Origin: Rhodanobacteraceae bacterium
GTDB taxonomy: Bacteria > Pseudomonadota > Gammaproteobacteria > Xanthomonadales > SZUA-5
Length of the DNA stretch: 64,000 nucleotides
Assembly (NCBI GenBank): GCA_016717705.1
Contig: JADKFD010000036.1
Location: 129 to 64,128 of the forward strand
Reading direction: 5' to 3'
Part shown: one piece after another, positions 1-64,000 of the stretch
Position numbering within the stretch: the stretch's first letter is position 1
Layout of the letters: each line of letters begins with the position of its first letter
Position numbers and translations under genes: made by a program
Notes under the pieces: model-generated
Database searches by the model: none
Seen by the model: only the letters and a program-made list of their open reading frames with translations
What the model was told of the DNA's origin: nothing

Positions 1-462
1 GGCGTCGAACAGTTTGGCGATATGCGGATGGTTCAGGCGCGCCAGCGTCGCACGTTCGATGCCGAAGCGGCGCGCGACAGTTGCGCCGACGTGCGAGCGC
101 AGCAGCTTGATCGCCACCCGCTGGGTGAATTCGTCCACGCGGCGAGCGGCATACACAATGCTCGATCCGCCCTCCCCCAGGCAGGCTTCGAGCTCGAACA
201 CGCCTACCCGCTCGCCGCTGCGATCGGGTTGCGCGAAGGCCTCCGCGAGTGAATCCCAAATCGCTTCCGGCAACTGCTCCGGCAGCTTGTCTTCGCAGGC
301 CAGCAAGGCTTCGACTTCACCGCGCAGCGCCGGATCGTCGACACACAGGGTATCCAGCAGGGTTTGCCGCTGGGCAGGCGGGGCCTCGAGTACAGCTGCC
401 AGCACGCCGCGGACGCGCGACCAGGTCAGCGCATCCATCGGCATCCTGCCGGTGATGCTCAT
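1..462 (-). CDS. Ser/Thr protein kinase, N-terminal part (gene runs off the window start)
   Basis: Not in the ORF track because it is open at the window edge. My reverse-strand translation from ATG 462 reads MSITGRMPMDALTWSRVRGVLAAVLEAPP...VGVFELEACLGEGGSSIVYAARRVDEFTQRVAIKLLR...LARLNHPHIAKLFDA. This shows the Gly-rich loop and the VAIK lysine of Hanks-type kinases. It starts 5 nt after the sigma-factor stop. Confidence 0.8.
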   Translation of the reverse strand, partial: MSITGRMPMDALTWSRVRGVLAAVLEAPPAQRQTLLDTLCVDDPALRGEVEALLACEDKLPEQLPEAIWDSLAEAFAQPDRSGERVGVFELEACLGEGGSSIVYAARRVDEFTQRVAIKLLRSHVGATVARRFGIERATLARLNHPHIAKLFDA

Positions 463-466
463 GGCG

Positions 467-1057
467 TCACGACCGCAACTCGCGCGCCAGCCACAACTTG
501 GCGACGCTCCAGTCGCGGCGCACGGTGGCGCTCGACACGCCCAGCGCCAGCGCCATTTCGTCGATCTCCATGCCGGCGAAGTACTTGAGTTCGACGATGC
601 GCGCCTGGCGCGCGTCGAGCAGCGCCAGCGCATCCAGCGCTTCGTGCAGCCCAATCAGGTCGAGGCCCTCGATGGCGATCTGCCCGGCTTCCGCCAGCTC
701 CACATGCACCGCCCCGGCACCGCGTTTTTCGGCGCGACGATCGCGCGCGTGATTGACCAGGATGCGCCGCATCATGGTCGCCGCCAGCCCCATGAACCAG
801 GCGCGGTCGCAGCCATCGACGGCTGCGACGCCGAGCAGGCGCAAGTAAGCCTCGTGCACCAGCGCGGTGGCCTGCAGCGTATGCCCCGCTCGCTCGCGCT
901 TGAGCTGCGAGCGGGCGATCCGCTTGAGCTCGTCGTAGACCACCGGCAGCAACGCATTCAGCGCCGACTCGTCGCCGGCGCGGGCAGCGTGGAACTGTTG
1001 CGTGAAGTCGGAGGTTGCGGACACCCTGATCGTACTTGTCGAGAAAGGTGCCGCCAT
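467..1057 (-). CDS. ECF-type RNA polymerase sigma factor (kinase-associated subgroup)
   Basis: ORF 467..1450(-) trimmed to ATG 1057. Region 2 is seen in LPVVYDELKRIARSQL...LVHEAYLRL. The region 4 HTH is seen in KYFAGMEIDEMALALGVSSATVRRDWSVAKLWL. It lies immediately upstream of a Ser/Thr kinase, as in the TIGR02999-like ECF group. Confidence 0.9.
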   Translation of the reverse strand: MAAPFSTSTIRVSATSDFTQQFHAARAGDESALNALLPVVYDELKRIARSQLKRERAGHTLQATALVHEAYLRLLGVAAVDGCDRAWFMGLAATMMRRILVNHARDRRAEKRGAGAVHVELAEAGQIAIEGLDLIGLHEALDALALLDARQARIVELKYFAGMEIDEMALALGVSSATVRRDWSVAKLWLARELRS

Positions 1058-1151
1058 AGTACCCGTGGGATTGCCTTCCGGCTGCCCCGCCTTGATGCAC
1101 GGGTCCGGCCGATCCGGACCCGCGCATTCCGGCAGGAGGCGACGGGCACAT

Positions 1152-1511
1152 TCAAGGCCCCTCGAATCCGTTGACGAACACCGTCGGCGGCAATGGCGCC
1201 CCGGCCCAATAGCCACCGGTGACTCCATAGATACCGCCACTGGCTGGACCCAGTGGATCGGCTGTTGCTTGCCCGACACTGCCGGCAATCCGATAGATGC
1301 CGCCGGCAGAACTGCCGCCGCCCGCACCGATGCTGAAGCGATCGACCGCAAAGGCACTGCCCTGCATGATTGAACTCGCGGCAGGAAAAGCATGCGCTGC
1401 CGGCGCCGCCACGGGCTGCGCGCGCTCAGCGGCGACGGGCAGCGCCGCAATCACCAGCGCCAGACCGGCGCCAGCCATCCACGCCAGGTTCTGTCGCGCT
1501 TGCGGGCTCAT
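1152..1511 (-). CDS. small secreted Gly-rich protein ending in VFVNGFEGP
   Basis: ORF 1152..1688(-) trimmed to ATG 1511, which overlaps the upstream stop as ATGA (1508-1511). Signal-like N-terminus LAWMAGAGLALVIAALPVAA. Internal duplication GGIYRIAGSVGQ / GGIYGVTGGYW. Carries the C-terminal F-x-N-G-F-E motif. Confidence 0.6.
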   Translation of the reverse strand: MSPQARQNLAWMAGAGLALVIAALPVAAERAQPVAAPAAHAFPAASSIMQGSAFAVDRFSIGAGGGSSAGGIYRIAGSVGQATADPLGPASGGIYGVTGGYWAGAPLPPTVFVNGFEGP

Positions 1512-3496
1512 TGGCAACTCCGCGTGCCGCACTTGGCGACTTTGAGCGTGCCGCCGACGCCCTGATAGCTGATCACCGGCAGCCCATCGGTGCCAATGGC
1601 AATCGAGCCGTACCAGCCGCCGTTGGTTCCCGACGGATCGTCGAGTACGGTGATCAGGGAGGCGCCGGTACAGGCCGCGTTGTTGCACTTGGCTGTCTTC
1701 AGCGCGCCGACCGTGTCGTCGCGATAGGTCAGCACCGGGAAACCGTCGCTGCCGATGGCCAGATCGAGGTATTCGCCGACCGAATTGGCGGGGTCGTCAA
1801 CGACCGTGATCGTGGATGCGCCCGTGCAGGCGGGATTGGCGCACTTGGCGACCTTGACCGTGTTGGCGGTGGCATCCTGATAGGCAATCACCGGGATGCC
1901 GTCGCTGCCGATGGCCAGCGCCGAGAAGGCGCCAACGTCGTTCGCCGAATTGTCGACGGTGGTAAGCGTTGCCGCACCGGAGCAGGCCATGTTGCTGCAC
2001 TTGGCTACCTTCAGCGAACCGGCGCTGCCGTCCAGATAGCCGATCACCGGAAAGCCGTCGGCGCCGATGGCTATCGACGAAAAGTAACCGACGCTCGCCG
2101 TCGCATCGACGGTGCTGATGGTCGCCGTCCCGGTGCAGTTGGCATTGGCGCAGCGGGCCACCTTGAGCGCGCCCACGCCGGTTTCGTCCACGTAGCTGAT
2201 CACCGGGATACCGTCATTGCCGATCGCCAACGAGGTGTAGGTGCCGACCCCGGTGGTTGCATCGACCGTGGTGATGATCGCCGGACTGGCGCAGGCAGCG
2301 TCGACGCACTTGGCGACCTTCAGGACTTCCAGTCCGTCAGCGTAGTAACTGACGATCGGCAGGCCATCGGCGCCAATCGCCACCGAGGTGTATTGCCCGG
2401 CGGCATCGACGCCATCCTCGATGATCGACAGCGTGGACGGGCCGGTGCAACGGGCGTTGGAGCACTTGGCGGCCCACAGCGACAGCGCCGTGTTGCTGTC
2501 GTCGCGATAGACGATGATCGGCAGGCCATCGGCCGGGACCGCTATCGTCGTGAAATCGCCGACATAGTCGGCCGGATCGTCGACCGTGGTGATGCTGTTG
2601 GCGCCCGGCACGTCGACACAGACGACGCTGCCGTCGGCATTGATGCCGCGCAGGTAGCTGCCCAGCGGGCAACTGCCGCTGACGCGCGCCTGCACCTGGG
2701 CGACGTTGATCTGCGCGAGCCCGACGCCGCCGTTGGCGATGGCGATGGTGCCCGTGCCGCTGATCGGACCGCCCGTCAGACCCGTGCCGCTGCCTACACT
2801 GGTGACCGTGCCGCCGCTGTTGGCGTCCGTCCCGCACACCACCGTGCCGTCGGCATTGACCTGGCGCACATACTGCCCGGCCACGCAGTTGCCGCTGACG
2901 CGGCTCTGGATCAGCGTGGTGTCCACTGCCAGCGTGCCACTGCCGGTGATGACGCCGCCGGTCAGCCCGGCACCGGCAGCGATGCTGGTCACGCTGCCGC
3001 CGCTGTCGTTGTCGATACCATCCGCGAATCCCGCTGGTACGCCGCTGACGCCGGACCAGGGTACGAGGTTGGCGACCGCTGCGTGCTGCGCTTCCGGCGC
3101 TGCGCGGACCAACTGGCGCGGACTCAGCGCCGTGTAAGCGCCAGTGCTGGCACCCGCCCGCACGCGCAGTTCAAGGTAGCGCTCCTGACCGGCAAATGCG
3201 CCGGCGCCGAAATCGATCGAAATGGCGAACAGCCCGGATTCGACCGGCACATCGTTGGCATCCGCCGCACAGGCGATCTGCACCGGGTTGACGAGACTGT
3301 CGAACAGGCAGACCTGCAGGTCGTACAAGCCGGAGGCAGGCTGGCCGGACTCGGTCAGTTGTCCCTGGTAACTGAAGGCGGTTCCCAATGCGGCGGCCGG
3401 CAACTGCAGCGGAGCGATGATCAGCCCCGCGCAGCACAGCCCAATCCAGAAACCGATCCCGTTTCCTGCAACGCCGGAAGGCGAGTGTCCGAGCAT
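1508..3496 (-). CDS. secreted repeat protein: tail-fibre-like N-half plus seven Cys-clamped ~47-aa repeats (propeller-like)
   Basis: ORF 1508..3583(-). Start set to ATG 3496 (GGGGA 6 nt upstream; hydrophobic GFWIGLCCAGLIIAPLQLPAAALG). The N-half has duplicated SGG(S/T)VTS..G.GLTGG.I.G(S/T)GT and RVSG.C..G.Y.R.(V/I)NADG.VVC segments. The C-half has 7 units TTVD....VG.Y.S.AIG.DG.PVI.Y.D.....LKVAKC.N..CTG. No characterised homologue recognised. Confidence 0.75.
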   Translation of the reverse strand: MLGHSPSGVAGNGIGFWIGLCCAGLIIAPLQLPAAALGTAFSYQGQLTESGQPASGLYDLQVCLFDSLVNPVQIACAADANDVPVESGLFAISIDFGAGAFAGQERYLELRVRAGASTGAYTALSPRQLVRAAPEAQHAAVANLVPWSGVSGVPAGFADGIDNDSGGSVTSIAAGAGLTGGVITGSGTLAVDTTLIQSRVSGNCVAGQYVRQVNADGTVVCGTDANSGGTVTSVGSGTGLTGGPISGTGTIAIANGGVGLAQINVAQVQARVSGSCPLGSYLRGINADGSVVCVDVPGANSITTVDDPADYVGDFTTIAVPADGLPIIVYRDDSNTALSLWAAKCSNARCTGPSTLSIIEDGVDAAGQYTSVAIGADGLPIVSYYADGLEVLKVAKCVDAACASPAIITTVDATTGVGTYTSLAIGNDGIPVISYVDETGVGALKVARCANANCTGTATISTVDATASVGYFSSIAIGADGFPVIGYLDGSAGSLKVAKCSNMACSGAATLTTVDNSANDVGAFSALAIGSDGIPVIAYQDATANTVKVAKCANPACTGASTITVVDDPANSVGEYLDLAIGSDGFPVLTYRDDTVGALKTAKCNNAACTGASLITVLDDPSGTNGGWYGSIAIGTDGLPVISYQGVGGTLKVAKCGTRSCQ

Positions 3497-3541
3497 GAAT
3501 TTCCCCAATGGCTGCACCCGGCGCCCGGGTGTCATTGCCAT

Positions 3542-3572
3542 AAGCACGCTGCGGCGTGCAAAGCGCTCACGT
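3542..3572 (-). promoter_or_regulatory. conserved 31-nt box, copy 1 (AAGCACGCTGCGGCGTGCAAAGCGCTCACGT on + strand)
   Basis: 27/31 identical to 9271-9301. Both copies sit 5' of large minus-strand secreted-repeat-protein genes: 46 nt upstream of ATG 3496 and 112 nt upstream of ATG 9159. Confidence 0.3.
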
Positions 3573-3767
3573 TCATGACGCAATGCGCGAATTCAGTGGC
3601 TTGTTGAATGAGACGCGCCCGAGGTAGGCCGCGTATGCGCTTCACCGCGCCCACCGGCGCTTGTGACGCAAGCGACGCGACAAGCGCCGGTGAGCCGCTG
3701 CGCGGCACCCTCGGCCTACGGGGGCGTGTTCAATCGGCGGCACTCGGCGAAATCACCGGTGGTCGCA

Positions 3768-3810
3768 GGAACCCGCACGCGCTGCAACGCGCGGACTCCA
3801 CCCACGCGCG
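3768..3810. repeat. partial or degenerate copy of the ~135-nt intergenic element
   Basis: GGAACCCGCACGCGC (15/15) and GGACTCCACC (9/10) match the 5' part of the 9374-9507 copy. Confidence 0.3.
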
Positions 3811-3848
3811 CGGCACGGCGCACGTTGGTATGTCGCGGTTCGAGCGCG

Positions 3849-4268
3849 TCATTGCAGCGGCACCAGGCTCACGAGATCTGGCCGCAGCGCTGCCAGTCCG
3901 CGGTCGAAGCTGACCAGGCGGGCGTGTTTGGAACCGGCCAATGCGACCAGATAGGCGTCGGTCACCTGCTTGTGGCCGATCACGCCGCGCCAGTCGATAT
4001 CGACATAACTCAAGCTATCGCCCCAGAAATGGCAACCGGGCCAGGCCTTGACTGCCGCCAGAATGGCGATCGCATTGGCGATTCCCGCAACGGGATTGTC
4101 GCGCAACATCTGACGCACCAAGGCACCTTCGGTGATCGCACAAAGCGCAAGAGTCGGCTGCTCGCGAGCGACCTTGCCCAGACTGGCAAGCCAGCGCATC
4201 GCGTCCTCGTGATGCACATGCTCGGGCATGCACAGCGCGATCAACAGATTCGAATCCAGCAGGTACAT
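3849..4268 (-). CDS. vapC: type II toxin VapC (PIN domain ribonuclease)
   Basis: ORF 3849..4271(-). MYLLDSNLLIAL...AITEGALVR...VTDAYLVALAGSKHARLVSFDRG shows the PIN acidic residues and layout. The ATG overlaps the antitoxin stop as TGATG. Confidence 0.85.
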   Translation of the reverse strand: MYLLDSNLLIALCMPEHVHHEDAMRWLASLGKVAREQPTLALCAITEGALVRQMLRDNPVAGIANAIAILAAVKAWPGCHFWGDSLSYVDIDWRGVIGHKQVTDAYLVALAGSKHARLVSFDRGLAALRPDLVSLVPLQ

Positions 4269-4513
4269 CACTCGTCATCCTGCATCTGCCGCACCATCTC
4301 TGTGGTGATCGGACCACTGCCCAGACGCATGGTCGGAAATCCGGTCACCGGGTGATAGACGATCTTGCCGAGCGACTGTCCCTGCTGCGGAGGCGAATTC
4401 AGCGCTCGGCGCATGAGGTCGACGACCACCTGGCTCATGCTCACACGCTGGTTGTGCGCGAGTTGTCCGGCGATGGCGTGCAGATCGGCCGGCAAATCGA
4501 TGGTTGTTCGCAT
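4268..4513 (-). CDS. vapB: VapB-type antitoxin (81 aa)
   Basis: ORF 4268..4711(-) trimmed to ATG 4513. MRTTIDLPADLHAIAGQLAHNQRVSMSQVVVDLMRRAL. Small size and position directly upstream of the PIN toxin. Confidence 0.75.
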   Translation of the reverse strand: MRTTIDLPADLHAIAGQLAHNQRVSMSQVVVDLMRRALNSPPQQGQSLGKIVYHPVTGFPTMRLGSGPITTEMVRQMQDDE

Positions 4514-4606
4514 GAAAACACCTTGATGCATTGATGACAAGCGCATCTTAGTGCTGCGTTCCGCTTGCGTGCAACTGGGCCTGACCCACGCAAGGCGCAA
4601 TCGGGC

Positions 4607-4743
4607 GGAAGCCGCACGCGCCTCATAGTGCGGATTCCACCGCTCGCCGCGCATGTAGCGGCGGTCGGGGCGGCGGAATCCGCGCACCGGTTCTCTACGA
4701 CGGAATCGCAAACTACGGTGGCGCGGGTTCCGCCCTCGGGCTA
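4607..4743. repeat. ~135-nt structured intergenic repeat, copy A
   Basis: Aligns over its whole length at roughly 75-80% identity (by eye) with 9374-9507. It contains complementary arms GCGGATTCCACCGC / GCGGCGGAATCCGC. It abuts the stop codon (4741-4743) of the upstream minus-strand gene. Confidence 0.7.
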
Positions 4744-6174
4744 CAACGGCGGCGCCTCAAAGCCGTTTCCGAATATGCTGACCAATGACGTCAACACCTC
4801 GAAGCTGCCGTCCGCGTCCTCGGCTACTCCGCTGGTTGCGCTCACTTCGATGTGGTAGGTCGCCGCGGAACCGGTACCGGCTGCCGAGGTGTCGCTGGCG
4901 CTGGCGGTCCAGGTCAGCTCCCGCGTTTCGCCCGCCGGAATCGTTTGCAGTTCGATCACGGACGGCGAAGTCAGCAGCGCCACCGGCACCGGGCCGGGCG
5001 TCGATCCGAAGCTGAGCGCGACCGTCACACCGGTGGCCGCTTGTTGTCCGGCATTCACCACCCGCGCACGGATGACGATCGGGCCCGGCGGAGTCTCGAT
5101 CGGGGTGCGGACGTTATCCAAACCGTGCTCCGGCACCCGTACATGGGATGGCGCGGTCAAACCGGCCGCCGCCCCTTGCGCGTTGGCGAGCGCGCTCTCG
5201 AAATTCGTGATTGCCGCGCTGACAGCATCGATCTGCGCGATGCGGAGAGCATCCGTGGTGCCGGGATCGGCAAAATCCGAAATGAGATAGCCCGCGAGCC
5301 GTCCATACAGGATGACGCGCTGACCGGCGAAAACACCTGCGCTCGCCAGTGCCGCGCGATGCGCCGTCGCCAGCGGTTGGGACGGGTTGGCTGCGGCAAG
5401 CGCCAACAGCGGCAGCAGTTCCGACTCGACGGCAAGCTCGAGCGCCGCATCGGCAGCAGCCAGGGCTTCGACCTCGGCGATGGCGCCCGGCCGGTCGTTG
5501 GCCGCAAGCCGGCCTCTGAGTGCGGCCAGACGGGTCGAGTACTCCGACGGCACGACGCCCCCGGAAGGCGAAGATTGAACTGTCTGGTCGACGGTCGCGA
5601 CGACGGCTGCCGGCAGCGATGGGTCGAACGCGCGCCCGGCAACGACGGAAGCGTCGTGGAAGGCGGTGTCGGCGATCATGGTGTAGTCACGGACGCCGAG
5701 TTGCACCAGATCGGCCACGCTGATATCGATGAGGCTGGCTCCGATCAAATCGAACAGCTGCTCCAGTGGGAATGCTTCGTTCGGGCTAACGACCAATTGC
5801 ACAAACAACGCTGCGCTTCGCCATCCCTCCCGCGCAGAGCCCACGGCTTCGGAGGCTAGCGCCTGATCGAAGTTGCGCTGCAGCACCATCGTTGCGTGCT
5901 GCCGCGAAGCGAGGTAGCCCGCATTGACCGTACCGACGCCTTCGAGGGCGCCAGCTCGGGCCACGGCCAGGTTGAAATCGTTCTGCGTCTGCTCGACGTA
6001 AGTTGAACCGTTGACCGCGGCGCCGACATCCCCGGTGAGCGTGTTGACGACCGCCGCGAGCTGCGCCTCGCGGCCGTCGATGTCCGCCCACGCTGCGGAC
6101 TGGAAGGCACCGAGCACCCCCACCGCAGTGAGCGCAACGCCTGTCCCCACTTGGTCCTGGCCCCACTGCGGCAA
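4741..6174 (-). CDS. C-terminal portion of a giant secreted protein (helical region plus CARDB/DUF11-like domain), ends IFGNGFEAPPL
   Basis: ORF 4741..6174(-), first codon TTG. It has no signal peptide and no SD. It is in the same frame as 6193..9159, separated only by TAA 6193-6195 plus six sense codons (QDFHSL). It is probably one gene with the upstream ORF. Confidence 0.6.
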   Translation of the reverse strand: MPQWGQDQVGTGVALTAVGVLGAFQSAAWADIDGREAQLAAVVNTLTGDVGAAVNGSTYVEQTQNDFNLAVARAGALEGVGTVNAGYLASRQHATMVLQRNFDQALASEAVGSAREGWRSAALFVQLVVSPNEAFPLEQLFDLIGASLIDISVADLVQLGVRDYTMIADTAFHDASVVAGRAFDPSLPAAVVATVDQTVQSSPSGGVVPSEYSTRLAALRGRLAANDRPGAIAEVEALAAADAALELAVESELLPLLALAAANPSQPLATAHRAALASAGVFAGQRVILYGRLAGYLISDFADPGTTDALRIAQIDAVSAAITNFESALANAQGAAAGLTAPSHVRVPEHGLDNVRTPIETPPGPIVIRARVVNAGQQAATGVTVALSFGSTPGPVPVALLTSPSVIELQTIPAGETRELTWTASASDTSAAGTGSAATYHIEVSATSGVAEDADGSFEVLTSLVSIFGNGFEAPPL

Positions 6175-6192
6175 CAGGCTATGGAAGTCCTG

Positions 6193-9159
6193 TTAGGCCC
6201 GATGCTCCTTCTCGGTCCACGCTCTGGCCGCGCGCACGTCCAACGACATAGCCCTCACAATGGCCGCGAGGAGGTTGCTCAGCCCGTGATTCACGCGGCG
6301 CTGGTAGGCGTCGTACATGTCCCACACGAGTCTTCCCGCCGTCAGATAAGACGCTTGCAGATCGACCGTGTGGTGCGCGCTGGCGACGTTCAGCAGTTGG
6401 GTGCCGCTGTACAGATCGGCCAAACCTTCGCTGGCCACCAGCAGGCGTCCCAGCGCACGGTCGCGGGCAGCATGCACCGCAGCAGTTGCCGGCTGCGCCG
6501 AGCTCCAGTTCGACAGCAACGCCCGCGCGTTGGTGGTCGTGTATTTCTGCACCTGGATATCGGTGGTCTCGAGCCGGACGAGTTCAGCGTCCAGCCGCGC
6601 GTGCAAGTCGACCGGCAGCACCAGCGACGTTGCGCCCAGATTGGCTGGCACGACCGCCTGATACGCCCGTTGCAGCCCGAATCCCGCGAGTCTCAGCGTG
6701 TACGGCTGCGATAGATTGACCGCCGCGTTGAAGGAGAAATTGCCCTGGGCGTTGCTGGTCGCCGTGTCGATGACCTGCGCGCCTGAAAGCAGGGTGACGC
6801 TGACCCCGGCAAGTCCAGTTGCGGCGGGATCGCCGAAGCGGTCGGCATCGCGAACGCTGAACGTCGGCGGCGTGACTCCCGGCGGCGCCGCGATGAAGGT
6901 ACCGAAGGCGAATGGTGAGGTTCCCACTGCCACCGTGGCCACCACCGTGTTGCTGCTGGTGGCAATGACCGAGACGTCGTTGCTGACTAAGTTGGCCACG
7001 TAAACATGGCTGCCGCTCGGATTGACGGAAATGCCGAGTGGAGCGGCTCCCACCGCGACGTTGGCTATGCTGGCGTTGCTGGCAAGGTCGACGACGCGGA
7101 CCGTATTGCTGCCGGTCACCGCCACGTAGGCGCGGGTGCCGCTGGCGTTGATGGCGATACCGGTCTGGGGACCGCCTACGTTAATGGTGTCGACAACGGT
7201 GTTGGTGGCGGTATCGATCACCGAAACAAAGGCGATGCCGCCACTGCCTCTGGTCACATAGACGCGGGTGCCCGAGGGGTTGATGGCAACGCCATGTGGA
7301 GAGTTGGCGACCGCCACGGTGGCCACAACCACGTTGGTGGCGCTGTCGATCACCGAGACGCTGTTGGACTCGTTGTTTGCAACATAGACCCGCGTGCCTG
7401 ACGGATTGACCACGACGCCACGCGGAAACGATCCGACGGCCACGGTTGCCACAAACGCGTTGGTAGCTGCATCGAAGACGCTGACGTTGTCGGTTCCCTC
7501 ATTGGTCACGTAAAGGCGGGTTCCGGCCGGGTTGCCCGCCAGGCTATACGTACCCCTGCCGGTAACCATGTTATCGATTACGGTGTTGGTTGCCGTATCG
7601 ATCACCGAGACGCTGCCGTTGATGAAGTTGGGGCCGTTGAGGTAATTGCTCACATAGACCCGGGTCCCTGCCGGGTTCACGGTGACGCCACCAGGCTCGT
7701 CGCCGACGCCGACCGTCGCGACCACCGTGTTGGTCACGGTGTCGATCACCGAGACGTTGTTGTTGGCCGAGTTGGGAATGTAGGCAAATGCTTGTTGCAC
7801 CTGTGGCGCCTGTGGCGTCACGCTGACGCTGGCCGACGCCGGACCGTCGCCGATCCCGTTGGTAGCGACGACCGAACAACCGTAGGCGGTGCCGTTGGTC
7901 AATCCATCGACGGTAATCGGCGAGGCCGCGCCGCTATCGCTGATGCTGCCCGGATTGCAGGTGGCGGTGTAGCCGATGATCGGCGATCCGCCATCGGATG
8001 CCGGGGCGGTGAAATTGATTGTCGCCGTGCCATTGCCAGGCGTCGCGCTTCCGATCCCCGGTGCACCCGGTGCGGTCGCCGCGGCGGGCAAAGTGGCGAT
8101 GAACAGTCCGAAGGCCGCGGGGCCGCCACCAACACCGATCGTCGTGGTCACGCTATTGGTCGCGGTGTCGATGACCGAAACATTGCCGCTGCTGGTGTTG
8201 GCGACATAGACATGGGTACCGGCCGGATTGACCGACACCCCGCGCGGACTGGTTCCCGCCGCCACCGTGGCGACCACGGTGTTGCTGGCGGTATCGATCA
8301 CCGAGACATTGCCGCTGGTCGAATTCGCCACATAGGCGCGGGTCCCGGCCGGATTGATCGCCACGCCGCGGGGTGCAGTGCCGACCGGAATGGTCGCGAT
8401 CACCGCATTGCTGGCGGTATCGATCACCGAAACGTTGTTGCTGCTGAAATTGCCGACATAGGCACGCGTGCCGGCAGGGTTGACGGCCACCCCCTCCGGC
8501 TGGGTGCCGACCGGCACCACTGCGATCACGCTGTTGCTGGTCGTATTGATGATGGAGATATCGTTGCTGAGCCCGCCCGCCACGTAAACGCGAGTTCCCG
8601 CCGGATTGACCGCAAGGCCGCGTGGGCTGCTGCCCACGGCCAGCACGGTTGCGATCACGCCGTTGTCGGCGGTATCGATCACCGACACGCTGCTGCTGGT
8701 GCGATTGGCGACATAGGCGCGGGTGCCTGCCGGATTCACGGCGACACCGATCGGGCCGGTGCCGACGGCGATCGTCGCCAGCACGGCGTTGCTCGCGGTG
8801 TCGATGACCGACACATTGCTGCTGGAGAAATTGCCCACATAGGCGCGCGTGCCCGCCGGATTGACGCCGACGCCGAAGGGGTTGTCGCCGACGGCGACGG
8901 TCGCCACCACCGTGTTGCTGCTGGTGTCGATCACCGAGACATTGTCGGTGCTCTGGTTGCTGATGTAGGCGTACACATCCTGCGCACCGCGGTCCTTGAC
9001 CAGGTCCGCGGCGAACGAGGGGTTCGCCAGCAGCGACAACTGCAGCAGCGCGTGCAGCCAGGCGGTCGATCTGATGGAGGCCTTCCGGCTGGTGGACACC
9101 TGTAGCTGAGTTGTCGCGAGCGACCCTGGACCCGGGTCTGATTCTGAATAGTCGAACAT
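6193..9159 (-). CDS. secreted protein with two 7-unit YVTN-family beta-propellers, an FN3-like module and a CarboxypepD_reg-like domain
   Basis: ORF 6193..9276(-), start set to ATG 9159. Signal-like segment STAWLHALLQLSLLANPSFAADL. There are 7+7 units of the type YV.N..S..VSVIDT..N.V..T..VG..P.GV..NP.GTR.YV. Between them lies APGAPGIGSATPGNGTATINFTAPASDGGSPIIGYTATC...GTAYGCSVVATNGIGDG (FN3-like). Confidence 0.85.
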   Translation of the reverse strand: MFDYSESDPGPGSLATTQLQVSTSRKASIRSTAWLHALLQLSLLANPSFAADLVKDRGAQDVYAYISNQSTDNVSVIDTSSNTVVATVAVGDNPFGVGVNPAGTRAYVGNFSSSNVSVIDTASNAVLATIAVGTGPIGVAVNPAGTRAYVANRTSSSVSVIDTADNGVIATVLAVGSSPRGLAVNPAGTRVYVAGGLSNDISIINTTSNSVIAVVPVGTQPEGVAVNPAGTRAYVGNFSSNNVSVIDTASNAVIATIPVGTAPRGVAINPAGTRAYVANSTSGNVSVIDTASNTVVATVAAGTSPRGVSVNPAGTHVYVANTSSGNVSVIDTATNSVTTTIGVGGGPAAFGLFIATLPAAATAPGAPGIGSATPGNGTATINFTAPASDGGSPIIGYTATCNPGSISDSGAASPITVDGLTNGTAYGCSVVATNGIGDGPASASVSVTPQAPQVQQAFAYIPNSANNNVSVIDTVTNTVVATVGVGDEPGGVTVNPAGTRVYVSNYLNGPNFINGSVSVIDTATNTVIDNMVTGRGTYSLAGNPAGTRLYVTNEGTDNVSVFDAATNAFVATVAVGSFPRGVVVNPSGTRVYVANNESNSVSVIDSATNVVVATVAVANSPHGVAINPSGTRVYVTRGSGGIAFVSVIDTATNTVVDTINVGGPQTGIAINASGTRAYVAVTGSNTVRVVDLASNASIANVAVGAAPLGISVNPSGSHVYVANLVSNDVSVIATSSNTVVATVAVGTSPFAFGTFIAAPPGVTPPTFSVRDADRFGDPAATGLAGVSVTLLSGAQVIDTATSNAQGNFSFNAAVNLSQPYTLRLAGFGLQRAYQAVVPANLGATSLVLPVDLHARLDAELVRLETTDIQVQKYTTTNARALLSNWSSAQPATAAVHAARDRALGRLLVASEGLADLYSGTQLLNVASAHHTVDLQASYLTAGRLVWDMYDAYQRRVNHGLSNLLAAIVRAMSLDVRAARAWTEKEHRA

Positions 9160-9270
9160 GGCGCTTCCCCTGGGCAGAGTGCGTTGCAGTGACCGACACG
9201 ACTCAAACGGGCGAACTTCCAGGCGCGGCGCGCTGACAAGCTCGGCGATATCGGCTGCGGTCAGAGTCCC

Positions 9271-9301
9271 AAGCACGCTTTGGCGCCCAAAGCGCTCACG
9301 T
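9271..9301 (-). promoter_or_regulatory. conserved 31-nt box, copy 2 (AAGCACGCTTTGGCGCCCAAAGCGCTCACGT on + strand)
   Basis: 27/31 identical to 3542-3572. It is internally palindromic (CGCTTTGGG.GCCAAAGCG) and lies upstream of ATG 9159. Confidence 0.3.
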
Positions 9302-9373
9302 CGACCTCAAGATGCGTCCACGCAATTGGGCGACCGCCTATGGCAAACCGGGTGAGGCGGAAAATGGGTGGAT

Positions 9374-9507
9374 GGAACCCGCACGCGCCTCATCGTGAGG
9401 ATTCCACCGCTTGCTGCGAGCGTGTCGACGGTTGGACGGCGGAATCCGCGCACGGATTCGACGGTGGAACCGCAAACTCAGGTGGCGCGGCTTTCGCCTG
9501 GGCCTAC
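9374..9507. repeat. ~135-nt structured intergenic repeat, copy B
   Basis: Homologous to 4607-4743, with the same stem-forming arms (GGATTCCACCGC / GGCGGAATCC). It lies between two giant secreted-protein genes. Confidence 0.7.
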
Positions 9508-9632
9508 TGGACCCACCAACGCTACGCCCGGATCATCGTGCGCGAGGTGCAGCCGGCCGATGCGGGACCCGGCAACACTTAGAAGAGCTGCCGGGTCGAT
9601 TGGCGGTCACGATTGACGGAAACGCCGTCGGT

Positions 9633-12102
9633 TCACTCCAGGCCGTTGGCAAAGATCTGCTGCGCCTGCACGGTGACGCATGAAGAGAACTCGCTGGTAT
9701 TGCCCTCCGGATCCGTCGCGGTGGCGGTGACCACGGATCCGAGCGGCAGATCGGCAAGCGCGATCGAGGCCTGACGTTGTTCGCTGGAGATGCCGCCCAG
9801 GTTGATCGTCAGCGTCAGCAGGTGATCTTCGCCCTCGCCGTTGCCACTGCTGTCGCAGGCCGCTGAGCGGTAAAACTCGAAGTAATAGGGCAGCTGGCGT
9901 GGAGTGGTCGGCACGTCGAGGCGAAAATCCACTTCGACGGAAGCGCCGTCGACCACCGCACGCTGCAGTTCCGGGAAGTTCTGCAGTCCGTTGGGGCCAG
10001 TGTCGATGTCGTCCGGGTCATTGGCGGTGACGCCAACGGCGCCGAGATCGATGCCGAGGAAAGCGCTGGCCAGAATCGAGTTGTGGCGCACGCTGAGCGG
10101 TGCGAAACCCACCGTTGAGTGCTTCACGCCCACGTTGTTTCCGCGGATCAGATTGGCGCCCTCGGGCGTTCCGTCGCCAACCAGCACCGGCGCCTTCGAC
10201 GTGGACGGCACGATGGTTTGCACCCCGATGGCATTGCTCAGGGTCGGACGGCCGATCTCGTTGCGGAGAATGCGCGCGCCCGCCTCTCTGACAATGACGC
10301 CGGAGGACTGCCCACCTGCGATCAGATTGCTCTGCGCGGTCAAGTTTTCCGCCGATCAGTGCATTGCTGGCGCCCGCGGCAACCACCACGGCGTTGGTGT
10401 GCGCGTGGCGCACGCTCGCCGTGGCATTGGTGCCGATGATGCATCCCTGCACCGCGACGGAGGCCGCCTGCACACTCACCGAGGCGCTGTCGAAACGGTT
10501 GATCACCAGCCCGCGCACCACGCTTTGTGCGCCCTGCAGGACCAGCCCGGTGGCCGAGACGCCCGCCGCGACACCATTGAGTTCGATGCGCAGTTGCGCA
10601 TTGCCCGGCAGCGTGGTCGCCGTATTCACCGCCGCGCCCGGCTGGGTGTAGCCATCGATCAGCGTCTGTCCGGTCAGCGCCGGCAGCGGCGAGGTCGGGG
10701 CGATGCTCTGCACACCGGCGGCGGGGATGTTGAAGTGGATGCGGTCGGCGCCAGCCTGGGCATTCGCTGCGATGATCGCCTCGCGCAGGCTGCAGTCGGC
10801 GTTACACACGCCATCGGAGGTGTCGGCGGTCTTGCTGACGACGAAGGGCGCCGGCTCGGTGAGCGCCAGGCACGGCGAGAACTCCGAGCTATTGCCCTGG
10901 TTGTCGGTGGCGGTCAGCGTGATGAAGGCGCCGAACGGAATCGGCCTGGCACTGGTGATGTTGCCGGAGAAGCTCTCCACGCTGCCGTTGGCCGAGGCGA
11001 AGGACAAGGTTCCGAGCGCGATCTCGCCGCTGCGGTGCGTGGCGCTGTCGCAACTGCTGCTGGCAAAGGCGCTGATGGTGTAAATCATGAAAAGGTTGCC
11101 GGCGGGGCGATCCAGCGTGCCGCTGATCGAGATGCCGCTGGCGCTGCGCGTGGCGGCCGTCGGCAGCGGGTGGTTCTGCAGGTTGTTGGAGCCGCTGTCG
11201 GCGTCGTCGGGATCGTTCGCGGTGATGCCATCGGTGGTGCTGCCGGACGCCAGGTCGATGCCGAGGCCGCCCAGGTCTTCGAAATCGTTGTTGCCCAGGT
11301 TGACCCGGTTTGCCGACTGCAGCACGGCGATGCCGGTGGTGGAGCCCATCAGGCGATTGGCGCGCAGTGTGCCGATCAGCGTCTGGTCGGCGGCCGCCGG
11401 ACCGTTCACGCGGATACCGACGGTTCCGCTCGACAGGACGAGGGGACGCCCGTGGCGATCGCCACCGATCACGTTGCCATCGATCACCGCACCCACGGCG
11501 TTCACGTCGATGGCGAAGAATCCGGCGATCAGATTGCGATCGGCCGGCTGCGTGCCGCCGATGGTGGCAGCCGGGATGCTCAAGCCCAGTCCGCCGGTGG
11601 TGCTGGGCTTGCTGACCCCGTCTGCGCGCAAGCCGATGAAATTGCCACGCACGGTCACCGCACCAGGATTGGGGCAAGTGGCTTGCAGCGCCAGATCGTC
11701 ACCAATGAAGCCGGACAGCGACAATCCGCGCACCAGCGTGGGCCCGCCGCACACGCGCAGCCCGGTGCCCGCACCGTTGCCGTCCAGTTCGATCAGGATC
11801 ACCGCATTGCTGCCCTCGGCCAGGGTGTTGGGAGCCGCGCCCGGCTGGGTGTAGCCGTCGATCGTCAGCGCTTCGGTGACGGTGCCGAAGCCGATGCCAC
11901 TGGGCTGGATCCGGTGCGGTCCGTTGCCCGGGATGGCGAAGGCGATGGTATCGGCACCGGCGGCGGCGTTCGCTGCATCGACGGCTTCGCGCAAGCTCCC
12001 GGCGCCAAGTCCGGCTGTGGTGGTCACGGTGAAGGTTGCAGCGGCGATCGTGGTGGTCGACAGACACAGCAGGCAGGCGAGCACGGTGTGCGGCAGGCGC
12101 AT
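9633..12102 (-). CDS. secreted double-module beta-helix protein (CSLREA / choice-of-anchor-Q-like), frameshifted as sequenced
   Basis: ORFs 10018..12264(-) and 9633..10343(-) join if one A is removed from the A4 run (T4 at 10345-10348): ...ASNALIGG(N)LTAQSNLIAGG.... Start at ATG 12102 with signal MRLPHTVLACLLCLSTTTIAAA. There are two modules. Each has GSLREAVDAANAAAGADTIAF / CSLREAIIAANAQAGADRIHF, then beta-helix-like repeats, then ANDPDD.D.G.N.LQN.P, then an Ig-like ATD..GN(S/T)SEFS.C. Ends QQIFANGLE. Confidence 0.8.
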
Positions 12103-12452
12103 GGCGGCAAATCCCGTTGGGTGACGGGTCAACGCTATCGCTTCGAAGCGGCCGGCATTGCACATCAGGTTGCCAGCGGTTGTCCGGATGATGCAAATCA
12201 CGCCTGCGCGGCCCGATCGGGTTCCGCTGGAGCCTGGATGACGCCTGCCCGCTGTGTCTAGCACGGCTGCGGGCCGCGACAGCGTAGCCGGGCCACATGC
12301 ACCGCCCCGGGGCGCGCTTCTGGGTGCGCCAATCGCGCGCGAGATTGACCAGAATGCGCCATATCATGGTCTCTGCCGGACAGCGACCGGCGACGGCAGG
12401 CTTGCGGCTCGTGCCGCGTCGATCAGCAAATCCGTATCTGGAAAGGGAATCG

Positions 12453-13400
12453 ATGCACCCACGCAACCGCCACCAGGATCGCTACGAGTTCACCCGGCTG
12501 ACCCGCGAGCTGCCGGCTTTGAAGCCCTTTGTGGTGCGCACGCCAGACGGCCAGCCAAGCATCGACTTTGGCGATCCGACGGCAGTGCGCATGCTCAACA
12601 GGGCACTGATGCAAAGCCAGTACGGCATTGCCGGTTGGCAGTTCCCGGCGGGCTATCTGTGCCCACCGATCCCCGGACGTGCCGACTACCTGCACGGTCT
12701 GGCCGACCTGCTGGCGCAGGACAACGGCGGCGCGATCCCGCGCGGCGGCGCGATCTGCGCGCTCGACATCGGCACCGGCGCCAGTTGCATCTATCCCCTG
12801 CTCGGCCATGTCGACTATGGCTGGCGTTTCGTGGGCACGGAGATCGACAGCGCTGCGCTGGCTTCGGCGGCCGCCATCATTGCCGCCAATTCCGGCCTCA
12901 GGGCAGCCGTTGAACTCCGCCTGCAGCCCGATCCGACGCTGATCCTCAAAGGCGTCGTCCAGCCCGGCGAGCGCTTCGACCTGACGCTGTGCAATCCGCC
13001 CTTCCACGCCTCGGCGGCTGAAGCCGCGCAAGGCAGCGCGCGCAAGTGGCAGAACCTGGGCCGCAGCGGCGGCCCCAGATCACGGCCCGCGCGCAATTTC
13101 GGGGGCCACGCCCACGAACTCTGGTGTCGCGGCGGCGAACTCGGCTTCGTGGGTCAGATGATCAAGGAGAGCGCGGAGTTGGCCAGTTCGGTGTACTGGT
13201 TCAGCAGCCTGATCGCCAACGGGGCACATTTGGCGCCGCTGAAGCAGCAGTTGCAAAAAGCCGGCGCGCAGCAGGTGCAATCCGTGGCCATGGCGCAGGG
13301 ACAGAAGCAGAGCCGCTTTCTGGCCTGGACCTTTCTTGATGCCGGGCAGCGCGCGGCGTGGCGACAGCAACGCTGGACCGGTGCTGGCGAGCAGACGTAG
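12453..13400 (+). CDS. rlmF: 23S rRNA (adenine1618-N6)-methyltransferase
   Basis: ORF 12297..13400(+) trimmed to ATG 12453 (GAAAGGGA upstream). MHPRNRHQDRYEF...GYLCPPIPGRADYLH...LDIGTGASCIYPLLG...LCNPPFH are RlmF/YbiN hallmarks. Confidence 0.85.
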   Translation: MHPRNRHQDRYEFTRLTRELPALKPFVVRTPDGQPSIDFGDPTAVRMLNRALMQSQYGIAGWQFPAGYLCPPIPGRADYLHGLADLLAQDNGGAIPRGGAICALDIGTGASCIYPLLGHVDYGWRFVGTEIDSAALASAAAIIAANSGLRAAVELRLQPDPTLILKGVVQPGERFDLTLCNPPFHASAAEAAQGSARKWQNLGRSGGPRSRPARNFGGHAHELWCRGGELGFVGQMIKESAELASSVYWFSSLIANGAHLAPLKQQLQKAGAQQVQSVAMAQGQKQSRFLAWTFLDAGQRAAWRQQRWTGAGEQT

Positions 13401-13427
13401 CGCGGCCCCGGCGCGCGCGTGCCCGGC

Positions 13428-14516
13428 CTACGACAAGGACTCGACGGCAGCGACCATCGGCAGCCGCCGATCCTCGCGCAACATCGACTCGACCTGCGCG
13501 AGCGGCAGCGGCGGGCTGAAGTAGTAGCCCTGGATGTAGTCGCATTGATGCTGCTGCAGCGAATGCAGCTGCGCCAGCGTCTCGACGCCCTCGGCGACCA
13601 CTGCGATCTTCAGGCTGTGAGCCATGCAGATGATCGCCAGCACAATGGCGGAGGCGTCGGCGTTGCGGGTCAGATCGCGGATGAAGGCAATATCGATCTT
13701 CAGCGTATCGATGGGGAATCGCCGCAAATAGGCCAGGCTGGAATAGCCGGTGCCGAAATCGTCGATCGAAATCTGCACGCCGCAGCGACGCAGATTGGTG
13801 AGACTTGCCATCGTGCGCTCGGTGTTGGCCATCAGCGAACTCTCGGTCAGCTCCAGCTCCAGCAATTCTCCGGCGATGCAGTTGTCCTCGATCGCGGCGA
13901 GCGTATCGCCCTCCAGATCGCCTTCGATGAACTGCCGCCCGGACACGTTGACGGACACCCGTACCGGCCCGATATCGGAACGCAGCCATAGACCGATCTG
14001 CTTGCAGGCGGCAGCGATCACCGCCCTGCCGACGCGAATGATCAGTCCGGTGTCTTCCAGTACCGAAATGAACTGCTGCGGCGGCACCAGGCCGTAACCC
14101 GGCCGCTGCCAGCGAATGAGCGCCTCGAACCCGGCGATCCGGCCGCTGTCGATCTGCGCCTTCGGCTGATAGTGCAATACAAACTGGTCATCATCGACAG
14201 CGACGCGCAAGGCAGCCTCAAGCTCCGCGCGCGCCAGAATCTCGACATTCATCTGTGGCGTGAAAAAGCGGAAGGTGTCGCGACCGGCCTGTTTGGCGCG
14301 ATACATGGCCACATCGGAATACTTGATCAGCGTATCGAGATCAGTGGCATCGACCGGATAGATCGCCATTCCGATGCTCGCGGTCACGACCACACGGTTG
14401 CCGTCGAGATTGAACGGCGCACGCAGGATTTCGCGGATGGCGGTCGCCACGTCTCCGGCGCTGTCCTGTCCCTCGCGCAAGGCCAGAGTCAGCGAGAATT
14501 CACTGTTGCAAGGCAT
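13428..14516 (-). CDS. EAL-domain c-di-GMP phosphodiesterase preceded by only the C-terminal half of a GGDEF domain
   Basis: The EAL catalytic set is present: FEALIRW, ELTES, DDFGTGYSSL, KIDIAF, EGVE, QGYYF. The N-terminus begins at a degenerate GGDEF position (CNSEF), followed by ...VTASIGMAIYP...SDVAMYRAKQAGRD. Confidence 0.85.
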   Translation of the reverse strand: MPCNSEFSLTLALREGQDSAGDVATAIREILRAPFNLDGNRVVVTASIGMAIYPVDATDLDTLIKYSDVAMYRAKQAGRDTFRFFTPQMNVEILARAELEAALRVAVDDDQFVLHYQPKAQIDSGRIAGFEALIRWQRPGYGLVPPQQFISVLEDTGLIIRVGRAVIAAACKQIGLWLRSDIGPVRVSVNVSGRQFIEGDLEGDTLAAIEDNCIAGELLELELTESSLMANTERTMASLTNLRRCGVQISIDDFGTGYSSLAYLRRFPIDTLKIDIAFIRDLTRNADASAIVLAIICMAHSLKIAVVAEGVETLAQLHSLQQHQCDYIQGYYFSPPLPLAQVESMLREDRRLPMVAAVESLS

Positions 14517-14877
14517 GCCGGACTTCGGAGATGAAGCTGGCGCGGTTGAAATGGGCCTTCTTGACGATATGGATGGCGCCCCCGTTGTGGTCGCTCAAGG
14601 CTGCGAGATCGAAGGCGGTGACTTCCTTGGCGGTCACCACCAGGATCGGAATCCTGGCGGTCTCGGCGTCGCCGCGCAGCGCCTCGACGACGTCGAAGCC
14701 ACTGATCCCGGGCATCGTCAGGTCCAGCAAGATCAAATCGAGCCGCTTGCGCCGCGCCATGTCGATGGCATCGTTGCCACTGTAGGCGCGCATCACCGCG
14801 TAAGCAGGCGGTGGCAGCAGCGCAGCGATCACCTCAACCGCTTTGGGATCGTCGTCGACCACCAGGATCGAATGCAC
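14500..14877 (-). CDS. response-regulator receiver domain (REC2)
   Basis: ILVVDDDPKAVEVIA...LDLILLDLTMPGISGFDVV...PILVVTAK. It overlaps the EAL ORF by 17 nt in another frame. Its first codon GTG continues in frame from the shifted end of REC1. Confidence 0.8.
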   Translation of the reverse strand: MHSILVVDDDPKAVEVIAALLPPPAYAVMRAYSGNDAIDMARRKRLDLILLDLTMPGISGFDVVEALRGDAETARIPILVVTAKEVTAFDLAALSDHNGGAIHIVKKAHFNRASFISEVRHALQQ

Positions 14878-14921
14878 CAGTTCGGCCGCGGGTTGCAGGC
14901 CGAGTTCAGTCAGCGACGCTT

Positions 14922-15347
14922 TCAGCTGGGCCCGGCCGATCGGCTTCTGCAGACCGCCGCACCGCCGCTGAGCGCCATGTTGGCGTCCGCCGGGCCGGCG
15001 ATCATCACCACCGGCACCCGCGCGAGCGTCGAGTTTTCGCGCAGACGCAACAGAAACTCCCAGCCGCCAGCGCCGGGCAACTGATGATCGAGCGCGATCA
15101 GACTCAGTCGATTGCGCGACGCCAGGAGCAGCGCCGCCTCGGCACTGGCAGCACGCAACACGACAAAACCTTCGTCCTCCAGCAACAGTCGGATCAGAAC
15201 GGCGGTGCGGTCGTCGGACTCGACGACCAGCGCGGTGCGCTCAAAAGCGGAGCTACCGACGGCCTCGCTCATTGCACCCGATGCAAGGATGCCATCGACG
15301 CCGCCGTGCTTTTCGACGACCGCTTCGCTCGAAATCTGACTGGACAT
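14922..15347 (-). CDS. response-regulator receiver domain (REC1), 3' end frameshifted into REC2
   Basis: ALVVESDDRTAVLIRLLLEDEGF...LSLIALDHQLPGAGGWEF...VPVVMIAG. After ...ALSGGAA, the alternative frame reads GLQKPIGRAQLKASLTELGLQPAAELVHSILVVDDD, running straight into REC2. Confidence 0.7.
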   Translation of the reverse strand: MSSQISSEAVVEKHGGVDGILASGAMSEAVGSSAFERTALVVESDDRTAVLIRLLLEDEGFVVLRAASAEAALLLASRNRLSLIALDHQLPGAGGWEFLLRLRENSTLARVPVVMIAGPADANMALSGGAAVCRSRSAGPS

Positions 15348-15705
15348 GGGGCGCCGCGCTCCGGGAATTCGACTGCTCAAGTTCCCTTCGAACCCGTAAT
15401 TCGCCGGGCAGTCGGGTGCGGGCAAGGTCTGCCGCTGCGTCTGCCACCCTGGGGCGAGCGCAACCGTGCAAGAGCGGTTGATTCTGGACGGATACCCACA
15501 GCCGTCTGTGCGCAAGCGAACATTGGGCATCGGCGCGGGCGGCCACGGCACGCGCATCACCTGGAGCGCGCCCGAAACTGCCCGAGTGCGGTTCGCTGCC
15601 GCACCGACCGCGGCGCCAGCGGCGTCTAGTCTGCATCCAGGGACGGAAATCCGCGCCGCTGCGCCCATCATGCCCGCATCAGAAGGCGGGATCAGGAGTC
15701 ACGAA

Positions 15706-15951
15706 ATGATCTGGACCATACTCGTAGGCCTGCTGGCCGGTTTGCTGGCACGCATGCTCAAGCCGGGCAACGATGACATGGGCATCATCATGACGACCGT
15801 GCTCGGCGTCTGCGGCGCCTTCGCCATGACTGCGGTGGGCCGATCGCTGGGCTGGTACGGCCCCGGCGACGCGGCCGGATTCGTCGGCGCTTTTGTCGGC
15901 GCTTTCGTGATCCTGTTGATCATCGGCGTCGTTCGTCGGCGCACCAGCTGA
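15706..15951 (+). CDS. GlsB/YeaQ/YmgE-family stress membrane protein
   Basis: ATG 15706 with AGGAG upstream. An 81-aa protein with Gly-zipper TM helices: MIWTILVGLLAGLLARML...GVCGAFAMTAVG...FVGAFVGAFVILLIIG. Confidence 0.8.
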   Translation: MIWTILVGLLAGLLARMLKPGNDDMGIIMTTVLGVCGAFAMTAVGRSLGWYGPGDAAGFVGAFVGAFVILLIIGVVRRRTS

Positions 15952-15993
15952 ACAACGCAGCGGCGCGCGATGGCACGCCGCTCGCGCGCGAGC

Positions 15994-16812
15994 TTAATCG
16001 CGATTGCGCGGCCCGATCGGCGTCTCCGGCACCGGGTAACCGGCTGCAGTGAACACCTCGACGATCTTGCGGTTGGTGTCGAAATACACCTGCCAGTAAT
16101 GGTCGGTATGGGTGTACGGCCGCACGCAGAGCTTGGGACCTTCCGGGGTGAATTCGAGCAGATCGATATCCGGCGGCGGGTTGCTGCAAACATTGGCGAT
16201 CGACGCGATCGCCGGCTTCAGCCGCGCGATGGCATCGATCGGCGAAACGCTGTTGGCAATCTTGGCCACGCAGTCGACGCGCCGATACGGCAAGGTGCTG
16301 AAGTTCTGGATATTGTCGGCGAAGATCTTGTTGTTGCCGACCACCACGATGGTGTTGTCCGGCGTGACCACTGTGGTGGCGAACAGACCCAGCTCACGCA
16401 CCGTGCCCAGGGTGCCGCCGGCGCAGATGAAATCACCGACGTTGTAGGGGCGCAGCACCTGCATGAAGATGCCGGCGGCAAAACTGCCGAGCATGCCGCT
16501 CCAGGCCGCGCCGATGGCCAGACCAGCACCCGCGAGCAAGGCCGCAAACGACGTCGTCTTGACCCCGAACATCTCCATCAGCGCCAGGATCAGCACGATG
16601 TTCAGCAACACCGAGACGATCGACTTCAGATAGTTGATCAGCGTGATGTCGAGCTTCTTGGCGCGCTCCATCACCGCGCCCATGGCGCGCGTGGCGATGC
16701 CGATCAGCCAGCGACCGACCACCCAGGCGACGATCGCGCCGACAATCTTCAGGCCGATATCGACGCCCTGGGTGCTGAGATAACCCCACGCGCTCTGCAG
16801 ACTGGCTTCCAT
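15994..16812 (-). CDS. mechanosensitive ion channel (MscS family)
   Basis: Three N-terminal TM segments, then LLAGAGLAIGAAWSGMLGSFAAGIFMQVLRPYNVGDFI...GTVRELGLFATTVVTPDNTIVVVGNNKI, the MscS pore and beta-domain signature. Confidence 0.9.
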   Translation of the reverse strand: MEASLQSAWGYLSTQGVDIGLKIVGAIVAWVVGRWLIGIATRAMGAVMERAKKLDITLINYLKSIVSVLLNIVLILALMEMFGVKTTSFAALLAGAGLAIGAAWSGMLGSFAAGIFMQVLRPYNVGDFICAGGTLGTVRELGLFATTVVTPDNTIVVVGNNKIFADNIQNFSTLPYRRVDCVAKIANSVSPIDAIARLKPAIASIANVCSNPPPDIDLLEFTPEGPKLCVRPYTHTDHYWQVYFDTNRKIVEVFTAAGYPVPETPIGPRNRD

Positions 16813-16942
16813 GGTCGTCCTCGAAGTCGTCGCCTATGAAGGTCGACGTTGTAGCTTCTGAATGCGCACGAAGCAAGAGCGCCGGGCGTCGCGCGTAAGG
16901 GGCGTAGCGCACTGGCGAAGCTTGAGGACGCGCGTGCCCGGC

Positions 16943-17740
16943 CTACTTCGGCGGCGAGAGCGCTGGCGGCATGCTGTTCAACAGATTCACCAACGCCGCG
17001 TCGGCGAAATCGACGCGGACCAGCCCGACGCGCGGGAATTCGACGTCGATGATCACGTACAGCACCATGCTGATGGTCAGCGCGAAGGCTACCGCGTGCC
17101 ACACATGGCGCCGGCGCGCCACGCCCATGTTGTAACCGCCGAGGAATCCGCAGACCATGGCCAGACCGACCAGCAGCATGTAGATGATCATCGGCGGGTG
17201 CGTGCGCGCGGCCAGCCAGCGGGTACTGGTGATGTCGATCATCTCGTTGACCGGGTCGAGCACCGCGTCGACGATCGGCGGACCTTGATGCTGTTGCAAC
17301 GCGGCGATGGTGAGTTTCCAGATCTCGTTCTGCAGCCTGGCAGTGTCATCGACCCCGCCCTGAAGCGTGATGGCCGAGGACTTCAGTCGCACTTCCACGT
17401 ACTGTCGGTAAAGATTGCGCAGTTCCGGCTGGCTGTCCGCCGGCAGCAGGCCGATGCGCAGGTAGGCGGTGCCGATGGCGTTGGCTTCGTCGTTGATCAA
17501 CTCGCGGCGATCGCCAAAACGCGAAGCCGCGCCGGAAAAGACGAACGCCAGCAGCAGCCCCAACAGCGCGAACACCGCTGAATCCATCATGGTCGTACCT
17601 TTCTCGGCGCCCTCCGGGTCGCGCAGGACACGCCGGTTGCCGCGTCGCCAACCGAACTCCATGGCGACCAGTATCAGGACAATCAACCCGGCGAGCAGCG
17701 CCAGCACAAGGGCGATCGCGGGGTATTCGGCTGCAAACAT
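16943..17740 (-). CDS. membrane protein, DUF4239-like
   Basis: ORF 16943..17761(-), start set to ATG 17740. Two N-terminal and two C-terminal TM segments flank a helical region. The family call is from memory only. Confidence 0.55.
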   Translation of the reverse strand: MFAAEYPAIALVLALLAGLIVLILVAMEFGWRRGNRRVLRDPEGAEKGTTMMDSAVFALLGLLLAFVFSGAASRFGDRRELINDEANAIGTAYLRIGLLPADSQPELRNLYRQYVEVRLKSSAITLQGGVDDTARLQNEIWKLTIAALQQHQGPPIVDAVLDPVNEMIDITSTRWLAARTHPPMIIYMLLVGLAMVCGFLGGYNMGVARRRHVWHAVAFALTISMVLYVIIDVEFPRVGLVRVDFADAALVNLLNSMPPALSPPK

Positions 17741-17820
17741 GGACAGGCAATCCCGGCACAAATCAACGTTGCCGATTCCACCACGTTAGCCTGACTACGA
17801 GCAAACCTGGCGTCTGCGCA

Positions 17821-18378
17821 ATGGACTCATCGCAGCGCTGGGCGGGGCTGTCGGGTAAAGACGGAAAACCGCCGCCCCGAGTTCTTGGGATAGCGCTGGA
17901 GTGTCTTCTGGCAGCGCTGAGCGGCGGCTGCGATAGCCAAGACGACGCAGCCAGACGCGAGTACTTCAAGGCGCTGGAGCTGAGCAAGACCGGCTTTCCC
18001 GAGGAGCAGCAGCTGGCGCACATCGATCATGCGGGTAAGTTCGCGGGCAACCATGCGCTTGCCGCGGTGCTGCTGATGGAAGGCCGCTTCAATGAAGCCC
18101 TCGGCCTGCTCGACGAGCTGATCGCAACAGCAGACAGTGCACACTCAGGCTTGCCGAAAACCCTGCGCCTGCTGGTGCATGCGGCCATGGATCGGCCCGA
18201 TCTGGTCACCGCGGAGTTCGACGCGCAATCCCTCGCGGCGGCCGAACACTGGCCCGAGATGGGTTATCGATACTGGTTCGTGGTGCGCAATTGCAGCAAT
18301 GCCTTCTTCACCTCCACCGCGGGCGAAGTGCTGGCCAAAGCGCAGGGAATCCTCGCCGCATCAGCGCCCGCTCATTGA
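17821..18378 (+). CDS. hypothetical protein (possible lipoprotein, helical)
   Basis: 185-aa ORF with an LLAALSGGC lipobox-like segment. The composition looks like a real protein. No recognisable family. Confidence 0.5.
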   Translation: MDSSQRWAGLSGKDGKPPPRVLGIALECLLAALSGGCDSQDDAARREYFKALELSKTGFPEEQQLAHIDHAGKFAGNHALAAVLLMEGRFNEALGLLDELIATADSAHSGLPKTLRLLVHAAMDRPDLVTAEFDAQSLAAAEHWPEMGYRYWFVVRNCSNAFFTSTAGEVLAKAQGILAASAPAH

Positions 18379-18410
18379 CCGCTGCCGCGGCCAGCCTGTC
18401 GACGATCGTC

Positions 18411-19311
18411 TCAAGCGCGTTCGTCGCCCGACTCGTCGGTTTCATCCGCCGCATCGATGCTTTCATCGACTTGCGCATCGTCGACTTCCGCTGATTCGTC
18501 GCCGTCGACCGCCTCGACCTCCGCTGACGCGTCGCCGTCGGACTCTTCCTCTTCGCCCGCAAGATCTTCGCTGGCGTCGAGCGCAGCCTCGCCATCATCC
18601 ATGGCTTCGTCCGCGGCGCGGATCGGCGTCCAGAGCGTCCAGTTCGGCATCTACCTCGGCGTCATCGAGCACCTCGTCGCTGCTCGGTTCGTCGGCTGCG
18701 ACGTCGCCGACAGCGGGCACGTCGGCGACCGTTGGTGTTGGTGTTGGTGTTGGTGCTGGTGTTGGTGTTGGTGTTGGTGTTGGTGTTGGTGTTGGTGTTG
18801 GTGTTGGTGTTGGCGGCTTCGGACTCGAGTCAAGGCCAGCTGCAGGGCCCAGACCGCCGCCGCCGCCGAGGCCACCGCGCACACTGCCACCGCCGCCAAA
18901 GCCACCGGCAGGACGTGCACCACCGCCGCCACCAAAGCCACCGGCGGGGCGCGCGGTGCCCGCGTCGGCGGACTCCCTCGGCTCAGCGCGCTTGACCACG
19001 ATGGTGTGGCCATCGAGGTCGGATCCGTCGAGGGCGACGATCGCTGCCCGTGCCTCCTGATCGTCAGGCATTTCTACAAAGCCGTATCCCTTGGACCTCC
19101 CGGTTGCGCTATCGGTGATGACTTTGGCGCTGGACACGGCACCGAATTGCTCGAACGCTTCCCGCAAGGACTCGCTGGACGTGCTGAAGTTCAGCTTTGC
19201 GACAAAGATGTTCGCCGCGCCTGCCGCCGGCGCCTGGGCCAGTGCGAGCGCAGCCAGGATGGTGATGATGGCGAATCGGCACGGCAGCAAGGTCAAACGG
19301 AGGATCGGCAT
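18411..19311 (-). CDS. RRM (RNP-1/RNP-2) domain protein with N-terminal signal-like segment, Gly-rich region, (TP)n linker and acidic tail; frameshifted near 18611-18623
   Basis: ATG 19311 (GGGAG upstream). MPILRLTLLPCRFAIITILAALALAQAPAAGA, then NIFVAKLNF (RNP-2) ...KGYGFVEM (RNP-1). Next come GGFGGGGGARPAGGFGGGG and PTPTPT.... The acidic sequence DEVLDDAEVDAELDALDAD continues in ORF 18411..18650(-) as AADEAMDDGEAALDASEDLAGEEEESD.... Confidence 0.7.
18731..18813. repeat. hexanucleotide microsatellite (GGTGTT)n, about 14 units with one GGTGCT variant
   Basis: Read directly from the sequence. It encodes the (Thr-Pro)n linker of the RRM protein on the minus strand. Confidence 0.95.
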
Positions 19312-19504
19312 GGCAGAACACTCCCGGTGAACCGGCCGCGCAAGGGCGGCTCGCGGGATCATGCTGCCACGAATGCGTCTTCGGTTGCGGCTTGCAGCGG
19401 GCAACTGGTGTAGCGTGATTCATCCCGGAAACCTCAGTTGAACGCTTTTGAGCCGCCCAACTGAAGCTTCCAGGATCATCAATCTCAAATGGAGACCGGG
19501 CGTC

Positions 19505-21592
19505 ATGTCTGCTGCACGCAAGCGGGTGATGGTGCTGGCGCTGTGGACGCTGCTCGCGGCGCCGCTGGCGGCGCAAACCGAAATCGAAGTCGATCCGGGC
19601 GTTGTGCCAGCGAGCGCGGCGCAAGCGGAGCCGGTCGCAGCGCCAATCCCGGCCGAGCAGCCGGATGCGACGCTGGCCGAGTTGCCGGCGCCGACCACCA
19701 GTAGCGAGATGCCGGTCGACGAGCAGATTGCGGAGACTCCGCCGCCTGCGCCAGACGCCGGCGCTGACGCCGAGCGTGTCGCGCTCAAGGCCTACGTCGA
19801 CGGCGTGCTGTCGAGCCTGCAGCGCGAGCACGGACTGGCCGCGGTGACGCTGGCCGTGGTCAAGGACGACGCCCTGTGGCTCGCCCAGGGCTACGGCCAG
19901 GCGGATCTGGCGAGCGCGCGCCCGGTCATTGCCGACACCACGCTGTTCCGCATCGGCTCGGTGTCCAAGACCTTCATCTGGACCGCAGTGATGCTGCTGG
20001 TCGAGCGCGGGCAGATCGATCTCGACGCCGATCTCAACAGCTACCTGAAGACAGTCCGTATCGCCGAAGCCTTCGGCACGCCGGTGACCATGCGCCAGCT
20101 GATGCACCACCGCGCCGGCTTCGAGGACAGCATGCGGCTGTTCGCGGTGGGCGACGACGATCCGCGCACGCTGGCCGAGGTGCTGGCGCAGCAGCAGCCC
20201 AAACGCGTCTACGCACCCGGCTTGCGCACCTCGTATTCGAACTGGGGTGCCGCGTTGGCGGCGCAGGTGGTCGCCGACGTCAGCGGCAAGGACTACGGGG
20301 ATTTCCTGCGCGGCGAAATCCTCGATCCACTCGGCATGCACGCCACCACCTGGATCGCGCCAGCGAAACTCGACGCGGCGCAGCGCGCCAATCTCGCCAC
20401 CGGCTACAAGAAGGACCAGGGCGCGCTGGGCCTGCAGGGCTACATGCAGATCGGCGCCTATTGGCCCGCTGGCGGCATTGCTTCGACCGCCACCGACATG
20501 GCGCGCTGGATGCGCTTTCACCTGAATGGCGGCGAGTTGGAGGGTGTACGCCTGATGCGCGCCGATACCCATGCCAGCATGTGGACGCGCGCCTATGACG
20601 ACCGTCCGGGCGCGCCGGACCTGGCGCACGGTTTCCAGGACCGCAGCTACCACGGACTGCGCCTGCTCGGCCACGGCGGCGCGACGGCAGCCTTCTTGAG
20701 CAACATGGTGCTGGTACCGGAACTGCGTCTGGGCATCTACATCTCGCAGAACAGTGCGCAGACGCGGCTGCCGATCACCCAGTTGCCGGAGCTGACCGTC
20801 GACCACTTCCATGGCAGCGGTTTCGTCGCGGCGGCAGCGGTCACCTCCGGCGAAACCGGCGCCCTGTCCGAGCTGACCGGCACCTATCTGCAGAATCGTC
20901 GCGTGTTCTCCAGTTTCGCTGCGGTGCTGGGCCTGGACTCAACGGCGACGGTTACAGCGCGTTCGGATGACACCCTGCTGCTCGAATCCGGCGATGACAG
21001 CAAGCAGTACCGCCGGGTGGGCAAGGAACGCGATCTGTTCGAGGCCGCCGACGGCGCGCGCATCGCCTTCGTGCGCGAGGGTGGTCGCGCCGTCGCGCTG
21101 GCCGACAGCTCGGGCGTGCACACGCTGGAAAAAGTCGGACTGTTGACGGCGCCGATGACGCTGTTTGGCGCCCTGGGCGCCTGTCTGCTGCTGGCGCTGA
21201 CCAGTCTGCTCGGCTTCTGCTGGCGCCTCGGTCGCGGGCCGAGCTACGGCGAAGGCTTTGCCGCTGGCCTGGCCGCAACGGTCAGCCTGTTGTCCTCGCT
21301 GTGCGTGCTCGGCTTCGTCGTCATGGTCATCCTGATGGCGATCGAGCTTTCCGGCCTCGACCTCAGCACCATGGCAGCGACTTATCCAAACGAGTCCATG
21401 CTGCACGTCAGTTACGCCGGCTGGGCCATGGCCGGCGCCGCCGCGGCGATGCTGCTCGCCCTGCTGCCGGCCTGGCTGGCCACCGGCTGGGGCCTGTGGC
21501 GACGCCTGCATTTCAGCGTGTTCGCCGTAGCATTGGCATGCGCTGCCGGGCTGCTGTGGCACTGGCGGGTGTACGCCGCACCGGTGTACTGA
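19505..21592 (+). CDS. serine hydrolase (beta-lactamase / PBP4*-like) with C-terminal TM segments
   Basis: ORF 19448..21592(+), ATG 19505. Signal peptide present. S-x-x-K motif in FRIGSVSKTF. YSNWG is also present. The C-terminal ~150 aa carry 4 hydrophobic helices. Confidence 0.85.
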   Translation: MSAARKRVMVLALWTLLAAPLAAQTEIEVDPGVVPASAAQAEPVAAPIPAEQPDATLAELPAPTTSSEMPVDEQIAETPPPAPDAGADAERVALKAYVDGVLSSLQREHGLAAVTLAVVKDDALWLAQGYGQADLASARPVIADTTLFRIGSVSKTFIWTAVMLLVERGQIDLDADLNSYLKTVRIAEAFGTPVTMRQLMHHRAGFEDSMRLFAVGDDDPRTLAEVLAQQQPKRVYAPGLRTSYSNWGAALAAQVVADVSGKDYGDFLRGEILDPLGMHATTWIAPAKLDAAQRANLATGYKKDQGALGLQGYMQIGAYWPAGGIASTATDMARWMRFHLNGGELEGVRLMRADTHASMWTRAYDDRPGAPDLAHGFQDRSYHGLRLLGHGGATAAFLSNMVLVPELRLGIYISQNSAQTRLPITQLPELTVDHFHGSGFVAAAAVTSGETGALSELTGTYLQNRRVFSSFAAVLGLDSTATVTARSDDTLLLESGDDSKQYRRVGKERDLFEAADGARIAFVREGGRAVALADSSGVHTLEKVGLLTAPMTLFGALGACLLLALTSLLGFCWRLGRGPSYGEGFAAGLAATVSLLSSLCVLGFVVMVILMAIELSGLDLSTMAATYPNESMLHVSYAGWAMAGAAAAMLLALLPAWLATGWGLWRRLHFSVFAVALACAAGLLWHWRVYAAPVY

Positions 21593-21675
21593 AGTTCGCG
21601 CTCGCCACGCTGCACGTTGCAACCTCGTCGCGTTGCGCGGGTCGGCCCTGCGAGCGCCCGGATCATCGGCCAGGG

Positions 21676-22830
21676 TCAGGCGCGCGCCAGTCGATGGTAA
21701 AGATCGACCACCCGCTGCATCAAAGCGGGTGCGCTCCAGGCCTCGGCGTCCACCGGGCCAGCAGCCGAGAGTCGCCGGCGTTCTTCCGGGGAGCGCAGCA
21801 GTTGACTGACATGACCGGCGAATTCGGCGACATTCTCGGCACTGATCCGCGCACTCCGGGCTCGTTCAAGCACCGTGGCGGTTCCCATCACCGCGGTAGA
21901 GACGATCGGCACCCCCAGCGCCATGGCCTCGATCAACACCAGCCCCTGCGTTTCCGTCGGCGACGCGAACACGAAGATATCGCCGGCCTTGTAGCAATCC
22001 AGCAGTTGTGTGCTGCGGTCCAGATTGCCGAGAAAGCCGACGTGGTCGTGCAGGCCCAGATCACGTGCGCGCTGCTTCAATCGCGGCGCATCCGGCCCCT
22101 CACCGGCGACGACGAAATAAAGGTCGGGAAACTCCTTGACCAGAACTCGCGCGACGTCCAGCAGAAACACGATGTTTTTCTCGACTGCCAGTCGACTGAC
22201 GGTCACCAGAGTCGGTCGCTCGCGGCCAATTCCGTGCAGTTCGCGAAACCGGGCGCCGTCGCCACCACTGAACTCGTCGAGGTGGATTCCGGTGGGAATG
22301 ACCGTCGACGACGTGCGAATACCGTATCCATTCAGGACGCGCAACATTTGTTGTGTCGGCACGATCAGATGATCAACGCCATGACACAGCCGCCGCGAGA
22401 TCCAGCGGGCGCCGGAACGCAAGGCAGGCGCTGGCAACCACGGCATATAATGCGACACATACTGTTCGAAATAGGTGTGATAGGTCTCGACCGTGGGGAT
22501 GCCGCTCAACCGACTCAGGCGCGTCCCAAGCTGGTGCGCCCGAAACGGCGTATGAATGTGAATCACGTCGAAGCGTCGAGCCAACAACTGCGGCAGCAGA
22601 CCGCGCAATGCCGAGCTCTTGATCAAGCGATCTTCCGGATCAAAGAAGATCCGCCGCGACGGCAGGCGAATCAGCTCGAATTCCTCGGTCTGGTCTTCGG
22701 GACCGTAACTCGGCGCCACCACCGTGACTTCGTGACCGCGGCGAACGAGATCTCGGGCAAAGGTCCGCATCGAGGCAGACACGCCGTTGACCCGGGGGAA
22801 ATAAACGTCGGACAGCATCAATATGCGCAT
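21676..22830 (-). CDS. glycosyltransferase family 4 (GT-B)
   Basis: MRILMLSDVYFPRVNGVS at the N-terminus. E-x7-E region ETQGLVLIEAMALGVPIV. Confidence 0.9.
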   Translation of the reverse strand: MRILMLSDVYFPRVNGVSASMRTFARDLVRRGHEVTVVAPSYGPEDQTEEFELIRLPSRRIFFDPEDRLIKSSALRGLLPQLLARRFDVIHIHTPFRAHQLGTRLSRLSGIPTVETYHTYFEQYVSHYMPWLPAPALRSGARWISRRLCHGVDHLIVPTQQMLRVLNGYGIRTSSTVIPTGIHLDEFSGGDGARFRELHGIGRERPTLVTVSRLAVEKNIVFLLDVARVLVKEFPDLYFVVAGEGPDAPRLKQRARDLGLHDHVGFLGNLDRSTQLLDCYKAGDIFVFASPTETQGLVLIEAMALGVPIVSTAVMGTATVLERARSARISAENVAEFAGHVSQLLRSPEERRRLSAAGPVDAEAWSAPALMQRVVDLYHRLARA

Positions 22831-22888
22831 GGCCGCGCAGCATATGCTGGCCTGATGACAACTTCATGGCAGAACTGACCGCAGCAAT

Positions 22889-23338
22889 CTATTCCACGAC
22901 CGGAGAAAATTCCCCGCTCCAGCCGCTGGTCGCAATACGCAACTGGTCTGAATCGAGCTTGGTCAGTGTGAACTTTCCGCCATTTTTCAATGAGCTGCGC
23001 AAAATCCACCCGGCTGCCGGCCCGATGCGAATCTGCTTGGCGGAGAACCGAGCCTCGAAAACCGAGCCCGATCTGCAAATGGCACCGGAACTCTCCGCCC
23101 AAAGCCCTTCTCCAGTCTTGGTGAACCCGAGCAGCAAAGACCCGTGGTTTTCAACGATGGACAGCACCAGGGGCCTGCCGTCATCCATCGTTGTCTCTGC
23201 CCACGTCTGCGGCAAGGCCGGTTCGTCCAGCAGGCGTTCCAGTTCCTTGATCGTCGTCGCACAGACCGGCGAGGCTGCGACCTCGCCATTCAAGGTCAGC
23301 AGAACGGGGAGCAGGAACCAGTAACAAGTTCGAAGCAT
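22889..23338 (-). CDS. hypothetical secreted protein (149 aa)
   Basis: ORF 22889..23611(-) trimmed to ATG 23338. Signal peptide MLRTCYWFLLPVLLTLNGEVAA. Visibly lower GC than its neighbours. Preferred over the antisense ORF 22866..23324, which is Ser/Pro-rich. Confidence 0.55.
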   Translation of the reverse strand: MLRTCYWFLLPVLLTLNGEVAASPVCATTIKELERLLDEPALPQTWAETTMDDGRPLVLSIVENHGSLLLGFTKTGEGLWAESSGAICRSGSVFEARFSAKQIRIGPAAGWILRSSLKNGGKFTLTKLDSDQLRIATSGWSGEFSPVVE

Positions 23339-23658
23339 GGCGAGACCCGTGCTTGGTGACCTGAAGGCGGTGATCTGAGGGCGGCTACTGGCGTCGCGGG
23401 CAGATGCTAGATCGCGATTGTTGCAGTCGTGAGCGAATCGGATCGGCGATCCAGGGCCCCGAGACCGCGATCGGAATCCGAATCCGCGTGAGCGTCCGCG
23501 CGACTGGACTCCGCTGCAGAAAGCGGCGTTGCCGGCCGTCACCGGCTGCAGCGCTGCCCGGCTTGGCGCAACTTGCCGGCATTCCCACGCAGCCCTCCAT
23601 CCTTGCTGCACATTCAGACCCTAAGCTGCGCCACAAGTCTCCCGATGGAAGCCACACC

Positions 23659-25308
23659 GTGCGCGCATTCCTGAACTTCGCCGCCACCGCTCTGCTGTCG
23701 GCCCTCGCCCTGGCACCGCGCATCGTCGCCGCGCAGGGCGGCCCACCGCCGCTGCCGCCGCTCGGCGCGCCGCCGATTCCGGCGAGCAATCCGCAGACGC
23801 CGGCCAAGATCGCGCTCGGGCAAGCGCTGTATTGGGACGAGCAGCTGTCGATCACCGGCACGGTGGCCTGCGGCACCTGCCATATGCCGCGCGCCGGGGG
23901 CAATGAGCCGCGCACGGCGCAGCCCAACAGCGCCAGCGTCAATCCCGGCAGCGACCAGTTGTTCGGCAGCAACGACGATATCGTCGGCTCGATGGGCGTC
24001 GCCAACCACGACGCCGACGGCCTGTACCAGACCTCTGCCTTGTTCGGGATGGCGCCGCAGGTCGGCACCCGGCAATCGCAGTCGGCGATCAACGCGGCCT
24101 ACCCGACCACCTTGTTCTGGGATGGCCGCGCCGGCAGCGTGTTTGTCGACCCGATCACCCAGACCACGCTGATCGCCAACGGCGGCGCACTCGAAAACCA
24201 GGCGCTCGGACCCGTGGTCAACGGTGTCGAAATGGCGCACACCGCGCGCACGCTGCTCGATGTCGCCACCCGCGTTGCCGGCGTGCGTCCGCTGCGACTG
24301 TCGCCGTACGTGCCGCCAGCGCTGCAGAGCTGGATTGCCAATCGCGATTACCCGACGCTGTTTGCCGAAGTATTCGGCAGCAACGAAGTCACACCGGCGC
24401 GGATTGCGCTGGCGATCGCCAGCTACGAGCGTTCGCTGATCGCCAACCAGACGCCGCATGACCTGCAGAGCCTGACCCAGGCCGAAGTGGCCGGACGCCA
24501 GGCCTTCCAACAGGCTGGCTGCGCACGCTGCCATGGCGGCCCGCTGCTCAGCGACAATGATTTCCACTACATCGGCGTGCGCCCGCAAAACGCCGATCCT
24601 GGCCGCTTTGCGGTGACCGCCAACAATGCCGATCGCGGGCGCATGCGCACGCCGCCGTTGCGCAACGTGGAACTGTCGGCGCCCTACTTCGCCGACGGGC
24701 GTTTCCGCACGCTCGAGGAAGTGGTCGATTTCTACAACCGCGGCGGCGATTTCACGGCGCCGAACAAGGACCCCCGGATCGTGCCGCTGGGCCTCAACGC
24801 GCAACAACGCGCGGCCATCGTCACTTTCCTCAAGCGTCCATTGACCGATCCGCGCGCGCAGAACGAAACGGGACCCTTCGAACGACCGATGTTGTTCAGT
24901 GAGTCACCCTACCTGCCGCAACCAGCCAGTGCCGGCACCCCCGGCCTTGGCGCCACCACGCCTCGATTGTTCGCCGCCGAGCCGCCGCTGGCCGGCAGCA
25001 GCGAATTCACCATTGGCGTCGACCGCGGTCGCGCACTGGCCGCGGCGCGCGCCGTGTTGTCGCTGTCGGACCCGACGTCGGCGGACGCGCCCGCAGTGCT
25101 GACGCAGAACTTCGCGCTGACCAGCAGCGGCAGTGGCTCGATGCACCTTGCTCTGCCCAATGACGCCAATCTCCAGGGCGTGACCCTGTACCTGCGCGTG
25201 TTCGTCGAGGACGCTGCGGCCAGCGGCGGCTGGTCGTCGAGTAACAGCGTCAGCTTCCAGTTGCTGGAGATCAACGATGAGGTGTTCCGCCAGGGCTTCG
25301 AGGACTGA
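23659..25308 (+). CDS. di-haem cytochrome c peroxidase family protein with ~140-aa C-terminal extension ending EVFRQGFED
   Basis: GTG 23659 with a signal peptide. Two CXXCH motifs (CGTCH, CARCH). Family motifs include LGQALYWDEQLS, FWDGRA, MRTPPLRNV and YFADGRF. Confidence 0.85.
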   Translation: MRAFLNFAATALLSALALAPRIVAAQGGPPPLPPLGAPPIPASNPQTPAKIALGQALYWDEQLSITGTVACGTCHMPRAGGNEPRTAQPNSASVNPGSDQLFGSNDDIVGSMGVANHDADGLYQTSALFGMAPQVGTRQSQSAINAAYPTTLFWDGRAGSVFVDPITQTTLIANGGALENQALGPVVNGVEMAHTARTLLDVATRVAGVRPLRLSPYVPPALQSWIANRDYPTLFAEVFGSNEVTPARIALAIASYERSLIANQTPHDLQSLTQAEVAGRQAFQQAGCARCHGGPLLSDNDFHYIGVRPQNADPGRFAVTANNADRGRMRTPPLRNVELSAPYFADGRFRTLEEVVDFYNRGGDFTAPNKDPRIVPLGLNAQQRAAIVTFLKRPLTDPRAQNETGPFERPMLFSESPYLPQPASAGTPGLGATTPRLFAAEPPLAGSSEFTIGVDRGRALAAARAVLSLSDPTSADAPAVLTQNFALTSSGSGSMHLALPNDANLQGVTLYLRVFVEDAAASGGWSSSNSVSFQLLEINDEVFRQGFED

Positions 25309-25403
25309 TCCTGGAAGTCGTCGGCAATCGGCGCCAGGACTTGATCGAAGGCTCGGTGGCGCACGCGGGGTGTGCTGGCGCACGGAAGGCCACTGCCGGC
25401 GCT

Positions 25404-25519
25404 GGGGGGGGAGAGAAAAAAAGGGGAAAAGGAAGGAGAAGGAAGAAAGGGAAGGGAAAGGGAGAAAAAAGAAGAAGGGGAGGGAGGAAGGAGAAAAAGA
25501 AAAAGAGAAGGGGGGGGGG
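25404..25519 (+). repeat. 116-nt uninterrupted polypurine (G/A only) tract
   Basis: Read base by base. It runs from G8 (25404-25411) to G10 (25510-25519) with no pyrimidine on the + strand. It ends 31 nt upstream of the CBS-gene ATG. Confidence 0.97.
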
Positions 25520-25550
25520 CGATCTGCGGGTCGAAACAGGAAACCCGCCG

Positions 25551-25976
25551 ATGACCGTCCAATCCGTGATGACCGCGAATCCGGCCTGCTGCACGCCGAC
25601 CTCGTCCTTGCATCAGGTTGCGATGCTGATGCGCGACCACGATTGCGGGCAGATTCCGGTGATCGACGGCCTCGACTCGGCGCTGCCGCTGGGCGTGGTG
25701 ACCGATCGCGACATCGCCATCCGTGTGCTCGCCGCGGGCAAGAATCCGCTGGAAGGCTTTGCTGGCGACTGCATGAGCACGCCCTGCGTGACCGTGACCG
25801 CCGACACCAGCCTGGCCGATTGCTGTGCCCTGATGGAATCGAGCAAGATTCGCCGCGTGCCGGTGGTTGACGCCAACGGCCGCGTGTGCGGCATTGTCTC
25901 GCTGGCGGATGTCGCTCGCTGCGCGGACGCGGCCACGACGATCGATGTGGTCAAAGAGGTCTCGGCTGCGGCTTGA
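25551..25976 (+). CDS. CBS-pair domain protein (141 aa)
   Basis: ORF 25341..25976(+) trimmed to ATG 25551. Two CBS motifs (VMTANPACCTP...GQIPVIDG...LGVVTDRDI and CMSTPCVTV...RRVPVVDANGRVCGIVSLADV). Confidence 0.85.
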   Translation: MTVQSVMTANPACCTPTSSLHQVAMLMRDHDCGQIPVIDGLDSALPLGVVTDRDIAIRVLAAGKNPLEGFAGDCMSTPCVTVTADTSLADCCALMESSKIRRVPVVDANGRVCGIVSLADVARCADAATTIDVVKEVSAAA

Positions 25977-26041
25977 GCGCCGGCATTCAGCGCGTTCGGT
26001 CTGCGGCCAGATCCCGGCGAAGATGCATAGCGGTCACGACT

Positions 26042-26836
26042 TCAGGACATCTCCGCCGCATCGGCTTCTGCCGCTGGCGTTCGATGGACGCCGTTCGCTC
26101 CCGGCGCACGAAGCGGGAGCAACTCGTGCGGATACTGGACGTCGGACAACAATCGCTTGATCTCGCGCTTGACCACGGCATAGCACTCGCAGGCGCGCGA
26201 TTCCAGTCCGCGGCGATCAAGCACCGTGATGTGACCGCGGCGATAACTGATGAATCCGGCTGACTGCAGGTTTCCGGCCGCCTCGGTGATTCCTTCGCGA
26301 CGCACGCCGAGCATGCTGGCAACCAGTTCGTGGGTAATCACCAATTCGCGCGTCGACACCCGATCGGCGGTCAGCAGCAGCCATCGGCACAGCTGCTGAT
26401 CGACGCTGTGATGCCGATTGCAGGCTGCGGTCTGGGTCATCTGCGTGATCAGGGCCTGGGTGTAACGCAGCAACAGGCGTTGCGCCAGTTCACCGCGATT
26501 GAATTCCTGCTGCAGGATGCGTCCAGGCAGGCGATAGGCATGTCCGGCAGTCTGCACCACCGCAGAGCTGGGCGTGGTGTCACCACCCATGAACAGCGAA
26601 ACGCCGACCACACCCTCGTTGCCGACGCCGGCGGTCTCCGCCGATGCGCCGGATTCCATCACATAGTGCAACGAGACGATGCTGGTGGTGGGGAAATAGG
26701 CGTGCAACAACTGGCCACCCGGCTCATACAGGACTCTGCCGAGTGGCAGCGCCACCAGTTCCAGGTGCGCTGCCAGGCGCTCAAACTCGGCTGGAGGCAG
26801 CGCCCCCAGCAAGAAGTTCTGGCTGGGGTTATGCAT
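26042..26836 (-). CDS. Crp/Fnr-family transcriptional regulator
   Basis: ATG 26836 overlaps the upstream stop by 8 nt. cNMP-like beta-barrel, then HTH ELVASMLGVRREGITEAAGNLQSAGFISYRRGHITV. Confidence 0.85.
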   Translation of the reverse strand: MHNPSQNFLLGALPPAEFERLAAHLELVALPLGRVLYEPGGQLLHAYFPTTSIVSLHYVMESGASAETAGVGNEGVVGVSLFMGGDTTPSSAVVQTAGHAYRLPGRILQQEFNRGELAQRLLLRYTQALITQMTQTAACNRHHSVDQQLCRWLLLTADRVSTRELVITHELVASMLGVRREGITEAAGNLQSAGFISYRRGHITVLDRRGLESRACECYAVVKREIKRLLSDVQYPHELLPLRAPGANGVHRTPAAEADAAEMS

Positions 26837-27665
26837 GGGCCCGGTCGCCTCCGAATATCTCCACGCCGATGCCGCGATAGCCGATGAATCGGCATGACCG
26901 ATTGAACATCGGCTCGCCGCTGACGCGAAAGCGCTGCAGCGAGCCATTGGGCCGGGTGCGGCTGAAAGTGAAGTCGAGAAATGGCTGGCGTGCCTCGATC
27001 GCGGCACGCAACACGGCACGCTCGGTCTCGTCCCAGCCCGATTGATCGGGACGGGCGGGTCCGCCAGCCAACGGCTCCACCTGGATGCCGAGCATTTCCA
27101 GCGCCGGGCCCGAGACTCTGGTGAACTTGCCCTCTTCGTCCTGCTCCCAGTACCAGTCCGATGCCAGTTCCGTCAGGCTGCGATAGGAGGCCTCGCTCTC
27201 GCGCAATTCGGCGGTGCGCTTGTCCACCAGCTTTTCCAGCGTGGCGTTGTACTGCTCCAGCTTGCGGTACAACAGACGCACTTCCAGCATGTTGCGGATG
27301 CGCGTGCGCGCCTCGACCAGATCGAAGGGCTTGCTGATGAAGTCCCTGGCGCCGGCCTGCAATGCGCGCAGCTTGTGGCCCGGTTGTGCGGTCAGCACGA
27401 TCACCGGCAGATAGCCATCCGCGGTGTTGGTGTTCAGCCCCGCCATCACCTGGAAGCCATCCATGACCGGCATCTGCAGGTCGAGCAGGATCAGGTCGTA
27501 GCCATTTTCGCGGTGCAGCGCACAGACCTCTTGCGGATTCATCGTCGAACTCACCTGGCTATAACCAGCATCCGCCAGGATCTGCTCCAGCAGCATGACG
27601 TTGGCTTCCTGGTCGTCGACCACGAGGATCCGGGCCTGCAGGATTTCGGCAGCATCGAGAATCAT
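26829..27665 (-). CDS. response regulator: REC plus coiled coil plus PAS domain
   Basis: ILVVDDQEANVMLLEQIL...DLILLDLQMPVMDGFQV...VIVLTAQ...KPF, then SEASYRSLTELASDWYWEQDEEGKFTRVSG (PAS). Confidence 0.85.
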   Translation of the reverse strand: MILDAAEILQARILVVDDQEANVMLLEQILADAGYSQVSSTMNPQEVCALHRENGYDLILLDLQMPVMDGFQVMAGLNTNTADGYLPVIVLTAQPGHKLRALQAGARDFISKPFDLVEARTRIRNMLEVRLLYRKLEQYNATLEKLVDKRTAELRESEASYRSLTELASDWYWEQDEEGKFTRVSGPALEMLGIQVEPLAGGPARPDQSGWDETERAVLRAAIEARQPFLDFTFSRTRPNGSLQRFRVSGEPMFNRSCRFIGYRGIGVEIFGGDRAHA

Positions 27666-29371
27666 GTGCTGGTCTCCGCAGCAGTCAGGTCGGTTCCGGT
27701 TTCGGCAAATTTCAATGCCAGGTCCAGCGTATCCATGAATTCATTGACCTTGATAGGCTTGGTCAGATAACGGAAGAACCCGGCCTCGAGTCCCTTCTTG
27801 ATATCGCGCGGAATGGCATTCGCGCTCAGCGCAATCACCGGAATGTGCAGGGTCAACGGATCCTCGGACAGGATCCGCAACGCCCGGATGCCATTGATAC
27901 CCGGCAAATTGATGTCCATCAGGATCACATCCGGACGCGCCGCCCGCGCCAGTTCGATGCCCTGGTAGCCATCCCGGGCACTGAGCAACCGCAGGTCGGA
28001 CCGGCGCGCGATCAGATCTTCGACCAGCATCAGATTCGCCGGATTGTCCTCCACATAGAGGATCGTGCGCAGGCGCGCGTCGGCCGCGATCGCCAGCGCG
28101 ACCAGAGCGCTGATATCCGCTCTTACCGGCGCCAGTTGGTCGTTGTCGGCGAGGTCGATTTCAATCCAGAACACGCTGCCCTGCCCGACCGTGCTCTCGA
28201 CACCGATCGTGCCGCCCATCAGCTCGATCAGACGCTTGGTCATCACCAGCCCGATGCCGGTACCCTCTTCGGCGTGCGCTTCCTGGCCAAGCCGATTGAA
28301 CGGTTGGAACAACTGCGCCATCTTGTCGGGCGACAGACCCAGACCGGTGTCTTCGATGCAGATGCGGATGCGGTGATCGGCCAGGTTGGTGCATGCCAGT
28401 TTGACGCTGCCACCCACGCGGTTGTACTTGATCGCGTTGGACAACAGATTGATCAAGATCTGCTTGATGCGCATGCGATCGGCCCTGAGGATGCAGGGCT
28501 TCGCGAAATGCGGAAAACTGATGCGGATGCCGCGACCCTGGGCCTGCGGCTCGATCATGGTCTGGCACTCGTGCAGCACTTCGCCCAGCGAGATCGGCTC
28601 CAGCGACAACGACAGACGGCCAGATTCGATCAATGCCAGATCGAGAATCTCGTTGATCAGCTCCAGCAGGTACCAACCGGCACGCAGAATCTGGTCGACA
28701 CTGCGCTTTTGAGCGGGCGTCGGCTGCGGCGTGCCGGATTCGATCAACTGGGCGAAGCCGAGGATGGCGCTGAGCGGCGTGCGCAATTCGTGGCTCATGC
28801 TCGACAGGAAATCGGATTTGGCCCGGTTGGCCTTCTCCGCTACCGACATCGCCTCGTGCAGCGCCAGTTCGACCTGTTTGCGCACCGAATTGTCTGTGCC
28901 GATCAGCAAATAGCCGATGATCTGCCCGAAGTCGTCGCGCAGCGCGGTAATCGACACGATCGCCGGAAAGCGGCTGCCATCCTTGCAGATGTAGGTCAGC
29001 TCGTAGATGTCCTCGATGCCGCGCGAGGCCTTGAAAGCCAGCGCCTCGAAACCGGGCGTGATGGTGGTCCCGAGTTCCGCGCTCAGCGCCTGCGCGCGCG
29101 CCAGCACTTCGGAAGGATCGTGGATATCGCTGGGATTGATGCGGTTGACGACCTCCGCGGCCCGGTAGCCGAGCATGCGCTCGGCGCCGATGTTGAACAG
29201 CTGGATGATGCCCTTCTCGTCGGTGGCGATGATCGAGAAATTGGCGCTGGTCAGAATCGCGTTCTGCAGCGCCCCCGCCTTCAGCAGGGCCAGTTGCCGC
29301 TGTGCTTCCTGGCTGCCATCGGCCTTCGAGGCCCCGGCCATCAGAGCAGAATCAGTCGCCGATTCGGACAT
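27662..29371 (-). CDS. hybrid sensor histidine kinase (PAS-HisKA-HATPase-REC)
   Basis: ATG 29371. H-box FLSSMSHELRTPLSAILGF. N and G boxes LLSNAIKYN, DTGLGL, GTGIGL. C-terminal REC ILYVEDNPANL...DVILMDINLPGINGI. ATGA overlap with the downstream regulator (27662-27665). Confidence 0.9.
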   Translation of the reverse strand: MSESATDSALMAGASKADGSQEAQRQLALLKAGALQNAILTSANFSIIATDEKGIIQLFNIGAERMLGYRAAEVVNRINPSDIHDPSEVLARAQALSAELGTTITPGFEALAFKASRGIEDIYELTYICKDGSRFPAIVSITALRDDFGQIIGYLLIGTDNSVRKQVELALHEAMSVAEKANRAKSDFLSSMSHELRTPLSAILGFAQLIESGTPQPTPAQKRSVDQILRAGWYLLELINEILDLALIESGRLSLSLEPISLGEVLHECQTMIEPQAQGRGIRISFPHFAKPCILRADRMRIKQILINLLSNAIKYNRVGGSVKLACTNLADHRIRICIEDTGLGLSPDKMAQLFQPFNRLGQEAHAEEGTGIGLVMTKRLIELMGGTIGVESTVGQGSVFWIEIDLADNDQLAPVRADISALVALAIAADARLRTILYVEDNPANLMLVEDLIARRSDLRLLSARDGYQGIELARAARPDVILMDINLPGINGIRALRILSEDPLTLHIPVIALSANAIPRDIKKGLEAGFFRYLTKPIKVNEFMDTLDLALKFAETGTDLTAAETST

Positions 29372-29502
29372 GAGAACTCCACGGTTGCGGGCGCGCACGA
29401 ACGGTGCGCATCCACAATCGCGACGCGCGATCCCGAACCGCACCCAGAGTCTCTACTCTGCGCGCAATCCGGGTCGCTGTCTGTGCGCTGGCAGACCGAC
29501 GC

Positions 29503-29678
29503 TTACAGCGCGTCCTTGATGTCTTCCTTGACGTCGCCGAAGGCCTTTGCGCCTTGCCGGTGGCGTTCTGCAGCTTGCCCTTGTTCTCCATGGTCTTGTC
29601 GCCGAGGATGCGACCGGTGACTTCCTTGACCTTGCCCTTTGCTTCCTTGACGCGACCGTTGACCTGATCCTTGTTCAT
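29503..29678 (-). CDS. CsbD-family stress protein, 1-nt frameshift at T3 run 29546-29548
   Basis: MNKDQVNGRVKEAKGKVKEVTGRILGDKTMENKGKLQNATGKAQ, then the shifted frame gives KAFGDVKEDIKDAL-stop (TAA 29503-29505). An AAAA in place of AAA would restore a 58-aa CsbD. Confidence 0.75.
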
Positions 29679-29811
29679 GAACTACTCCGATAGCTGGGGG
29701 GAGCTCGCCGCGGCGGTTGTTTTGCAGCGCGGCCAGTGCGCCAAGACTCGGCCAGAGCAGTCGGCGGGTCTGTACGGGAACACACCGATGCGGTCAGTGC
29801 GTATGCGTGGG

Positions 29812-30237
29812 TCAGGGCGAAATCAGCTCAACGACATTCTCGGCGAGCAGATGCATGCCGCGATCGAAACTCAGTACCCGTGCCTGGTGATGCTGCGCAA
29901 TGGCCAGCAGATAGGCATCGGTGATCTGGCGGTAGCCCTGCAGTGCATCCATCGTCGCTGCCATTTCAACCGGCGCCGTCGGCGGATCGGTCAGGAAACG
30001 GTGCTGTGTGTGCGCCAATAAGGCGTGCAATACCTGGCGTGCGCCACCCGGCGTTGGCGCAGGCCGAAACAATCCCGGCGTGCTCGACACGCGCATGAAC
30101 CCCAATTGAGTGATGGCACAACTGGCCCACTGATCGCCTTCCAAACGCATCATCCGCGCCAGAATCCTGCCGTGAAATTCATGCTCTTCCCAAGCGAGGG
30201 CAAGCAGTGCGTTGACGTCGAGCAGCCAGACCGACAT
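29812..30237 (-). CDS. vapC: type II toxin VapC (PIN domain), second copy
   Basis: MSVWLLDVNALLALAW...AITQLGFMRV...ITDAYLLAIAQHHQARVLSFDRG. Same TGATG overlap with its antitoxin as the first pair. Confidence 0.85.
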   Translation of the reverse strand: MSVWLLDVNALLALAWEEHEFHGRILARMMRLEGDQWASCAITQLGFMRVSSTPGLFRPAPTPGGARQVLHALLAHTQHRFLTDPPTAPVEMAATMDALQGYRQITDAYLLAIAQHHQARVLSFDRGMHLLAENVVELISP

Positions 30238-30482
30238 CAGATGAAGCCTTCGTCGTCGATAGCACGCTGGATCGCAGTTGCACTGATCACCGGACTGCCC
30301 GGCCGCGCTGCAACGACGTTGAAACCATGCGATTGCTTGACCACCAAGGGCGTGGCGGCTTCGGCCGCAAGTGCCTGCTCGACCAGCATCCCGAGCATTC
30401 GGCCAACACTGACGCCACTGCGTTGAGCGCGCTCGCGCACACTGCGGTAGGACTGTTCATCCAGATCTGCGGTCGTACGCAT
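30237..30482 (-). CDS. vapB: VapB-type antitoxin (81 aa), second copy
   Basis: MRTTADLDEQSYRSVRERAQRSGVSVGRMLGMLVEQAL. Same length and MRTT.DL start as 4268-4513. Confidence 0.75.
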   Translation of the reverse strand: MRTTADLDEQSYRSVRERAQRSGVSVGRMLGMLVEQALAAEAATPLVVKQSHGFNVVAARPGSPVISATAIQRAIDDEGFI

Positions 30483-30502
30483 CCGATTGATTCCATGAAT
30501 CC

Positions 30503-30769
30503 GTGATGCATTACATCATATCAACGATCAGGATTGACCGGACGGTGCCGCAGCTCATCCAGACTGACCGACGTGAGCAACTGCAGGCGTCCCTGACGGT
30601 GCGCGACTGGGCGGCCGAAGAGGCGGCACTGGAAATACTCCAGCCCACACGCGTGCCGGCGAATGACAATGAGCGCCGCGACGTCGGCGGCCTGGTGCGA
30701 AGCGGAGCAGAAAGCGTCAACCGCAGCGCGCCGCACGCCTGGGCGGCGTTCCAGTTCTATCGTTACTGA
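30503..30769 (+). CDS. hypothetical small ORF (88 aa), doubtful
   Basis: The only sizeable ORF in the 280-nt gap. Codon third positions are mostly G/C after the first ~10 codons. No recognisable family, and the 3' end overlaps the murB stop. Confidence 0.25.
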   Translation: MMHYIISTIRIDRTVPQLIQTDRREQLQASLTVRDWAAEEAALEILQPTRVPANDNERRDVGGLVRSGAESVNRSAPHAWAAFQFYRY

Positions 30770-31809
30770 AGAACTGGGCTGCGCAGCACGCGCGGCTCGA
30801 TCTCCAGCTCAACCCCGAAACGCGCCTGCACGTCGGCCTGGATGCGCTGCGCGAGCGCGAGGATCTGGCGTCCGCTGGCATGGCCGTGGTTGACCAGCAC
30901 CAGCGCGTGCTGCTGATGCACAGCGGCGTCGCCGTCGCGATAACCCTTCCATCCGCAATGTTCGATCAGCCAGCCGGCGGCGAGTTTGCTCAATCCGGCG
31001 GCAGCCGGATACACCGGCAACCCCGGGTGCCCGATTTTCAACCGCAAGGCCTGATCGGCGGGCAGCAGCGGATTCTTGAAGAAACTGCCGGCATTGCCCA
31101 GTCGTGCAGGGTCCGGCAACTTGCGCTGACGAATCGCCGACACGGCGCGGTAAACATCGACCGGCGCCGGATTGGCGATGCCCAGCGAGCGCAACTCCTC
31201 GCGCACGCCGGCGTAGTCGAGCAGCAGCTGCGGTGAAGCCGACAGCGCAAATTCGACCGCAACGATCAGATGGCGCTCGCCGTCGTGCTTGAAGCGGGAA
31301 TCGCGGTAGCTGAAACCGCAATCGGCGGCTTCGATGCGGACAAAGCGCCGCTCGACGCGGTCATAGGCCTCGACCGCCGCCACGAAACGCTCCAGTTCGA
31401 CACCGTAGGCGCCGATGTTCTGGATCGGCGCCGCACCCACATTGCCCGGTATCAACGCCAGGTTTTCCAGGCCACAGGCGCCCTGAGCCAAAGTGGCGCC
31501 GACGAAGGCATGCCAGTTCTCGCCCGCTGCAGCACGCACGCGGATGCGTCCATCAGCGCCCTGCCGCAACCATTCGATTCCGCGCAGTTGCGGCTGCAAC
31601 ACCAGAGCATCGAGATCATTGACGATCAGCACGTTGCTGCCACCGCCGAGCACTTCGACGCGCAGGCCCTGGCTCGCGGCGAAGTCGAGTGCGGCGACCA
31701 GACCGTCGCGCGTATCAGCCCGCGCCAGCGCGCGCGCCCGCGCCGCGACACCGAAACTGTTCAGCCGCTGGAGGTCGGCGTCGCGGATTAGTTCGAAGCG
31801 CTGGGTCAC
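30763..31809 (-). CDS. murB: UDP-N-acetylenolpyruvoylglucosamine reductase
   Basis: GTG 31809 with GAGGA upstream. LNSFGV.ARA, VLGGGSNVLI, GAAPIQNIGAYGVE, SYRDSRFK, GNAGSFFKNP. Confidence 0.92.
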   Translation of the reverse strand: MTQRFELIRDADLQRLNSFGVAARARALARADTRDGLVAALDFAASQGLRVEVLGGGSNVLIVNDLDALVLQPQLRGIEWLRQGADGRIRVRAAAGENWHAFVGATLAQGACGLENLALIPGNVGAAPIQNIGAYGVELERFVAAVEAYDRVERRFVRIEAADCGFSYRDSRFKHDGERHLIVAVEFALSASPQLLLDYAGVREELRSLGIANPAPVDVYRAVSAIRQRKLPDPARLGNAGSFFKNPLLPADQALRLKIGHPGLPVYPAAAGLSKLAAGWLIEHCGWKGYRDGDAAVHQQHALVLVNHGHASGRQILALAQRIQADVQARFGVELEIEPRVLRSPVLQ

Positions 31810-31884
31810 CTGTCCTCACAGAAAATGACTTAACAAATTGATCTATAACAATATCAAGGCGCACGCCCTGACCGAGTACTGATT

Positions 31885-31998
31885 GGGGCCGCAAAGGACG
31901 CAAAGGCGCAAAGGACGCAAAACAGCAAGTCCAAGAATTCTGAGTTCCTTTCCAGGCTGTTGATTTCCTTTGCGCCCCTTTGCGTCCTTTGCGTCCCC
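31885..31998. repeat. inverted repeat whose arms are tandem 8-9-mers (CAAAGGACG/CAAAGGCG) around an AT-richer ~40-nt core
   Basis: Left arm GGGGCCGCAAAGGACGCAAAGGCGCAAAGGACGCAAAA. Right arm TTTGCGCCCCTTTGCGTCCTTTGCGTCCCC. It lies between the pyrD stop and the murB start. Confidence 0.85.
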
Positions 31999-32042
31999 AA
32001 GAAACAGCCAACGGCCTTGCGTCGTCGGCGCTCATGCATCCC

Positions 32043-33068
32043 CTACCACCGCCCCCGCAGCGCCTCGACGCATTCGCCGATCAACTCCGGTCCGCGATAG
32101 ATCATGCCGCTGTAGAACTGCACCAGTTGCGCGCCGGCATCGAACTTCGCGGCGGCATCGGCACCTCCGAGAATGCCGCCGACGCCGATGATCGGCACCC
32201 GCTCACCCAGGCGTTCATGCATGCCGCGCAGCACCGCGGTGGAGCGCGCCATCAACGGGCGACCCGATAGTCCGCCGGCCTCATTGGCCAGTTCATGACC
32301 TGCGATGACATGCCGGTCGATGGTGGTATTGGTGCAGATCAGGCCGTCGATCCCGGAAGCCAGCAACACTTCGGCGATGCCGTCCATTTCAGTCGGCGTC
32401 AGGTCGGGCGCGATCTTCAGCAACATCGGCTTGCGCTTGCCGTGGACAGCGGCGAGGCGCTCCTGGTCTTCGCGCAGCGTGCCGATGAAACGCGCCAGCG
32501 CGGTTTCCTCTTGCAGATCGCGCAGGCCCTGGGTATTCGGCGACGAGATGTTGATGGTGATGTAGGTCGCCAGCGGATAGACGCGCTGCAGGCATAGCCG
32601 ATAGTCGTCGACGGCATGCTCGTTCGGCGTCTCTTTGTTGCGGCCGATATTGATGCCGAGCACGCCCTGGAATCGGCTGCATTCGATGTTACGCACCAGT
32701 GCATCGACACCGCGATTGTTGAAACCCAGCCGATTGATCACCGCCTGGCGGTCCGCCAGGCGGAACATGCGCGGTTTCGGGTTGCCCGCCTGCGGCCGCG
32801 GCGTGATGGTGCCGACCTCGATGAAGCCAAATCCCAGCGAACCCAGCGCGTCGATGTGCGCCGCGTTCTTGTCGAGACCCGCAGCCAGTCCGACTGGATT
32901 GGGGAAATCGATGCCGAACACGCGCGTCGGCAATGGCTGCGGACGCGTCGCCAGCAAGGGGTTCAAGCCGCTGCGGTAGGCCAGTTCGATCGCCTTGAGG
33001 CCAAGCTCATGCGCGCGCTCGGCGTCGAGCGCGAACAACAGCGGTTGTGCGAGGCGATAGATCGACAT
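32043..33068 (-). CDS. pyrD: dihydroorotate dehydrogenase (quinone)
   Basis: ORF trimmed to ATG 33068. [57 protein letters not shown]. Confidence 0.92.
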
Positions 33069-33076
33069 GGGTGGGC

Positions 33077-33601
33077 TCAGTGGGTCAGTGCCTTGGCGTA
33101 GACCTCGAACCACAGGTCCTGCCGCTTCGGTAGTCCGAAACGCTCGTCGCCATAGGGAAACGGAGCGCGCTCGCCGGTCGCCGCGTAGCCGCGGCGACGG
33201 TAAAAGGCGATCAGTTCGGTGCGCGTCCAGATCACCGTCATGCGCACGCAGCGCAGGCGCCAATCGCGCGCAATGCGCTCGCATTCGCGCAGGATCGCGT
33301 CGCCGATGCCCTTACCCTGCAGCCCGGGCCGGACGGCAAACATGCCGAAGTAGGCAGCATCGCCCTGGCGCTCGAGATTGGCGCATCCCAGTAGTTCGCC
33401 ATCGCGCTCGGCGAGCACGATCAGCGAACCATCCTTGTCGATGGTCGCCCGCAAACCGTCATGATCGGTGCGCTGTCCATCCAGCAGATCGGCCTCGGTG
33501 GTCCAGCCCAGGCGGCTGGAATCGCCGCGATAGGCCGATTCGACCAGTTCCAGCAGAGCGTCGATGTCGTCGTGGGTGGCGGTGCGGAAGGCGATGGTCA
33601 T
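33077..33601 (-). CDS. GNAT-family N-acetyltransferase
   Basis: ORF 33077..33739(-) trimmed to ATG 33601. Acetyl-CoA motif [24 protein letters not shown]. Confidence 0.85.
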
Positions 33602-35033
33602 GGGTGCGGGTGAAAGTGTAGTGAGTAAGAGCTGGCGTAAGTTGATCGAAATCGAAGGTGGCGATTGAGGGTCCGGGCATCCGGTGAAACGTACGATGAA
33701 CGTCAACGTCAATAGAACAGCGACGACGACGTCGCTCAAGCGCCCGGCTTCCAGGTTTTACCACGTTCACTCTCACTTGCCCACGGCACGCCCCAATCAC
33801 CGGGTACTTCGCCGCCACATATTCCTCGATCATCGCAACGAACTCCTCGGTGATGCGCTCGCCGCGCAGGGTTGCCACCTTGCTGCCGTCGATGAACACC
33901 GGCGCGGCCGGGCTTTCGCCGGTGCCGGGCAAGCTGATGCCAATGTTGGCCTGCTTGCTCTCGCCGGGTCCGTTGACGATGCAGCCCATCACCGCGAGCG
34001 TCAGGTCCTCGACGCCGCGATAACGCAGGCGCCAGTCCGGCATGCGTTCGCGCACATGGTCCTGGACGGTCTTGGCCAATTCCTGGAAGAAGCTGCTGGT
34101 GGTGCGGCCGCAGCCGGGGCAGGCGGTGACCATCGGCGTGAAGGCGCGCAAACCCATGGTCTGCAGCAGTTCCTGGGCGACGATCACTTCGGTCGTGCGG
34201 CTTTCGCCCGGCTCGGGCGTCAGCGAGATGCGGATGGTGTCGCCGATGCCCTCCTGCAGCAGCACCGCCAGCGCGGCGGTCGAGGCGACGATGCCCTTGC
34301 TGCCCATGCCGGCCTCGGTCAGGCCCAGATGCAGCGGATAGTCGCTGCGCCGCGCCAGTTCGCGATACACCGCGATCAGGTCCTGCACGCCGCTGACCTT
34401 GCACGAAACGATGATGCGATCGGCGGAAAGGCCGATTTCCTCGGCTTTGGCCGCGCTCAGCAGTGCCGACTGGATCAGCGCCTCGCGCGCCACCGCGGGG
34501 GCGTCGAGCGGAGCGTCCGACGCCGCATTGGCATCCATCAAGCGCGTCAACAGACTCTGGTCCAGACTGCCCCAGTTGGCGCCAATGCGCACCGGCTTGT
34601 CGTAGCGGATGGCGAGTTCGATGATCGTCGCGAACTGCGTATCGCGCTTGTTGCCAAAGCCCACGTTACCGGGGTTGATCCGGTATTTCCCCAGCGCCTG
34701 CGCGCAATCCGGATGGCGCGTCAGCAGCAGATGGCCGTTGTAATGGAAATCACCGATCAGCGGCACCGCCACCGACATGCGATCCAGCTTCTCGCGGATG
34801 CGCGGCACGGCGGCGGCCGCTTCCTCGGTGTTGACGGTGATGCGCACCAGTTCCGAACCGGCGCGCCACAACTGGGCAACCTGGCGCGTCGTGGAATCGA
34901 TGTCCGCAGTGTCGGTGTTGGTCATCGACTGCACCACCACCGGAGCGCCGGCACCGACGCTGATCGAACCGATACGCACAGCGAGGGTGTGGCGACGGGG
35001 CTGGGGGCCGTAGGTTGGCGTTGGAGCGGTCAT
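33459..35033 (-). CDS. ispG: 4-hydroxy-3-methylbut-2-enyl diphosphate synthase; ORF lacks a plausible stop (native end probably near 33795-33810)
   Basis: ATG 35033. [47 protein letters not shown]. After ...[10 protein letters not shown] the in-frame translation becomes nonsense-like ([18 protein letters not shown]...). It crosses a repeat element and overlaps the GNAT start. Confidence 0.85.
33608..33782. repeat. imperfect inverted repeat with GTGA-rich oligomer arms (same style as 40382 and 59788 elements)
   Basis: Left arm GGGTGAAAGTGTAGTGAGTAAGAG. Right arm TTTTACCACGTTCACTCTCACTTGCCC (reverse complement GGGCAAGTGAGAGTGAACGTGGTAAAA). The arms match only ~70% by eye. The ispG frame reads through this element. 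Confidence 0.5.
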
Positions 35034-35148
35034 GGGGGACAAGGGGGCGGGGGGGGGCACGAAGTGCGCGCGGGTGAATAGTGTTGACGATAACCGGCAG
35101 AGCTGAAGGTGCGGGCCCCGTGCCCGCGCGTGCCCCGTGCCCCGTCGC

Positions 35149-36882
35149 TCACACCGTCGACCAGATCTCGTCCAGCTCCGCCGACGGCGGCGCTTCGGGT
35201 GCAGCCAGAGTCGCTCCCTGCGCTTGCTGTTCGCCATAGCGGAACTGTTTGTAGGCGCCGGAGTTCTCCACCAGGTCAAGCGATTCCAGCGGCTCGGACA
35301 GCACTCGAAGTTCCATGCCCATGGGATCGGGCAAGCGCAACAATTCGAGTCCACCGGTGGAATCGAGGATCGACGGCGCCAGCAGCGTCGGATGCTGCGA
35401 GCCATCGATCGCCAGCGGCGCCAGCAGCAGCCCGCGCAGAATCACGCGGCTGTTGTGCGCCTCGCTGGTCGCGCGCACCGCGATCGCCTCCACGCGCCGG
35501 CTCAGCAGTTGCACACCGGCCTCCAGGCTGTCGTTGTTGCCCCCCTTGAGCCAGCGCAGCACGCCGACCATCCAGTCGGGCTCATCGTCGTCGTCGGTCG
35601 CCGGCGCCGACAGCGCCACCAACTCACCCACCTTGGCCTTCAGGCCCTCGGCGTTTTCCCAGAACAGGCGGTAGCCACCCAGGCTCTGATCGACCACCCG
35701 GACGCGCAACATGGTCGGGGCCGCCGACTCGGCGCTCGCCTGCGCCCAGGCGGCCGAGCGCTCGCGATCGCTCAGGGTCACACCGCCGCCCAACTCCGCG
35801 ACGAACTCGTTGAAGTCACGCTTGCCGGCAGCCAGATAGTGCACCGCATGCAGACCGATGCAGGAATTCATGTTGTGGTTGGCCGGCAGTCGCGGATGCC
35901 CGCGTTCGCCGCTGAAGCTCCAGGCCACCGTCAACTTCTCGACCACCTCACCGGGCACGTCCGGCCCCAGGCCGAGACGGCCACGCACCGCCACCGGCGC
36001 GTCCAGGGAGGACAGCATGCGCAACTGGTTCTTCAGCGACTGCACCAGACCACTGCTGTCAAGGCGCCAGTAGCGCCCCTCGACTTCGGCGCGCGGCGAC
36101 ATCGGCGGAAGGTCCGAGCGCGGGTCGATGACGAAGGACCCGCTGGTGCCGTTCAGATCGACCCGGCAATGCGTCGACCAGACCTTGGCGGCCGCCTCGA
36201 CATCGACGATTTCCTTCTGCGTCAAGCGATAGGGATTGCCGATGAAGGTCAGCAGCGTCTGCAGGTAGACGCTCTCGGCGGTCAGCGTGATACCGCCGAC
36301 CTGACTGTCGGTCACCGCCTTGTCGGCCAGTTGCGACTCGTAGGCAAACCCGACCAGACGATGCAGCAGGCCCCACACACCGCTCGGTATCTCGCTGTAG
36401 GCGATGTAGCACTTGCTCAGCATCTGCGAGCAATGACAAAGGGCGCGCACCAGCGCCAGCGCGGTGCTGCGACCGCGCAGGAACGGCACATTGCCTTTCG
36501 GCGCGCAGTAGTCATGCACACAGGTGGCAAAACCGACCGCCAGTTCGCGGTGAAAATCGCGCATTACTGCGCCGATCTGGCGCTTCTGCAATGGCAGCGG
36601 CAGCGACTGGCCAAGGACGTGGCGCTCCATGCTGGAGATCACCACCGACACCGGATGGCGCATCTGTTCGAGGATTTCGATGCGCTGATTCGGTTCGACT
36701 TCCAGCTGGTTGAGTTCCTTCAGACCGTTGTACAGCAGGCGCGCGGTGGCGCCGCTGTTGGCCATCGGCAGCGCCTCGATCCACAGCTTGACGGCCTTGC
36801 CAGTGGTCGGAAACGCATCACGACCGGGTCGCTCGCGCTTGGGCAGCGCCCCCCTGAGCAACTCGAACGCGTTGTCAGCCAT
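35149..36882 (-). CDS. large cytoplasmic protein with C-terminal PilZ-like segment (D-x-S-x-G-G)
   Basis: ATG 36882 (AGGGAG upstream). 577 aa. [19 protein letters not shown] resembles the PilZ DxSxxG element, but no clean RxxxR lies upstream. It is divergent from the oxidoreductase gene. Confidence 0.6.
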
Positions 36883-37053
36883 AGGTCCAACTCCCTGCAC
36901 TGGGACTGCCGATGATAACTCGGCAACGGGCAGGCTCGACGGTTTTGCGGCCGACTCGGGTCGATTGAAAATTTAGCACTCATCACCGATTGCAGCCGAC
37001 CCATCCGCATACCTACACTCCACGCCCGGGGATTAGGCACAGGCGGGGCTTTG

Positions 37054-39453
37054 ATGTCGGATATCTTCGAAATTGCAATCGTGGGCTCGGGACCGGGTGG
37101 CATCAGTGCCGCGGCGCGGGCGGCCGAACTCAAGGTGTCGCATGTGTTGCTGGAAGCGGCGCCGCACCTGTCGAACACGATCTATCGCTATCAGAAAGGC
37201 AAGCACGTGATGGCCGAGCCCGAGGCTCTGCCCTTGCGTTCGCCGCTGACCTTCAGCGCCGGCAGTCGCGAGTCGATCCTCGAAGCCTGGGACGAAGGCG
37301 TCGCCAAGCTCGGCGTGAACATCCGTCACGGCGCCGAAATCACCGCGATCAAGAAGCTCGACGACCATTTCGAGCTGAGCATCGGGCGCAAGGACAAGGT
37401 GCTTGCACGCAACATCGTGCTCGGCGTAGGTCTGCAGGGCAACATCCGCAAGCTCGGCGTTCCTGGCGACGACGCGCCCTTCGTGCAGTACACGCTCGAC
37501 GATCCGGACGAGTACGAGGGCGAGACCATCATCGTCGTCGGCGCCGGCGATGCCGCGATCGAGAACGCCGTTGCGCTGGCCAAACAGAACCAGGTCGTCG
37601 TGGTCAATCGCCGCGACGAATTTGCGCGCGCCAAGGAAGGCAATCTGCGCAACATCAGCAAAGCCATCGAGGACGGCGTCATCGAGTGCTACTTCGGCAC
37701 CGCACCCGAGCGCGTCGACAAGTTGTCGGTAGGTCGCAAGCCGGGCCGCTTGATCCTGAATACGCCCAAGGGCCGCGCCCAGGTGCTGTGCGACCGCATC
37801 ATCGGTCGCCTCGGCGCCAATCCGCCGCGCGCTTTCGTCGAGGCCTGCGGCGTGGTGTTCCCGAACGCCGACCCTTCCGCGGTGCCGGCGATCAGCGCCA
37901 AGTACGAGAGCAACGTGCCGGGCCTGTACATCGTCGGCGCGCTCGGCGGCTATCCGCTGATCAAGCAGGCGATGAACCAGGGCTATGAAGTGGTCGAGTA
38001 CATCCTCGGCCGCAGCGTGGAGCCTGCCGACGAACCGCTGCTGCGCGCGAAGTTCCAGAGCATGGCCGGCTTCACTTCGGTTTCCGCGGCGCTGGAGAAG
38101 GTGCAGACCGCGGTGCCGCTGCTGGCCACGATCACGCCGCTGCAGTTGCGCGAGTTCATGATCGACTCGGGTATCCGCACGCCCAAGGCCGGCGAGGTGC
38201 TGTTCAAGCGCAACGACTACACCAACAGTTTCTACTGCATCGTCGAGGGCCAGGTGGAAGTGCTGGTCGACGAAGCCGCCGGCAAGCGCGTGGCGCTCGG
38301 CCCCGGCGAGTTCTTCGGCGAAATGAGCCTGATTTCCGGACGCCGCCGCAGCGCCACCGTGTTCGCCGGCGCCAACTGTGTGCTGATCGAGACGCCGCGG
38401 CGCTCGATGACCAAGCTGATCAACTCGGTCGATGCGGTCAAGAAACTGGTCGACCGCACCTTCGTCGAGCGCGCCATCCGCGCCCGCTTCGGCGACGAGG
38501 CGACCGCGGCGCAGATCAAGGAAGTGGTGTCCGGCGCCACGCTGCAGCGCTTCAAGGCCGGCGAGACGCTGTTCCGCGAGGGCGATGAAGGCGACTGCCT
38601 GCATCTGGTGCGGGTCGGCTCGCTGACCATCTCGCGCACCATCGGCGGCCGCGACATCGTGCTGTCCTATGTACCGGCCGGCAACTACGTCGGTGAAATG
38701 GCGGTGATCGGCGGCAGCAAGCGTTCCGCCACCGCCAAGGCCGCGGTCGCCACCGAGACCATCCGCGTCGAACGCGATGCCTTCCGCAAGCTGATGAACC
38801 AGAACCCGCTGCTGCGGGCGAAACTGGCTCAGGAAGTCAAGCAGCGCACGGCGGAAAACATCACCATGCAGGCCGCCGCTTCCGGCGGCGACATCATCTC
38901 CTTCCTGGTCGGCCAGGGCCTCGGCGAGGCCACCGACGTCCTGCTTATCGACGAATCGCTGTGCGTGCGCTGCGACAACTGCGAAAAGGCCTGCGCCGAG
39001 ACCCACGGCGGCACTTCGCGGCTGGATCGCGAGGCCGGGCCGACCTTCGCCAACGTCCACGTGCCGACCTCGTGCCGGCATTGCGAACATCCCCACTGCA
39101 TGAAGGACTGTCCGGCGGATGCGATCCACCGCGCGCCGAATGGCGAGGTCTACATCGCCGACAACTGCATCGGCTGCGGCAACTGCGAGCGCAACTGCCC
39201 TTACGGTGTGATCCACATGTCGGCCAAACCGAAGAAGAAGCCCGGTCTGCTGCAGTGGCTGCTGCTCGGCGCCGGCCCGGGGCCCGGCGAATCCCCCTAT
39301 GACCCCGACAGCCACGAGAAGAAGGCGGTCAAGTGCGATATGTGCAAGGACATCAAGGGCGGTGCATCGTGCGTGCGCGCCTGCCCGACCGGCGCGGCGA
39401 TTCGCATCAGCCCGGAACAACTGCCTGAATACGCCTTTGCCCGGGGGCCGTAA
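37054..39453 (+). CDS. FAD/NAD(P)-binding oxidoreductase fused to two cNMP-binding domains and a poly-ferredoxin (4Fe-4S) domain
   Basis: Rossmann motifs VGSGPGG and VGAGDAA. cNMP modules FGEMSLISGRRRSATV and VGEMAVIGGSKRSATAKA. Cys clusters CVRCDNCEKAC, CRHCEHPHCMKDCP, CIGCGNCERNCP and CDMC..(x)..CVRACP. No signal peptide. Confidence 0.85.
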   Translation: MSDIFEIAIVGSGPGGISAAARAAELKVSHVLLEAAPHLSNTIYRYQKGKHVMAEPEALPLRSPLTFSAGSRESILEAWDEGVAKLGVNIRHGAEITAIKKLDDHFELSIGRKDKVLARNIVLGVGLQGNIRKLGVPGDDAPFVQYTLDDPDEYEGETIIVVGAGDAAIENAVALAKQNQVVVVNRRDEFARAKEGNLRNISKAIEDGVIECYFGTAPERVDKLSVGRKPGRLILNTPKGRAQVLCDRIIGRLGANPPRAFVEACGVVFPNADPSAVPAISAKYESNVPGLYIVGALGGYPLIKQAMNQGYEVVEYILGRSVEPADEPLLRAKFQSMAGFTSVSAALEKVQTAVPLLATITPLQLREFMIDSGIRTPKAGEVLFKRNDYTNSFYCIVEGQVEVLVDEAAGKRVALGPGEFFGEMSLISGRRRSATVFAGANCVLIETPRRSMTKLINSVDAVKKLVDRTFVERAIRARFGDEATAAQIKEVVSGATLQRFKAGETLFREGDEGDCLHLVRVGSLTISRTIGGRDIVLSYVPAGNYVGEMAVIGGSKRSATAKAAVATETIRVERDAFRKLMNQNPLLRAKLAQEVKQRTAENITMQAAASGGDIISFLVGQGLGEATDVLLIDESLCVRCDNCEKACAETHGGTSRLDREAGPTFANVHVPTSCRHCEHPHCMKDCPADAIHRAPNGEVYIADNCIGCGNCERNCPYGVIHMSAKPKKKPGLLQWLLLGAGPGPGESPYDPDSHEKKAVKCDMCKDIKGGASCVRACPTGAAIRISPEQLPEYAFARGP

Positions 39454-39455
39454 CG

Positions 39456-40349
39456 ATGCATGACTCAATCCTCGACTATCGCGGCTTCCGCTATCTGTGG
39501 GTGGCGTTGATCCTGTCCATCGGGTCGATCGTGGCCTACCTCTGGCATGACCCGATCGGCGTGCCCAACGGCGGATCCTGGCTGGGCTACACGCTGGGCA
39601 CCATCGGCGCCCTGCTGATCCTGTGGCTGCTCTGGTTCGGCGTGCGCAAGCGCCGCTACTCCGGCGCCACCGGCAGTGTGCGCGGCTGGTTGTCGGCGCA
39701 CGTGTATCTGGGCACCACACTGATCCTGATCGCCTTCCTGCACGCGGGCTTCCAGGTTGGCTGGAACATCCACACGCTGGCACTGGTGCTGATGCTGCTG
39801 GTGATCTTCAGCGGCTTTTTTGGTGTCTATGCCTACCTGCGCTATCCGGCGATGATGACGCGCAATCGCGCCGACAGCACCCGCGACGCAATGCTTGCCG
39901 AGATCCGCGAACTCGACGGACAGACGTTGCAACTCGCCGACAAGGTCGACAAGAGCATCCACGATGCGATCTTGAGTTCGATCCAGCACAGCCAACTCGG
40001 CGGCGGCGTCTGGGCACAATTGACCCGGCGCGACGATTCGGCAATCGCCCTGGCCAAGCTCAAGGAAGCAGTACTGAAGTCCAACGGCGAGTCCAAGCAA
40101 TCGAAGTCCGGCCAGACCATGGTGATGATGGTGGATTTCCTCGCCAATCAGGCCAACGATACCCAATCGGAAAACCTGCGACGGCTGATCGACCTGGTCT
40201 CGCGCAAGCGCGCACTCGCCACCCGCGTGGCCCGCGACATCCAGTTGCAGGCGCTGATGGAAATCTGGCTGTACATCCACATTCCGCTGTCGCTGGGATT
40301 GCTCGGCGCATTGACCGCGCATGTGCTGTCGGTGTTTTTCTACTGGTAG
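39456..40349 (+). CDS. 5-TM membrane protein with two H-x13-H motifs (candidate di-haem b carrier)
   Basis: Starts 2 nt after the upstream stop. TM3 SAHVYLGTTLILIAFLHAG and the C-terminal TM YIHIPLSLGLLGALTAHVL each carry His-x13-His. A ~140-aa helical soluble insert lies between TM4 and TM5. Confidence 0.75.
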   Translation: MHDSILDYRGFRYLWVALILSIGSIVAYLWHDPIGVPNGGSWLGYTLGTIGALLILWLLWFGVRKRRYSGATGSVRGWLSAHVYLGTTLILIAFLHAGFQVGWNIHTLALVLMLLVIFSGFFGVYAYLRYPAMMTRNRADSTRDAMLAEIRELDGQTLQLADKVDKSIHDAILSSIQHSQLGGGVWAQLTRRDDSAIALAKLKEAVLKSNGESKQSKSGQTMVMMVDFLANQANDTQSENLRRLIDLVSRKRALATRVARDIQLQALMEIWLYIHIPLSLGLLGALTAHVLSVFFYW

Positions 40350-40381
40350 TGGGCGTTGTTTTCTTGCGGCTTTTCGCCGAT

Positions 40382-40473
40382 TGGTAAAACGTGAAAGGTG
40401 AAACGTGAAGAAGAGCGCGCGAATCGCATCCGTTGCAACGAAGTCCAATTTACGTTTCACGTTTCACGTTTTA
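40382..40473. repeat. inverted repeat with tandem GTGAAA(C/G) arms
   Basis: Left arm GGTAAAACGTGAAAGGTGAAACGTGAAG. Right arm TTTACGTTTCACGTTTCACGTTTTAC. It lies in the gap between the membrane-protein gene and the FHA-cytochrome gene. Confidence 0.9.
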
Positions 40474-40520
40474 CTGACTGCCCAGCAAAGTGACGTCCAG
40501 GCGAAGGGAGCCGGCACACC

Positions 40521-42233
40521 ATGAAATGGTTCATTCGCCGCGTCATCAAGAAGGGCAAGGGCAGCCTGCAGTTCGAGGAGGAAATTCATTTTGGCGAAAC
40601 CCTGACCATTGGCCGCGCTGCCAATCAGGCCATCTTCATCAACGATCTGCGCGCGGCGCTGGAACATGCCCGCGTGGTCGCGCTGGGCAACGGCCGTTTT
40701 CGCGTCGAATCGCTGGTGGCTGCAGGCGTCCGCATCGATGGCCGCTTCGAACATTCGGCCACGGCGACTGCAGGCAGCGCCATCGAGGTGGGCAACCTGC
40801 GCATCACGCTGGTCGACCCGCCGGCGGATTTCGAAGCGGCGGTCGAAGTGGGTCTGGTCGACAAGGCCGAAGTTGCCGCGCGCGAAGTATCCGAGGCGCT
40901 GCCGCAATCGCTGGCCGAAACCGGCCTGCGCAAACGCCGCTGGTCATGGGCCCTGCTGCTGTTGACGCTGACATTCGGACTGGCGATTCCGGTGACCGCG
41001 CATTTCGTGCCCACCTTGCGCTCGCTGACCAAGGATGTGCCGGCGATCGGCATGTCGACCTGGGACACCGGGCCACTGGCGTCGGCCCACCACACCATGG
41101 CCAACGACTGCCAGAGTTGTCACGGCACGCCGTTCAGTGTCATTGCGGACGACAAATGCATCGTCTGTCATACCAACACCAAGGCGCACGCCGATCCGGT
41201 GCGTTATGCATTGCCCGAAATTGCGGCCGCTCGCTGCGCCCACTGCCATCGCGACCACAACGGCGACACCGGACTGGTGCGCGCCGACCAGGAACTGTGC
41301 AGCGACTGCCATCGCAATCTGACCGAGCGCGTGAACAACGATACGCAATTGGCCAATGTCGGCGACTTCGGCACCGACCATCCGCAATTCAAGGTGCTGC
41401 TGCCGGCCTGGGACGCGCAGGGCAAGTTCACGCCCGAACGCGTGAGCATGGACCAGAAGCCGCTGACCGAGCGTTCCGGCCTCAAGTTCCCGCATTCCAA
41501 GCACCTGAACCCCGAAGGCCTGAAGACGCCCGACGGTGTGAAGAAGCTCGATTGCGCCAACTGCCACGCGCCCGAACCCGGAGGCGCGCTGCTGGCGCCG
41601 ATCGATTTCGAGCAGCATTGCCAGTCCTGCCATCGCCTCGATTTCGATCTGCGCATTCCCGACCGTCAGGTGGTCCACGGTGACGTGGCGGAGGTGCAAT
41701 TCACGCTTGCCGAGTTCTATTCCAAGGTGGCGCTGGAAGGCGGCTACGATGACGTCAAGGCACCGGTATTCGTGCGCGAACGCCGTCGTCCGGGGCAACC
41801 CGCGATGACCGCGCAGGAACAGCGTGATGCCCTGGTCTGGGCGCGCGACAAAGCCACCGAGATGACCGACTCGCTGATCAACAGCCGCACCTGTACCGTC
41901 TGCCATACGGTTTCCAAGGACCCGGCGGCCACCCAACTGGGCTGGGTGGTTGCGCCGGTACGCGTGGCCGGCGCGTGGTACGAGAAAGCCAGCTTCACGC
42001 ATGCCAAACACGCCACCATGGGCTGCAAGGACTGCCACGCGGCAGATCTCTCGCTGAGCAGCGCCGACCTTTTGATCCCGGATATCGGCGCGGTCGGTTC
42101 CAACAATGCCGTGGCACCTTACGCCTGCCGTGACTGCCACGGCGGCGAGAATGCCAAGCACAAGCTGGGCAGCACCTGCATCGATTGCCACGGATTCCAT
42201 CAGGCGCCGATGCCGTTGCGAGCCGCCAAATAG
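40521..42233 (+). CDS. FHA-like domain / single TM / decahaem c-type cytochrome
   Basis: ATG 40521 (GAAGGGAG upstream). N-terminus ...LTIGRAANQAIFINDLRAALEHARVV...VRIDGR...IEVGNLRITL is FHA-like, with some canonical residues substituted. TM segment WSWALLLLTLTFGLAIPVTA. Ten CXXCH: CQSCH, CIVCH, CAHCH, CSDCH, CANCH, CQSCH, CTVCH, CKDCH, CRDCH, CIDCH. Confidence 0.85.
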   Translation: MKWFIRRVIKKGKGSLQFEEEIHFGETLTIGRAANQAIFINDLRAALEHARVVALGNGRFRVESLVAAGVRIDGRFEHSATATAGSAIEVGNLRITLVDPPADFEAAVEVGLVDKAEVAAREVSEALPQSLAETGLRKRRWSWALLLLTLTFGLAIPVTAHFVPTLRSLTKDVPAIGMSTWDTGPLASAHHTMANDCQSCHGTPFSVIADDKCIVCHTNTKAHADPVRYALPEIAAARCAHCHRDHNGDTGLVRADQELCSDCHRNLTERVNNDTQLANVGDFGTDHPQFKVLLPAWDAQGKFTPERVSMDQKPLTERSGLKFPHSKHLNPEGLKTPDGVKKLDCANCHAPEPGGALLAPIDFEQHCQSCHRLDFDLRIPDRQVVHGDVAEVQFTLAEFYSKVALEGGYDDVKAPVFVRERRRPGQPAMTAQEQRDALVWARDKATEMTDSLINSRTCTVCHTVSKDPAATQLGWVVAPVRVAGAWYEKASFTHAKHATMGCKDCHAADLSLSSADLLIPDIGAVGSNNAVAPYACRDCHGGENAKHKLGSTCIDCHGFHQAPMPLRAAK

Positions 42234-42403
42234 GCGCTTGAATCGGGAGTGCGGCGCCAGTCGCCGCCTCCCGGAAGCCCGCAGGCGCTGATGGGGGGTG
42301 CGGGGCTTCTGGCCGACCCAGATCAGCAGCGGCGCCGCAGTCGCTGCGCCCTGCAAACGCACCCAAGCGCCTGCCAGCCGACCACTCCAAAATGCTCTTA
42401 CTT

Positions 42404-42507
42404 GGGGCGGTGGCCAGCCACCGCCCCCTACACGACAAAGCGCCGGCAAGCCGGCGCTTTGAAGGAGCCTGAACCCCCGGAAGCGGCCAGCGGACCGCCT
42501 CCGGGGG
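42404..42507. terminator. three consecutive GC-rich hairpins between convergent genes
   Basis: GGGGCGGTGG-CCAG-CCACCGCCCC (42404-42427). AAAGCGCCGGC-AA-GCCGGCGCTTT (42437-42460). CCCCCGGA..GCGG...CCGC..TCCGGGGG (42474-42507). Confidence 0.6.
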
Positions 42508-42514
42508 ATCACGC

Positions 42515-43552
42515 TCAATGCACGTTTGAACCAAAGTGCGCGCGGCAACCGCGATCCACCCACAAGCCACGGCGCGGCGTGTATCCCCAGGTCACGCCTT
42601 CGATGCAGGATTGACGCGAATACTGTTCGATCAGCACTGGCGTCCCGAAACGGGCATTCCAGCTGCACAGGGCATAGGCCCCGTCGAGACTTGCGCAGTC
42701 CATGGTGAAGCCGTCGTAATCGTCGGCGTCATAAAAACCGCCGCTCGGGCGATAGGCCTCGGCGAACACGCCGCCGCAACCGCGATCGACCCAGATCACA
42801 CCCGGCTTCTGACCCCAGGTGCGGCCTTCCACACACAGACTGCTGCGCGGAACCTGGCGCAGCAATTCAACCTGGCCGCGGAAGGCCACGTTGCATTCGC
42901 GATAGCCACGCACGCTCTGACAGGTGACTTCCGGAAGCTGACCGACCACCGGTGCCGATTCGATGAAGCGCGCACGGCAACCGCCGTGAACCCAGACCAT
43001 GCCCGGGCGATGGCCCCAGTTGCTGCCTTCAACGCAGCGGGTCGACGACAGTTGGCGCTCGATCACCGGAACATTGCGAAAACCGGTCGCACATTCGCGA
43101 TAGCGACCATCATTGGACTCGCAGGCGACGATCTGTCCACGCCCGGGGGGCTGATTGGTCCAACCCGGCGTGGTCCACCGCACCGGGGGCGGCGGCGGCG
43201 AGGGCGTGCCCGCATAGGTGTTGCCATCGACTCGATCGCGCAGCGATTGCGTCATGTCGTCTGTGATCTGCGCATAGGTCCAGCCACGCGGAATCTGTTC
43301 CAGGTAGAACTCCAGCTGGTCTTCCGGCAACGGACGGCCACCGGACAATTCGGCGAATTGCGCCTCCAGCACGCGCACCTGCTCCGGCTGCGTCAACTTG
43401 CGCAAGTCCTCAGGCGCGTACTTTGCGTTCGGCTCCTGAACCGCGGGCGTCTTGCCACTGGGTGTCTGCGCAAAGGCCAGGGGCATCGATGCAAACGTCA
43501 GTAACAGCAATGCGAGCGTGCTTGCCTTCAAAACGGTCGCTGCAAATCTCAT
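42515..43552 (-). CDS. secreted DUF3011-type Cys-repeat protein
   Basis: Signal peptide present. There are three repeats of the C.S..G.YREC.....V.L..Q.S...C.EG..WG.....(I/V)WV..GCRA.F pattern. Confidence 0.75.
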   Translation of the reverse strand: MRFAATVLKASTLALLLLTFASMPLAFAQTPSGKTPAVQEPNAKYAPEDLRKLTQPEQVRVLEAQFAELSGGRPLPEDQLEFYLEQIPRGWTYAQITDDMTQSLRDRVDGNTYAGTPSPPPPPVRWTTPGWTNQPPGRGQIVACESNDGRYRECATGFRNVPVIERQLSSTRCVEGSNWGHRPGMVWVHGGCRARFIESAPVVGQLPEVTCQSVRGYRECNVAFRGQVELLRQVPRSSLCVEGRTWGQKPGVIWVDRGCGGVFAEAYRPSGGFYDADDYDGFTMDCASLDGAYALCSWNARFGTPVLIEQYSRQSCIEGVTWGYTPRRGLWVDRGCRAHFGSNVH

Positions 43553-43879
43553 GTCACGTCTCCAGGGACTGCGCTCGGCGAACAGCCGCGCGGGAAACTC
43601 ATGTTAGCGCGGGTCCTGAGCCACGGTATGTGCGGCAGCAAACGCAGTTGGTTGCGCGACAGCTTGGGAAATCGGAAGCCCTCCCCCGGCGAATCTGTAG
43701 TGCGTTCCACGGCATTGCCCGCAGGGATCTGGAGATCGCCGCCGCTGAAGGCAAAAGCGTATTGATTGAATTGATATCCTCAGTCCACGCAAACGACGTG
43801 AATCCGAGGTTATGATCTGGACGCCGCGCATGACTCCGGGGGGAGCCATCGGCGCATAGAACTTCTGGGAGGGTGCACG

Positions 43880-45925
43880 ATGGCTTTCAGACGCATGCAC
43901 GGCTTGGCGTTGGGGATTGCAGTTGCCCTGCTCGCCGGGTGCGGAGGTGGCAGTGGCCGCGACACGACCGGCACGGCGCCGCCGCCCAACGCCCCATCCG
44001 AGGGTTGCACCGGCAGTTGCGCTGGAGCGGAATCGCGCCTGACCGTCGCCGACGTGCAGACGGTGATCGCGCAGGCCGTGGCCGAAGCCCAGGCCAACAA
44101 CCTGCCCGCCACCATCGCGGTGGTCGACCGTGTCGGCAATGTGCTCGGTGTCTATCGGATGACCAACGCACAGCCCACGGTTGCGATTCACTCCGAGCGC
44201 GATGTCGCCGGTGGTCTCGAAGACCTGATCGTGCCGTCGGAGCTCGCCGCGATTGCCAAGGCGATGACCGGCGCCTACCTGTCGAGCGAAGGCAACGCTT
44301 TCACCACCCGGACAGCCAGCCAGATCGTCCAGCAGGCCTTCAATCCGGGCGAGAGCAATGCGCCTTCAGGACCGTTGTTCGGCGTGCAGTTCTCGCAACT
44401 GCCCTGTTCCGACTTCATGACCCGGTTCCAGACCGGACAAGCGGCCGGCCCCGGCCCGCGGCGCTCGCCGCTCGGACTGTCGGCGGACCCGGGCGGTTTT
44501 CCGCTGTACAAGAATGGTGTTCCGGTCGGCGGCATCGGCGTTGCCGCTGACCCCGACTACACCCTGGACGCACGCATCTTCGATCGCGACCGCGACGTCG
44601 ACGAGATGATCGCGCTTGCCGGTACCTTCAACTTTGGCGCGCCAGTCAACCGCCGCGCCGACGCGATCACCGCCGATGGCAAGACCTTCCGCTACAGCGA
44701 CGTCGAATTCGCCGATCTGGCGCGCACACCGGGCAATGCGCCGGCGCTCACCGCGACAATGGGCGCATTCATTAAGGTGCCGGCCTATGCCGACGCGATT
44801 CCGCGCGAAGGCACCGCGTTTGGCACGGCCCTGTCGGGTATCCGCGCGGCCGGCAGCGAACTGTCGGACCTCGACGCCTTCATCGTGGTCGATGCCGCCA
44901 ACCAGAATCGCTATCCGGCGCGCGCCGGCACCGATGGCAGCGGCGCGCTGAGCGCCAACGAGGCACAGACCGTGCTGCGCGAAGCGCTCAAGGTCGCCAA
45001 CCGCGCCCGCGCGCAGATTCGCCAGCCGTTTGGAACGCAGGCGCGCGTCAGTGTTTCGGTCGTGGACACCAACGGCGCGGTGCTGGCACTGGCGCGCACC
45101 CGCGATGCGCCGGTGTTCGGCCTCGATGTTTCCCTGCAGAAAGCGCGTTCGGCGATGTTCTTTTCCAATGCCAACGCGGCGGCGGGACTGAACAGCCTGC
45201 CGAATCCAAGCTATTTCGGCGACACGGTGAACCTCGGTGCGACCCCGCCGGAAGTGCGCTTGCGCACCGTCGGCACGGGCACTCTGAGCACGACGGTGGC
45301 GCGCACCCGCGAGTTCCTCGGTTCAGCCACGGCGCTCGCCGACGGCGCCATCGCATTCAGCGACCGTGCGATCGGCAATCTGGCACGGCCGTACTATCCG
45401 GACGGCATCACCGGCCAAGCGGCGGGCCCGTTCAGCAACGAATTCAATTCCTGGAGCCCATTCGACGTCGGGCTGCAACTGGACCTGGCCTACAGCCAGA
45501 TCGCGCTGCACGTAGCCCACTATCTCAATCAGGCTGGACTTGCGCTGTACCTGGATGGGCAACTGCTGGCGCCACCGCCTTCGACCCAGAATCCGGTTCC
45601 GCTGCCCGATATCGGCTTCAACTGCACCGGGTTGCCCAGCCTCGCCAATGGCATCCAGATCTTTCCCGGCGCGGTGCCGATCTACCGCGGCGATCGCCTG
45701 GTCGGTGCGATCGGCGTTTCCGGCGACGGCGTCGATCAGGACGACATGGTGTCCTTCCTCGGTTTGCACAACGCCAGCGTTGCGCTGAACGGTGCCATCG
45801 GCCATGCGCCGACGACGCGTCGAGCCGATCTGCAGGTCCCACGCGGTGCGCGACTGCGTTATGTGCAATGTCCGCAGGCGCCTTTCATCGACTCCACCGA
45901 ACAGAACGTGTGCGAGGGCAAGTGA
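43880..45925 (+). CDS. lipoprotein with two GlcG/DUF336 (haem-degrading-like) domains
   Basis: Canonical lipobox ALLAGC. First domain ...ATIAVVDRVGNVLGVYRM...GGFPLYKNGVPVGGIGVAAD. Second domain ...VSVVDTNGAVLALARTRDAP...IFPGAVPIYRGDRLVGAIGVSGDGVDQDDMV. Confidence 0.75.
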   Translation: MAFRRMHGLALGIAVALLAGCGGGSGRDTTGTAPPPNAPSEGCTGSCAGAESRLTVADVQTVIAQAVAEAQANNLPATIAVVDRVGNVLGVYRMTNAQPTVAIHSERDVAGGLEDLIVPSELAAIAKAMTGAYLSSEGNAFTTRTASQIVQQAFNPGESNAPSGPLFGVQFSQLPCSDFMTRFQTGQAAGPGPRRSPLGLSADPGGFPLYKNGVPVGGIGVAADPDYTLDARIFDRDRDVDEMIALAGTFNFGAPVNRRADAITADGKTFRYSDVEFADLARTPGNAPALTATMGAFIKVPAYADAIPREGTAFGTALSGIRAAGSELSDLDAFIVVDAANQNRYPARAGTDGSGALSANEAQTVLREALKVANRARAQIRQPFGTQARVSVSVVDTNGAVLALARTRDAPVFGLDVSLQKARSAMFFSNANAAAGLNSLPNPSYFGDTVNLGATPPEVRLRTVGTGTLSTTVARTREFLGSATALADGAIAFSDRAIGNLARPYYPDGITGQAAGPFSNEFNSWSPFDVGLQLDLAYSQIALHVAHYLNQAGLALYLDGQLLAPPPSTQNPVPLPDIGFNCTGLPSLANGIQIFPGAVPIYRGDRLVGAIGVSGDGVDQDDMVSFLGLHNASVALNGAIGHAPTTRRADLQVPRGARLRYVQCPQAPFIDSTEQNVCEGK

Positions 45926-45926
45926 C

Positions 45927-47720
45927 ATGAGCCTCTGTCTCTCCGCCGCTTTGGCCGCGCTGATGTGCCCGGCCGCCCTGCCCGCCAATTCGATGTCCAG
46001 CGTGCAGCCGATGATCGGCCATTCGCTGCCGGCCTATCTGTACGATCCGGACCAGTCGAGCGTCGTGCGCCGGCGTCCGGGCCATCCAGCGCCCGGACCG
46101 CGCACCCGACCCGACCAGAATCCGGGCAACGCCGACCCGGCGCCGATCGACGCGGTCGGTGAATTCGTCCCGGTGCCCGATCGCTGGCGCCTGATGGAGG
46201 CGCTCGGCTTCAAGCACCCGTGGTACGACCCGTACAACCAGAATATCTGGAAGGGCGACAAGCCGATCAACGAGGATGAGTGGTTCCTCAGTCTGCTGGC
46301 AGTGTCCGATACGCTGCTCGAACCGCGCTCGCTGCCGACGCCGGTGGGTGCGCAGTCGAGCGCCAATCCAGGCGCCGTGGACATTTTCTCCGGCTTCGAT
46401 CAGACCATTTTGTCGCAGACAGTGCTCGCGGGTCTGGTCTATTACAAGGGCAATACCACCTTCAAGCCGCCCGAATACGAGTACCGCCTGACGCTGGCGT
46501 TGAACTACAACCGCGTCGAAGTCGACGATGTGCGCGCGCTCACCATCGATCCGCGCAAGGGCACGGTGCGCGACGACGGCTTCATCGCGGTGCAGGAAGT
46601 TTTCGCCGACTTCCATTTGCGCGATGTTTCGCCGCGCTATGACTTCGATGCGATCCGCTTCGGCATTCAGCCCTTCTCCAGCGATTTCCGCGGCTTTCTG
46701 TTCCAGGATCTGCAGTTCGGCGTGCGCCTGTTCGGCAACCGCGACAACAACCACCGCCAATACAACCTGGCGTGGTTCCGCCGCGTCGAGAAGGACTTGA
46801 ATTCCGGTCTCAACGACGTCGCCGAGGGATTGCGCGACGACGATGTGTTCATCGCCAACTACTACTGGCAGGACCTGTTCGGACTGCTCGGTTTCACCTC
46901 GCAGGCAGTCGTGGCCTACAACCGCAATCGCGAGGACGAACTGTTCTTCGATTCCAATGGCTTCATCCAGCGACCATCCTCGATCGGCACCGAGCGTACC
47001 CGCGAATACGATGCGGTCTACATCGGCTACAACGGCGATGGCCACATCGGCCGCTTCAATCTATCGACCTCCGCCACCTACGTCTTCGGCGACAACGACA
47101 ACACCTTCACCGGCGAGAACAGCGATATCGCCGCCGGCTTCTTTGCCGCCGAACTGTCGCGCGACTTCGACTGGATTCGCCCGCGCCTGTCGATCGCCTA
47201 CGCCAGCGGCGACGACGATCCTTTCGACGACAAGAGCAACGGTTACGACGCGATCTTCGAAAACCCGATCTTCGCCGGCGCCGACACCAGCTACTGGATC
47301 CGCCAGAACATCCCGCTGATCGGTGGCGGTGGCGTCGCCCTCTCCGGGCGCAACGGGTTGCTGCCGTCGCTGCGCCCGTCCAAGGAACAGGGACAGTCGA
47401 ATTTCGAGAATCCGGGCCTGCACCTGATTGGCATTGGCGCCGATTTCGACATCACGCCGGAATCGCGGGTGTCCTTCAACCTCAACCAGCTGTGGTTCGA
47501 CGACACCGCGGTGCTCGAAGTGGCGCGCAACCAGGCACCGATCGACAAGGAGATCGGCACCGACCTGTCGGTGGCCTGGATCTGGCGCCCGTTCATGAGC
47601 CAGAACGTCGTCGTGCGACTGTCCGGCGCCCTGCTCGAACCCGGCAGCGGCCTCGAAGACCTCTACGGCGAACGCGACCCGTTCTACACCGTGTTGGGCA
47701 ATGTGATTCTGACGTACTGA
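45927..47720 (+). CDS. outer-membrane beta-barrel protein (porin-like)
   Basis: ATG 45927, 1 nt after the upstream stop. Signal MSLCLSAALAALMCPAALPA. Abundant alternating-hydrophobic strands. The C-terminus ...YTVLGNVILTY ends in an aromatic residue. Confidence 0.7.
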   Translation: MSLCLSAALAALMCPAALPANSMSSVQPMIGHSLPAYLYDPDQSSVVRRRPGHPAPGPRTRPDQNPGNADPAPIDAVGEFVPVPDRWRLMEALGFKHPWYDPYNQNIWKGDKPINEDEWFLSLLAVSDTLLEPRSLPTPVGAQSSANPGAVDIFSGFDQTILSQTVLAGLVYYKGNTTFKPPEYEYRLTLALNYNRVEVDDVRALTIDPRKGTVRDDGFIAVQEVFADFHLRDVSPRYDFDAIRFGIQPFSSDFRGFLFQDLQFGVRLFGNRDNNHRQYNLAWFRRVEKDLNSGLNDVAEGLRDDDVFIANYYWQDLFGLLGFTSQAVVAYNRNREDELFFDSNGFIQRPSSIGTERTREYDAVYIGYNGDGHIGRFNLSTSATYVFGDNDNTFTGENSDIAAGFFAAELSRDFDWIRPRLSIAYASGDDDPFDDKSNGYDAIFENPIFAGADTSYWIRQNIPLIGGGGVALSGRNGLLPSLRPSKEQGQSNFENPGLHLIGIGADFDITPESRVSFNLNQLWFDDTAVLEVARNQAPIDKEIGTDLSVAWIWRPFMSQNVVVRLSGALLEPGSGLEDLYGERDPFYTVLGNVILTY

Positions 47721-47727
47721 GGCGCTC

Positions 47728-50700
47728 ATGAAGCTCACGACGATTTCCGCATTGCTGGCGCTGGTGATCGGAGCGACCAGCCTGTCGCAGGTGGCTCTTG
47801 CCTCGGGCGGCGAAACGCCGGTGGACCGCGTCTACACCAAGGCGCCGGATGCCCCGAAGAACCAGACCTGGGCGCAGGCCGACGCCAAGAGCGCCGGCTG
47901 CATGAGCTGCCACAATCCGATCGACCAGAAATCCATGCACGCCTCGGAAGCGGTGGTGCTGGGCTGCGTCGACTGCCACGGCGGCGATCCGACAATCCAC
48001 GGGCCCAAAGACGGGAACGGGCACGTCGCCAGCGCCCCGGGACATGGCAACGAAGGCGAACACGGCCACGCGGCTGCCGCCTATGGCCCCGAGTACACGG
48101 CGGCGATGGAACAAGCACATGTGCTGCCGCGCTATCCGCACACCTGGCACTACCCGAGTTCGGCCAATCCCGAACGCAGCTACACGCTGTTGAATCGGGA
48201 AGCACCCGAGTTCACCCGCTTCGTCAACCCGAGCGATCTGCGCATCGCCCATGAGGCCTGCGGCGCCTGCCACATGCCGATCATCGAGGCGCCAAGCGCT
48301 CGATCATGGCCACCAGCGCCATGCTCTGGGGTGGTGCTTCCTACAACAACGGGATTTTGCCCTACAAGCGCTACATCCTCGGCGAAGGTTACGAGCGCGA
48401 TGGCGAGGCCGCGATCATCAAGGCGCTGCAGCCAGTCACGCCGGACATGGCCGTTAAGGGCGCGCTGGAGCAACTGGTGCCACTGCCGGCCTGGGAAGTG
48501 ATTCCGCCGGGCGACGTCTTCCGCGTGTTCGAGCGCGGTGGCCGCAACATCAATACCACCTTCCCGGAAACCGGATTGCCGAACTCACTGGGCCAGATTC
48601 AGCGCCTTGAGGAACCCGGGCGCCCCGACTTCAAGCAATCCAATCGCGGCCCGGGTACCGGTCAGCGCATCGGCGTGCCGGTGATCAACATCACCAAGAC
48701 CCGCCTCAATGATCCCAACATGTGGTTCATGGGCACCAACGACCAACCGGGCGACTTCCGCCAGTCCGGCTGCAGCGCCTGTCATGTGCCTTACGCCAAT
48801 GATCGCGATCCGCGCCACTCCGGGCCCTACGCGCAGCACGGCCACATGGGCCTGAGCCAGCAGTCCGACCCGACCATCCCGAAGGACCAGCCCGGACACC
48901 CGCTGAAGCACGCCTTCACGCGTTCGATCCCGACCAGCCAGTGCATGAACTGCCACATGCACCAGCCGAACATGTTCATCAACACCTTCCTCGGCTACAC
49001 CATGTGGGACTACGAGTCCGACGCGCCCTTCATGTGGCCGGAGAAGCAGCAGTACCCGAGCCACGACGAGATGCGCAAGGCGCTCGACCGCAACCCGGAG
49101 GAAGCGGTGATCCGTGGCAAGTGGGCCGACCTGGAATTCGTCAAGGAAGTCTCGGCGCTGAATCCGCAGCTGAAGGACACCCAGTTCGCCGACTACCACG
49201 GCCATGGCTGGAACTTCCGCGCCATCTTCAAGCGTGACCGCAAGGGCAACCTGCTCGACGCCGAAGGCGCCAAGGTTTCCGACGACGACCCGAAGAAGTT
49301 CGAGAAAGCCGTGCACATGTCGAGCATCCACGTCGACCTCGGCTTCCATTGCGTCGACTGCCACTTCGCCCAGGACATGCACGGCAACGGCCATATCGTC
49401 GGCGAAGTCGCCCAGGGCGTCGAGATCCAGTGCAAGGACTGCCATGGCACGCCGGACGCCTATCCGAACCTGATCACCTCAGGTCCGATGGCCAGCAAGC
49501 AAGGCCGCAACCTCGGCGACCTGCGCAATCCGGACGGCAAGAAGCGCTTCGAGTGGATCGACGGCAAACTGATCCAGCGCTCGATCATGGAAAGCGGGCT
49601 GCAGTGGGAAATGTCGCTGGTCAAGGACGTCTCCGACAAGGCCAGCCCGGCCTACAACGCCAAGGCCGATCGCGCGCACACCATGCGCAAGGATCCGCTC
49701 AACCAGAGCTACGGATCAGACGTGCCGCCAGCGAGTACGCGCATGGCGAGGACAAGATGCTGTGCTTCAGCTGCCACACCAGCTGGACCACCAGCTGCGG
49801 CGGCTGCCATCTGCCGATCCAGGCCAACTGGAAGACCGAGCGCCATCATTTCGAAGGCGGCGAGACGCGCAACTACGCGACCTACAACCCGCAGGTCGCG
49901 CGCGACGACGTGTTCATGCTGGCCAAGCATGGCGAGGCCAAGGGCTACAAGTACGCGCCGATGCGTTCGTCCAGCGCCCTGATCCTGTCGTCGACCAACT
50001 CCAACCGCGAGCGCATCTACATCCAGCAGCCGCCGATCGCGGCTTCCGGCTACAGCTCGCAGGCTCTGGCACCGCACTATCCGCACACCGAGCGCCGCAC
50101 CGAAACCAAGACCTGTACCGATTGTCATCTGTCCCAGGAAGGCGACAACAACGCCATCATGGCCCAGTTGCTCGGCCAGGGCACCAAGTTCATGGACTTC
50201 CTCGGCTTCAATGCCTGGGTCGGCGGCGAAGGCGAGATCAGCGCCGTGCGCGTCACCGAATGGGAAGAGCCGCAGGCGGTGGTCGGCAGCTATCTGCATC
50301 GCTATGCCTACCCCGACTGGTACAAGAAGCACGAGGACAACGGGCGCCAGCTGACCGAGGCCTACAAGCATTCCGCGGGCGTGGCCAACTGCATCCAGCT
50401 GCGCGGCGAGTACGTCTACGTGGCCGAAGGCAGCAAGGGCTTCCGGGTCTACGACGCGGCCAGCATCGCCAACAAGGGCATCAGCGAACGCATCATCACC
50501 GCACCCTTCTCGCCGCTGGGCCACGACACCCACATCGACACCAAGAACGCCACTTGTGTCGTGCTGCCGACCACGCAGCCGGTGCAGCCCTCGCGCAACG
50601 AGGGCGATCTGATGCGCAAGGTGAACCTGGAACAGCCGGCGCATCCGATCTACCGCTATGCGTTCATCAGTGATGCCGAGGAAGGCCTGATCGTGGTCGA

Positions 50701-51610
50701 CATCGACACGCTGCACGATGGCGAACCGCGCGACAATTTCCTCGAGCGCGCACTGACCTGGAACGAGAACGGCGTACTGACCGGCGCCCGCCATCTGACC
50801 ATCGCCGGCTACTGGTTCTACTTTGCGACGCCCAAGGGCATCGTCGTGGTCAACATGAATGACCCGCTGAAGCCGCAATACGTGCGCACCGTGGATCTGC
50901 CGGATGTGCGCGGCAGCCAGCAGCAGTTCCGCTACCTGTTCGTGACCACCGGCCGCGGACTGGAGGTGGTCGACATCACCCATCCGGACAAGGCCTATGT
51001 CGTGGCCGATGCCTACGTGCCGATCAAGGACGCACACAAGGTGCACGTCGCGCGCACATACGCCTACGTCGCCGCCGGAGCCGAGGGGCTGGTGATCGTC
51101 GACATCACCAAGCCGGTGAAGCCCGTGCTGTACCAGCGTTTCGACGGCGGCGGCGCCATCTCCGATTCGCGCGACGTCACGGTGGCCTCGACCAATGCCT
51201 CGCTGTATGCCTACATCGCCGACGGTCGCAACGGATTGCACGTGGTGCAACTGACCGGCCCGGACATCCAGCCGAAGTTCTACGGCTACAGCCCGGAACC
51301 GATGCCCAAGCTGATCGCCAGCTACGCCACCGGCAAGGCGGCACTGTCGCTGTCGGACGCCCTGGAACGCGACCGCGCGGTCGATGAAACCGGCGGCCAG
51401 ATCTCGGTACTTGGCCGCATCGGCGCACGTCCGTTGAACGAGGCCGAGCAGCGCGCTTTCTTCCTCGATACCAACGGCAACCCGTGGTTCGTCAGCGACA
51501 AGGTCGATGGTCCGCGTGGAATCACTTCGCCGGTGCTGCCGCGCAAGAACAACCGCACCTACGATCAGCAGCGGGCCGAGGCGGCAAAACCGGCTGGCTC
51601 GCCGCACTGA
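47728..51610 (+). CDS. secreted decahaem c-type cytochrome fused to LVIVD-repeat beta-propeller; two frameshifts as sequenced
   Basis: Three ORFs (47728..48501, 48306..49982, 49349..51610) join at about 48286-48293 (...CHMPIIEA/KRSIMATSAMLWGG) and about 49722-49732 (...NQSYGSDVP/ASEYAHGEDKMLCFSCH). Signal peptide present. Ten CXXCH: CMSCH, CVDCH, CGACH, CSACH, CMNCH, CVDCH, CKDCH, CFSCH, CGGCH, CTDCH. The C-terminal half has GLIVVDI, GIVVVNM, GLEVVDI, GLVIVDI and GLHVVQL. Confidence 0.8.
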
Positions 51611-51618
51611 GGGCAGTT

Positions 51619-51649
51619 ACGGTCAGGGCGCGCAAGGCGCCCTGACCGT
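51619..51649 (+). terminator. GC-rich hairpin after the cytochrome gene
   Basis: ACGGTCAGGGCGC..GCGCCCTGACCGT lies 9 nt after the stop. It has no clear U-tract. Confidence 0.5.
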
Positions 51650-51744
51650 CCGATTCGGGAGCAACCCGACGCCACGCCAGTTGCGGTGACGCAGCACCGT
51701 CGGAGTTCGGGTCGCACCTGGCGGTGCGCTTGATCGCGCAGCAA

Positions 51745-51930
51745 ACCTGAGGGAGCGGGTTTATCCCGCGATGCTTTGCTTCATTGTCGGGAGCGGGTCT
51801 ATCCCGCGATCCCCTGCTTCATTGTGGGAGCGGGTTCATCCCGCGATGCTTTGTCCAAAGCTCGCGGGATAAACCCGCTCCCACAACAGCAAAGCCAGAA
51901 CTCGCGGAATCAGTCCGCTCCCACATCGGA
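51745..51930. repeat. REP cluster (BIME-like): three direct plus two inverted copies of GGGAGCGGGT(T/C)(T/C)ATCCCGCGAT
   Basis: Copies read at about 51751, 51789 and 51826 (direct) and about 51861 and 51901 (inverted). The same unit recurs at 61551-61620. Confidence 0.85.
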
Positions 51931-52047
51931 GTCAACCGATCAGGGCGTGGCCGATGCGCAGTTTCGAAACTGACCAGCTGCCCGCGCATTGGCCGCCGAC
52001 ATCGGGCTAGCCTTGTGCTCTTCTGCCCTACTCGCCTGGAACAGCCG

Positions 52048-52452
52048 ATGTCGGAGCCTTTGCCGGGACCCTGGCCTAATCGGTTCCTGATCCTCGCCGG
52101 TGTCTTCGGCGCGATCGGCGTGGCCCTGGCTGCGATTGGCGCGCACGCGCTGGCCGACATCCTGGTCGGCAAGGCCGCGCTGCGCTTTGACACCGCTCTG
52201 CGCATGCACCTGACCCACGCCCCCGCCCTGCTCGCGCTCGCAGCGTCGGCGAAGTTGAGCGCGCCGCGCTGGTGGCTGGCCGCTTGCAGCTTGATGGGAC
52301 TTGGCACCCTGGTCTTCTGTGGCGGCCTTTACCTGGCAGCGATGGGCGTCAGCACCCTGCTGCTGCCGATCGTCCCCGCCGGCGGAAGTGCGCTGATCGC
52401 GTCCTGGCTCGCCGCCGCAATCGGATTCGCACGCGGCGTGCGACCGGGATAA
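52048..52452 (+). CDS. DUF423-family membrane protein
   Basis: ORF trimmed to ATG 52048. 134 aa with 4 TM segments. GAHALAD early in the protein, and a Gly-rich last helix. Confidence 0.65.
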   Translation: MSEPLPGPWPNRFLILAGVFGAIGVALAAIGAHALADILVGKAALRFDTALRMHLTHAPALLALAASAKLSAPRWWLAACSLMGLGTLVFCGGLYLAAMGVSTLLLPIVPAGGSALIASWLAAAIGFARGVRPG

Positions 52453-52588
52453 CCGATCGGCACACCGCGTCCAGCAGCCGGGCTTGCTCGCATCTGGCCG
52501 CAAGCGAGTCGATTTGCCCACCAGCCTTGCCGACCTGCATAGGGTCGGACCGGTCGTGGCAGGCAGATCGCCGACGGCGAGTCGAACC

Positions 52589-55289
52589 TCAATCCTCCAA
52601 GCCATCGGCGAACAGACTGTCGCCGCCAGTCGACACCAACCGGAATGTGATCCCCTGTCCGTTGATCGGATGCAGGGCTGGCACGGTGTCGCCCTGGCTC
52701 AGATCGCAGAGACTGAGGTAGGCGGGTCCAAGCGGGCACGGGACATTGTTGTACACCTCGTTGATGTAACCGTTGCCGACGCTGGTCGCCAGTCGGTAGC
52801 TGGTCACATAGGAATCGGTTGCCGGCAGCACGAATCGCCCGTCGGTTCCGCTGACTCCGGAGCGCACGTAGTTGGCCCCCCACGTGCTCTCGGACCACAT
52901 GTCGATCACCACGCCGGCCAACGGCTCCCCTGTCGACGCACTCAGCACGCGTCCCTTGGCACCACGCTGCAGGCGCAGATTGAAATCCACTCCGGTCACT
53001 GGTTGTTCGCCGAGTGTAAGCAGCTGGCCCAAAGCCGACGATACGCAGGCAGTGCCGGCGCAATCGACGCCCGGATAGGCCTGGCCGTAGGCCACCAACG
53101 AGTCTTCGACGATGACGCTATACAAGCCCGGATCGACGTCGCTGAGGCTGTAGCGTCCGGCAGCCAGTTGCAGCACACCGTTCGCCAAAGTGCCCGTCTC
53201 GCGGCGCAGGCGCAACTGCAGCGAGCCGCTGCTGATCATGCCTTCAATCGCGACACTCCCCTCGACTCGACCGCTTTGAGTCAGGCTGAAATCAAACTGG
53301 AAGACGCTCTGCGTCGCGACAACCGTCACTGGCGTTGCGCTCGGGCACACCGGGGTGTAGCCGCCGACGACGCACGGGGCATTCGGGTACGCAACATCGA
53401 CATGCTGCGGTGATGACACCGCCACCAGATACGAACCCGGTCGTGCGTAGTTGAATCGATATTCGCCGGTCTGCCCAACGGAAACGGTCAACTGGCTGCC
53501 AACACCGGACAGCGGAATGAGGTAGGCAGTGGCGCCGGCAACCGGCGCGCCGCTGAGCTGGTCGACCACGTTGCCGCGTACCGCCGGGAAGGGACGTGGG
53601 TCGAGGAAGTACTCCTGTGTGCCCTGATTCGCGGTGACGGTGATGGCACTGGCCTGGTTGAGCAGGGATTGGCAATCGGTCAGACAATCAACGTTGGGAT
53701 GAAGGCGCCAGAAGCTGGCATCGGGGTAGCCCGCCTGCACGTAATAGGTGCCGACCGGCACATCGACGAAAGTGACACTGCGATATCCCGGGATGGGGCT
53801 GCTGTAATAGACGTAGGCGTTCTGCGCGACCTGACCACTGGCGTACAACAGATTGACGGCAGCACTGTAATTGGCCTGCGGAAGATCGCGCACATACACC
53901 ACCAATTTGCGCGTCGGCGCCAGTCCTACCGCGTGTTCACGAAAATAGGGATCGCCCGCCTGGAAGGTGATGGGCGTTCCCTGCCCGGTCTGGCAGTAGC
54001 TGACACAGGGAATGTTGTCGAAGGCCTCCGGACGGAAACCTTCGGCGTTGAACGCCGCACGGTAATCGATGCCCGGCCGCAGGCCGAGGAAGCTGACTCG
54101 TCCTGCCCCATCCGCGTAAGCGGTTCCCGGAGCTGAAGTTCGACCACGAAAGCAATGCGGTCGCGCCGGTGAGCGGCGTCCCGTCGACCTCGTTGCTCAG
54201 CCGGAACGACAGCGCATGGCCCAATCCAAGGTCAAAATCGATACCGTCGGTGTTCAGATTGCCCGCAACCGTGATCGGCGCCGGCTGACCCGGGCCACAC
54301 GAACTCAGCGAGTAGGTATCGCCGCCATTGGTGCAGATCACATCGCCATAGGCCTCGTGCAGCACCGAGCCGGATTGCGAATACGCGTTGCCGGTGCGTG
54401 CATAGAAGGTACCGTTGGAACTGGTCATCATCGCGTAATTGCCGTTGGCATCGGTCCCGACGGTGCCGGTGTAGTAGCCGCTGATGCTGGTGAAATTCGA
54501 AACGATCAGCCCAGCCGAAGAAACCGCGCCAGCTGGACTGATCGACACCTTGCCGCTGAACCCGCTGGCCAGGATCGCTGCGATCCGCGCACGCACCGGG
54601 CGAGCCGCATCGCGATTACCGACGCGCACCAGATACGCGGACCTTGATTGCGTCGGCAGCAGGGCCAGCGCCTGCAAACCGTAATAGTCGTCGTTGCTGA
54701 TCAGCGGCTGCGCATCCGCGCATCCGCCGTAGACGGCGATTTCCGTGTCGCCACCTGAGCCCAAGGTCGAAATCGCCGTTCGGCCAGCCGCCGTTGACCT
54801 CACGCGCACCCAGAAAGCATCGCCCTTGGTGCCGGCAGCCGCCAAAGTGGGGGCAAGCGCCGAGCCGGTCGCCAGATCCATCGGGCCGGCGCAGTTCGCG
54901 CCAAGGCTTTCATCGGTGGACGCGCGCACCGCAAGACCCGGCTCAAGTTCGCTGTAGGGCAGGTCGGCAGGTGTCCTCAACTGGCGCAGTTCGTTGTAGC
55001 GATGGGCGTTGGCGAGAAGGCCGAGCAGTTGCCCCAGTTTTGACGTGTCTTCGGCGCGCCCGCGACGCCGCATCCATTCGCCAGTGCCGGCATTGACCTC
55101 GGCCTCGATCCGCGCCAGAGCTGTCGCATCGATGTCGGCACCTTCGCGACCCGCACTATCGGTCAGCATGGTCAACTCGACTTCCAGCCGCTGCGCCAGG
55201 GCGATCGGGTCGTTGGCCGGCCCTGACGCCGGTGCAGACGTCGATAGGGCAATGAGCAAAATCAGCAATAGCGCGCGGATCGGTTTCAT
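52589..55289 (-). CDS. large secreted protein (PPC-like domain plus several CarboxypepD_reg-like domains), ends SLFADGLED; frameshift near 54121-54135
   Basis: ORFs 53937..55394(-) and 52589..53905(-) join: ...ATALLSWSNFS / PGTAYADGAGRVSFLGLRPGIDY...KLVVYVRDL. Start at ATG 55289 with signal MKPIRALLLILLIALSTSAPA. PPC-like segment DAFWVRVRS...GGDTEIAVYGG. Confidence 0.75.
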
Positions 55290-55618
55290 GTGGGGTTCGG
55301 CAATTCCGGTAAAGCGGCGGAGTATAGGGAATGCCTCGTTGTTGTAAACGATCGTGAAGCAAAAGAGGTGCCGACCCGTCCGTTCAACCACCATCCCTGC
55401 GCTCCCGTCAGCATCACGCCACTCTCCAGTGGGCCTTGATGGCCGGCCGCCCGGACCGTCGACGAAACTCCCGGGCCTCGCGAGCGTGCTGCTTTAGTCC
55501 AAGATTGCCCTGATTCAGTCCCTCGACCACGCCGTCTGTTCACGCTCGCTGGCTATACTTCGACAAGTCGGCCCATGTTGCGCCGCACCAATTCCCGTCC
55601 CTTGAAGCCACTACTGCC

Positions 55619-58476
55619 GTGTGTGCTGACCTGAACGAGTTGTACCAGTCCTCGCAACTGTCCGGCGCCAATGCCGCGTTCGTGGAGGAGTTGTACGAAG
55701 CCTGGCTGGCCGATCCGAAGGCCGTTCCCGACCATTGGAACGACTATTTCGAGACGCTGCAGACCGAGGGCACGCCGGATGTGGCGCATGGCCCGATCAT
55801 GGATCGCATCGCCGAGATTTCGCGCATCCACGGCCGCTGGGCCACCGCGATCGTCGCCGATGCCGCGCACTCGGTGGACCAGCACAAGCAAGGCGCGATG
55901 CTGCGGCTGATCAACTCCTATCGCGTGCGCGGTCACCTGGCCGCCAGACTCGATCCACTGGGCATGACGCCGCCGGAGTTGGTGCCCGATCTGTCGCTGG
56001 AGTTCCACGATGTCGGCCCCGCCGACCTCGACACCGAATTCGACGCCGGCTCACTGATCGGCAAGCGTCGCAAGAAGCTGCGTGAAGCGGTGACCCAACT
56101 CGAAGGCGCCTATTGCGGCTCGATCGGCGTCGAGTACATGCACATCAGCGACTACCCGCAGCGCCGCTGGATGCAGCAGCGCTTCGAGGAGACCGCCGGC
56201 AACTACGGATTCAGTCCCGCGCAGAAGCAGCGCGTGCTCGATCGCCTGACCGCGGCCGAGGGTCTGGAGCGCTATCTGCACACCAAGTATGTCGGCCAGA
56301 AGCGCTTTTCGCTGGAGGGCGGCGACAGCTTGATCCCGCTGATCGACGAGATGATCCAGCGCGCCGGCACCGGTGGCGCCAAGGACGTGGTCATCGGCAT
56401 GGCCCATCGCGGCCGCCTCAACGTGCTGGTCAACATCCTCGGCAAGCCGCCGCGCAATCTGTTCGACGCCTTCGAGGGCAAGTACGACGAGCACCCCGAT
56501 CCGGCGCACTCCGGGGACGTCAAGTACCACCTCGGCTTTTCGTCCGACGTGACCACGCCGGGCGGCACGGTGCATCTGGCGCTGGGCTTCAACCCCTCGC
56601 ATCTGGAGATCATCGATCCGGTGGTGGTCGGTTCGGTGCGCGCGCGGCAGACGCGCCGCAGAACGGCGATCGCACCCAGGTGGTGCCGATCCTGATCCAC
56701 GGCGACGCCGCGTTCTCCGGGCAAGGCGTGGTGATGGAACTGTTCCAGATGTCGCAGGCGCGTCACTACTCGGTCGGCGGCACCATCCACGTCGTGGTCA
56801 ACAACCAGGTCGGCTTCACCACCAGCAATCCTGACGACACGCGTTCGACGCATTACTGCACGGATGTCGCCAAGATCGTTTCGGCGCCGGTGCTGCACGT
56901 CAATGGCGATGATCCGGAAGCGGTGCTGTTCTGCGCGCAGGTCGCGCTGGACTACCGCCAGACCTTCAAGCGCGACGTGGTCATCGATCTGGTCTGCTAC
57001 CGCCGCCACGGCCACAACGAGGCCGATGAGCCGGCAGCCACGCAGCCGTTGATGTACCAGAACATCCGCGCCCGGCCGTCAACGCGTGAGTTGTATGCGC
57101 GCAAGCTCGAAGCCGAGGGCGTGCTGCCCGCGGGCGAAGCCAAGGCGATGACCGACCGCTATCGCGCGGCGCTGGAACAGGGCGACCCGGTGGTGGCGGA
57201 GCTGACCACGGTGGATCCGTCGGAAGCCGGCGTGGCGGTCGACTGGTCTCCGTATCTGCGCGGCAAGCTGGCCGATCGCGTCGCCACTGGCGTGCCCGCG
57301 GCGCGTATCCAGGCGTTGGCGACACAGATCAACACGCTGCCCGCCGAGCTCAAGCTGCACTCGCGCGTGGCCAAGGTCTACGAAGACCGCCTGAAGATGG
57401 CAACCGGCGAGTTGCGCATGGACTGGGGCTTCGCCGAAACCATGGCCTACGCCACGCTGCTGGAGGACGGCTACAACCTGCGCCTGTCCGGCCAGGATTG
57501 CGGCCGCGGCACCTTCTTCCATCGCCACGCCGTGCTGCACGACCAGAACAATGGCAGCACCCACCTGCCCTTGCGCAATCTGGTCGACTCCCCCGAGCGC
57601 GTCACCATCATCGACTCGCTGCTGTCGGAAGAGGCGGTGATGGGCTTCGAGTACGGCTACGCCAGCGCCGAGCCGAACACGCTGATCATCTGGGAAGCGC
57701 AGTTCGGTGACTTCGTCAACGGCGCCCAGGTGGTGATCGACCAGTTCATCAGCTCCGGCGAGGCCAAATGGGGACGCCTCTGCGGCCTGGTGCTGTTCCT
57801 GCCGCACGGCTATGAAGGCCAGGGTCCGGAGCATTCATCGGCGCGCCTGGAGCGCTTCCTGCAGCTGTGCGCGCTCGACAACATGCAGGTGTGCGTGCCG
57901 ACCACGCCGGCGCAGATGTTCCACATGCTGCGCCGGCAGATGCTGCGCGGCACGCGCAAGCCGCTGATCGTGATGACACCGAAAAGCATGCTGCGTCATC
58001 GCTTGTCGACCTCGACACTGGCCGATCTGGAGCACGGCGAATATCAGCGCGTGATCCCGGATTCACTGGCAAAAGACGCCAACGCGGTCACCCGCGTCGT
58101 GCTGTGCAGCGGCAAGGTCTATTACGACCTGGTCGAGGAATACGAAAAGCGCCACATCAGCGATGTCGCCGTGGTGCGCGTCGAGCAGTTGTATCCCTTC
58201 CCGCGCGTCGATCTGTACGCCGAAATCGTGCGTTTTCCGAATGTGCGCACGGTGGTCTGGTGCCAGGAAGAGCCGATGAACCAGGGTGCCTGGTTCCAGA
58301 TCCGGCATCATCTGAAGGCGTCGATTTCCGAACGCCACGAGCTCCACTACGCCGGACGTCATCGCTCGCCGGCGCCGGCGACCGGAAATTCCAACACGCA
58401 TACCCGGGAACAGGCGGCGCTGGTCAACGAGGCGCTGTCGGTTGCTGACCTGGGCAGTTTGCCCAAACCCGAATAA
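55619..58476 (+). CDS. sucA: 2-oxoglutarate dehydrogenase E1 component; frameshift near 56646-56665
   Basis: ORFs 55619..56695 and 56113..58476 join at ...VVGSVRARQ / ..QNGDRTQVVPILIHGDAAFSGQGVV. N-terminus SSQLSGANAAFVEELYEAWL. GTG start is uncertain. Confidence 0.9.
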
Positions 58477-58537
58477 GAGTTCGTGGCCGTCCCCGGGACG
58501 GCCATGGGACATCCTCACCCGTTTTTTAGGATCCGCC

Positions 58538-59766
58538 ATGACCGTCGAAGTCAAAGTTCCCATCCTCCCCGAGTCGGTTGCCGACGCCATCATCGCCACC
58601 TGGCACAAGAAGCCCGGTGATGCGGTCAAGCGCGAGGAGAATCTGGTCGACCTGGAAACCGACAAGGTCGTGCTCGAAGTGCCCTCGCCGGTCGACGGCG
58701 TGCTGATGTCGATCGTCAAGCAGACCGGCGACAACGTCACCAGCCAGGAGCTGATTGCGACGATTCAGGAAGGCGCGGCCGTTGCCGCTGCCCCCGTCGC
58801 TGCAGCAGCCGCTTCGCCGGGTCCCGGGTCCCGGGCCCCGGGTCCCGATGCTTCTGATCAAGCGCCGTCCGTGCGTCGCATCGCCGCCGAAACCGGCATC
58901 GATCCGGCCAGCGTCGCCGGCACCGGCCGTGGCGATCGGGTGACCAAGGAAGACATGCTGAAGGCGCAGAGCGCGCCGCGCCGGTTGCAGCACCCGCCGC
59001 TGCGCCGAGCAAAGCGGTGGCGACGACTCCCGCGCCGAGCACCGCCATCAGCGTGCCGGCCGGCGCCCGTACCGAGCAACGCGTGCCGATGACGCGCCTG
59101 CGTGCGCGCATTGCTGAACGCATGATGCAGAGCAAGAACTCGATCGCCATGCTGACCTCGTTCAACGAGATCAACATGAAGCCGGTCATGGACATCCGCA
59201 AGAAGTACGCGGAGACCTTCGAGAAGGTGCACGGCATCAAGCTCGGCTTCATGAGCTTCTTCGTCAAGGCCTGCACCGAGGCGCTCAAGCTGCATCCGAT
59301 CGTCAACGCCAGCGTCGACGGCAATGACGTGATCTATCACGCCTACCAGGACATCGGCGTCGCCGTGGCCACCGAAAAAGGCCTGGTGGTGCCGATCCTG
59401 CGCAACACCGACACCATGAGCCTGGCCGACGTCGAGAAAGGCATCGGCGGCTTCGCCAGGCAGGCGCGCGAAGGCGGCCTGCAGCTCGAAGACCTGCAGG
59501 GCGGCACCTTCACCATCACCAACGGCGGCACCTTCGGCTCGCTGTTCTCCACGCCGATCGTCAATCCGCCGCAGAGCGCGATCCTCGGCATGCACGCGAT
59601 CAAGGAACGCGCCGTCGTCGAAGACGGCCAGGTCGTCGCCCGCCCGATGATGTACGTGGCGATCAGCTACGACCACCGCATCATCGACGGCAAGGACGCG
59701 GTGCTGTTCCTGGTCGCGGTGAAGAATTTCCTCGAGGATCCGGTGCGGTTGATGTTGCATCTTTGA
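58538..59766 (+). CDS. sucB: dihydrolipoyllysine-residue succinyltransferase (E2o); frameshift near 58975-58985
   Basis: Lipoyl domain [16 protein letters not shown]3-binding segment [30 protein letters not shown]. Catalytic segment [14 protein letters not shown]. The two ORFs (58442..59092 and 59017..59766) join in the Ala/Pro linker. Confidence 0.9.
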
Positions 59767-59787
59767 TCGGGCATTGCCCGATCAAAG
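59761..59787 (+). terminator. perfect 13-bp hairpin spanning the sucB stop codon
   Basis: CTTTGATCGGGCA-T-TGCCCGATCAAAG. The TGA stop at 59764-59766 lies within the stem. Confidence 0.55.
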
Positions 59788-61468
<1,681 letters not shown>

Positions 61469-61477
61469 CGGAAGAGC

Positions 61478-61715
61478 GGTAAGTGGTGAGTGGTAAGTGG
61501 CGGTCGCGTCACCGTCGCTCCCCGCGGGGGGGGCTCACCCGGGAATTGCTTCCTGTGGGAGCGGGTTTATCCCGCGATCTTTGCCTTGCTTCCTGTGGGA
61601 GCGGGTTTATCCCGCGATGCTGCCAACGGCATCGCGCGCAAGCGCGCTCCTACAACTTCGACGAGAATCCACGCAGGATTTGTAGGAGCGCGCTCGCGCG
61701 CGATGCCTTTGCCCC
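61478..61715. repeat. orphan GTGAGTGG-type arm (61478-61500) followed by a REP cluster
   Basis: GGTAAGTGGTGAGTGGTAAGTGG resembles the arms of the 59788 element. It is followed by two direct GTGGGAGCGGGTTTATCCCGCGAT units and an inverted pair of GTAGGAGCGCGCT(T/C)GCGCGCGAT units. Confidence 0.8.
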
Positions 61716-61729
61716 ACGGTGAACTACCC

Positions 61730-62541
61730 ATGATGAAACTGCCATCCATCCTGGCAGGCGCGGTTTTCGGACTGCTGCTCGGCGGCATCCAGGCGGCACA
61801 ACAACTCGCCGACACCGGCATGGTGGGCCGGAGCATGAGCATCGGCCTGATCTGGATGGTGTGCGCCGGCCCGCTGTTCGCGTTGGCAGCCTATTTGTTC
61901 GTGAATTCGCGGTACGTTCGCAAGCAGATATGCCTCGACGATGCCGATCTGCTGGCCGGCGAACAGATCCTGCATTCGGCCCTGGCCAATCTGGTAGTGA
62001 GACCCAAGGATTTCGGGCTCGGCAAATTCGCATTCGGCGACTTGCTCTGGCTTGCCGGCATGCAGGACAAGGAAGCCATCGGCGGCGGCTTGCACCTGAC
62101 CACCCATCGACTGGTGTTCAAGAGTCACCGCTTGAACCGTCTTCGCGGCAGCGTCAGCATCTTTCTGCCCACTATCGTGGACTTGCGCAACAGCTCGTTA
62201 CTGCTGCTGCGCCGACTCACCGTGACCACCGGTTTTGCCCGCATCGATCTGATCACGCCCCAGGTCGACCAACTGATCGCGCGCATCGAGCAGGCGCGCA
62301 GCGCAACAGTTCCATCGACTGCAGCGATGCAGGACTTCTTGCACGGCGGCCTGCCGCTGGCCTCGATGGCCTGCAGCCGTTCCGCGCGGTCGAGCGGATC
62401 AATCAGGCGATCAATCTGGCCAGCCACGGACAAGGGGTGCTGGAGCTGGCGGGCAAGCCCCTGGTGGCGCTGTCCTCGATCTTCATGAAGGAACTGTTCG
62501 ACCGTTCGGTCGCGGACCCATGGCAGAAGCTGATGGAATGA
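61730..62541 (+). CDS. hypothetical membrane protein (2 TM plus PH/GRAM-like soluble part); frameshift near 62355-62365
   Basis: ATG 61730. ORF 61490..62488 turns nonsense-like after ...AMQDFLHGGLP. ORF 61861..62541 then reads AAGLDGLQPFRAVERINQAINLASHGQGVLELAGKPLVALSSIFMKELF.... Confidence 0.55.
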
Positions 62542-62610
62542 GCGGCAATCGATGGGGGGACGGTGCACCCATTGCCGGAAAAGGGAACTCGCAATGACAT
62601 CTGGTCTGGC

Positions 62611-62985
62611 TCACCAGAACCCTGCATCCTCCCGCTCACCCACAACGCGCACACAGTACTCGGCGATCTTGCGCACCAGATCCTCGGGCACCGGCTGATC
62701 GTAGGGAATCTTCAGGAAATTCGCCGTTGTACTGTGGCCTGCCAGTTCCTTGCGGAACGCCTCCAGCGCCGACGCCATCGGCGCAAAGCTGAGATGCGCC
62801 TTGTGCGCGGAAAAGGCGAACACGAATCGCGGCTCGACGAAAAATGGCGTTCCCCACTTGATCGCCTCCTGCGCGTCCGGCGCGACGCTCTTCAGAATCG
62901 CGTAGATCAGTCGGCAATGCGGCTGGCCTGCGCTGGGCGCAGCCTGGATGTACTCGGCGATCGTGGTCGGACGCTTGCCTGCCAT
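62611..62985 (-). CDS. DUF1801 (YdhG-like) domain protein
   Basis: ORF trimmed to ATG 62985. 124 aa. TIAEYIQAAP...AIKWGTPFF...AHKAHLSF. Confidence 0.7.
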   Translation of the reverse strand: MAGKRPTTIAEYIQAAPSAGQPHCRLIYAILKSVAPDAQEAIKWGTPFFVEPRFVFAFSAHKAHLSFAPMASALEAFRKELAGHSTTANFLKIPYDQPVPEDLVRKIAEYCVRVVGEREDAGFW

Positions 62986-63078
62986 CGCTCTCTTCCTCCG
63001 CGCTGAATCGGCCGAGTTTCTCCGGATAGCCTGCGCGACTATGCTCCCGTGCACGCATCTTTTCCGGAGGATGAGACC

Positions 63079-63498
63079 ATGCGCGAGTCGGAAGCAAGCC
63101 CGGACCCATCCGCGTCGGAGCTCATTTCCCGGCGCATCGCCGAACTGGGCGATTGGCGCGGTGAAACCCTGGCACGCATGCGCCTGCTGATCCGGGAAGC
63201 CGACCCGGACGTCGTCGAGGAATGGAAATGGATGGGCACGCCGGTCTGGTCGCACGACGGCATTCTCTGCACCGGCGAGTCGTACAAGAAGATCGTCAAG
63301 CTCACCTTCGCCAAGGGCGCGTCGCTGGATGATCCGAGCGGCCTGTTCAACTCGAGTCTAGCCGGCAACACGCGTCGGGCGATCGACATCCACGAAAACG
63401 ACGCCATTGATGAGTCCGCCTTCAAGGCATTGCTTCGTCGGGCGATCGAGCACAACCGTTCAGGCAAGTCCAAGGCATCGAAGAAGTCAAAATCCTGA
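63079..63498 (+). CDS. DUF1801 domain protein with Lys/Ser-rich tail
   Basis: ATG 63079 (GGAGG upstream). EEWKWMGTPVWSHDG...VKLTFAKGASL. It is divergent from the other DUF1801 gene. Confidence 0.65.
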   Translation: MRESEASPDPSASELISRRIAELGDWRGETLARMRLLIREADPDVVEEWKWMGTPVWSHDGILCTGESYKKIVKLTFAKGASLDDPSGLFNSSLAGNTRRAIDIHENDAIDESAFKALLRRAIEHNRSGKSKASKKSKS

Positions 63499-63712
63499 GG
63501 GCGCGCCTGGCAATGCGATGGCGATTCCGGGATCGGCAGTTTCGCGCGCACGTCTGCCGATTCGGCGGGTGTCGCCCCACTCGCCGCTGATCCTGTCCAG
63601 AACGCGGCAACAGCGCCGATTTGCCATTCATCCTGTTTCGCCACGCTCGAACGCCGCGACGCACCTAGCCTGAGCTTCGTTCCCACAACGGAGTGATCAG
63701 GTGAACCATTCA

Positions 63713-64000
63713 ATGCTGAAGACTTTGCGCGTCCTGGCGGTACTGGGCGTTCTCATGCAACCGCTGCTGGCCGCAGCCGACACGTCGATCGAAGCGCAAC
63801 TGGAACTGCGCGCGGCGCAGTTCTTCAAGCCTGGCGAGCCCGGCGGCGTGGTGCTGGTCAAGCGCGGCGATGAGATCCTGTTGCGCCAGGCCTACGGGCT
63901 GGCGGATCTGGAAAATCAGTTGCCGATGCGCGCGGATGGCGTGTTTCCGCTGGCCTCGGCCACCAAGCAGTTCACGTCGATGGCGGTCCTCAAACTGGTC
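63713..64000 (+). CDS. serine hydrolase / beta-lactamase-family protein, N-terminal part (runs off the window end)
   Basis: Not in the ORF track because it is open-ended. My translation is MLKTLRVLAVLGVLMQPLLAAADTS...GGVVLVKRGDEILLRQAYGLADLEN...FPLASATKQFTSMAVLKLV (S-x-x-K). Confidence 0.75.
   Translation, partial: MLKTLRVLAVLGVLMQPLLAAADTSIEAQLELRAAQFFKPGEPGGVVLVKRGDEILLRQAYGLADLENQLPMRADGVFPLASATKQFTSMAVLKLV

What the first reader, a model, noticed from the sequence alone, without database searches (positions are those of the whole stretch)
1152..52621. Recurrent extreme-C-terminal motif [VIL]-F-x-[NQD]-G-[FL]-E on five secreted proteins
Five otherwise unrelated predicted exported proteins end in the same short motif within 0-4 residues of the stop. 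They are: ...TVFVNGFEGP (1152-1511); ...SIFGNGFEAPPL (4741-6174); ...QQIFANGLE (9633-12102); ...EVFRQGFED (23659-25308); and ...SLFADGLED (52589-55289). All have, or belong to ORFs with, N-terminal Sec-type signals. A type I secretion signal is therefore unlikely. No hydrophobic helix follows the motif, unlike PEP-CTERM, LPXTG or GlyGly-CTERM sorting tags. It looks like a C-terminal sorting, processing or attachment tag that I cannot match to a named system.
Basis: seen in the sequence. Interest (0 to 1): 0.7.

Follow-up and report, generated by a model that had tools for sequence, protein, structure and literature searches.

The report
Undescribed short C-terminal tag on exported proteins
Five exported proteins in this window end in the same seven-residue motif, which also ends hundreds of other exported proteins in two bacterial lineages. 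It sits where other bacteria carry known sorting signals, yet I found no named system, profile or paper that describes it.

Summary
**Observation: confirmed.** The regex [VIL]F.[NQD]G[FL]E matches five times in all six frames. Every match lies 0-4 residues before a stop codon. Simulated sequence gave none.

**Conservation.**
- The tag is kept at the C-terminus in 114 of 120 homologues of the window's di-haem peroxidase (51-99% identity).
- Relatives of two other tagged proteins keep it as well.
- The revised core is [VLI]-[F>M]-x-x-[G>D,S]-F-[E>D] plus 0-1 residues.

**Distribution.** A scan of GTDB species genomes found two forms:
- a short form in a subset of Lysobacterales (Tahibacter, Aquimonas, Chiayiivirga, Dokdonella and relatives);
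- a 19-residue form, IFADGFESGDTSAWSxxVP-stop, in Thermoanaerobaculia and Holophagae.

**Carriers.** They have Sec-type signal peptides and are varied extracellular enzymes and adhesin-like proteins. Many belong to "choice-of-anchor" or sortase-dependent families. Outgroup homologues carry a T9SS C-terminal domain or a Soli_cterm domain at the same position.

**Structure and naming.** AlphaFold2 models the tag as a flexible tail. No Pfam or NCBIfam model and no searchable paper covers it.

**Best reading.** It is a new C-terminal sorting tag with no membrane helix. The machinery that reads it was not found, so the function is inferred, not shown.

The parts
1152..1511 (-). Small exported protein (119 aa). 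It has the signal peptide MSPQARQNLAWMAGAGLALVIAALPVAA and ends in the tag VFVNGFE (1161-1181) plus GP and a stop.
   Evidence: No Pfam or NCBIfam family matches.
4741..9159 (-). One large exported protein with beta-propeller and FN3 domains, interrupted by an in-frame stop at 6193-6195. It ends in the tag IFGNGFE (4756-4776) plus APPL and a stop.
   Evidence: The tblastn alignment with P0003 bridges the stop. Homologues P0002 and P0003 keep the tag (ILKDGFEAP, MFRDGFEQ).
9633..12102 (-). Exported protein with a CSLREA domain and beta-helix-like region (signal MRLPHTVLACLLCLSTTTIAAA; frameshift near 10,340). It ends in the tag IFANGLE (9636-9656) followed directly by the stop.
   Evidence: TIGR04214, 37 bits. 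Related ORFs carry the motif after the same 'GNTSEFS' domain: L064 5788-7812 ends IFEDDFE*, while L011 has VFRDGFE there followed by 62 more residues.
23659..25308 (+). Exported di-haem cytochrome c peroxidase (MauG/CCP family) with a C-terminal beta-sandwich domain. It ends in the tag VFRQGFE (25282-25302) plus D and a stop.
   Evidence: Pfam and NCBIfam hits are. The tag is present in 114 of 120 homologues. The AF2 model has mean pLDDT 91.5, but only about 51 over the last nine residues.
52589..55289 (-). Exported protein with carboxypeptidase-regulatory-like domains (signal MKPIRALLLILLIALSTSAPA; frameshift near 54,140). It ends in the tag LFADGLE (52595-52615) plus D and a stop.

Best explanation
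The motif is a short linear C-terminal sorting tag. Its core is hydrophobic-F-x-x-G-F-E. In Lysobacterales it ends at or one residue after the Glu. In Thermoanaerobaculia it extends to 19 residues, ...GFESGDTSAWSxxVP.

Proposed course of events: the carrier crosses the inner membrane through Sec, using its N-terminal signal peptide, and folds in the periplasm. The flexible C-terminal tail is then read by a lineage-specific periplasmic or outer-membrane component. That component either passes the protein across the outer membrane or keeps it at the cell surface. I propose the tail is read as an added beta-strand, because the core matches the first strand of jelly-roll domains.

Shown here: the tag exists, it sits at the extreme C-terminus, it is conserved, it is restricted to proteins with signal peptides, it occupies the 'anchor' position, and it is modelled as flexible.

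Inferred only: that it is read by dedicated machinery, what that machinery is, and whether the tag is cleaved off.
For: 1. All five motif occurrences in the window lie 0-4 residues before a stop, against none in 300 simulations.
2. The tag is kept in 114 of 120 peroxidase homologues (51-99% identity). The linker in front of it varies in sequence. It is also kept in relatives of two other window proteins.
3. In a sample of GTDB species genomes, 76 of 118 motif hits end within 16 residues of a stop, and 42 of them exactly 12 residues before it.
4. 14 of 18 short-form and 37 of 40 long-form tagged ORFs have a signal-peptide-like N-terminus, against 18% of 1,652 control ORFs.
5. Carriers belong to many unrelated extracellular families: FG-GAP, beta-helix, BNR, peptidases S8, M14, M28 and M36-like, reprolysin, endonuclease I.
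6. NCBIfam places many carriers in families defined by a C-terminal anchor: choice-of-anchor Q (8 members) and B (2), rhombosortase- or myxosortase-dependent M36 (4), and rhombotarget A (2). The tag starts just after the end of the choice-of-anchor domain.
7. Outgroup homologues of the window's peroxidase carry a T9SS type A sorting domain (TIGR04183, 23.5 bits against a cut-off of 23) or a Soli_cterm domain at the same place.
8. AF2 models the tag as a low-confidence tail on an otherwise confident fold.
9. Homologous families carry the short form in Lysobacterales and the long form in Acidobacteriota. This suggests the two forms are equivalent.
10. A 46-aa ORF called in a metagenome consists of a signal peptide and the tag only (P0162).
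Against: - No candidate sorting enzyme or transporter was found. Clustering the neighbours of about 75 tagged loci gave only common regulators: Ser/Thr kinases with TPR repeats, ECF sigma factors, PP2C phosphatases. The window itself holds no obvious candidate.
- No experiment or proteomics result bears on where the carriers end up or whether the tag is cleaved.
- The core sequence is also the ordinary first strand of concanavalin-like jelly-roll domains. The tag could therefore have a structural origin unrelated to sorting.
- About 40% of Lysobacterales tags have nothing after the Glu. Transpeptidation distal to the Glu, as sortases do, cannot work on those.
Confidence: 0.55

Rival explanations
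1. Docking peptide, not a transport signal. The tag would be a detached first strand of a jelly-roll domain. It would bind non-covalently to a partner, for example a surface protein whose jelly-roll or beta-sandwich has an open edge or lacks that strand. This would resemble donor-strand complementation in chaperone-usher pili. The effect would be to tether many enzymes to one scaffold or to the cell surface.
For: Elsewhere the same sequence starts real Laminin_G_3, Cip1-like (PF21340) and CBM_4_9 domains. The tag is flexible and exposed. A zero-residue extension is compatible with binding but not with distal cleavage. Many unrelated enzymes share the tag.
Against: No partner with an incomplete jelly-roll was identified. 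The conserved ...VP end and the fixed 12-residue spacing of the long form are not explained by strand pairing alone. This rival overlaps the 'surface retention' branch of the main explanation.
Confidence: 0.2
2. Proteolytic control element. The tail would be a C-terminal recognition site for a periplasmic protease that binds C-termini, such as PDZ-containing Prc/Ctp or DegP/DegS-type enzymes. It would mark the proteins for activation, trimming or turnover and would not direct them anywhere.
For: The motif sits at the extreme C-terminus, is flexible and is rich in aromatic residues. That PDZ domains bind C-terminal peptides as an added strand is general knowledge and was not tested here. The long form could in principle be trimmed back to ...GFE, the end that the short form already has.
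Against: This does not explain why the tag replaces T9SS, GlyGly-CTERM or MYXO-CTERM signals in homologues. It also does not explain why it is confined to two lineages although such proteases are universal. No protease gene recurs next to tagged genes.
Confidence: 0.12
3. Structural remnant. The tail would be a leftover, or a small calcium-binding cap, derived from a lost C-terminal jelly-roll domain, with no signalling role.
For: It resembles the first strand of jelly-roll domains, which often sit at the C-terminus of secreted proteins (L112 and L036).
Against: Independent truncation at the same residue in dozens of unrelated families is implausible, as is purifying selection across orthologues down to 51% identity. 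The tag follows many different fold types. AF2 does not pack it onto the preceding domain.
Confidence: 0.08
4. Chance, or an artefact of the error-prone assembly, for example premature stops created by frameshifts.
For: The window has several frameshifts and one in-frame stop.
Against: No matches arose in 300 simulations. The same C-terminal tag is present in independent assemblies, including complete genomes of cultured strains (Tahibacter amnicola, Tahibacter sp. UC22_41, Chiayiivirga flava DSM 24163).
Confidence: 0.01

Closest known systems
Tripartite C-terminal sorting signals (LPXTG/sortase, PEP-CTERM/exosortase, GlyGly-CTERM/rhombosortase, MYXO-CTERM/myxosortase, IPTL-CTERM)
   Same: A short signature motif at the extreme C-terminus. 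Many copies per genome. Carried by signal-peptide proteins of unrelated families. Patchy distribution among lineages. Found on the same 'choice-of-anchor' and M36 or rhombotarget families.
   Different: There is no transmembrane helix and no Arg-rich cluster after the motif; the stop follows within 0-12 residues. These are two of the three parts that define the class (bioRxiv 10.1101/2023.06.07.544157). The tag therefore cannot be presented to an intramembrane sorting enzyme in the same way. Tags ending exactly at the Glu leave nothing to cleave off distally.
T9SS C-terminal domain (TIGR04183 type A, TIGR04131 type B)
   Same: A C-terminal signal on proteins that first cross the inner membrane through Sec, then directing a soluble periplasmic intermediate. 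A homologue of the window's peroxidase carries a T9SS domain at the position of the tag.
   Different: The T9SS domain is a folded beta-sandwich of about 70-100 residues. This tag is a flexible peptide of 7-19 residues with no HMM match. From general knowledge, the carrier lineages are not known T9SS lineages; this was not tested here.
First beta-strand of concanavalin-like jelly-roll domains (Laminin_G_3, CBM_4_9, Cip1-like PF21340, InhA-like MAM)
   Same: The sequence F-x-[DE]-[DG]-F-E-x-G-...-W is the usual start of these domains. Internal occurrences of the motif are followed by such domains.
   Different: In the tag, the rest of the domain (about 150-200 residues) is missing. The long form has its own conserved ...VP end, which full domains lack.
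Outer-membrane-protein C-terminal beta-signal, and type I secretion C-terminal signals
   Same: A C-terminal, aromatic-containing motif that is recognised after or during export.
   Different: The beta-signal ends in an aromatic residue on a beta-barrel protein. These carriers are soluble enzyme folds that end in Glu or Asp. From general knowledge, type I substrates lack Sec signal peptides; these carriers have them.

Membership tests
Tripartite C-terminal sorting signals (sortase, exosortase, rhombosortase, myxosortase type) | [quoted passage not shown] | tested here: met
   Five tags in 64 kb, all 0-4 residues from a stop. Further tags not picked up by the search pattern occur in 8-kb pieces of related genomes.
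Tripartite C-terminal sorting signals (sortase, exosortase, rhombosortase, myxosortase type) | Hydrophobic transmembrane segment directly after the motif | tested here: not met
   A stop codon follows within 0-4 residues in the window and 0-12 elsewhere.
Tripartite C-terminal sorting signals (sortase, exosortase, rhombosortase, myxosortase type) | Cluster of basic residues at the C-terminus | tested here: not met
   The tails are acidic or neutral...GFE, GFED, GFEGP, GFEAPPL...WSATVP.
Tripartite C-terminal sorting signals (sortase, exosortase, rhombosortase, myxosortase type) | N-terminal signal peptide on the target proteins | tested here: met
   All five window proteins have one. So do 51 of 58 tagged ORFs elsewhere, against 18% of controls, by a crude hydrophobicity test.
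Tripartite C-terminal sorting signals (sortase, exosortase, rhombosortase, myxosortase type) | A dedicated processing enzyme that co-occurs with the signal across genomes | not testable with these tools
   Whole-genome phylogenetic profiling is not available here. Clustering of neighbouring genes found no candidate.
T9SS C-terminal sorting domain | Folded C-terminal domain of about 70-100 residues matched by TIGR04183 or TIGR04131 | tested here: not met
   No NCBIfam hit on the tag or the tails at E-values up to 10. The tag is 7-19 residues with pLDDT about 51. TIGR04183 does hit the outgroup homologue P0109.
Type I secretion C-terminal signal | Substrate lacks a Sec signal peptide | tested here: not met
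   Sec-type signal peptides are present.
Outer-membrane-protein beta-signal | Aromatic residue at the very C-terminus of a beta-barrel protein | tested here: not met
   The last residues are E, D, P or similar. The peroxidase carrier is modelled as a soluble haem-enzyme fold plus a beta-sandwich.
Concanavalin-like jelly-roll domain (LamG, CBM4_9, Cip1-like) | First-strand motif F-x-D-[GD]-F-E followed by the remaining roughly 150-200 residues of the domain | tested here: not met
   The motif matches, but the domain body is absent in tagged proteins. Full domains are seen only where the motif is internal.

The most novel reading that the evidence does not exclude
A previously unrecognised envelope sorting pathway is shared by Thermoanaerobaculia and Holophagae (Acidobacteriota) and by a subset of Lysobacterales. 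It reads a flexible C-terminal peptide of 7-19 residues with no membrane helix, core phi-F-x-x-G-F-E, on perhaps tens to hundreds of Sec-exported proteins per genome. The machinery is still unknown. The mechanism would differ from sortase- and exosortase-type intramembrane processing and from the folded T9SS domain.
Probability: 0.45. Interest if true: 0.88.

Novelty: new variant of a known kind. Interest (0 to 1): 0.78.

Why it matters
C-terminal sorting tags have repeatedly led to new envelope machinery: sortases, exosortases, rhombosortase, myxosortases and the T9SS sortase PorU. This tag is abundant. It marks 5 of roughly 50 genes in the window and often two or three genes per 8-kb piece in related genomes. 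It spans two phyla and marks proteases, nucleases, haem enzymes and adhesin-like proteins. These bacteria are common in activated sludge, soil and sediment.

The tag lacks the membrane helix and basic tail that every known sortase-type signal uses, so whatever reads it should work differently.

The practical gains are threefold. It gives a simple sequence rule for predicting the extracellular proteome of these mostly uncultured lineages. It gives a yes/no genome trait that can be used for phylogenetic profiling to find the machinery. And cultured carriers exist in which to test it: Tahibacter amnicola, Chiayiivirga flava DSM 24163 and Pseudomarimonas arenosa.

Tried and rejected
- **Exact-sequence look-up.** The look-up of the window peroxidase found nothing. 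The homology search then found a 99% identical protein.
- **NCBIfam and Pfam.** Scans of the five proteins, of 43-53-residue tails and of a 22-residue consensus found no model for the tag.
- **Literature.** Searches for CSLREA, DGFESG, six tag hexamers, 'C-terminal sorting signal' with Acidobacteriota, and choice-of-anchor gave nothing relevant. The hexamer FANGFE only hit the herb name 'Fangfeng'.
- **Neighbour clustering.** About 1,850 ORFs from 120 loci were clustered to find a recurring sorting enzyme. Only Ser/Thr kinase-TPR, ECF sigma, PP2C, SDR and ABC families recurred. My rough estimate is that this is what chance would give for families this common.
- **Reactive Asn/Asp idea.** I rejected it because that position varies freely among orthologues (D, N, S, Q, H, A, G, T).
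- **Sortase-like cleavage after the Glu.** Rejected as a general mechanism, because 48 of 114 orthologues end exactly at the Glu or Asp.
- **Search with a doubled consensus tag.** It returned only short gene fragments, none of them named. It was useful only to confirm the C-terminal position (111 of 117) and the lack of any name.
- **Window annotation.** The rest of the window holds no candidate machinery.
Full report
**1. The observation.**
The five C-termini read exactly as reported. In a six-frame translation of the window, [VIL]F.[NQD]G[FL]E occurs five times and no more. All five lie 0, 1, 1, 2 and 4 residues before a stop. A looser regex anchored near the stop recovers only the same five. 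Three hundred second-order Markov simulations of the window gave no match at all. The five motifs use different codons, for example GTG TTC GTC AAC GGA TTC GAG against ATA TTC GGA AAC GGC TTT GAG. What is conserved is therefore a peptide, not a DNA repeat.

**2. Gene models.**
The window is 64-65% G+C. It comes from an uncultured member of the Lysobacterales. The closest named relatives of its peroxidase are MAGs labelled Lysobacterales or Xanthomonadales, then Aquimonas, Tahibacter and Pseudomarimonas.
- The window carries several reading-frame defects.
- The '4741-6174' protein is the C-terminal third of one gene of about 1,470 codons (beta-propeller and FN3 domains). A stop at 6193-6195 interrupts it. 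The tblastn alignment with homologue P0003 runs straight across that stop.
- The CSLREA protein (9633-12102) has a frameshift near 10,340.
- The carboxypeptidase-regulatory-like protein (52589-55289) has a frameshift near 54,140.
- All five proteins begin with a Sec-type signal sequence.
- The defects do not create the tags. The same ends are seen in independent assemblies (section 3).

**3. Conservation.**
- Homologues of the large protein keep the tag: P0002 at 85% identity ends ILKDGFEAP, and P0003 at 49% ends MFRDGFEQ.
- Of 120 listed homologues of the di-haem peroxidase (51-99% identity), 114 end in the tag.
- The logo is [V55 L36 I18]-[F87 M13 L5 W3]-x-x-[G87 D12 S8]-F-[E101 D8], followed by 0 residues (48 cases) or 1 residue (60 cases).
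The linker in front of the tag varies in sequence.
- Relatives of the CSLREA protein carry the motif after the same 'GNTSEFS' domain. L064 ends IFEDDFE*. L011 has VFRDGFE there followed by 62 more residues.

**4. Wider distribution.**
I scanned one genome per GTDB species for VTSTTCNNNRACGGCTTCGAG, which encodes [ILVM]-F-x-[ND]-G-F-E in high-G+C codons.
- Of 118 hits with a measurable distance to the stop, 20 end 0-5 residues before it and 56 end 8-16 residues before it. Of the latter, 42 end exactly 12 residues before it.
- The short form is almost entirely from Lysobacterales: Tahibacter sp. UC22_41 (complete genome), Chiayiivirga flava DSM 24163, Denitratimonas, Aquimonas, Rudaea, Ahniellaceae, Rhodanobacteraceae, and MAGs labelled Lysobacterales or Proteobacteria.
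- The long form has the consensus [ILV]F.DGFE[ST]GD.S.WS..[VT]P-stop. It comes from Thermoanaerobaculia (including Ca. Multivoradales and Sulfomarinibacteraceae), Holophagae and unclassified Acidobacteriota.
- No hit came from Xanthomonas, Stenotrophomonas or Lysobacter proper.
- Several 8-kb pieces hold extra tags that the codon pattern did not pick up (L005, L027, L035, L064, L105). L064 holds three tagged genes.
- In Tahibacter amnicola the gene next to the peroxidase also ends in a tag, LFAGGFESCDG*.
- One Holophagae MAG gave five strict-codon hits on two contigs (L009, L028 and two in L117 on a 1.37-Mb contig; L086 on another). From this I infer tens to hundreds of carriers per genome.

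**5. What carries the tag.**
- By a crude hydrophobicity test, 14 of 18 short-form and 37 of 40 long-form ORFs have a signal-peptide-like N-terminus. Among 1,652 control ORFs from the same loci the figure is 18%.
- Pfam places the 70 carriers scanned in many unrelated extracellular families: FG-GAP (8 members), beta-helix (4), BNR, InhA-like MAM, peptidases M14, M28 and S8, reprolysin, endonuclease I, glucose/sorbosone dehydrogenase, cadherin-like.
- NCBIfam places them in choice-of-anchor Q (8), choice-of-anchor B (2), myxosortase- and rhombosortase-dependent M36 peptidases (4 each), rhombotarget A (2) and MtsC-like (2).
- The tag begins a few residues after the end of the choice-of-anchor Q or B match.
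- Within the window's own peroxidase family, outgroup homologues replace the tag. One carries a T9SS type A sorting domain (P0109; TIGR04183, 23.5 bits against a cut-off of 23). Another carries a Soli_cterm domain (P0121).
- Homologous families carry the short form in Lysobacterales and the long form in Acidobacteriota. This suggests the two forms are equivalent.

**6. Structure and likely origin.**
- AlphaFold2 with a 93-sequence alignment gave a confident model of the peroxidase (mean pLDDT 91.5, pTM 0.89). The last nine residues, which are the tag, average about 51 and are not packed onto the preceding beta-sandwich. The tag behaves as a flexible linear motif.
- Where the same sequence occurs inside a protein, it is the first strand of a concanavalin-like jelly-roll: Laminin_G_3, Cip1-like PF21340 (the match starts at model position 2) and CBM_4_9.
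- The tag probably derives from that strand. However, the long form has its own conserved ...VP end, which full domains lack.

**7. Search for machinery, and what is known.**
- Clustering the neighbours of tagged genes gave only abundant regulator families.
- The rest of the window holds housekeeping, signalling and redox genes.
- No Pfam or NCBIfam (release 20) model matches the tag, even at E-values up to 10 on isolated tails.
- No searchable paper contains the tag sequences or describes such a signal.
- A search of 5.8 billion proteins with a doubled consensus tag returned 707 short fragments at E-values up to 10. Of the 120 best, 117 contain the motif, and in 111 of those it lies at the extreme C-terminus. 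None has an informative name.

**8. Comparison with known systems.**
- The known small C-terminal sorting domains have three parts: a motif, a transmembrane helix and an Arg-rich cluster (10.1101/2023.06.07.544157). This tag has only the first, so it is not a member of that class.
- It is not a T9SS domain either, being too short, unfolded and without an HMM match.
- It is not a type I signal, because Sec signal peptides are present.
- It is not an outer-membrane-protein beta-signal, because the ends are acidic and the carriers are soluble folds.
- In its logic it most resembles the T9SS arrangement: Sec export first, then a C-terminal signal on a soluble periplasmic intermediate.

**9. Mechanism.**
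- My best reading (about 0.55) is a post-Sec sorting tag. A lineage-specific periplasmic or outer-membrane component would read it, probably as an added beta-strand, for secretion or for retention at the surface.
- Tags that end exactly at the Glu rule out cleavage distal to the Glu as a general mechanism. Removal of the whole tag remains possible.
- The rivals are a pure docking or strand-complementation peptide (0.2), a protease recognition element (0.12), a structural remnant (0.08), and artefact (about 0.01, already refuted).

**10. Verdict.**
The feature is real, abundant, conserved and apparently undescribed. Its function is inferred from position and context only. I rate it a new variant of the known kind 'C-terminal protein-sorting tag', with a substantial chance that it marks a new pathway.

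Noticed in passing
window 6193-6195; about 10,340; about 54,140; overlapping ORF pairs 55514-56695/56086-58476, 48255-49982/49238-51610 and 33077-33757/33459-35441: The window has many reading-frame defects: one in-frame stop and several frameshifts, seen as pairs of overlapping ORFs that both have high third-position G+C and whose ends look out of frame. This could be long-read assembly error or real gene decay. It affects three of the five tagged genes, though not their tagged ends.
   Followed up: partly
window 467-3592 (- strand): Three genes lie in tight succession. First is a 694-aa exported protein with at least four tandem repeats ending '...LKVAKC...C' and no Pfam hit (1508-3592). It overlaps the small tagged protein (1152-1511) by 4 nt. 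An ECF sigma factor of the PF07638 type follows (about 467-1030). ECF sigma genes also lie next to tagged genes in L020, L105 and L111, and Ser/Thr kinase-TPR genes in seven loci. My rough estimate is that this is no more than chance for families this common.
   Followed up: partly
L064 3197-7812; L105 1-3741; L122 9433-12460: Tagged genes often sit side by side. There are three in a row in a Lysobacterales MAG, including the variant ending IFEDDFE*. There are two in an Aquimonas MAG and two in Tahibacter amnicola.
   Followed up: partly
P0162 (46 aa): An ORF called in a metagenome consists only of a signal peptide followed by the 19-residue tag (MRIRPMMRLARPAVVALVLATVPCAAA-IFADGFESGDTGAWSAMVP). 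It may be a natural 'tag-only' substrate or a miscalled start.
   Followed up: no
L079 6965-7999 (- strand): An ORF in a tag-bearing proteobacterial MAG ends in what looks like a classical three-part sorting signal (...PPVPVPVDARWALMLMVLAFLALAARQSRRSH). Sortase- or exosortase-type signals may therefore coexist with the new tag in the same genomes.
   Followed up: no
window 18651-19073 (- strand): An ORF with a long (HQ)n repeat gives weak ZrgA and selenoprotein-P-like Pfam hits. It may be a metal-binding periplasmic protein.
   Followed up: no
window 36919-51610 (+ strand): A run of same-strand genes: a fusion of cyclic-nucleotide-binding, flavin-oxidoreductase and 4Fe-4S domains; a membrane protein; a multihaem cytochrome c; an HbpS-like protein; a 643-aa protein with no Pfam hit that ends in ...NVILTY; and an LVIVD-repeat protein. 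It may be an envelope redox module. None of these carries the tag.
   Followed up: no
window 3849-4274 (- strand): A PIN-domain gene, probably a toxin of a toxin-antitoxin pair, sits between two tagged-protein genes.
   Followed up: no

Follow-up and report, generated by a model that had tools for sequence, protein, structure and literature searches.

Do the multihaem cytochromes encoded in this part of a Rhodanobacteraceae genome belong to one electron-transfer system, and where would that system deliver its electrons? The original prediction for the window (the whole 64,000-nucleotide stretch analysed) was a conduit running from a cytoplasmic nucleotide cofactor to the cell surface, with a cytochrome hosted in an outer-membrane barrel. 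We found that the multihaem gene cluster is real and conserved across many genomes. It probably takes electrons from NADPH in the cytoplasm, carries them over the inner membrane and delivers them to large multihaem proteins close to the outer membrane.

Gene content and conservation of the cluster

The six proteins of the original prediction were each recovered in place with the features ascribed to them, and two further genes flank or interrupt them:

35149-36900, - strand: 'PilZ-like' gene, annotated as FimW_N in L092, a close relative
37054..39453, + strand: cytoplasmic flavo-FeS protein, 799 aa (Pfam and NCBIfam)
39456..40349, + strand: inner-membrane protein, 297 aa, five predicted TM helices
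40521..42233, + strand: anchored periplasmic decahaem cytochrome, 570 aa, 10 CxxCH, PtdG-like
42515..43552, - strand: DUF3011 gene (Pfam, 3.7e-46)
43880..45925, + strand: outer-membrane-type lipoprotein, 681 aa, lipobox LLAGC
45924..47720, + strand: outer-membrane beta-barrel, 598 aa, about 18 strands in the AF2 model
47728..51610, + strand: decahaem cytochrome with LVIVD beta-propeller, 1294 aa when repaired, in three frames in the window

The outer trio (HbpS-like lipoprotein, barrel and decahaem-propeller protein) is tightly linked: the lipoprotein gene adjoins the barrel gene in 60/61 loci, and the barrel gene adjoins the cytochrome-propeller gene in 67/68. Directly upstream of this trio lie the genes for the TM protein and the anchored decahaem (47/54 loci). 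The joint occurrence of these genes far exceeds chance, and the cytochrome-propeller protein has at least 568 matches among species-representative genomes. The two sub-clusters (37054-42233 and 43880-51610), whose synteny had been proposed as a check, are syntenic in most genomes, so the outcome that was to count against the prediction, namely that they never occur together, does not arise. Likewise, the homologue search returned no relative of any member with an established unrelated function. Profile searches also bore out the statement that none of the proteins falls in the Mtr/Pio/Mto or Geobacter Pcc families.

The flanking and intervening genes are another matter. The left-edge gene is indeed divergently transcribed, but its membership of the system does not hold, as among the fetched loci it occurs only in L092 and L093 and is absent from 80 others. 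The DUF3011 gene, which sits between the two halves on the opposite strand, occurs in none of 80 related loci; apart from the window, it is confined to the close relatives L088, L092 and L093. It is a lineage-specific insertion outside the system.

The inner module and its relation to the ptd operon

The flavo-FeS protein combines Pyr_redox_3 (5e-27), two cNMP_binding (6.5e-41) and 4Fe-4S dicluster domains. Its FAD/NAD(P)H domain is of the TrxR/YpdA type and lacks the redox CxxC. The protein further has a tandem pair of cyclic-nucleotide-binding (CNB) domains and a ferredoxin domain of the HycB/HydN type, in which there are four Cys motifs. The matches by sequence in PDB are to YpdA/Bdr, TrxR-type FNR, the tandem CNB domains of PKA-R, and HycB. 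The phosphate-binding cassette, GEM...RSAT, is present in both CNB domains, and the stretch VVNRRDEFARA resembles the NADPH site of TrxR. Identity of this protein across the fetched loci is 47-80%, and in one case (P0483) the flavoprotein is naturally fused to the TM protein.

The 297-aa protein carries H82-x13-H96 on TM3 and H275-x13-H289 on TM5, and these four histidines together with H106 are invariant in 50 orthologues. The two His-bearing helices have the same predicted orientation. No Pfam, NCBIfam or PDB match was obtained for this family, which comprises 2533 clusters at 50% identity, and one homologue is named 'Ferric reductase like transmembrane component' in one source. We read haem b binding from the histidine pattern itself, because a sequence relationship to the ferric-reductase-domain and cytochrome b families was not detected; the protein is thus a putative di-haem-b transmembrane electron carrier resembling PtdF. 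The anchored decahaem has one TM helix (about residues 142-165), preceded by a cytoplasmic FHA-like region whose FHA match is sub-threshold (E 0.098), and its 10 CxxCH motifs are retained in 51/51 orthologues.

The original prediction did not recognise the system as characterised. This stands for the outer half, for which we found no description in the literature searched, and holds in part for the inner half, which corresponds to ptdC/E/F/G of ptdABCDEFG, an uncharacterised putative porin-cytochrome operon from a 2023-24 preprint (bioRxiv 10.1101/2023.11.21.568154). In ptd, the FAD/NAD(P) oxidoreductase PtdC and the cNMP-binding 4Fe-4S protein PtdE are separate, whereas they are fused in the window; the ferric-reductase-like TM protein PtdF and the periplasmic decahaem PtdG have their counterparts in the inner half. 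A c554-like tetrahaem gene, similar to ptdD, is found in many relatives but not in the window. The outer halves differ. PtdA is a pentahaem protein with a beta-sandwich and PtdB a porin, whereas the window encodes the lipoprotein with its three HbpS-like domains, a barrel of 18 strands unrelated to that porin, and the decahaem-LVIVD propeller.

Comparison with L096, a locus assigned to the Ptd type by its composition, agrees with this split. Its flavoprotein is 52% identical to that of the window, its TM protein 35% identical (E 2e-50), and its decahaem 32% identical over residues 138-561 (E 3e-77) but without the FHA part, so that the FHA-like domain is an addition of the window's protein. 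No similarity was detected between the window's outer proteins and the pentahaem and OMP of L096. By these sequence matches, the inner trio and its counterpart in a cluster matching the ptd description are homologous. The trio is a portable module, which occurs with the pentahaem/OMP outer set in L096, elsewhere with a reduced LVIVD set in which HbpS is absent, and alone next to CCP/MauG and cupredoxin genes in L097.

The outer module

The lipoprotein consists of three HbpS/GlcG-like (DUF336) domains (Pfam HbpS-like, 3.3e-27, three stretches), with EfgA/GlcG as PDB matches (1.8e-9). Its lipobox is present in 50/62 orthologues with G or S at position +2, and four Cys are conserved in at least 90% of them. 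Of the haem-domain-like lipoprotein tier first proposed, the lipoprotein with HbpS-like domains is confirmed; with no His invariant among the orthologues, the case for counting it as a redox tier is weak.

The barrel gene, whose start codon overlaps the upstream stop codon (ATGA), encodes a protein with zero Pfam or PDB matches by sequence. Its AF2 model has a pLDDT of 61.6 overall and mostly 70-87 within the strands. The best Foldseek matches are AlgE (7e-14) followed by the OprD-family channels OccD/OccK and porins, and MtrB is absent from the top 50; the confidence of the model is moderate and 186 residues, in the N-terminal extension and an insert, are unmodelled. AlgE and OccD/OccK have 18 strands and match at E 7e-14 to 1e-8, but sequence identity is only 8-13%. 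Unlike those channels, the cluster barrel has about 115 conserved residues added at the N terminus and an acidic, highly conserved insert of 70 aa (residues 428-498) between strands 13 and 14, and its gene context lacks polysaccharide-export or nutrient-uptake genes. In Occ channels a loop folds into the lumen, and here the long, conserved loop L7 may do likewise. On the model, the barrel looks like a narrow solute channel rather than an Mtr-type cytochrome sheath. It contains no CxxCH and is therefore not Cyc2-like.

The large cytochrome has CxxCH motifs at residues 58, 80, 178, 349, 406, 542, 569, 680, 691 and 797 of the repaired protein, all 10 invariant in 73 sequences, and an LVIVD match of 5.8e-19. 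The propeller part was modelled at pLDDT of about 90-97. The haem region could not be modelled and has no match among solved structures, and therefore we could not assign a catalytic site. Across classes, identity is 60-74% in the middle part and 61-70% in the C-terminal part, compared with 26-51% for the anchored decahaem; the place of this protein among the most conserved components suggests an enzyme-like constraint. It lacks a lipoprotein signal and has an ordinary Sec signal instead. Lipobox-like regex matches were found in 6/73 orthologues, and the listed examples look spurious. Type II secretion genes lie beside the cluster in 1 of about 82 loci, with no conserved linkage, and the surface placement given to this cytochrome is not borne out.

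These data bear on whether the cluster is a true Mtr/Pcc-like porin-cytochrome conduit, with a cytochrome or the lipoprotein inside the barrel and the decahaem-propeller on the cell surface, serving mineral or electrode reduction or Fe(II) oxidation. We consider this unlikely. The gene logic does parallel MtrCAB/PioAB/MtoAB and Geobacter Pcc, in which a periplasmic decahaem, an outer-membrane barrel and a second large multihaem protein are likewise co-encoded, here with an outer-membrane lipoprotein and with near-complete linkage of barrel, lipoprotein and cytochrome. LVIVD repeats are typical of surface proteins, from which they were originally reported (PMC2447325), and the protein may yet be surface-exposed; the authors of the ptd study made the same suggestion for the sister cluster (bioRxiv 10.1101/2023.11.21.568154). 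Against this, the barrel is modelled with about 18 strands and resembles AlgE/Occ, which brings it close to the too-narrow barrel that was named in advance as an argument against a conduit. MtrB has 26 strands, which are required to enclose MtrA. The cluster cytochromes miss the cut-offs of the DmsE/MtrA and GSU2203 families by a wide margin, and the outer cytochrome, unlike those of the MtrCAB type and Pcc, is not a lipoprotein. Further points against are the barrel's want of CxxCH, the lipoprotein's want of an invariant His and hosts that are mostly aerobic heterotrophs. Mtr and Pcc systems receive quinol electrons via CymA, ImcH or CbcL, whereas the input proposed here is NADPH via FeS clusters and haem b, and such a chain bypassing quinones would conserve no energy. 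The strand number, the missing lipoprotein signal and the lack of secretion linkage thus give no support to a conduit of the Mtr kind running through the barrel.

The decahaem-LVIVD cytochrome was predicted with its 10 CxxCH and propeller, and both are present, but not in a single ORF. In the window the gene is broken into three frames with 3, 4 and 3 CxxCH, and both breaks were located by comparison with L092, a close relative whose membrane protein shows 96% identity to that of the window:

48290..48291, + strand: first frame break, 1 nt missing, where the relative has T (GAGGC-GCC)
49729..49730, + strand: second frame break, 1 nt missing, where the relative has G (CCGCC-AGC)

If both were genuine, the large cytochrome would be a pseudogene and the outer module dead in this organism, which we regard as quite unlikely. 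Two of the three frameshifts detected in 64 kb do hit this one 3.9-kb gene, and every other cluster gene in the window is intact. However, the housekeeping gene sucA carries the same type of 1-nt deletion, and each of the three lesions is the loss of one base within a G/C-rich stretch, like long-read consensus errors; because of the sucA lesion, an assembly error is likely. Assemblies L005 and L006 show one such break each at a different site. The gene is one intact ORF in L092/L093 and in 72/72 other genomes. Apart from the two indels there is no decay, and the fragments are 92-98% identical to the L092 protein.

The proposed electron path

Our preferred reading, held with moderate confidence, is a regulated, quinone-independent, NOX/MsrQ-like electron-export chain driven by NADPH and built of two modules. 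The analysis shows which genes it comprises, their conservation, synteny and modularity, the invariant ligand residues and the class of the barrel; we infer which cofactors are bound, in what order and direction electrons move, that NADPH is the specific donor, and what the barrel does. NADPH would reduce the FAD of the TrxR-type flavin domain, which would pass electrons to up to four [4Fe-4S] clusters in the fused HycB-type domain. From these they would cross the membrane over two b-haems held by the four invariant His of TM3 and TM5 and reach the anchored decahaem. The tandem CNB domains would gate the flow and, in the window's lineage, so probably would the FHA-like domain of the decahaem. 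The next carrier would be the decahaem-propeller protein, with the c554-like tetrahaem as a possible intermediate in many relatives. We assign to the decahaem-propeller the role of terminal reductase or of substrate-binding element, partnered by the lipoprotein and the barrel, the latter more likely a dedicated solute channel or anchor than a cytochrome sheath. Electrons would flow outward; candidate terminal acceptors are a chelated metal, O2 or another soluble oxidant.

Precedents for transfer from NAD(P)H over a di-haem-b protein to the periplasm are NOX and other ferric-reductase-domain (FRD) systems, especially MsrQ with Fre in the bacterial two-component Fre-MsrQ-MsrP system (PMC5676040, PMC12525009). 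As in our proposal, electrons there leave an NAD(P)H flavoprotein in the cytoplasm, pass over a membrane protein in which two helices hold two bis-His haem sites, and end outside at an acceptor in the periplasm, independently of quinones. The parts differ, however. The cluster TM protein has no sequence similarity to PF01794 or any solved FRD protein, and has five TM helices with His spacing 13/13 instead of six helices. In place of an FNR-type dehydrogenase domain, the flavoprotein combines a TrxR fold, FeS clusters and CNB domains, and the proposed acceptor is a 10-haem cytochrome.

The signalling domains raise the question whether the cluster is a sensing device instead of a route for bulk electrons, in which the cytochromes and the HbpS-like protein detect a small molecule or the redox state of the envelope, and cNMP and phospho-threonine signalling is linked to what they detect. 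The HbpS family includes sensors, HbpS itself acting with SenS/SenR, and EfgA is the best PDB match of the lipoprotein; the CNB and FHA-like domains would fit, as would the PP2C and FHA genes downstream in roughly a dozen fetched loci. Such a device is very unlikely, as 20 haems, up to four FeS clusters, FAD and two putative b-haems far exceed the needs of a sensor, the flavin domain belongs to an NADPH-oxidoreductase type, and the conserved core has no output domain (kinase, cyclase or DNA-binding). Inward uptake from Fe(II), a cathode or another external donor for NADP+ reduction is hardly credible: the same wiring could in principle reverse, and the hosts include Marinobacter and Limnobacter, genera linked to lithotrophy or cathode growth, but electrons would run doubly uphill, once from a high-potential donor to NADP+ and once across the di-haem protein against the membrane potential, the cluster has no energy-coupling subunit, and the system is widespread among ordinary aerobic heterotrophs.

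Gene content and reading frames of the 35-52 kb region

The original interpretation is partly supported: gene content and conservation speak well for a conserved electron-transfer system that starts at a nucleotide cofactor in the cytoplasm and leads towards the outer membrane. The observation behind it was essentially right but needed three corrections, concerning frame breaks, flanking genes that are not members, and the weakness of an FHA call. As the G+C content of the window is high (~64%), third-position GC was used to separate true genes from shadow ORFs.

Genes of the region (coordinates in the window, strand, product)
35149-36900, minus strand: divergent gene, 583 aa, without a Pfam match here; FimW_N in the precomputed annotation of the relative L092
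37054-39453, plus strand: flavo-FeS protein, 799 aa, with Pyr_redox_3/Pyr_redox_2, two cNMP_binding (6.5e-41) and 4Fe-4S dicluster domains
39456-40349, plus strand: membrane protein, 297 aa, no family match
40521-42233, plus strand: decahaem cytochrome, 570 aa, 10 CxxCH
42515-43552, minus strand: DUF3011 gene, between the two halves of the cluster
43880-45925, plus strand: lipoprotein, 681 aa, lipobox LLAGC, three HbpS-like stretches
45924-47720, plus strand: barrel protein, 598 aa, no family match
47728-51610, plus strand: large cytochrome, CxxCH motifs and LVIVD repeats

The 583-aa divergent gene, the barrel and the membrane protein gave nothing significant in Pfam or NCBIfam even with permissive thresholds, and a scan of 36.7-52 kb for promoters and terminators found nothing above shuffled sequence. 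The divergent gene had been described as PilZ-like. In L092, a close relative, it carries the label PF27104 (FimW_N); FimW is a c-di-GMP-binding regulator of type IV pili. Among the loci compared the gene is confined to close relatives. The DUF3011 gene, whose product is secreted and Cys-rich, is likewise limited, among these loci, to the window plus L088, L092 and L093, all close relatives. Because neither gene is conserved alongside the cluster, both were rejected as members. Just upstream of the region lies ispG (GcpE; 33792-35033, minus strand). Its ORF, taken from stop to stop, reaches well beyond the true start and overlaps with the FimW_N-like frame, an artefact typical of high-GC DNA.

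The ten CxxCH motifs of the large cytochrome are split 3+4+3 over three reading frames. Using alignments with L008 (the closest species-representative relative, 85% amino acid identity) and L092 (whose membrane protein is 96% identical), we traced the split to two single-base deletions, after 48290 (T in the relative) and after 49729 (G in the relative). The repaired protein has 1294 aa and carries a Sec signal peptide; its CxxCH motifs lie at residues 58, 80, 178, 349, 406, 542, 569, 680, 691 and 797. The predicted very large decahaem-LVIVD cytochrome is present, though not as a single ORF in the window. A -1 shift of the same kind occurs near 56650-56680 in sucA (2-oxoglutarate dehydrogenase E1; 55514-58476, plus strand), where '...NPSHLEIIDPVVVGSVRARQ' carries on as '...VVPILIHGDAAFSGQGVV' in the other frame, which suggests single-base deletion errors in the assembly.

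Three single-base deletions within 64 kb look like assembly consensus errors, and all other genes at 29-48 kb are intact relative to L092. Alternatively, and less probably, the large cytochrome may be a real pseudogene in this organism; two of the three detected deletions sit in it, but the third lies in a housekeeping gene. A look-up of the exact truncated 257-aa product and of the window's exact barrel found no record in independent assemblies and has no bearing on the choice between consensus errors and a pseudogene. Programmed frameshifting or recoding was first suspected because the gene is split in the window, in L005 (an ENA MAG contig) and in L006 (Oceanicoccus sp. KOV_DT_Chl), and none of the 120 database matches listed for the C-terminal part was full length; it was rejected because the four breaks fall at four positions and the gene is intact elsewhere, namely as one ORF that spans ~1250-1470 codons between stops and encodes 10 CxxCH (9 in one) in 72/72 species-representative genomes with enough upstream DNA, and as one 1294-aa ORF in L092 and L093. 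The orthologues in L005 (9246-13108) and L006 (8241-12019) have one break each, at sites unlike those of the window. Elsewhere in the window, two same-strand ORFs with high third-position GC and no Pfam matches (9633-10355 and 10018-12363, both minus strand) share ~340 nt while lying in different frames, and together they may represent a further gene with a frameshift.

Conservation and hosts of the cluster

For the C-terminal part of the large cytochrome, more than 2000 relatives in the database share 60-70% identity, and species-representative genomes contain at least 568 matches. The matches include Lysobacterales, Dokdonella, Limnobacter, Usitatibacter, Methylobacter, Marinobacter, Nevskia, Fontimonas, Steroidobacteraceae, Cellvibrionales and Alphaproteobacteria. 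By order or class, the hosts of the window's version belong to Lysobacterales, Burkholderiales, Methylococcales, Pseudomonadales, Nevskiales and Alphaproteobacteria, and most of these species are without known metal respiration. Cultured hosts with the cluster are Dokdonella sp. MW10, Limnobacter alexandrii LZ-4, Marinobacter sp. S6332, Fontimonas sp. and Oceanicoccus sp. KOV_DT_Chl.

The barrel gene adjoins the cytochrome gene in 67 of the 68 loci compared, and the HbpS-like lipoprotein gene is adjacent in 60 of 61. The genes for the 297-aa protein and the anchored decahaem lie directly upstream in 47 of 54 loci, so the two halves of the cluster are syntenic, and the possibility that they never travel together is rejected. 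The flavo-FeS gene lies upstream in 27 loci; in 16 others it has a different place within the locus, typically downstream, after a c554-like tetrahaem gene (Burkholderiales). This tetrahaem (4 CxxCH) is present in 40 related loci; among the loci compared, none was found in the window or its Lysobacterales subgroup. The large cytochrome is among the most conserved parts of the system, with 60-74% identity in its middle and 61-70% in its C-terminal part across classes, compared with 26-51% for the anchored decahaem, suggesting an enzyme-like or precise-binding constraint.

The inner module and its Ptd-type relatives

According to sequence matches in PDB, the flavin domain of the 799-aa protein resembles YpdA/Bdr and TrxR-type ferredoxin-NADP reductases, its middle part is similar to the CNB tandem found in PKA regulatory subunits, and its C-terminus resembles HycB/HydN, with four Cys motifs that give up to four predicted [4Fe-4S] clusters. 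The GEM...RSAT cassette is retained in both CNB domains, and 'VVNRRDEFARA' is similar to the motif HRRDxFRA with which thioredoxin reductase binds NADPH. A redox-active CxxC is absent.

Five TM helices are predicted in the 297-aa protein, with H82-x13-H96 on TM3 and H275-x13-H289 on TM5, two helices predicted to run in the same direction. All four His are invariant in 50 orthologues (38-68% identical), a pattern expected for two putative stacked b-haems. The ferric-reductase-domain proteins (NOX, FRE, STEAP, MsrQ) bind two stacked b-haems through two helices that each bear a His pair with a spacing of about 13, and the 297-aa protein may do so too. PF01794, the Pfam family of that superfamily, gave no match even at E <= 10 (the best Pfam match being Ni_hydr_CYTB at 12.8 bits) and a profile search of PDB returned nothing relevant, so that membership in PF01794, in the cytochrome b561 families or in any solved family was not detectable by these searches. 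One source names a homologue 'Ferric reductase like transmembrane component'. The family comprises 2533 clusters at 50% identity (E <= 1e-3), 288 of them with E <= 1e-30.

In the anchored decahaem, positive residues precede a single TM helix, predicting an N-terminus inside and haems outside, and 10 CxxCH are present in 51/51 orthologues. The proposed fusion to an FHA-like domain is a weak call: with E 0.098 the window's match falls short of the threshold, and the similarity seen in the Oceanicoccus orthologue is likewise 'weak'.

The ptdABCDEFG operon has been described as a putative porin-cytochrome system whose function its authors call completely unknown (bioRxiv 10.1101/2023.11.21.568154). 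One locus in our comparison, L096, matches that description gene for gene and was assigned as Ptd-type by this composition: it encodes a TM protein, a decahaem, a tetrahaem, a flavoprotein, a pentahaem whose C-terminal domain is not a haem domain, a 522-aa outer-membrane protein ending in Phe, and a second tetrahaem. The link between the window and Ptd is drawn through the composition of L096 and homology to it, a comparison of cluster-member accessions with the PtdF accessions of Table S7 having given no direct match among 20 representatives. Counterparts of PtdC (FAD/NAD(P) oxidoreductase) and PtdE (cNMP-binding 4Fe-4S) are both present in the window, fused as the one 799-aa protein, which is 52% identical to the fused protein of L096; the PtdF-type TM protein and the PtdG-type decahaem are 35% (E 2e-50) and 32% (E 3e-77) identical, respectively. 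In contrast, the window has no pentahaem and no match to the periplasmic tetrahaem (PtdD), and its barrel, lipoprotein and decahaem-LVIVD cytochrome have no phmmer or blastp match to the L096 pentahaem or outer-membrane protein. Since the trio is homologous to L096 and the outer proteins are not, sequence comparison shows that in the window cluster an inner module of Ptd type is combined with an outer module of another kind. The original prediction had not recognised the cluster as a characterised system. Its inner half corresponds to the described Ptd operon; for the outer module, with its LVIVD cytochrome and HbpS-like lipoprotein, we found no description in the searchable literature. What is new here is the combination of this NOX-like inner module with that outer module.

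The inner trio is a portable module, because distant family members pair it with other contexts, and the system thereby connects to exchangeable periplasmic or outer modules. A reduced cluster encodes the flavoprotein, the TM protein, a 485-aa multihaem cytochrome, a 365-aa unknown protein, a 1051-aa LVIVD protein and a c554-like protein but lacks HbpS, and L097 (2986-12533) carries the flavo-FeS, TM and decahaem genes with no outer module. The L097 trio is divergent from genes for a CCP/MauG-type di-haem peroxidase and a cupredoxin and from two unknown genes, which hint at alternative periplasmic acceptors. In P0483 (1110 aa, from the representative library), a protein with FAD, two cNMP and Fer4 domains is joined to a TM297-like membrane domain, perhaps as a natural flavoprotein-TM fusion, or perhaps by read-through of adjacent genes.

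The outer module and the proposed electron path

The AF2 model of the barrel (36-sequence alignment, pLDDT 61.6, pTM 0.63, strands mostly 70-87) has 18 strands over residues 120-596; the N-terminal 115 residues are conserved and were not placed. AF2 also failed to place residues 428-498, a 70-residue, acidic and Gly-rich insert that separates strand 13 from strand 14. With one other stretch, this highly conserved insert (SGDDDPFDD...ENPIFAGADTSYWIRQN.PLIGGGG...GQSNFENPG) shows the strongest conservation in the protein; it may be a lumen constriction or a cation-binding loop. Foldseek matched the model to AlgE (E 7e-14), OccD/OccK channels and general porins, with MtrB absent from the top 50. 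Since the MtrB/PioB barrel needs about 26 strands to enclose the decahaem MtrA, the modelled 18-strand barrel, whose conserved loop may fold inward, more likely serves for solute passage or as an anchor. It also has no Pfam or NCBIfam match, and a motif scan found no CxxCH in it, unlike the fused cytochrome-porin Cyc2, which has CxxCH in the barrel polypeptide.

The lipoprotein, predicted to be haem-domain-like, belongs to the HbpS/GlcG family (PF03928) by domain match (3.3e-27 over three stretches; EfgA/GlcG PDB match 1.8e-9) and has OM-type sorting residues. Its orthologue alignment contains no invariant His; conserved residues include Y133, Y210, Y227, K127, K421, M94 and four Cys.

In the large cytochrome, which has a Sec type I signal, the LVIVD propeller is modelled at pLDDT 90-97 and the haem region below 50. 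Foldseek returned generic propellers only, and the haem region has no PDB sequence match. Because 15 invariant His and 5 invariant Met are present besides the 10 proximal His, ligand counting did not reveal an open-site catalytic haem.

The differences from MtrCAB extend to the cytochromes. The periplasmic decahaem scores 17.6 bits against the 192.2 cut-off of the MtrA/DmsE family TIGR03508 and is membrane-anchored with an FHA-like domain. MtrC and OmcA are surface lipoproteins exported by type II secretion, whereas the large cytochrome has no match to MtrC domains and no convincing lipobox (a regex match in 6/73 orthologues, all dubious), and type II secretion genes are adjacent in one locus only among those compared. 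With an 18-strand, AlgE/Occ-like barrel, the idea of a cytochrome-in-barrel conduit to the cell surface is not supported.

NOX enzymes and the bacterial Fre-MsrQ-MsrP system are precedents for the logic of the chain (PMC5676040, PMC12525009), which would be the same in the window with proteins of other families. We propose an outward, quinone-independent export in which electrons would pass from NADPH to FAD, the [4Fe-4S] clusters, two b-haems across the membrane and the anchored decahaem, then by the tetrahaem shuttle, where present, to the decahaem-propeller, which with the lipoprotein and the channel would act on a terminal acceptor. Thermodynamics argues for the outward direction, because electrons from typical external donors would have to climb twice, to the potential of NADP+ and against the membrane potential, and there is no coupling subunit. 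An NADPH-fed chain would dissipate rather than conserve energy, so a regulated accessory role in aerobic heterotrophs (nutrient metal reduction, oxidant handling or ROS chemistry) fits better than respiration. To our knowledge, the known Gram-negative export routes draw on quinones (through CymA, ImcH or CbcL) and pass the outer membrane within a wide barrel of MtrB type, whereas the proposed route would start at a cytoplasmic NADPH flavo-FeS protein and take its inner-membrane step through a small protein with four invariant His.

We consider it unlikely that the cluster forms a cyclic-nucleotide-gated, NOX-like machine carrying NADPH electrons across both membranes to a surface-exposed decahaem-propeller, as a very widespread form of extracellular reduction in ordinary aerobic Proteobacteria that crosses the outer membrane unlike Mtr, through an 18-strand barrel and a triple HbpS-like lipoprotein. 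If true, this would be a previously unrecognised route in soil, freshwater and marine Proteobacteria, which might serve to acquire nutrients by reducing Fe(III) or Mn(III/IV), for instance, or to produce superoxide outside the cell. If the model of NADPH-fed export is right, many ordinary aerobes would own a regulated export of reducing power, which would bear on which organisms carry out iron and manganese reduction where oxygen is present or scarce, and on the enzymes behind bacterial extracellular superoxide.

In the proposed model, cyclic nucleotide binding would gate the chain, and the FHA-like domain probably would too in the window's lineage. A PP2C phosphatase and a double-FHA protein are encoded after the c554-like gene in L006 (13511-15398) and also in L025, L026, L033, L035, L039, L050, L054 and L067. 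These neighbours are consistent with phospho-threonine control of the FHA-bearing decahaem.

Follow-up and report, generated by a model that had tools for sequence, protein, structure and literature searches.

A conserved gene trio encoding a putative NAD(P)H-linked flavo-iron-sulfur protein, di-haem cytochrome b and decahaem cytochrome c in a Rhodanobacteraceae bacterium

The window analysed here, a 64,000-nucleotide stretch of a Rhodanobacteraceae contig, carries three co-directional genes that we call G1, G2 and G3 (Table 1). A sequence-only reading had presented them as an apparent operon. Its coordinates and strand match ours, as does the 2-nt gap between G1 and G2; 171 nt separate G2 from G3. 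Gene linkage supports a conserved unit. G3 directly follows G2 at all 124 testable loci (83/83 in genomes and 41/41 in metagenomes), and G1 lies within 5 kb upstream of G2 at 113/116 (71/73 genome and 42/43 metagenome loci). In Magnetococcus sp. YQC-9 (a MAG), G1 and G2 are naturally fused into a protein of 1110 aa, which sets the FeS domain beside TM1 on the cytoplasmic side. Far from being confined to one place, the trio is kept in distant lineages (Lysobacterales, Sphingomonadales, Burkholderiales and Magnetococcales), as well as in MAG-derived cluster members from Haliea, Halioglobus, Zhongshania and Pseudohongiellaceae, and is widespread in bacteria. Its gene order is kept in more than 100 independent loci; together with the CXXCH motifs in 27 homologues, this conservation far exceeds chance. 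G1-G2-G3 makes up the inner half of a six-gene system whose outer three genes had been overlooked.

Table 1. Genes, domains and other features of the locus (positions within the window).
Feature	Position (nt)	Strand	Size or residues	Description or basis
G1	37054..39453	+	799 aa	cytoplasmic flavo-iron-sulfur protein
G1 FAD + NAD(P)H domain, TrxR-like/YpdA-like	37069-37983	+	aa 6-310	Pyr_redox_3/2
G1 CNB-A	38107-38475	+	aa ~352-474	cNMP_binding
G1 CNB-B	38500-38853	+	aa ~483-600	cNMP_binding
G1 four-cluster 16-Cys FeS domain	38941-39423	+	aa 630-790	4Fe-4S dicluster families
G2	39456..40349	+	297 aa	5-TM inner-membrane protein, putative di-haem cytochrome b
AT-rich hairpin, G2-G3 spacer	40383..40477	+	~28-bp stem	sequence
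G3	40521..42233	+	570 aa	bitopic decahaem cytochrome c
G3 FHA-like domain, cytoplasmic	40569-40826	+	aa 17-102	weak FHA matches
G3 TM	40953-41009	+	aa 145-163	topology prediction
G3 periplasmic ten-CXXCH domain	41088-42200	+	aa ~190-560	motif count
HbpS-like (three repeats) putative haem-binding lipoprotein	43880..45925	+		Pfam, lipobox LLAGC
Porin-like outer-membrane protein	45927..47720	+	~597 aa	signal peptide, C-terminal ...VILTY
Large secreted decahaem cytochrome c, C-terminal LVIVD beta-propeller	47728..51610	+		CXXCH counts, Pfam

G1 has no predicted signal peptide or TM segment. Pfam recovers the flavin, cNMP-binding and FeS domains that had been read from its sequence: Pyr_redox_3/2 (E 5e-27 and 4e-22), two cNMP_binding stretches (E 6e-41) and 4Fe-4S dicluster families. 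The flavin domain, which holds GSGPGG and GAGDAA motifs, is nearest among PDB sequences to YpdA (Bdr) and TrxR-like FNR, and the homologue alignment reveals no redox CxxC in the TrxR-like domain of G1 or its relatives. The nearest PDB sequences to the two CNB domains are those of PKA-R/PKG, and those nearest to the FeS domain are the FeS subunits HycB/HycB3/HycB4/ArrB; across NCBIfam and PDB sequences this domain is closest to HycB, HydN, ArrB, NrfC, DsrO and HmcB, at scores far under the family cut-offs. Its 16 Cys form four groups (CxxCxxCxxxC, CxxCx4CxxxCP, CxxCxxCxxxCP and CxxC...CxxxCP) and are invariant, 16/16, across 11 diverse homologues. Homologues 40-73% identical to G1 keep these Cys, the GE...R[ST]A cNMP cassettes and an NRRDEF motif, which suggests NADPH as the donor.

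G2 has five hydrophobic segments, a predicted N-in/C-out topology and a cytoplasmic helical insert of ~140 aa between TM4 and TM5. An H-x13-H spacing occurs twice, as H82/H96 and H275/H289, in register across the membrane. Since the five-TM protein is predicted to be N-in/C-out, H82 and H275 lie at matching depths, as do H96 and H289, and we propose these as putative haem b ligand pairs, the first in the cytoplasmic half and the second at the periplasmic edge. Conservation of the four His across homologues, proposed earlier as a check, holds well: in 120 sequences reaching down to 31% identity, H82 and H96 are invariant, as is an extra H106, while conservation is 90% or more at H275 and H289. 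In separate sets of 40 and 12 sequences all five are invariant. The family is large (2172 clusters at 50% identity). Weak matches to PF01292 (cytochrome b561) appear in 74/120 members (best E 3.8e-8), to DUF4405 in 19 and to Ferric_reduct in 7, so that the family would border on the di-haem cytochrome b clan; one homologue is named 'Ferric reductase like transmembrane component' in UniRef. G2 of the window itself has no significant Pfam or NCBIfam match (PF01292 E 0.1, PF01794 none). Although its AF2 model is good and all-helical (pLDDT 89), a PDB-sequence profile search and a Foldseek search with this model returned no match, NOX structures included. The case for haem b binding thus comes from the His pattern and the weak family-level matches.

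The affinity for PF01292 raises the possibility that G2 is instead a di-haem cytochrome b that reacts with quinone, as do FdnI, HydC and the b-domain of CbcL. G1 and G2 would then form an NAD(P)H:quinone oxidoreductase, or G2 and G3 a quinol:multihaem-c dehydrogenase, or both, working through the quinone pool. Characterised PF01292 members bind quinones, and a four-cluster FeS module is paired with a di-haem b in the FdnH/FdnI and HybA/HybB types. The invariant H106 and a conserved N104 region, both outside the predicted haem pairs, would also suit this alternative. However, the PDB-sequence and Foldseek searches showed no significant resemblance of G2 to a solved quinone-reactive cytochrome b, and the predicted His ligands of G2 are distributed 2+2 on two helices, whereas those of FdnI are 1+1+2. 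The strict coupling of G2 with G3 and of G1 with G2, along with the fusion of G1 to G2, points to one dedicated chain. On balance we regard coupling through quinone as unlikely.

G3 contains ten CXXCH motifs, all beyond its single TM and all invariant in 27 homologues. Its N-terminal 100 residues match FHA-type domains weakly (Pfam FHA E 0.015, YscD_cpl E 0.014, PDB 3gqs FHA E 0.002). In the G3 family the canonical Ser of the FHA phosphothreonine site is replaced by an invariant Ala46, the canonical Asn is also missing, and several distant homologues have lost the GR pair. As a function for the domain, docking or assembly on the cytoplasmic side is likelier than classical phosphothreonine reading. 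The sequence-only reading had placed electron flux under both cyclic nucleotide and phospho-protein control. The second half of this proposal is weak because the Ser and Asn ligands are missing. The first fares better: the cNMP phosphate-binding cassettes of G1 appear intact, and cNMP control of flux is plausible. The trio adjoins a CHASE2-guanylate cyclase and a metallophosphoesterase at one locus, and a CRP-family regulator or metallophosphoesterases at others.

With two classes of signalling domain built in, and cyclase, phosphodiesterase-like and CRP genes adjoining it in some taxa, the trio could be envisioned as a redox sensor, in which the haems of G3 report the extracellular or periplasmic redox state and the FHA-like domain and cNMP-binding FeS flavoprotein integrate the signal. 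Yet Pfam and NCBIfam identify no kinase, cyclase or DNA-binding output domain in the trio. The flavin/NAD(P)H site, the 16 FeS Cys, the four putative haem-b His and the ten haem-c sites are strictly conserved. A conduit would need just such conservation, and also the porin and second decahaem cytochrome to which the trio is linked. We consider a sensor improbable.

The outer module lies downstream. The HbpS-like lipoprotein, product of its first gene, matches Pfam HbpS-like over three stretches (E 3e-27), and its Sphingobium orthologue is named 'heme-binding protein' in RefSeq; the gene is syntenic with the trio at 42/52 genome and 23/29 metagenome loci. The porin-like gene begins 2 nt from the HbpS-like stop codon and is also syntenic, placed between the HbpS-like gene and that of the large cytochrome; its product has weak matches only (Alginate_exp E 0.004, DESULF_POR1 E 0.001). 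The large cytochrome matches Cytochrome_C7 and LVIVD (E 2e-19). In the window two 1-nt deletions, which mapping against a related locus (L005) places near 48288 and 49728, break its gene into three frames, a state that counts against electron export at this locus. An assembly error is likely, because sucA in the window is likewise frameshifted. In Dokdonella immobilis and eight other loci the cytochrome is a single ORF of 1209-1360 aa with 10 CXXCH (~1290 aa in relatives), and in four more loci (L005, L006, L009 and L011) the ORF runs past the end of the locus.

Our best reading, which we hold with slightly more confidence than doubt, is that the trio forms the inner-membrane core of a quinone-independent chain exporting electrons from NAD(P)H through FAD, FeS and haem b to haem c. 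The same cofactor order had been proposed from the sequence, and it is consistent with the predicted topology. NAD(P)H would be oxidised at the TrxR-like flavin domain of G1 without a redox disulfide, and electrons would travel through four [4Fe-4S] clusters within G1, whose FeS domain would dock on the cytoplasmic face of G2. There, a transmembrane stack of two bis-His haems b (H82/H275 inside, H96/H289 outside) could pass them to the ten-haem periplasmic domain of G3, anchored alongside by its one TM. In this genome and most relatives, electrons may continue to the HbpS-like lipoprotein, the porin-like protein and the surface decahaem-LVIVD cytochrome, an outer module that we liken to a porin-cytochrome conduit. 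The tandem cNMP-binding domains, set between flavin and FeS domains, would most likely gate transfer by cAMP or cGMP. With NAD(P)H at about -320 mV, outward flow is downhill and assisted by the membrane potential. If correct, the trio would be a complete wire that starts at NAD(P)H in the cytoplasm, crosses the inner membrane and ends at a periplasmic cytochrome with ten haems. Several observations count against export: G1 is missing at two loci (L022 and L025) despite room upstream of G2, it was not found in the 4.4 kb upstream of G2 at a third (L102), and the cassette Arg of the cNMP domains is degenerate in some marine homologues.

Parts of this chain recall known systems. Like NOX/FRE/MsrQ, it would run from cytoplasmic NAD(P)H through flavin and two stacked bis-His haems b to an outside acceptor, with two His pairs on two helices at ~13-residue spacing. 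Unlike these six-TM proteins, G2 has five TM and no PF01794 match (7/120 relatives match weakly), the acceptor is a multihaem c, and the flavoprotein is TrxR-type and a separate polypeptide, with four FeS clusters and two cNMP domains interposed. FdnH/FdnI, HybA/HybB, Geobacter CbcL and Tmc/Hmc of sulfate reducers share the four-cluster ferredoxin-like module with a membrane cytochrome b, the multihaem cytochrome c on the periplasmic side and the PF01292 affinity. They differ in His distribution; the FeS module of G1 sits in the cytoplasm as part of the NAD(P)H flavoprotein itself, and our system has no catalytic molybdopterin or NiFe subunit. As in MtrCAB/PioAB conduits, a porin-like protein, a large secreted decahaem cytochrome and decahaem G3 could make up a trans-envelope haem wire. 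Here, however, the porin belongs to no recognised family, the score for the MtrA/DmsE family (17.6 bits, cut-off 192) is not significant, an HbpS-like lipoprotein and LVIVD propeller are added, and NAD(P)H, not quinol by way of CymA, is the proposed source of electrons.

This type of trio has been noticed twice and characterised in neither case; both matches are at the level of architecture, compared by description. The ptdABCDEFG cluster of marine bacteria, its function declared 'completely unknown', encodes a cNMP-binding 4Fe-4S protein (PtdE), a ferric-reductase-like TM protein (PtdF) and a periplasmic decahaem cytochrome (PtdG); two FeS clusters were counted, and haem b, an FHA domain and a PtdE flavin domain go unmentioned (bioRxiv 10.1101/2023.11.21.568154). 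The three protein types, the E-F-G order and a linked porin with further multihaem cytochromes are shared. The ptd outer module differs: PtdA is a pentahaem protein that has a beta-sandwich, PtdC a separate FAD/NAD(P) oxidoreductase and PtdD a tetrahaem protein, whereas the window has the HbpS-like lipoprotein and decahaem-LVIVD cytochrome and, by CXXCH count, lacks any gene for a cytochrome of four or five haems. The hosts of our cluster are Lysobacterales from soil and wastewater rather than marine taxa.

In Ferrigenium straubiae, 'NHC' is a single-TM multihaem cytochrome whose FHA domain is cytosolic (bioRxiv 10.64898/2026.01.22.701106, section 6.3.2). It adjoins a 5-TM protein without an InterPro match and a [4Fe-4S] protein, none with signal peptides; the authors give the 5-TM protein a scaffolding, non-redox role and propose that electrons flow inward, to quinone (bioRxiv 10.64898/2026.01.22.701106). 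The set of proteins resembles ours, although NHC has nine haems to the ten of G3 and neighbours nirK and an SHP-like gene. Theirs is the sole published hypothesis for a neighbourhood of matching architecture, and it counts against export. Applied to our trio, it would have G3 collect electrons from donors in the outer membrane or periplasm (Fe(II) oxidases, for example), with G2 relaying these electrons to either the quinone pool or FeS/FAD in the cytoplasm. In its favour, the matching trio of this Fe(II) oxidiser is expressed under all tested conditions, a porin-cytochrome-like outer module is present, and multihaem chains can in principle run either way. Hosts of the trio, however, are mostly aerobic heterotrophs (Dokdonella, Tahibacter, Sphingobium, Haliea, Zhongshania), and G1 carries the motifs of NAD(P)H-oxidising flavoproteins of the TrxR-like FNR or YpdA type. 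Reduction of NAD(P)+ from periplasmic haem c would be uphill twice over, in potential and against the membrane potential, and the system has no energy-coupling subunit. We therefore think inward uptake very improbable and retain export as the preferred reading.

The spacer between G2 and G3 holds a hairpin motif that, within the window, is confined to this spacer (4 matches against 0.25 expected). Folded as a whole, the 171-nt spacer (40350-40520, hairpin included) has an energy of -62.8 kcal/mol (z -2.8), and in more distant relatives the spacer is only ~10-20 nt. The hairpin may act in the processing or stability of the RNA, or it may be a small repeat that was inserted here.

The three co-directional genes described by the sequence-only reading are present exactly as it gave them: G1, for a flavo-FeS protein with two cNMP-binding (CNB) domains; G2, for a five-transmembrane (5-TM) protein; and G3, for a decahaem cytochrome c with an FHA-like domain. 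G1 and G2 are 2 nt apart and G2 and G3 171 nt, and all three products are full-length relative to their homologues. The window has a G+C content of ~64%, and its closest relatives are Rhodanobacteraceae/Lysobacterales MAGs. A consensus scan of 36700-44000 found no sigma-70-like promoter, and terminator-like matches in this interval were no more frequent than in shuffles; the operon boundaries therefore rest on spacing and synteny. An AT-rich inverted repeat of GTGAAA units with a ~28-bp stem, unique within the window, occupies the G2-G3 spacer. It is not present in more distant relatives, where the spacer is ~10-20 nt.

Features of the cluster and its surroundings, with features of compared loci (L numbers)
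Feature	Locus	Position	Strand	Remark
G1	window	37054-39453	+	799 aa
G2	window	39456-40349	+	297 aa
G3	window	40521-42233	+	570 aa
GTGAAA inverted repeat	window	40383-40477
DUF3011 gene	window	42515-43552	-	between G3 and HbpS-like gene
HbpS-like lipoprotein, three repeats	window	43880-45925		downstream of G3; profile matches and synteny
Porin-like protein	window	45927-47720		downstream of G3; profile matches and synteny
Secreted decahaem cytochrome with LVIVD propeller	window	47728-51610		downstream of G3; ~1290 aa
sucA (2-oxoglutarate dehydrogenase E1)	window	55619-58476
583-aa protein	window	35149-36900	-	divergent from G1
Di-haem cytochrome c peroxidase/MauG-like protein	window	23374-25308		12 kb upstream; two CXXCH
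Cytochrome c554-like protein	L087	20329-
Cytochrome c554-like protein	L090	20297-
Cytochrome c554-like protein	L091	5145-6566
Cytochrome c554-like protein	L092	12547-13947
Cytochrome c554-like protein	L094	24389-
cNMP-related genes	L091	12442-16252
cNMP-related genes	L090	6552-7253
cNMP-related genes	L094	6543-9295, 14660-15508
Cluster with rimO in place of G1	L022	5317-9578

Linkage of the three genes was assessed in 80 genome loci from GTDB species representatives, 10 from distant relatives, and 80 metagenome loci with G2 identities of 45-99%; the scan used alignments A1 and A6, the diverse alignment A2 being too variable. G3 directly follows G2 in all 83 testable genome loci and in 41 of 41 metagenome loci. 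G1 is directly upstream of G2 in 64 of 73 genome loci and within 5 kb in 71 of 73, and lies upstream in 42 of 43 metagenome loci. The two genome loci that have no G1 near G2 (L022 and L025) carry rimO and a transposase-like gene upstream instead. They belong with L102 to a Rhodanobacteraceae sublineage that keeps G2, G3 and the downstream genes and has rimO in place of G1; in L022 the transposase-like gene lies beyond rimO, further upstream. G1 is relocated or lost in this sublineage. At six further loci from Dokdonella, Tahibacter and other Lysobacterales (L021, L032, L035, L058, L063, L074), G1 does not abut G2 and lies 3-4 kb upstream, which implies an inserted gene or element.

The trio is also present in one MAG each of Magnetococcus and Pseudomonadales, in Burkholderiales from marine and fresh waters, and on unassigned marine contigs; sequence-cluster members come from Haliea, Halioglobus, Zhongshania and Pseudohongiellaceae too. 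In Sphingobium herbicidovorans it is carried on a megaplasmid, and RefSeq names the Sphingobium products 'cyclic nucleotide-binding domain-containing protein', 'hypothetical protein' and 'cytochrome c3 family protein'. Cultured, tractable hosts include Dokdonella immobilis, several Tahibacter species, S. herbicidovorans and Zhongshania. Conservation of the trio elsewhere, on which the sequence-only reading depended, is thus borne out in distant lineages and at more than 100 testable G2-G3 loci.

The proposal that these genes form an operon stands as far as a conserved unit is concerned, but the system is larger: the interval first described is half of a conserved cluster. Downstream of G3 lies an outer module of an HbpS-like lipoprotein, a porin-like protein and a decahaem cytochrome with an LVIVD propeller, and among loci with enough flank this module accompanies the trio in 42 of 52 genome loci and 23 of 29 metagenome loci. 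The HbpS-like start codon overlaps the G3 stop codon in marine relatives. Elsewhere the trio stands alone, or is accompanied by a different module in which a C554-like cytochrome is joined by a multihaem cytochrome and an unknown protein. The DUF3011 gene is confined to this genome and the four relatives closest to it, and is therefore an insertion specific to that lineage, dividing an ancestral operon in two.

Relative to the closest relative, L005, two 1-nt deletions near 48288 and 49728 split the decahaem-LVIVD gene over three frames. In nine relatives it is a single intact ORF of 1209-1360 aa with 10 CXXCH, and in four more it runs off the end of the locus. The housekeeping gene sucA is also split in the window, across two overlapping frames, one ORF carrying the N-terminal domain and the other E1_dh starting at profile position 120. 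For this reason, assembly indels are more likely than pseudogenisation as the cause of the split decahaem-LVIVD gene.

Its domains, its conserved motifs and the lack of any predicted TM or signal peptide suggest that G1 is an NAD(P)H:FeS oxidoreductase of the cytoplasm, in which a regulatory CNB tandem separates the flavin from the FeS chain. Residues 6-310 form a pyridine-nucleotide-disulphide-oxidoreductase-type FAD/NAD(P)H domain (Pfam, NCBIfam), two stretches match cNMP_binding (Pfam, E 6e-41), and the C-terminal region has four Cys groups (16 Cys) of the four-cluster DmsB/NrfC/HydN/HycB type (Fer4_11: E 1.4e-9, 38.5 bits against a cut-off of 26.2; HycB: E 2.7e-15). Membership of the four-cluster ferredoxin-like family (DmsB/NrfC/HybA/HycB; PF13247) holds at the domain level only, with no equivalog cut-off reached. 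The nearest solved sequences are YpdA/Bdr and TrxR-like ferredoxin-NADP reductase for the flavin domain, the PKA-R/PKG tandem for the CNB domains, and the 'wire' subunits HycB, HycB3, HycB4 and ArrB for the FeS region. Eleven homologues of 40-73% identity retain every one of the 16 Cys and show little or no variation in the dinucleotide motifs and the phosphate-binding CNB cassettes (GE...R[ST]A); two marine sequences have a degenerate cassette Arg. The motif GAGDAAIENA...NRRDEFARAK lies in the NAD(P)H domain and resembles the NADPH-specific HRRxxxR motif of TrxR. Two assignments were rejected. Thioredoxin-disulfide reductase (TIGR01292) scores 59.7 bits against a cut-off of 343, and the flavin domain (aa 1-330) has no CxxC. 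YpdA bacillithiol-disulfide reductase (TIGR04018) scores 114 bits against 340, and G1 has GPGG at the site where YpdA carries GPCG, with its conserved N-terminal Cys.

G2 has no significant match in Pfam or NCBIfam. A library clustered at 50% holds 2172 representatives of its family at E ≤ 1e-3, 641 at 1e-10 and 232 at 1e-30. Five His (H82, H96, H106, H275, H289) show no variation in alignments of 34, 40 and 12 sequences; in the 120-sequence alignment, which reaches down to 31% identity, the first three still do not vary and the last two are conserved to at least 90%. The four suitably spaced His of the sequence-only reading (H82, H96, H275, H289) are therefore kept in alignments of 12-120 sequences. 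Hydropathy and the positive-inside rule predict five TMs in an N-in/C-out topology, with 5 and 21 Lys+Arg in the cytoplasmic loops and none in the periplasmic ones. The cytoplasmic boundary is five residues away from H82 (TM3) and equally from H275 (TM5), and H96 and H289 sit at the periplasmic boundary, placing the pairs H82/H96 and H275/H289 on two helices, ~13 residues apart and in register across the bilayer. These depths fit two stacked bis-His haems. Two bis-His haems stacked across the membrane are the geometry of bc1-complex cytochrome b and of NOX. In Magnetococcus sp. YQC-9, G1 and G2 are a single 1110-aa protein followed by a G3 homologue, a Rosetta-stone fusion that fits a cytoplasmic FeS domain beside an N-in TM1.

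Similarity to families of di-haem cytochrome b is weak, and consistent among the relatives of G2. G2 itself scores 12.8 bits against PF01292 (prokaryotic cytochrome b561/FdnI-HydC; E 0.1; cut-off 30.1), and 74 of 120 relatives match this profile at E ≤ 0.1, weakly (best 3.8e-8). DUF4405 is found weakly in 19 of the 120 and Ferric_reduct (PF01794) weakly in seven; G2 itself does not match PF01794 even at E ≤ 10, and UniRef lists one homologue as 'Ferric reductase like transmembrane component'. AF2 gave an all-helical model (pLDDT 89, pTM 0.83) with a ~140-aa cytoplasmic helical insert between TM4 and TM5 from the 120-sequence alignment; a shallow alignment (34 sequences, ≥63% identity) had given an unusable model (pLDDT 60). 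A Foldseek search of the PDB with this model returned a best E of 0.2, with no relative and no NOX or MsrQ match, and a family HMM profile run against PDB sequences returned coiled-coil noise on the cytoplasmic insert only. Taking the His pattern and the family-level matches together, we infer, with good support, that G2 binds haem b. Like the NOX/PF01794 proteins, G2 has two His pairs on two helices ~13 residues apart. Unlike them, it is predicted to have five TMs rather than a six-TM domain, and its presumed flavoprotein partner is of TrxR type on a separate polypeptide rather than FNR-type FAD/NADPH. The G2 fold appears to be a distinct branch, and G2 defines a conserved family, with five predicted TMs and five near-invariant His, which is missed by current domain databases.

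G3 combines ten CXXCH and cytochrome c3/c7-type Pfam matches with a single TM and an N-terminus that weakly resembles FHA. Across 27 homologues none of the ten CXXCH varies, nor do about ten other His. Of ten distant homologues, nine keep the ten CXXCH, and the protein from Magnetococcus shows eight together with one C(3-4)CH motif. Against the MtrA/DmsE decahaem family (TIGR03508) G3 scores 17.6 bits, with a cut-off of 192.2. The N-terminal domain is probably cytoplasmic, since LRKRR precedes the TM. It aligns to FHA domains (3gqs, E 0.002; GarA and OdhI weakly) and scores 16.1 bits against PF00498 (cut-off 20.7), a profile found in some homologues. GR and His are present, the Ser of S-x-x-H is an invariant Ala46, the Asn of NG is missing, and GR is often lost in distant homologues. 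Given these losses, classical phosphothreonine reading seems doubtful, and the earlier suggestion of phospho-protein signalling is weak. A role in docking or assembly, as for YscD-type FHA-like domains, is at least as likely.

The best-supported reading, which we favour by a little, remains the one first proposed from sequence, extended to the outer module: the His of G2 and the trio itself are both conserved. FAD of G1 would oxidise NAD(P)H, and electrons would pass along its four [4Fe-4S] clusters to a cytoplasmic-side haem b of G2 (H82/H275), across to a periplasmic-side haem b (H96/H289), onto the ten haems c of G3, and onward to the HbpS-like, porin-like and decahaem proteins of the outer module. 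Thermodynamics and the sign of the membrane potential imply an outward direction, which also agrees with hosts that are mainly aerobic heterotrophs. Gating by the CNB tandem would act on the transfer from FAD to FeS. Across loci of other taxa, neighbours of the trio include a CHASE2-guanylate/adenylate cyclase with a metallophosphoesterase, a CRP-family regulator, TPR proteins and metallophosphoesterases, possibly phosphodiesterases; these cNMP-related neighbours support second-messenger control. No cyclase or phosphodiesterase was found among ten large window ORFs outside the cluster. With a CNB tandem in G1 and an FHA-like domain in G3, the trio could also be a sensory device, a reading that we consider improbable.

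To our knowledge, Gram-negative extracellular electron-transfer routes begin at the quinone pool (CymA, ImcH, CbcL). A version of the chain coupled to quinone seems unlikely here, although less so than a sensory device. More tentatively than the electron chain itself, and at less than even confidence, we propose that the trio pumps electrons out across the membrane without quinone, fuelled by NADPH and gated by cyclic nucleotide, in effect as a bacterial 'split NOX' feeding a porin-cytochrome conduit in many aerobic Proteobacteria. Its parts would be a flavoprotein of TrxR-like type with four FeS clusters, a di-haem b protein of new fold and a decahaem c. If so, the route would start directly from cytoplasmic NAD(P)H and cross the inner membrane on two haems b, an entry point unlike the known ones, and the trio could be the enzyme so far missing behind extracellular reduction by organisms that are not counted among the electrogens. 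Candidate acceptors would be Fe(III), Mn, humics and O2 (yielding superoxide), with a second messenger as the on/off switch. Such a route would be dissipative but quick to respond, a combination suited to balancing redox state, acquiring metals by reduction or producing reactive species, and two CNB domains in the electron path would be a rare direct action of a second messenger on a respiratory-type wire.

The trio is already noticed in two preprints and has never been studied. In the ptdABCDEFG cluster of marine bacteria, whose function is stated to be 'completely unknown', PtdE is a cNMP-binding protein with 4Fe-4S, PtdF a ferric-reductase-like TM protein and PtdG a decahaem cytochrome; the deposited proteins include MBT5131324 (PtdE), MBT5131323 (PtdF) and MBT5131322 (PtdG) (bioRxiv 10.1101/2023.11.21.568154). 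G1 resembles PtdE, and G3, like PtdG, is the decahaem third in order. PtdF is called ferric-reductase-like; G2 itself has no Pfam match, its relatives match PF01794 in 7 and PF01292 in 74 of 120 cases, and the UniRef name of one homologue is likewise that of a ferric-reductase-like protein. The window also differs in having no plausible 4- or 5-haem gene (PtdA is pentahaem, PtdD tetrahaem), its only 3- and 4-CXXCH ORFs being frame-shifted pieces of the decahaem-LVIVD gene, and its downstream module is HbpS-like, porin and decahaem-LVIVD rather than PtdA, PtdC (a flavoprotein) and PtdD. A cytochrome c554-like multihaem protein (~420-470 aa), a recurrent extra outer-module member in marine, Burkholderiales and Sphingobium loci that is missing from the window, may correspond to PtdD.

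The second preprint describes, in Ferrigenium straubiae, a nonahaem cytochrome (NHC) with a cytosolic FHA beside a 5-TM protein without InterPro match and a [4Fe-4S] protein, the three carrying gene IDs 28784098774, 28784098775 and 28784098776, and states that FHA-multihaem fusions were unreported before (bioRxiv 10.64898/2026.01.22.701106). As here, where the domain is FHA-like, a one-TM multihaem c with a cytosolic FHA accompanies 5-TM and 4Fe-4S proteins; the haem count is nine, against ten in G3. Neither preprint treats the 5-TM or G2-type protein as a haem b carrier, and we equate both trios with G1-G3 by architecture. The Ferrigenium authors propose inward flow to quinone (bioRxiv 10.64898/2026.01.22.701106); inward electron uptake is the least probable of the readings that we weighed. 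The family is large, its hosts include tractable cultured strains and bacteria of marine oxygen-deficient zones, and an Fe(II) oxidiser expresses it (Ferrigenium, bioRxiv 10.64898/2026.01.22.701106); the hypothesis of a route from NAD(P)H is therefore directly testable. Two leads from the LVIVD/multihaem literature, the Tenderiales uet cluster and a peat EET preprint, proved unrelated.

The 583-aa protein divergent from G1 has no Pfam or NCBIfam match. Its synteny, with ispG beyond, holds in ~49 Lysobacterales loci and does not extend to other orders. The protein may act as a local regulator, or the arrangement may be no more than a conserved neighbourhood. The window also encodes a MauG-like protein well upstream of the trio, and in L093 a CCP_MauG gene and a cupredoxin adjoin the trio.
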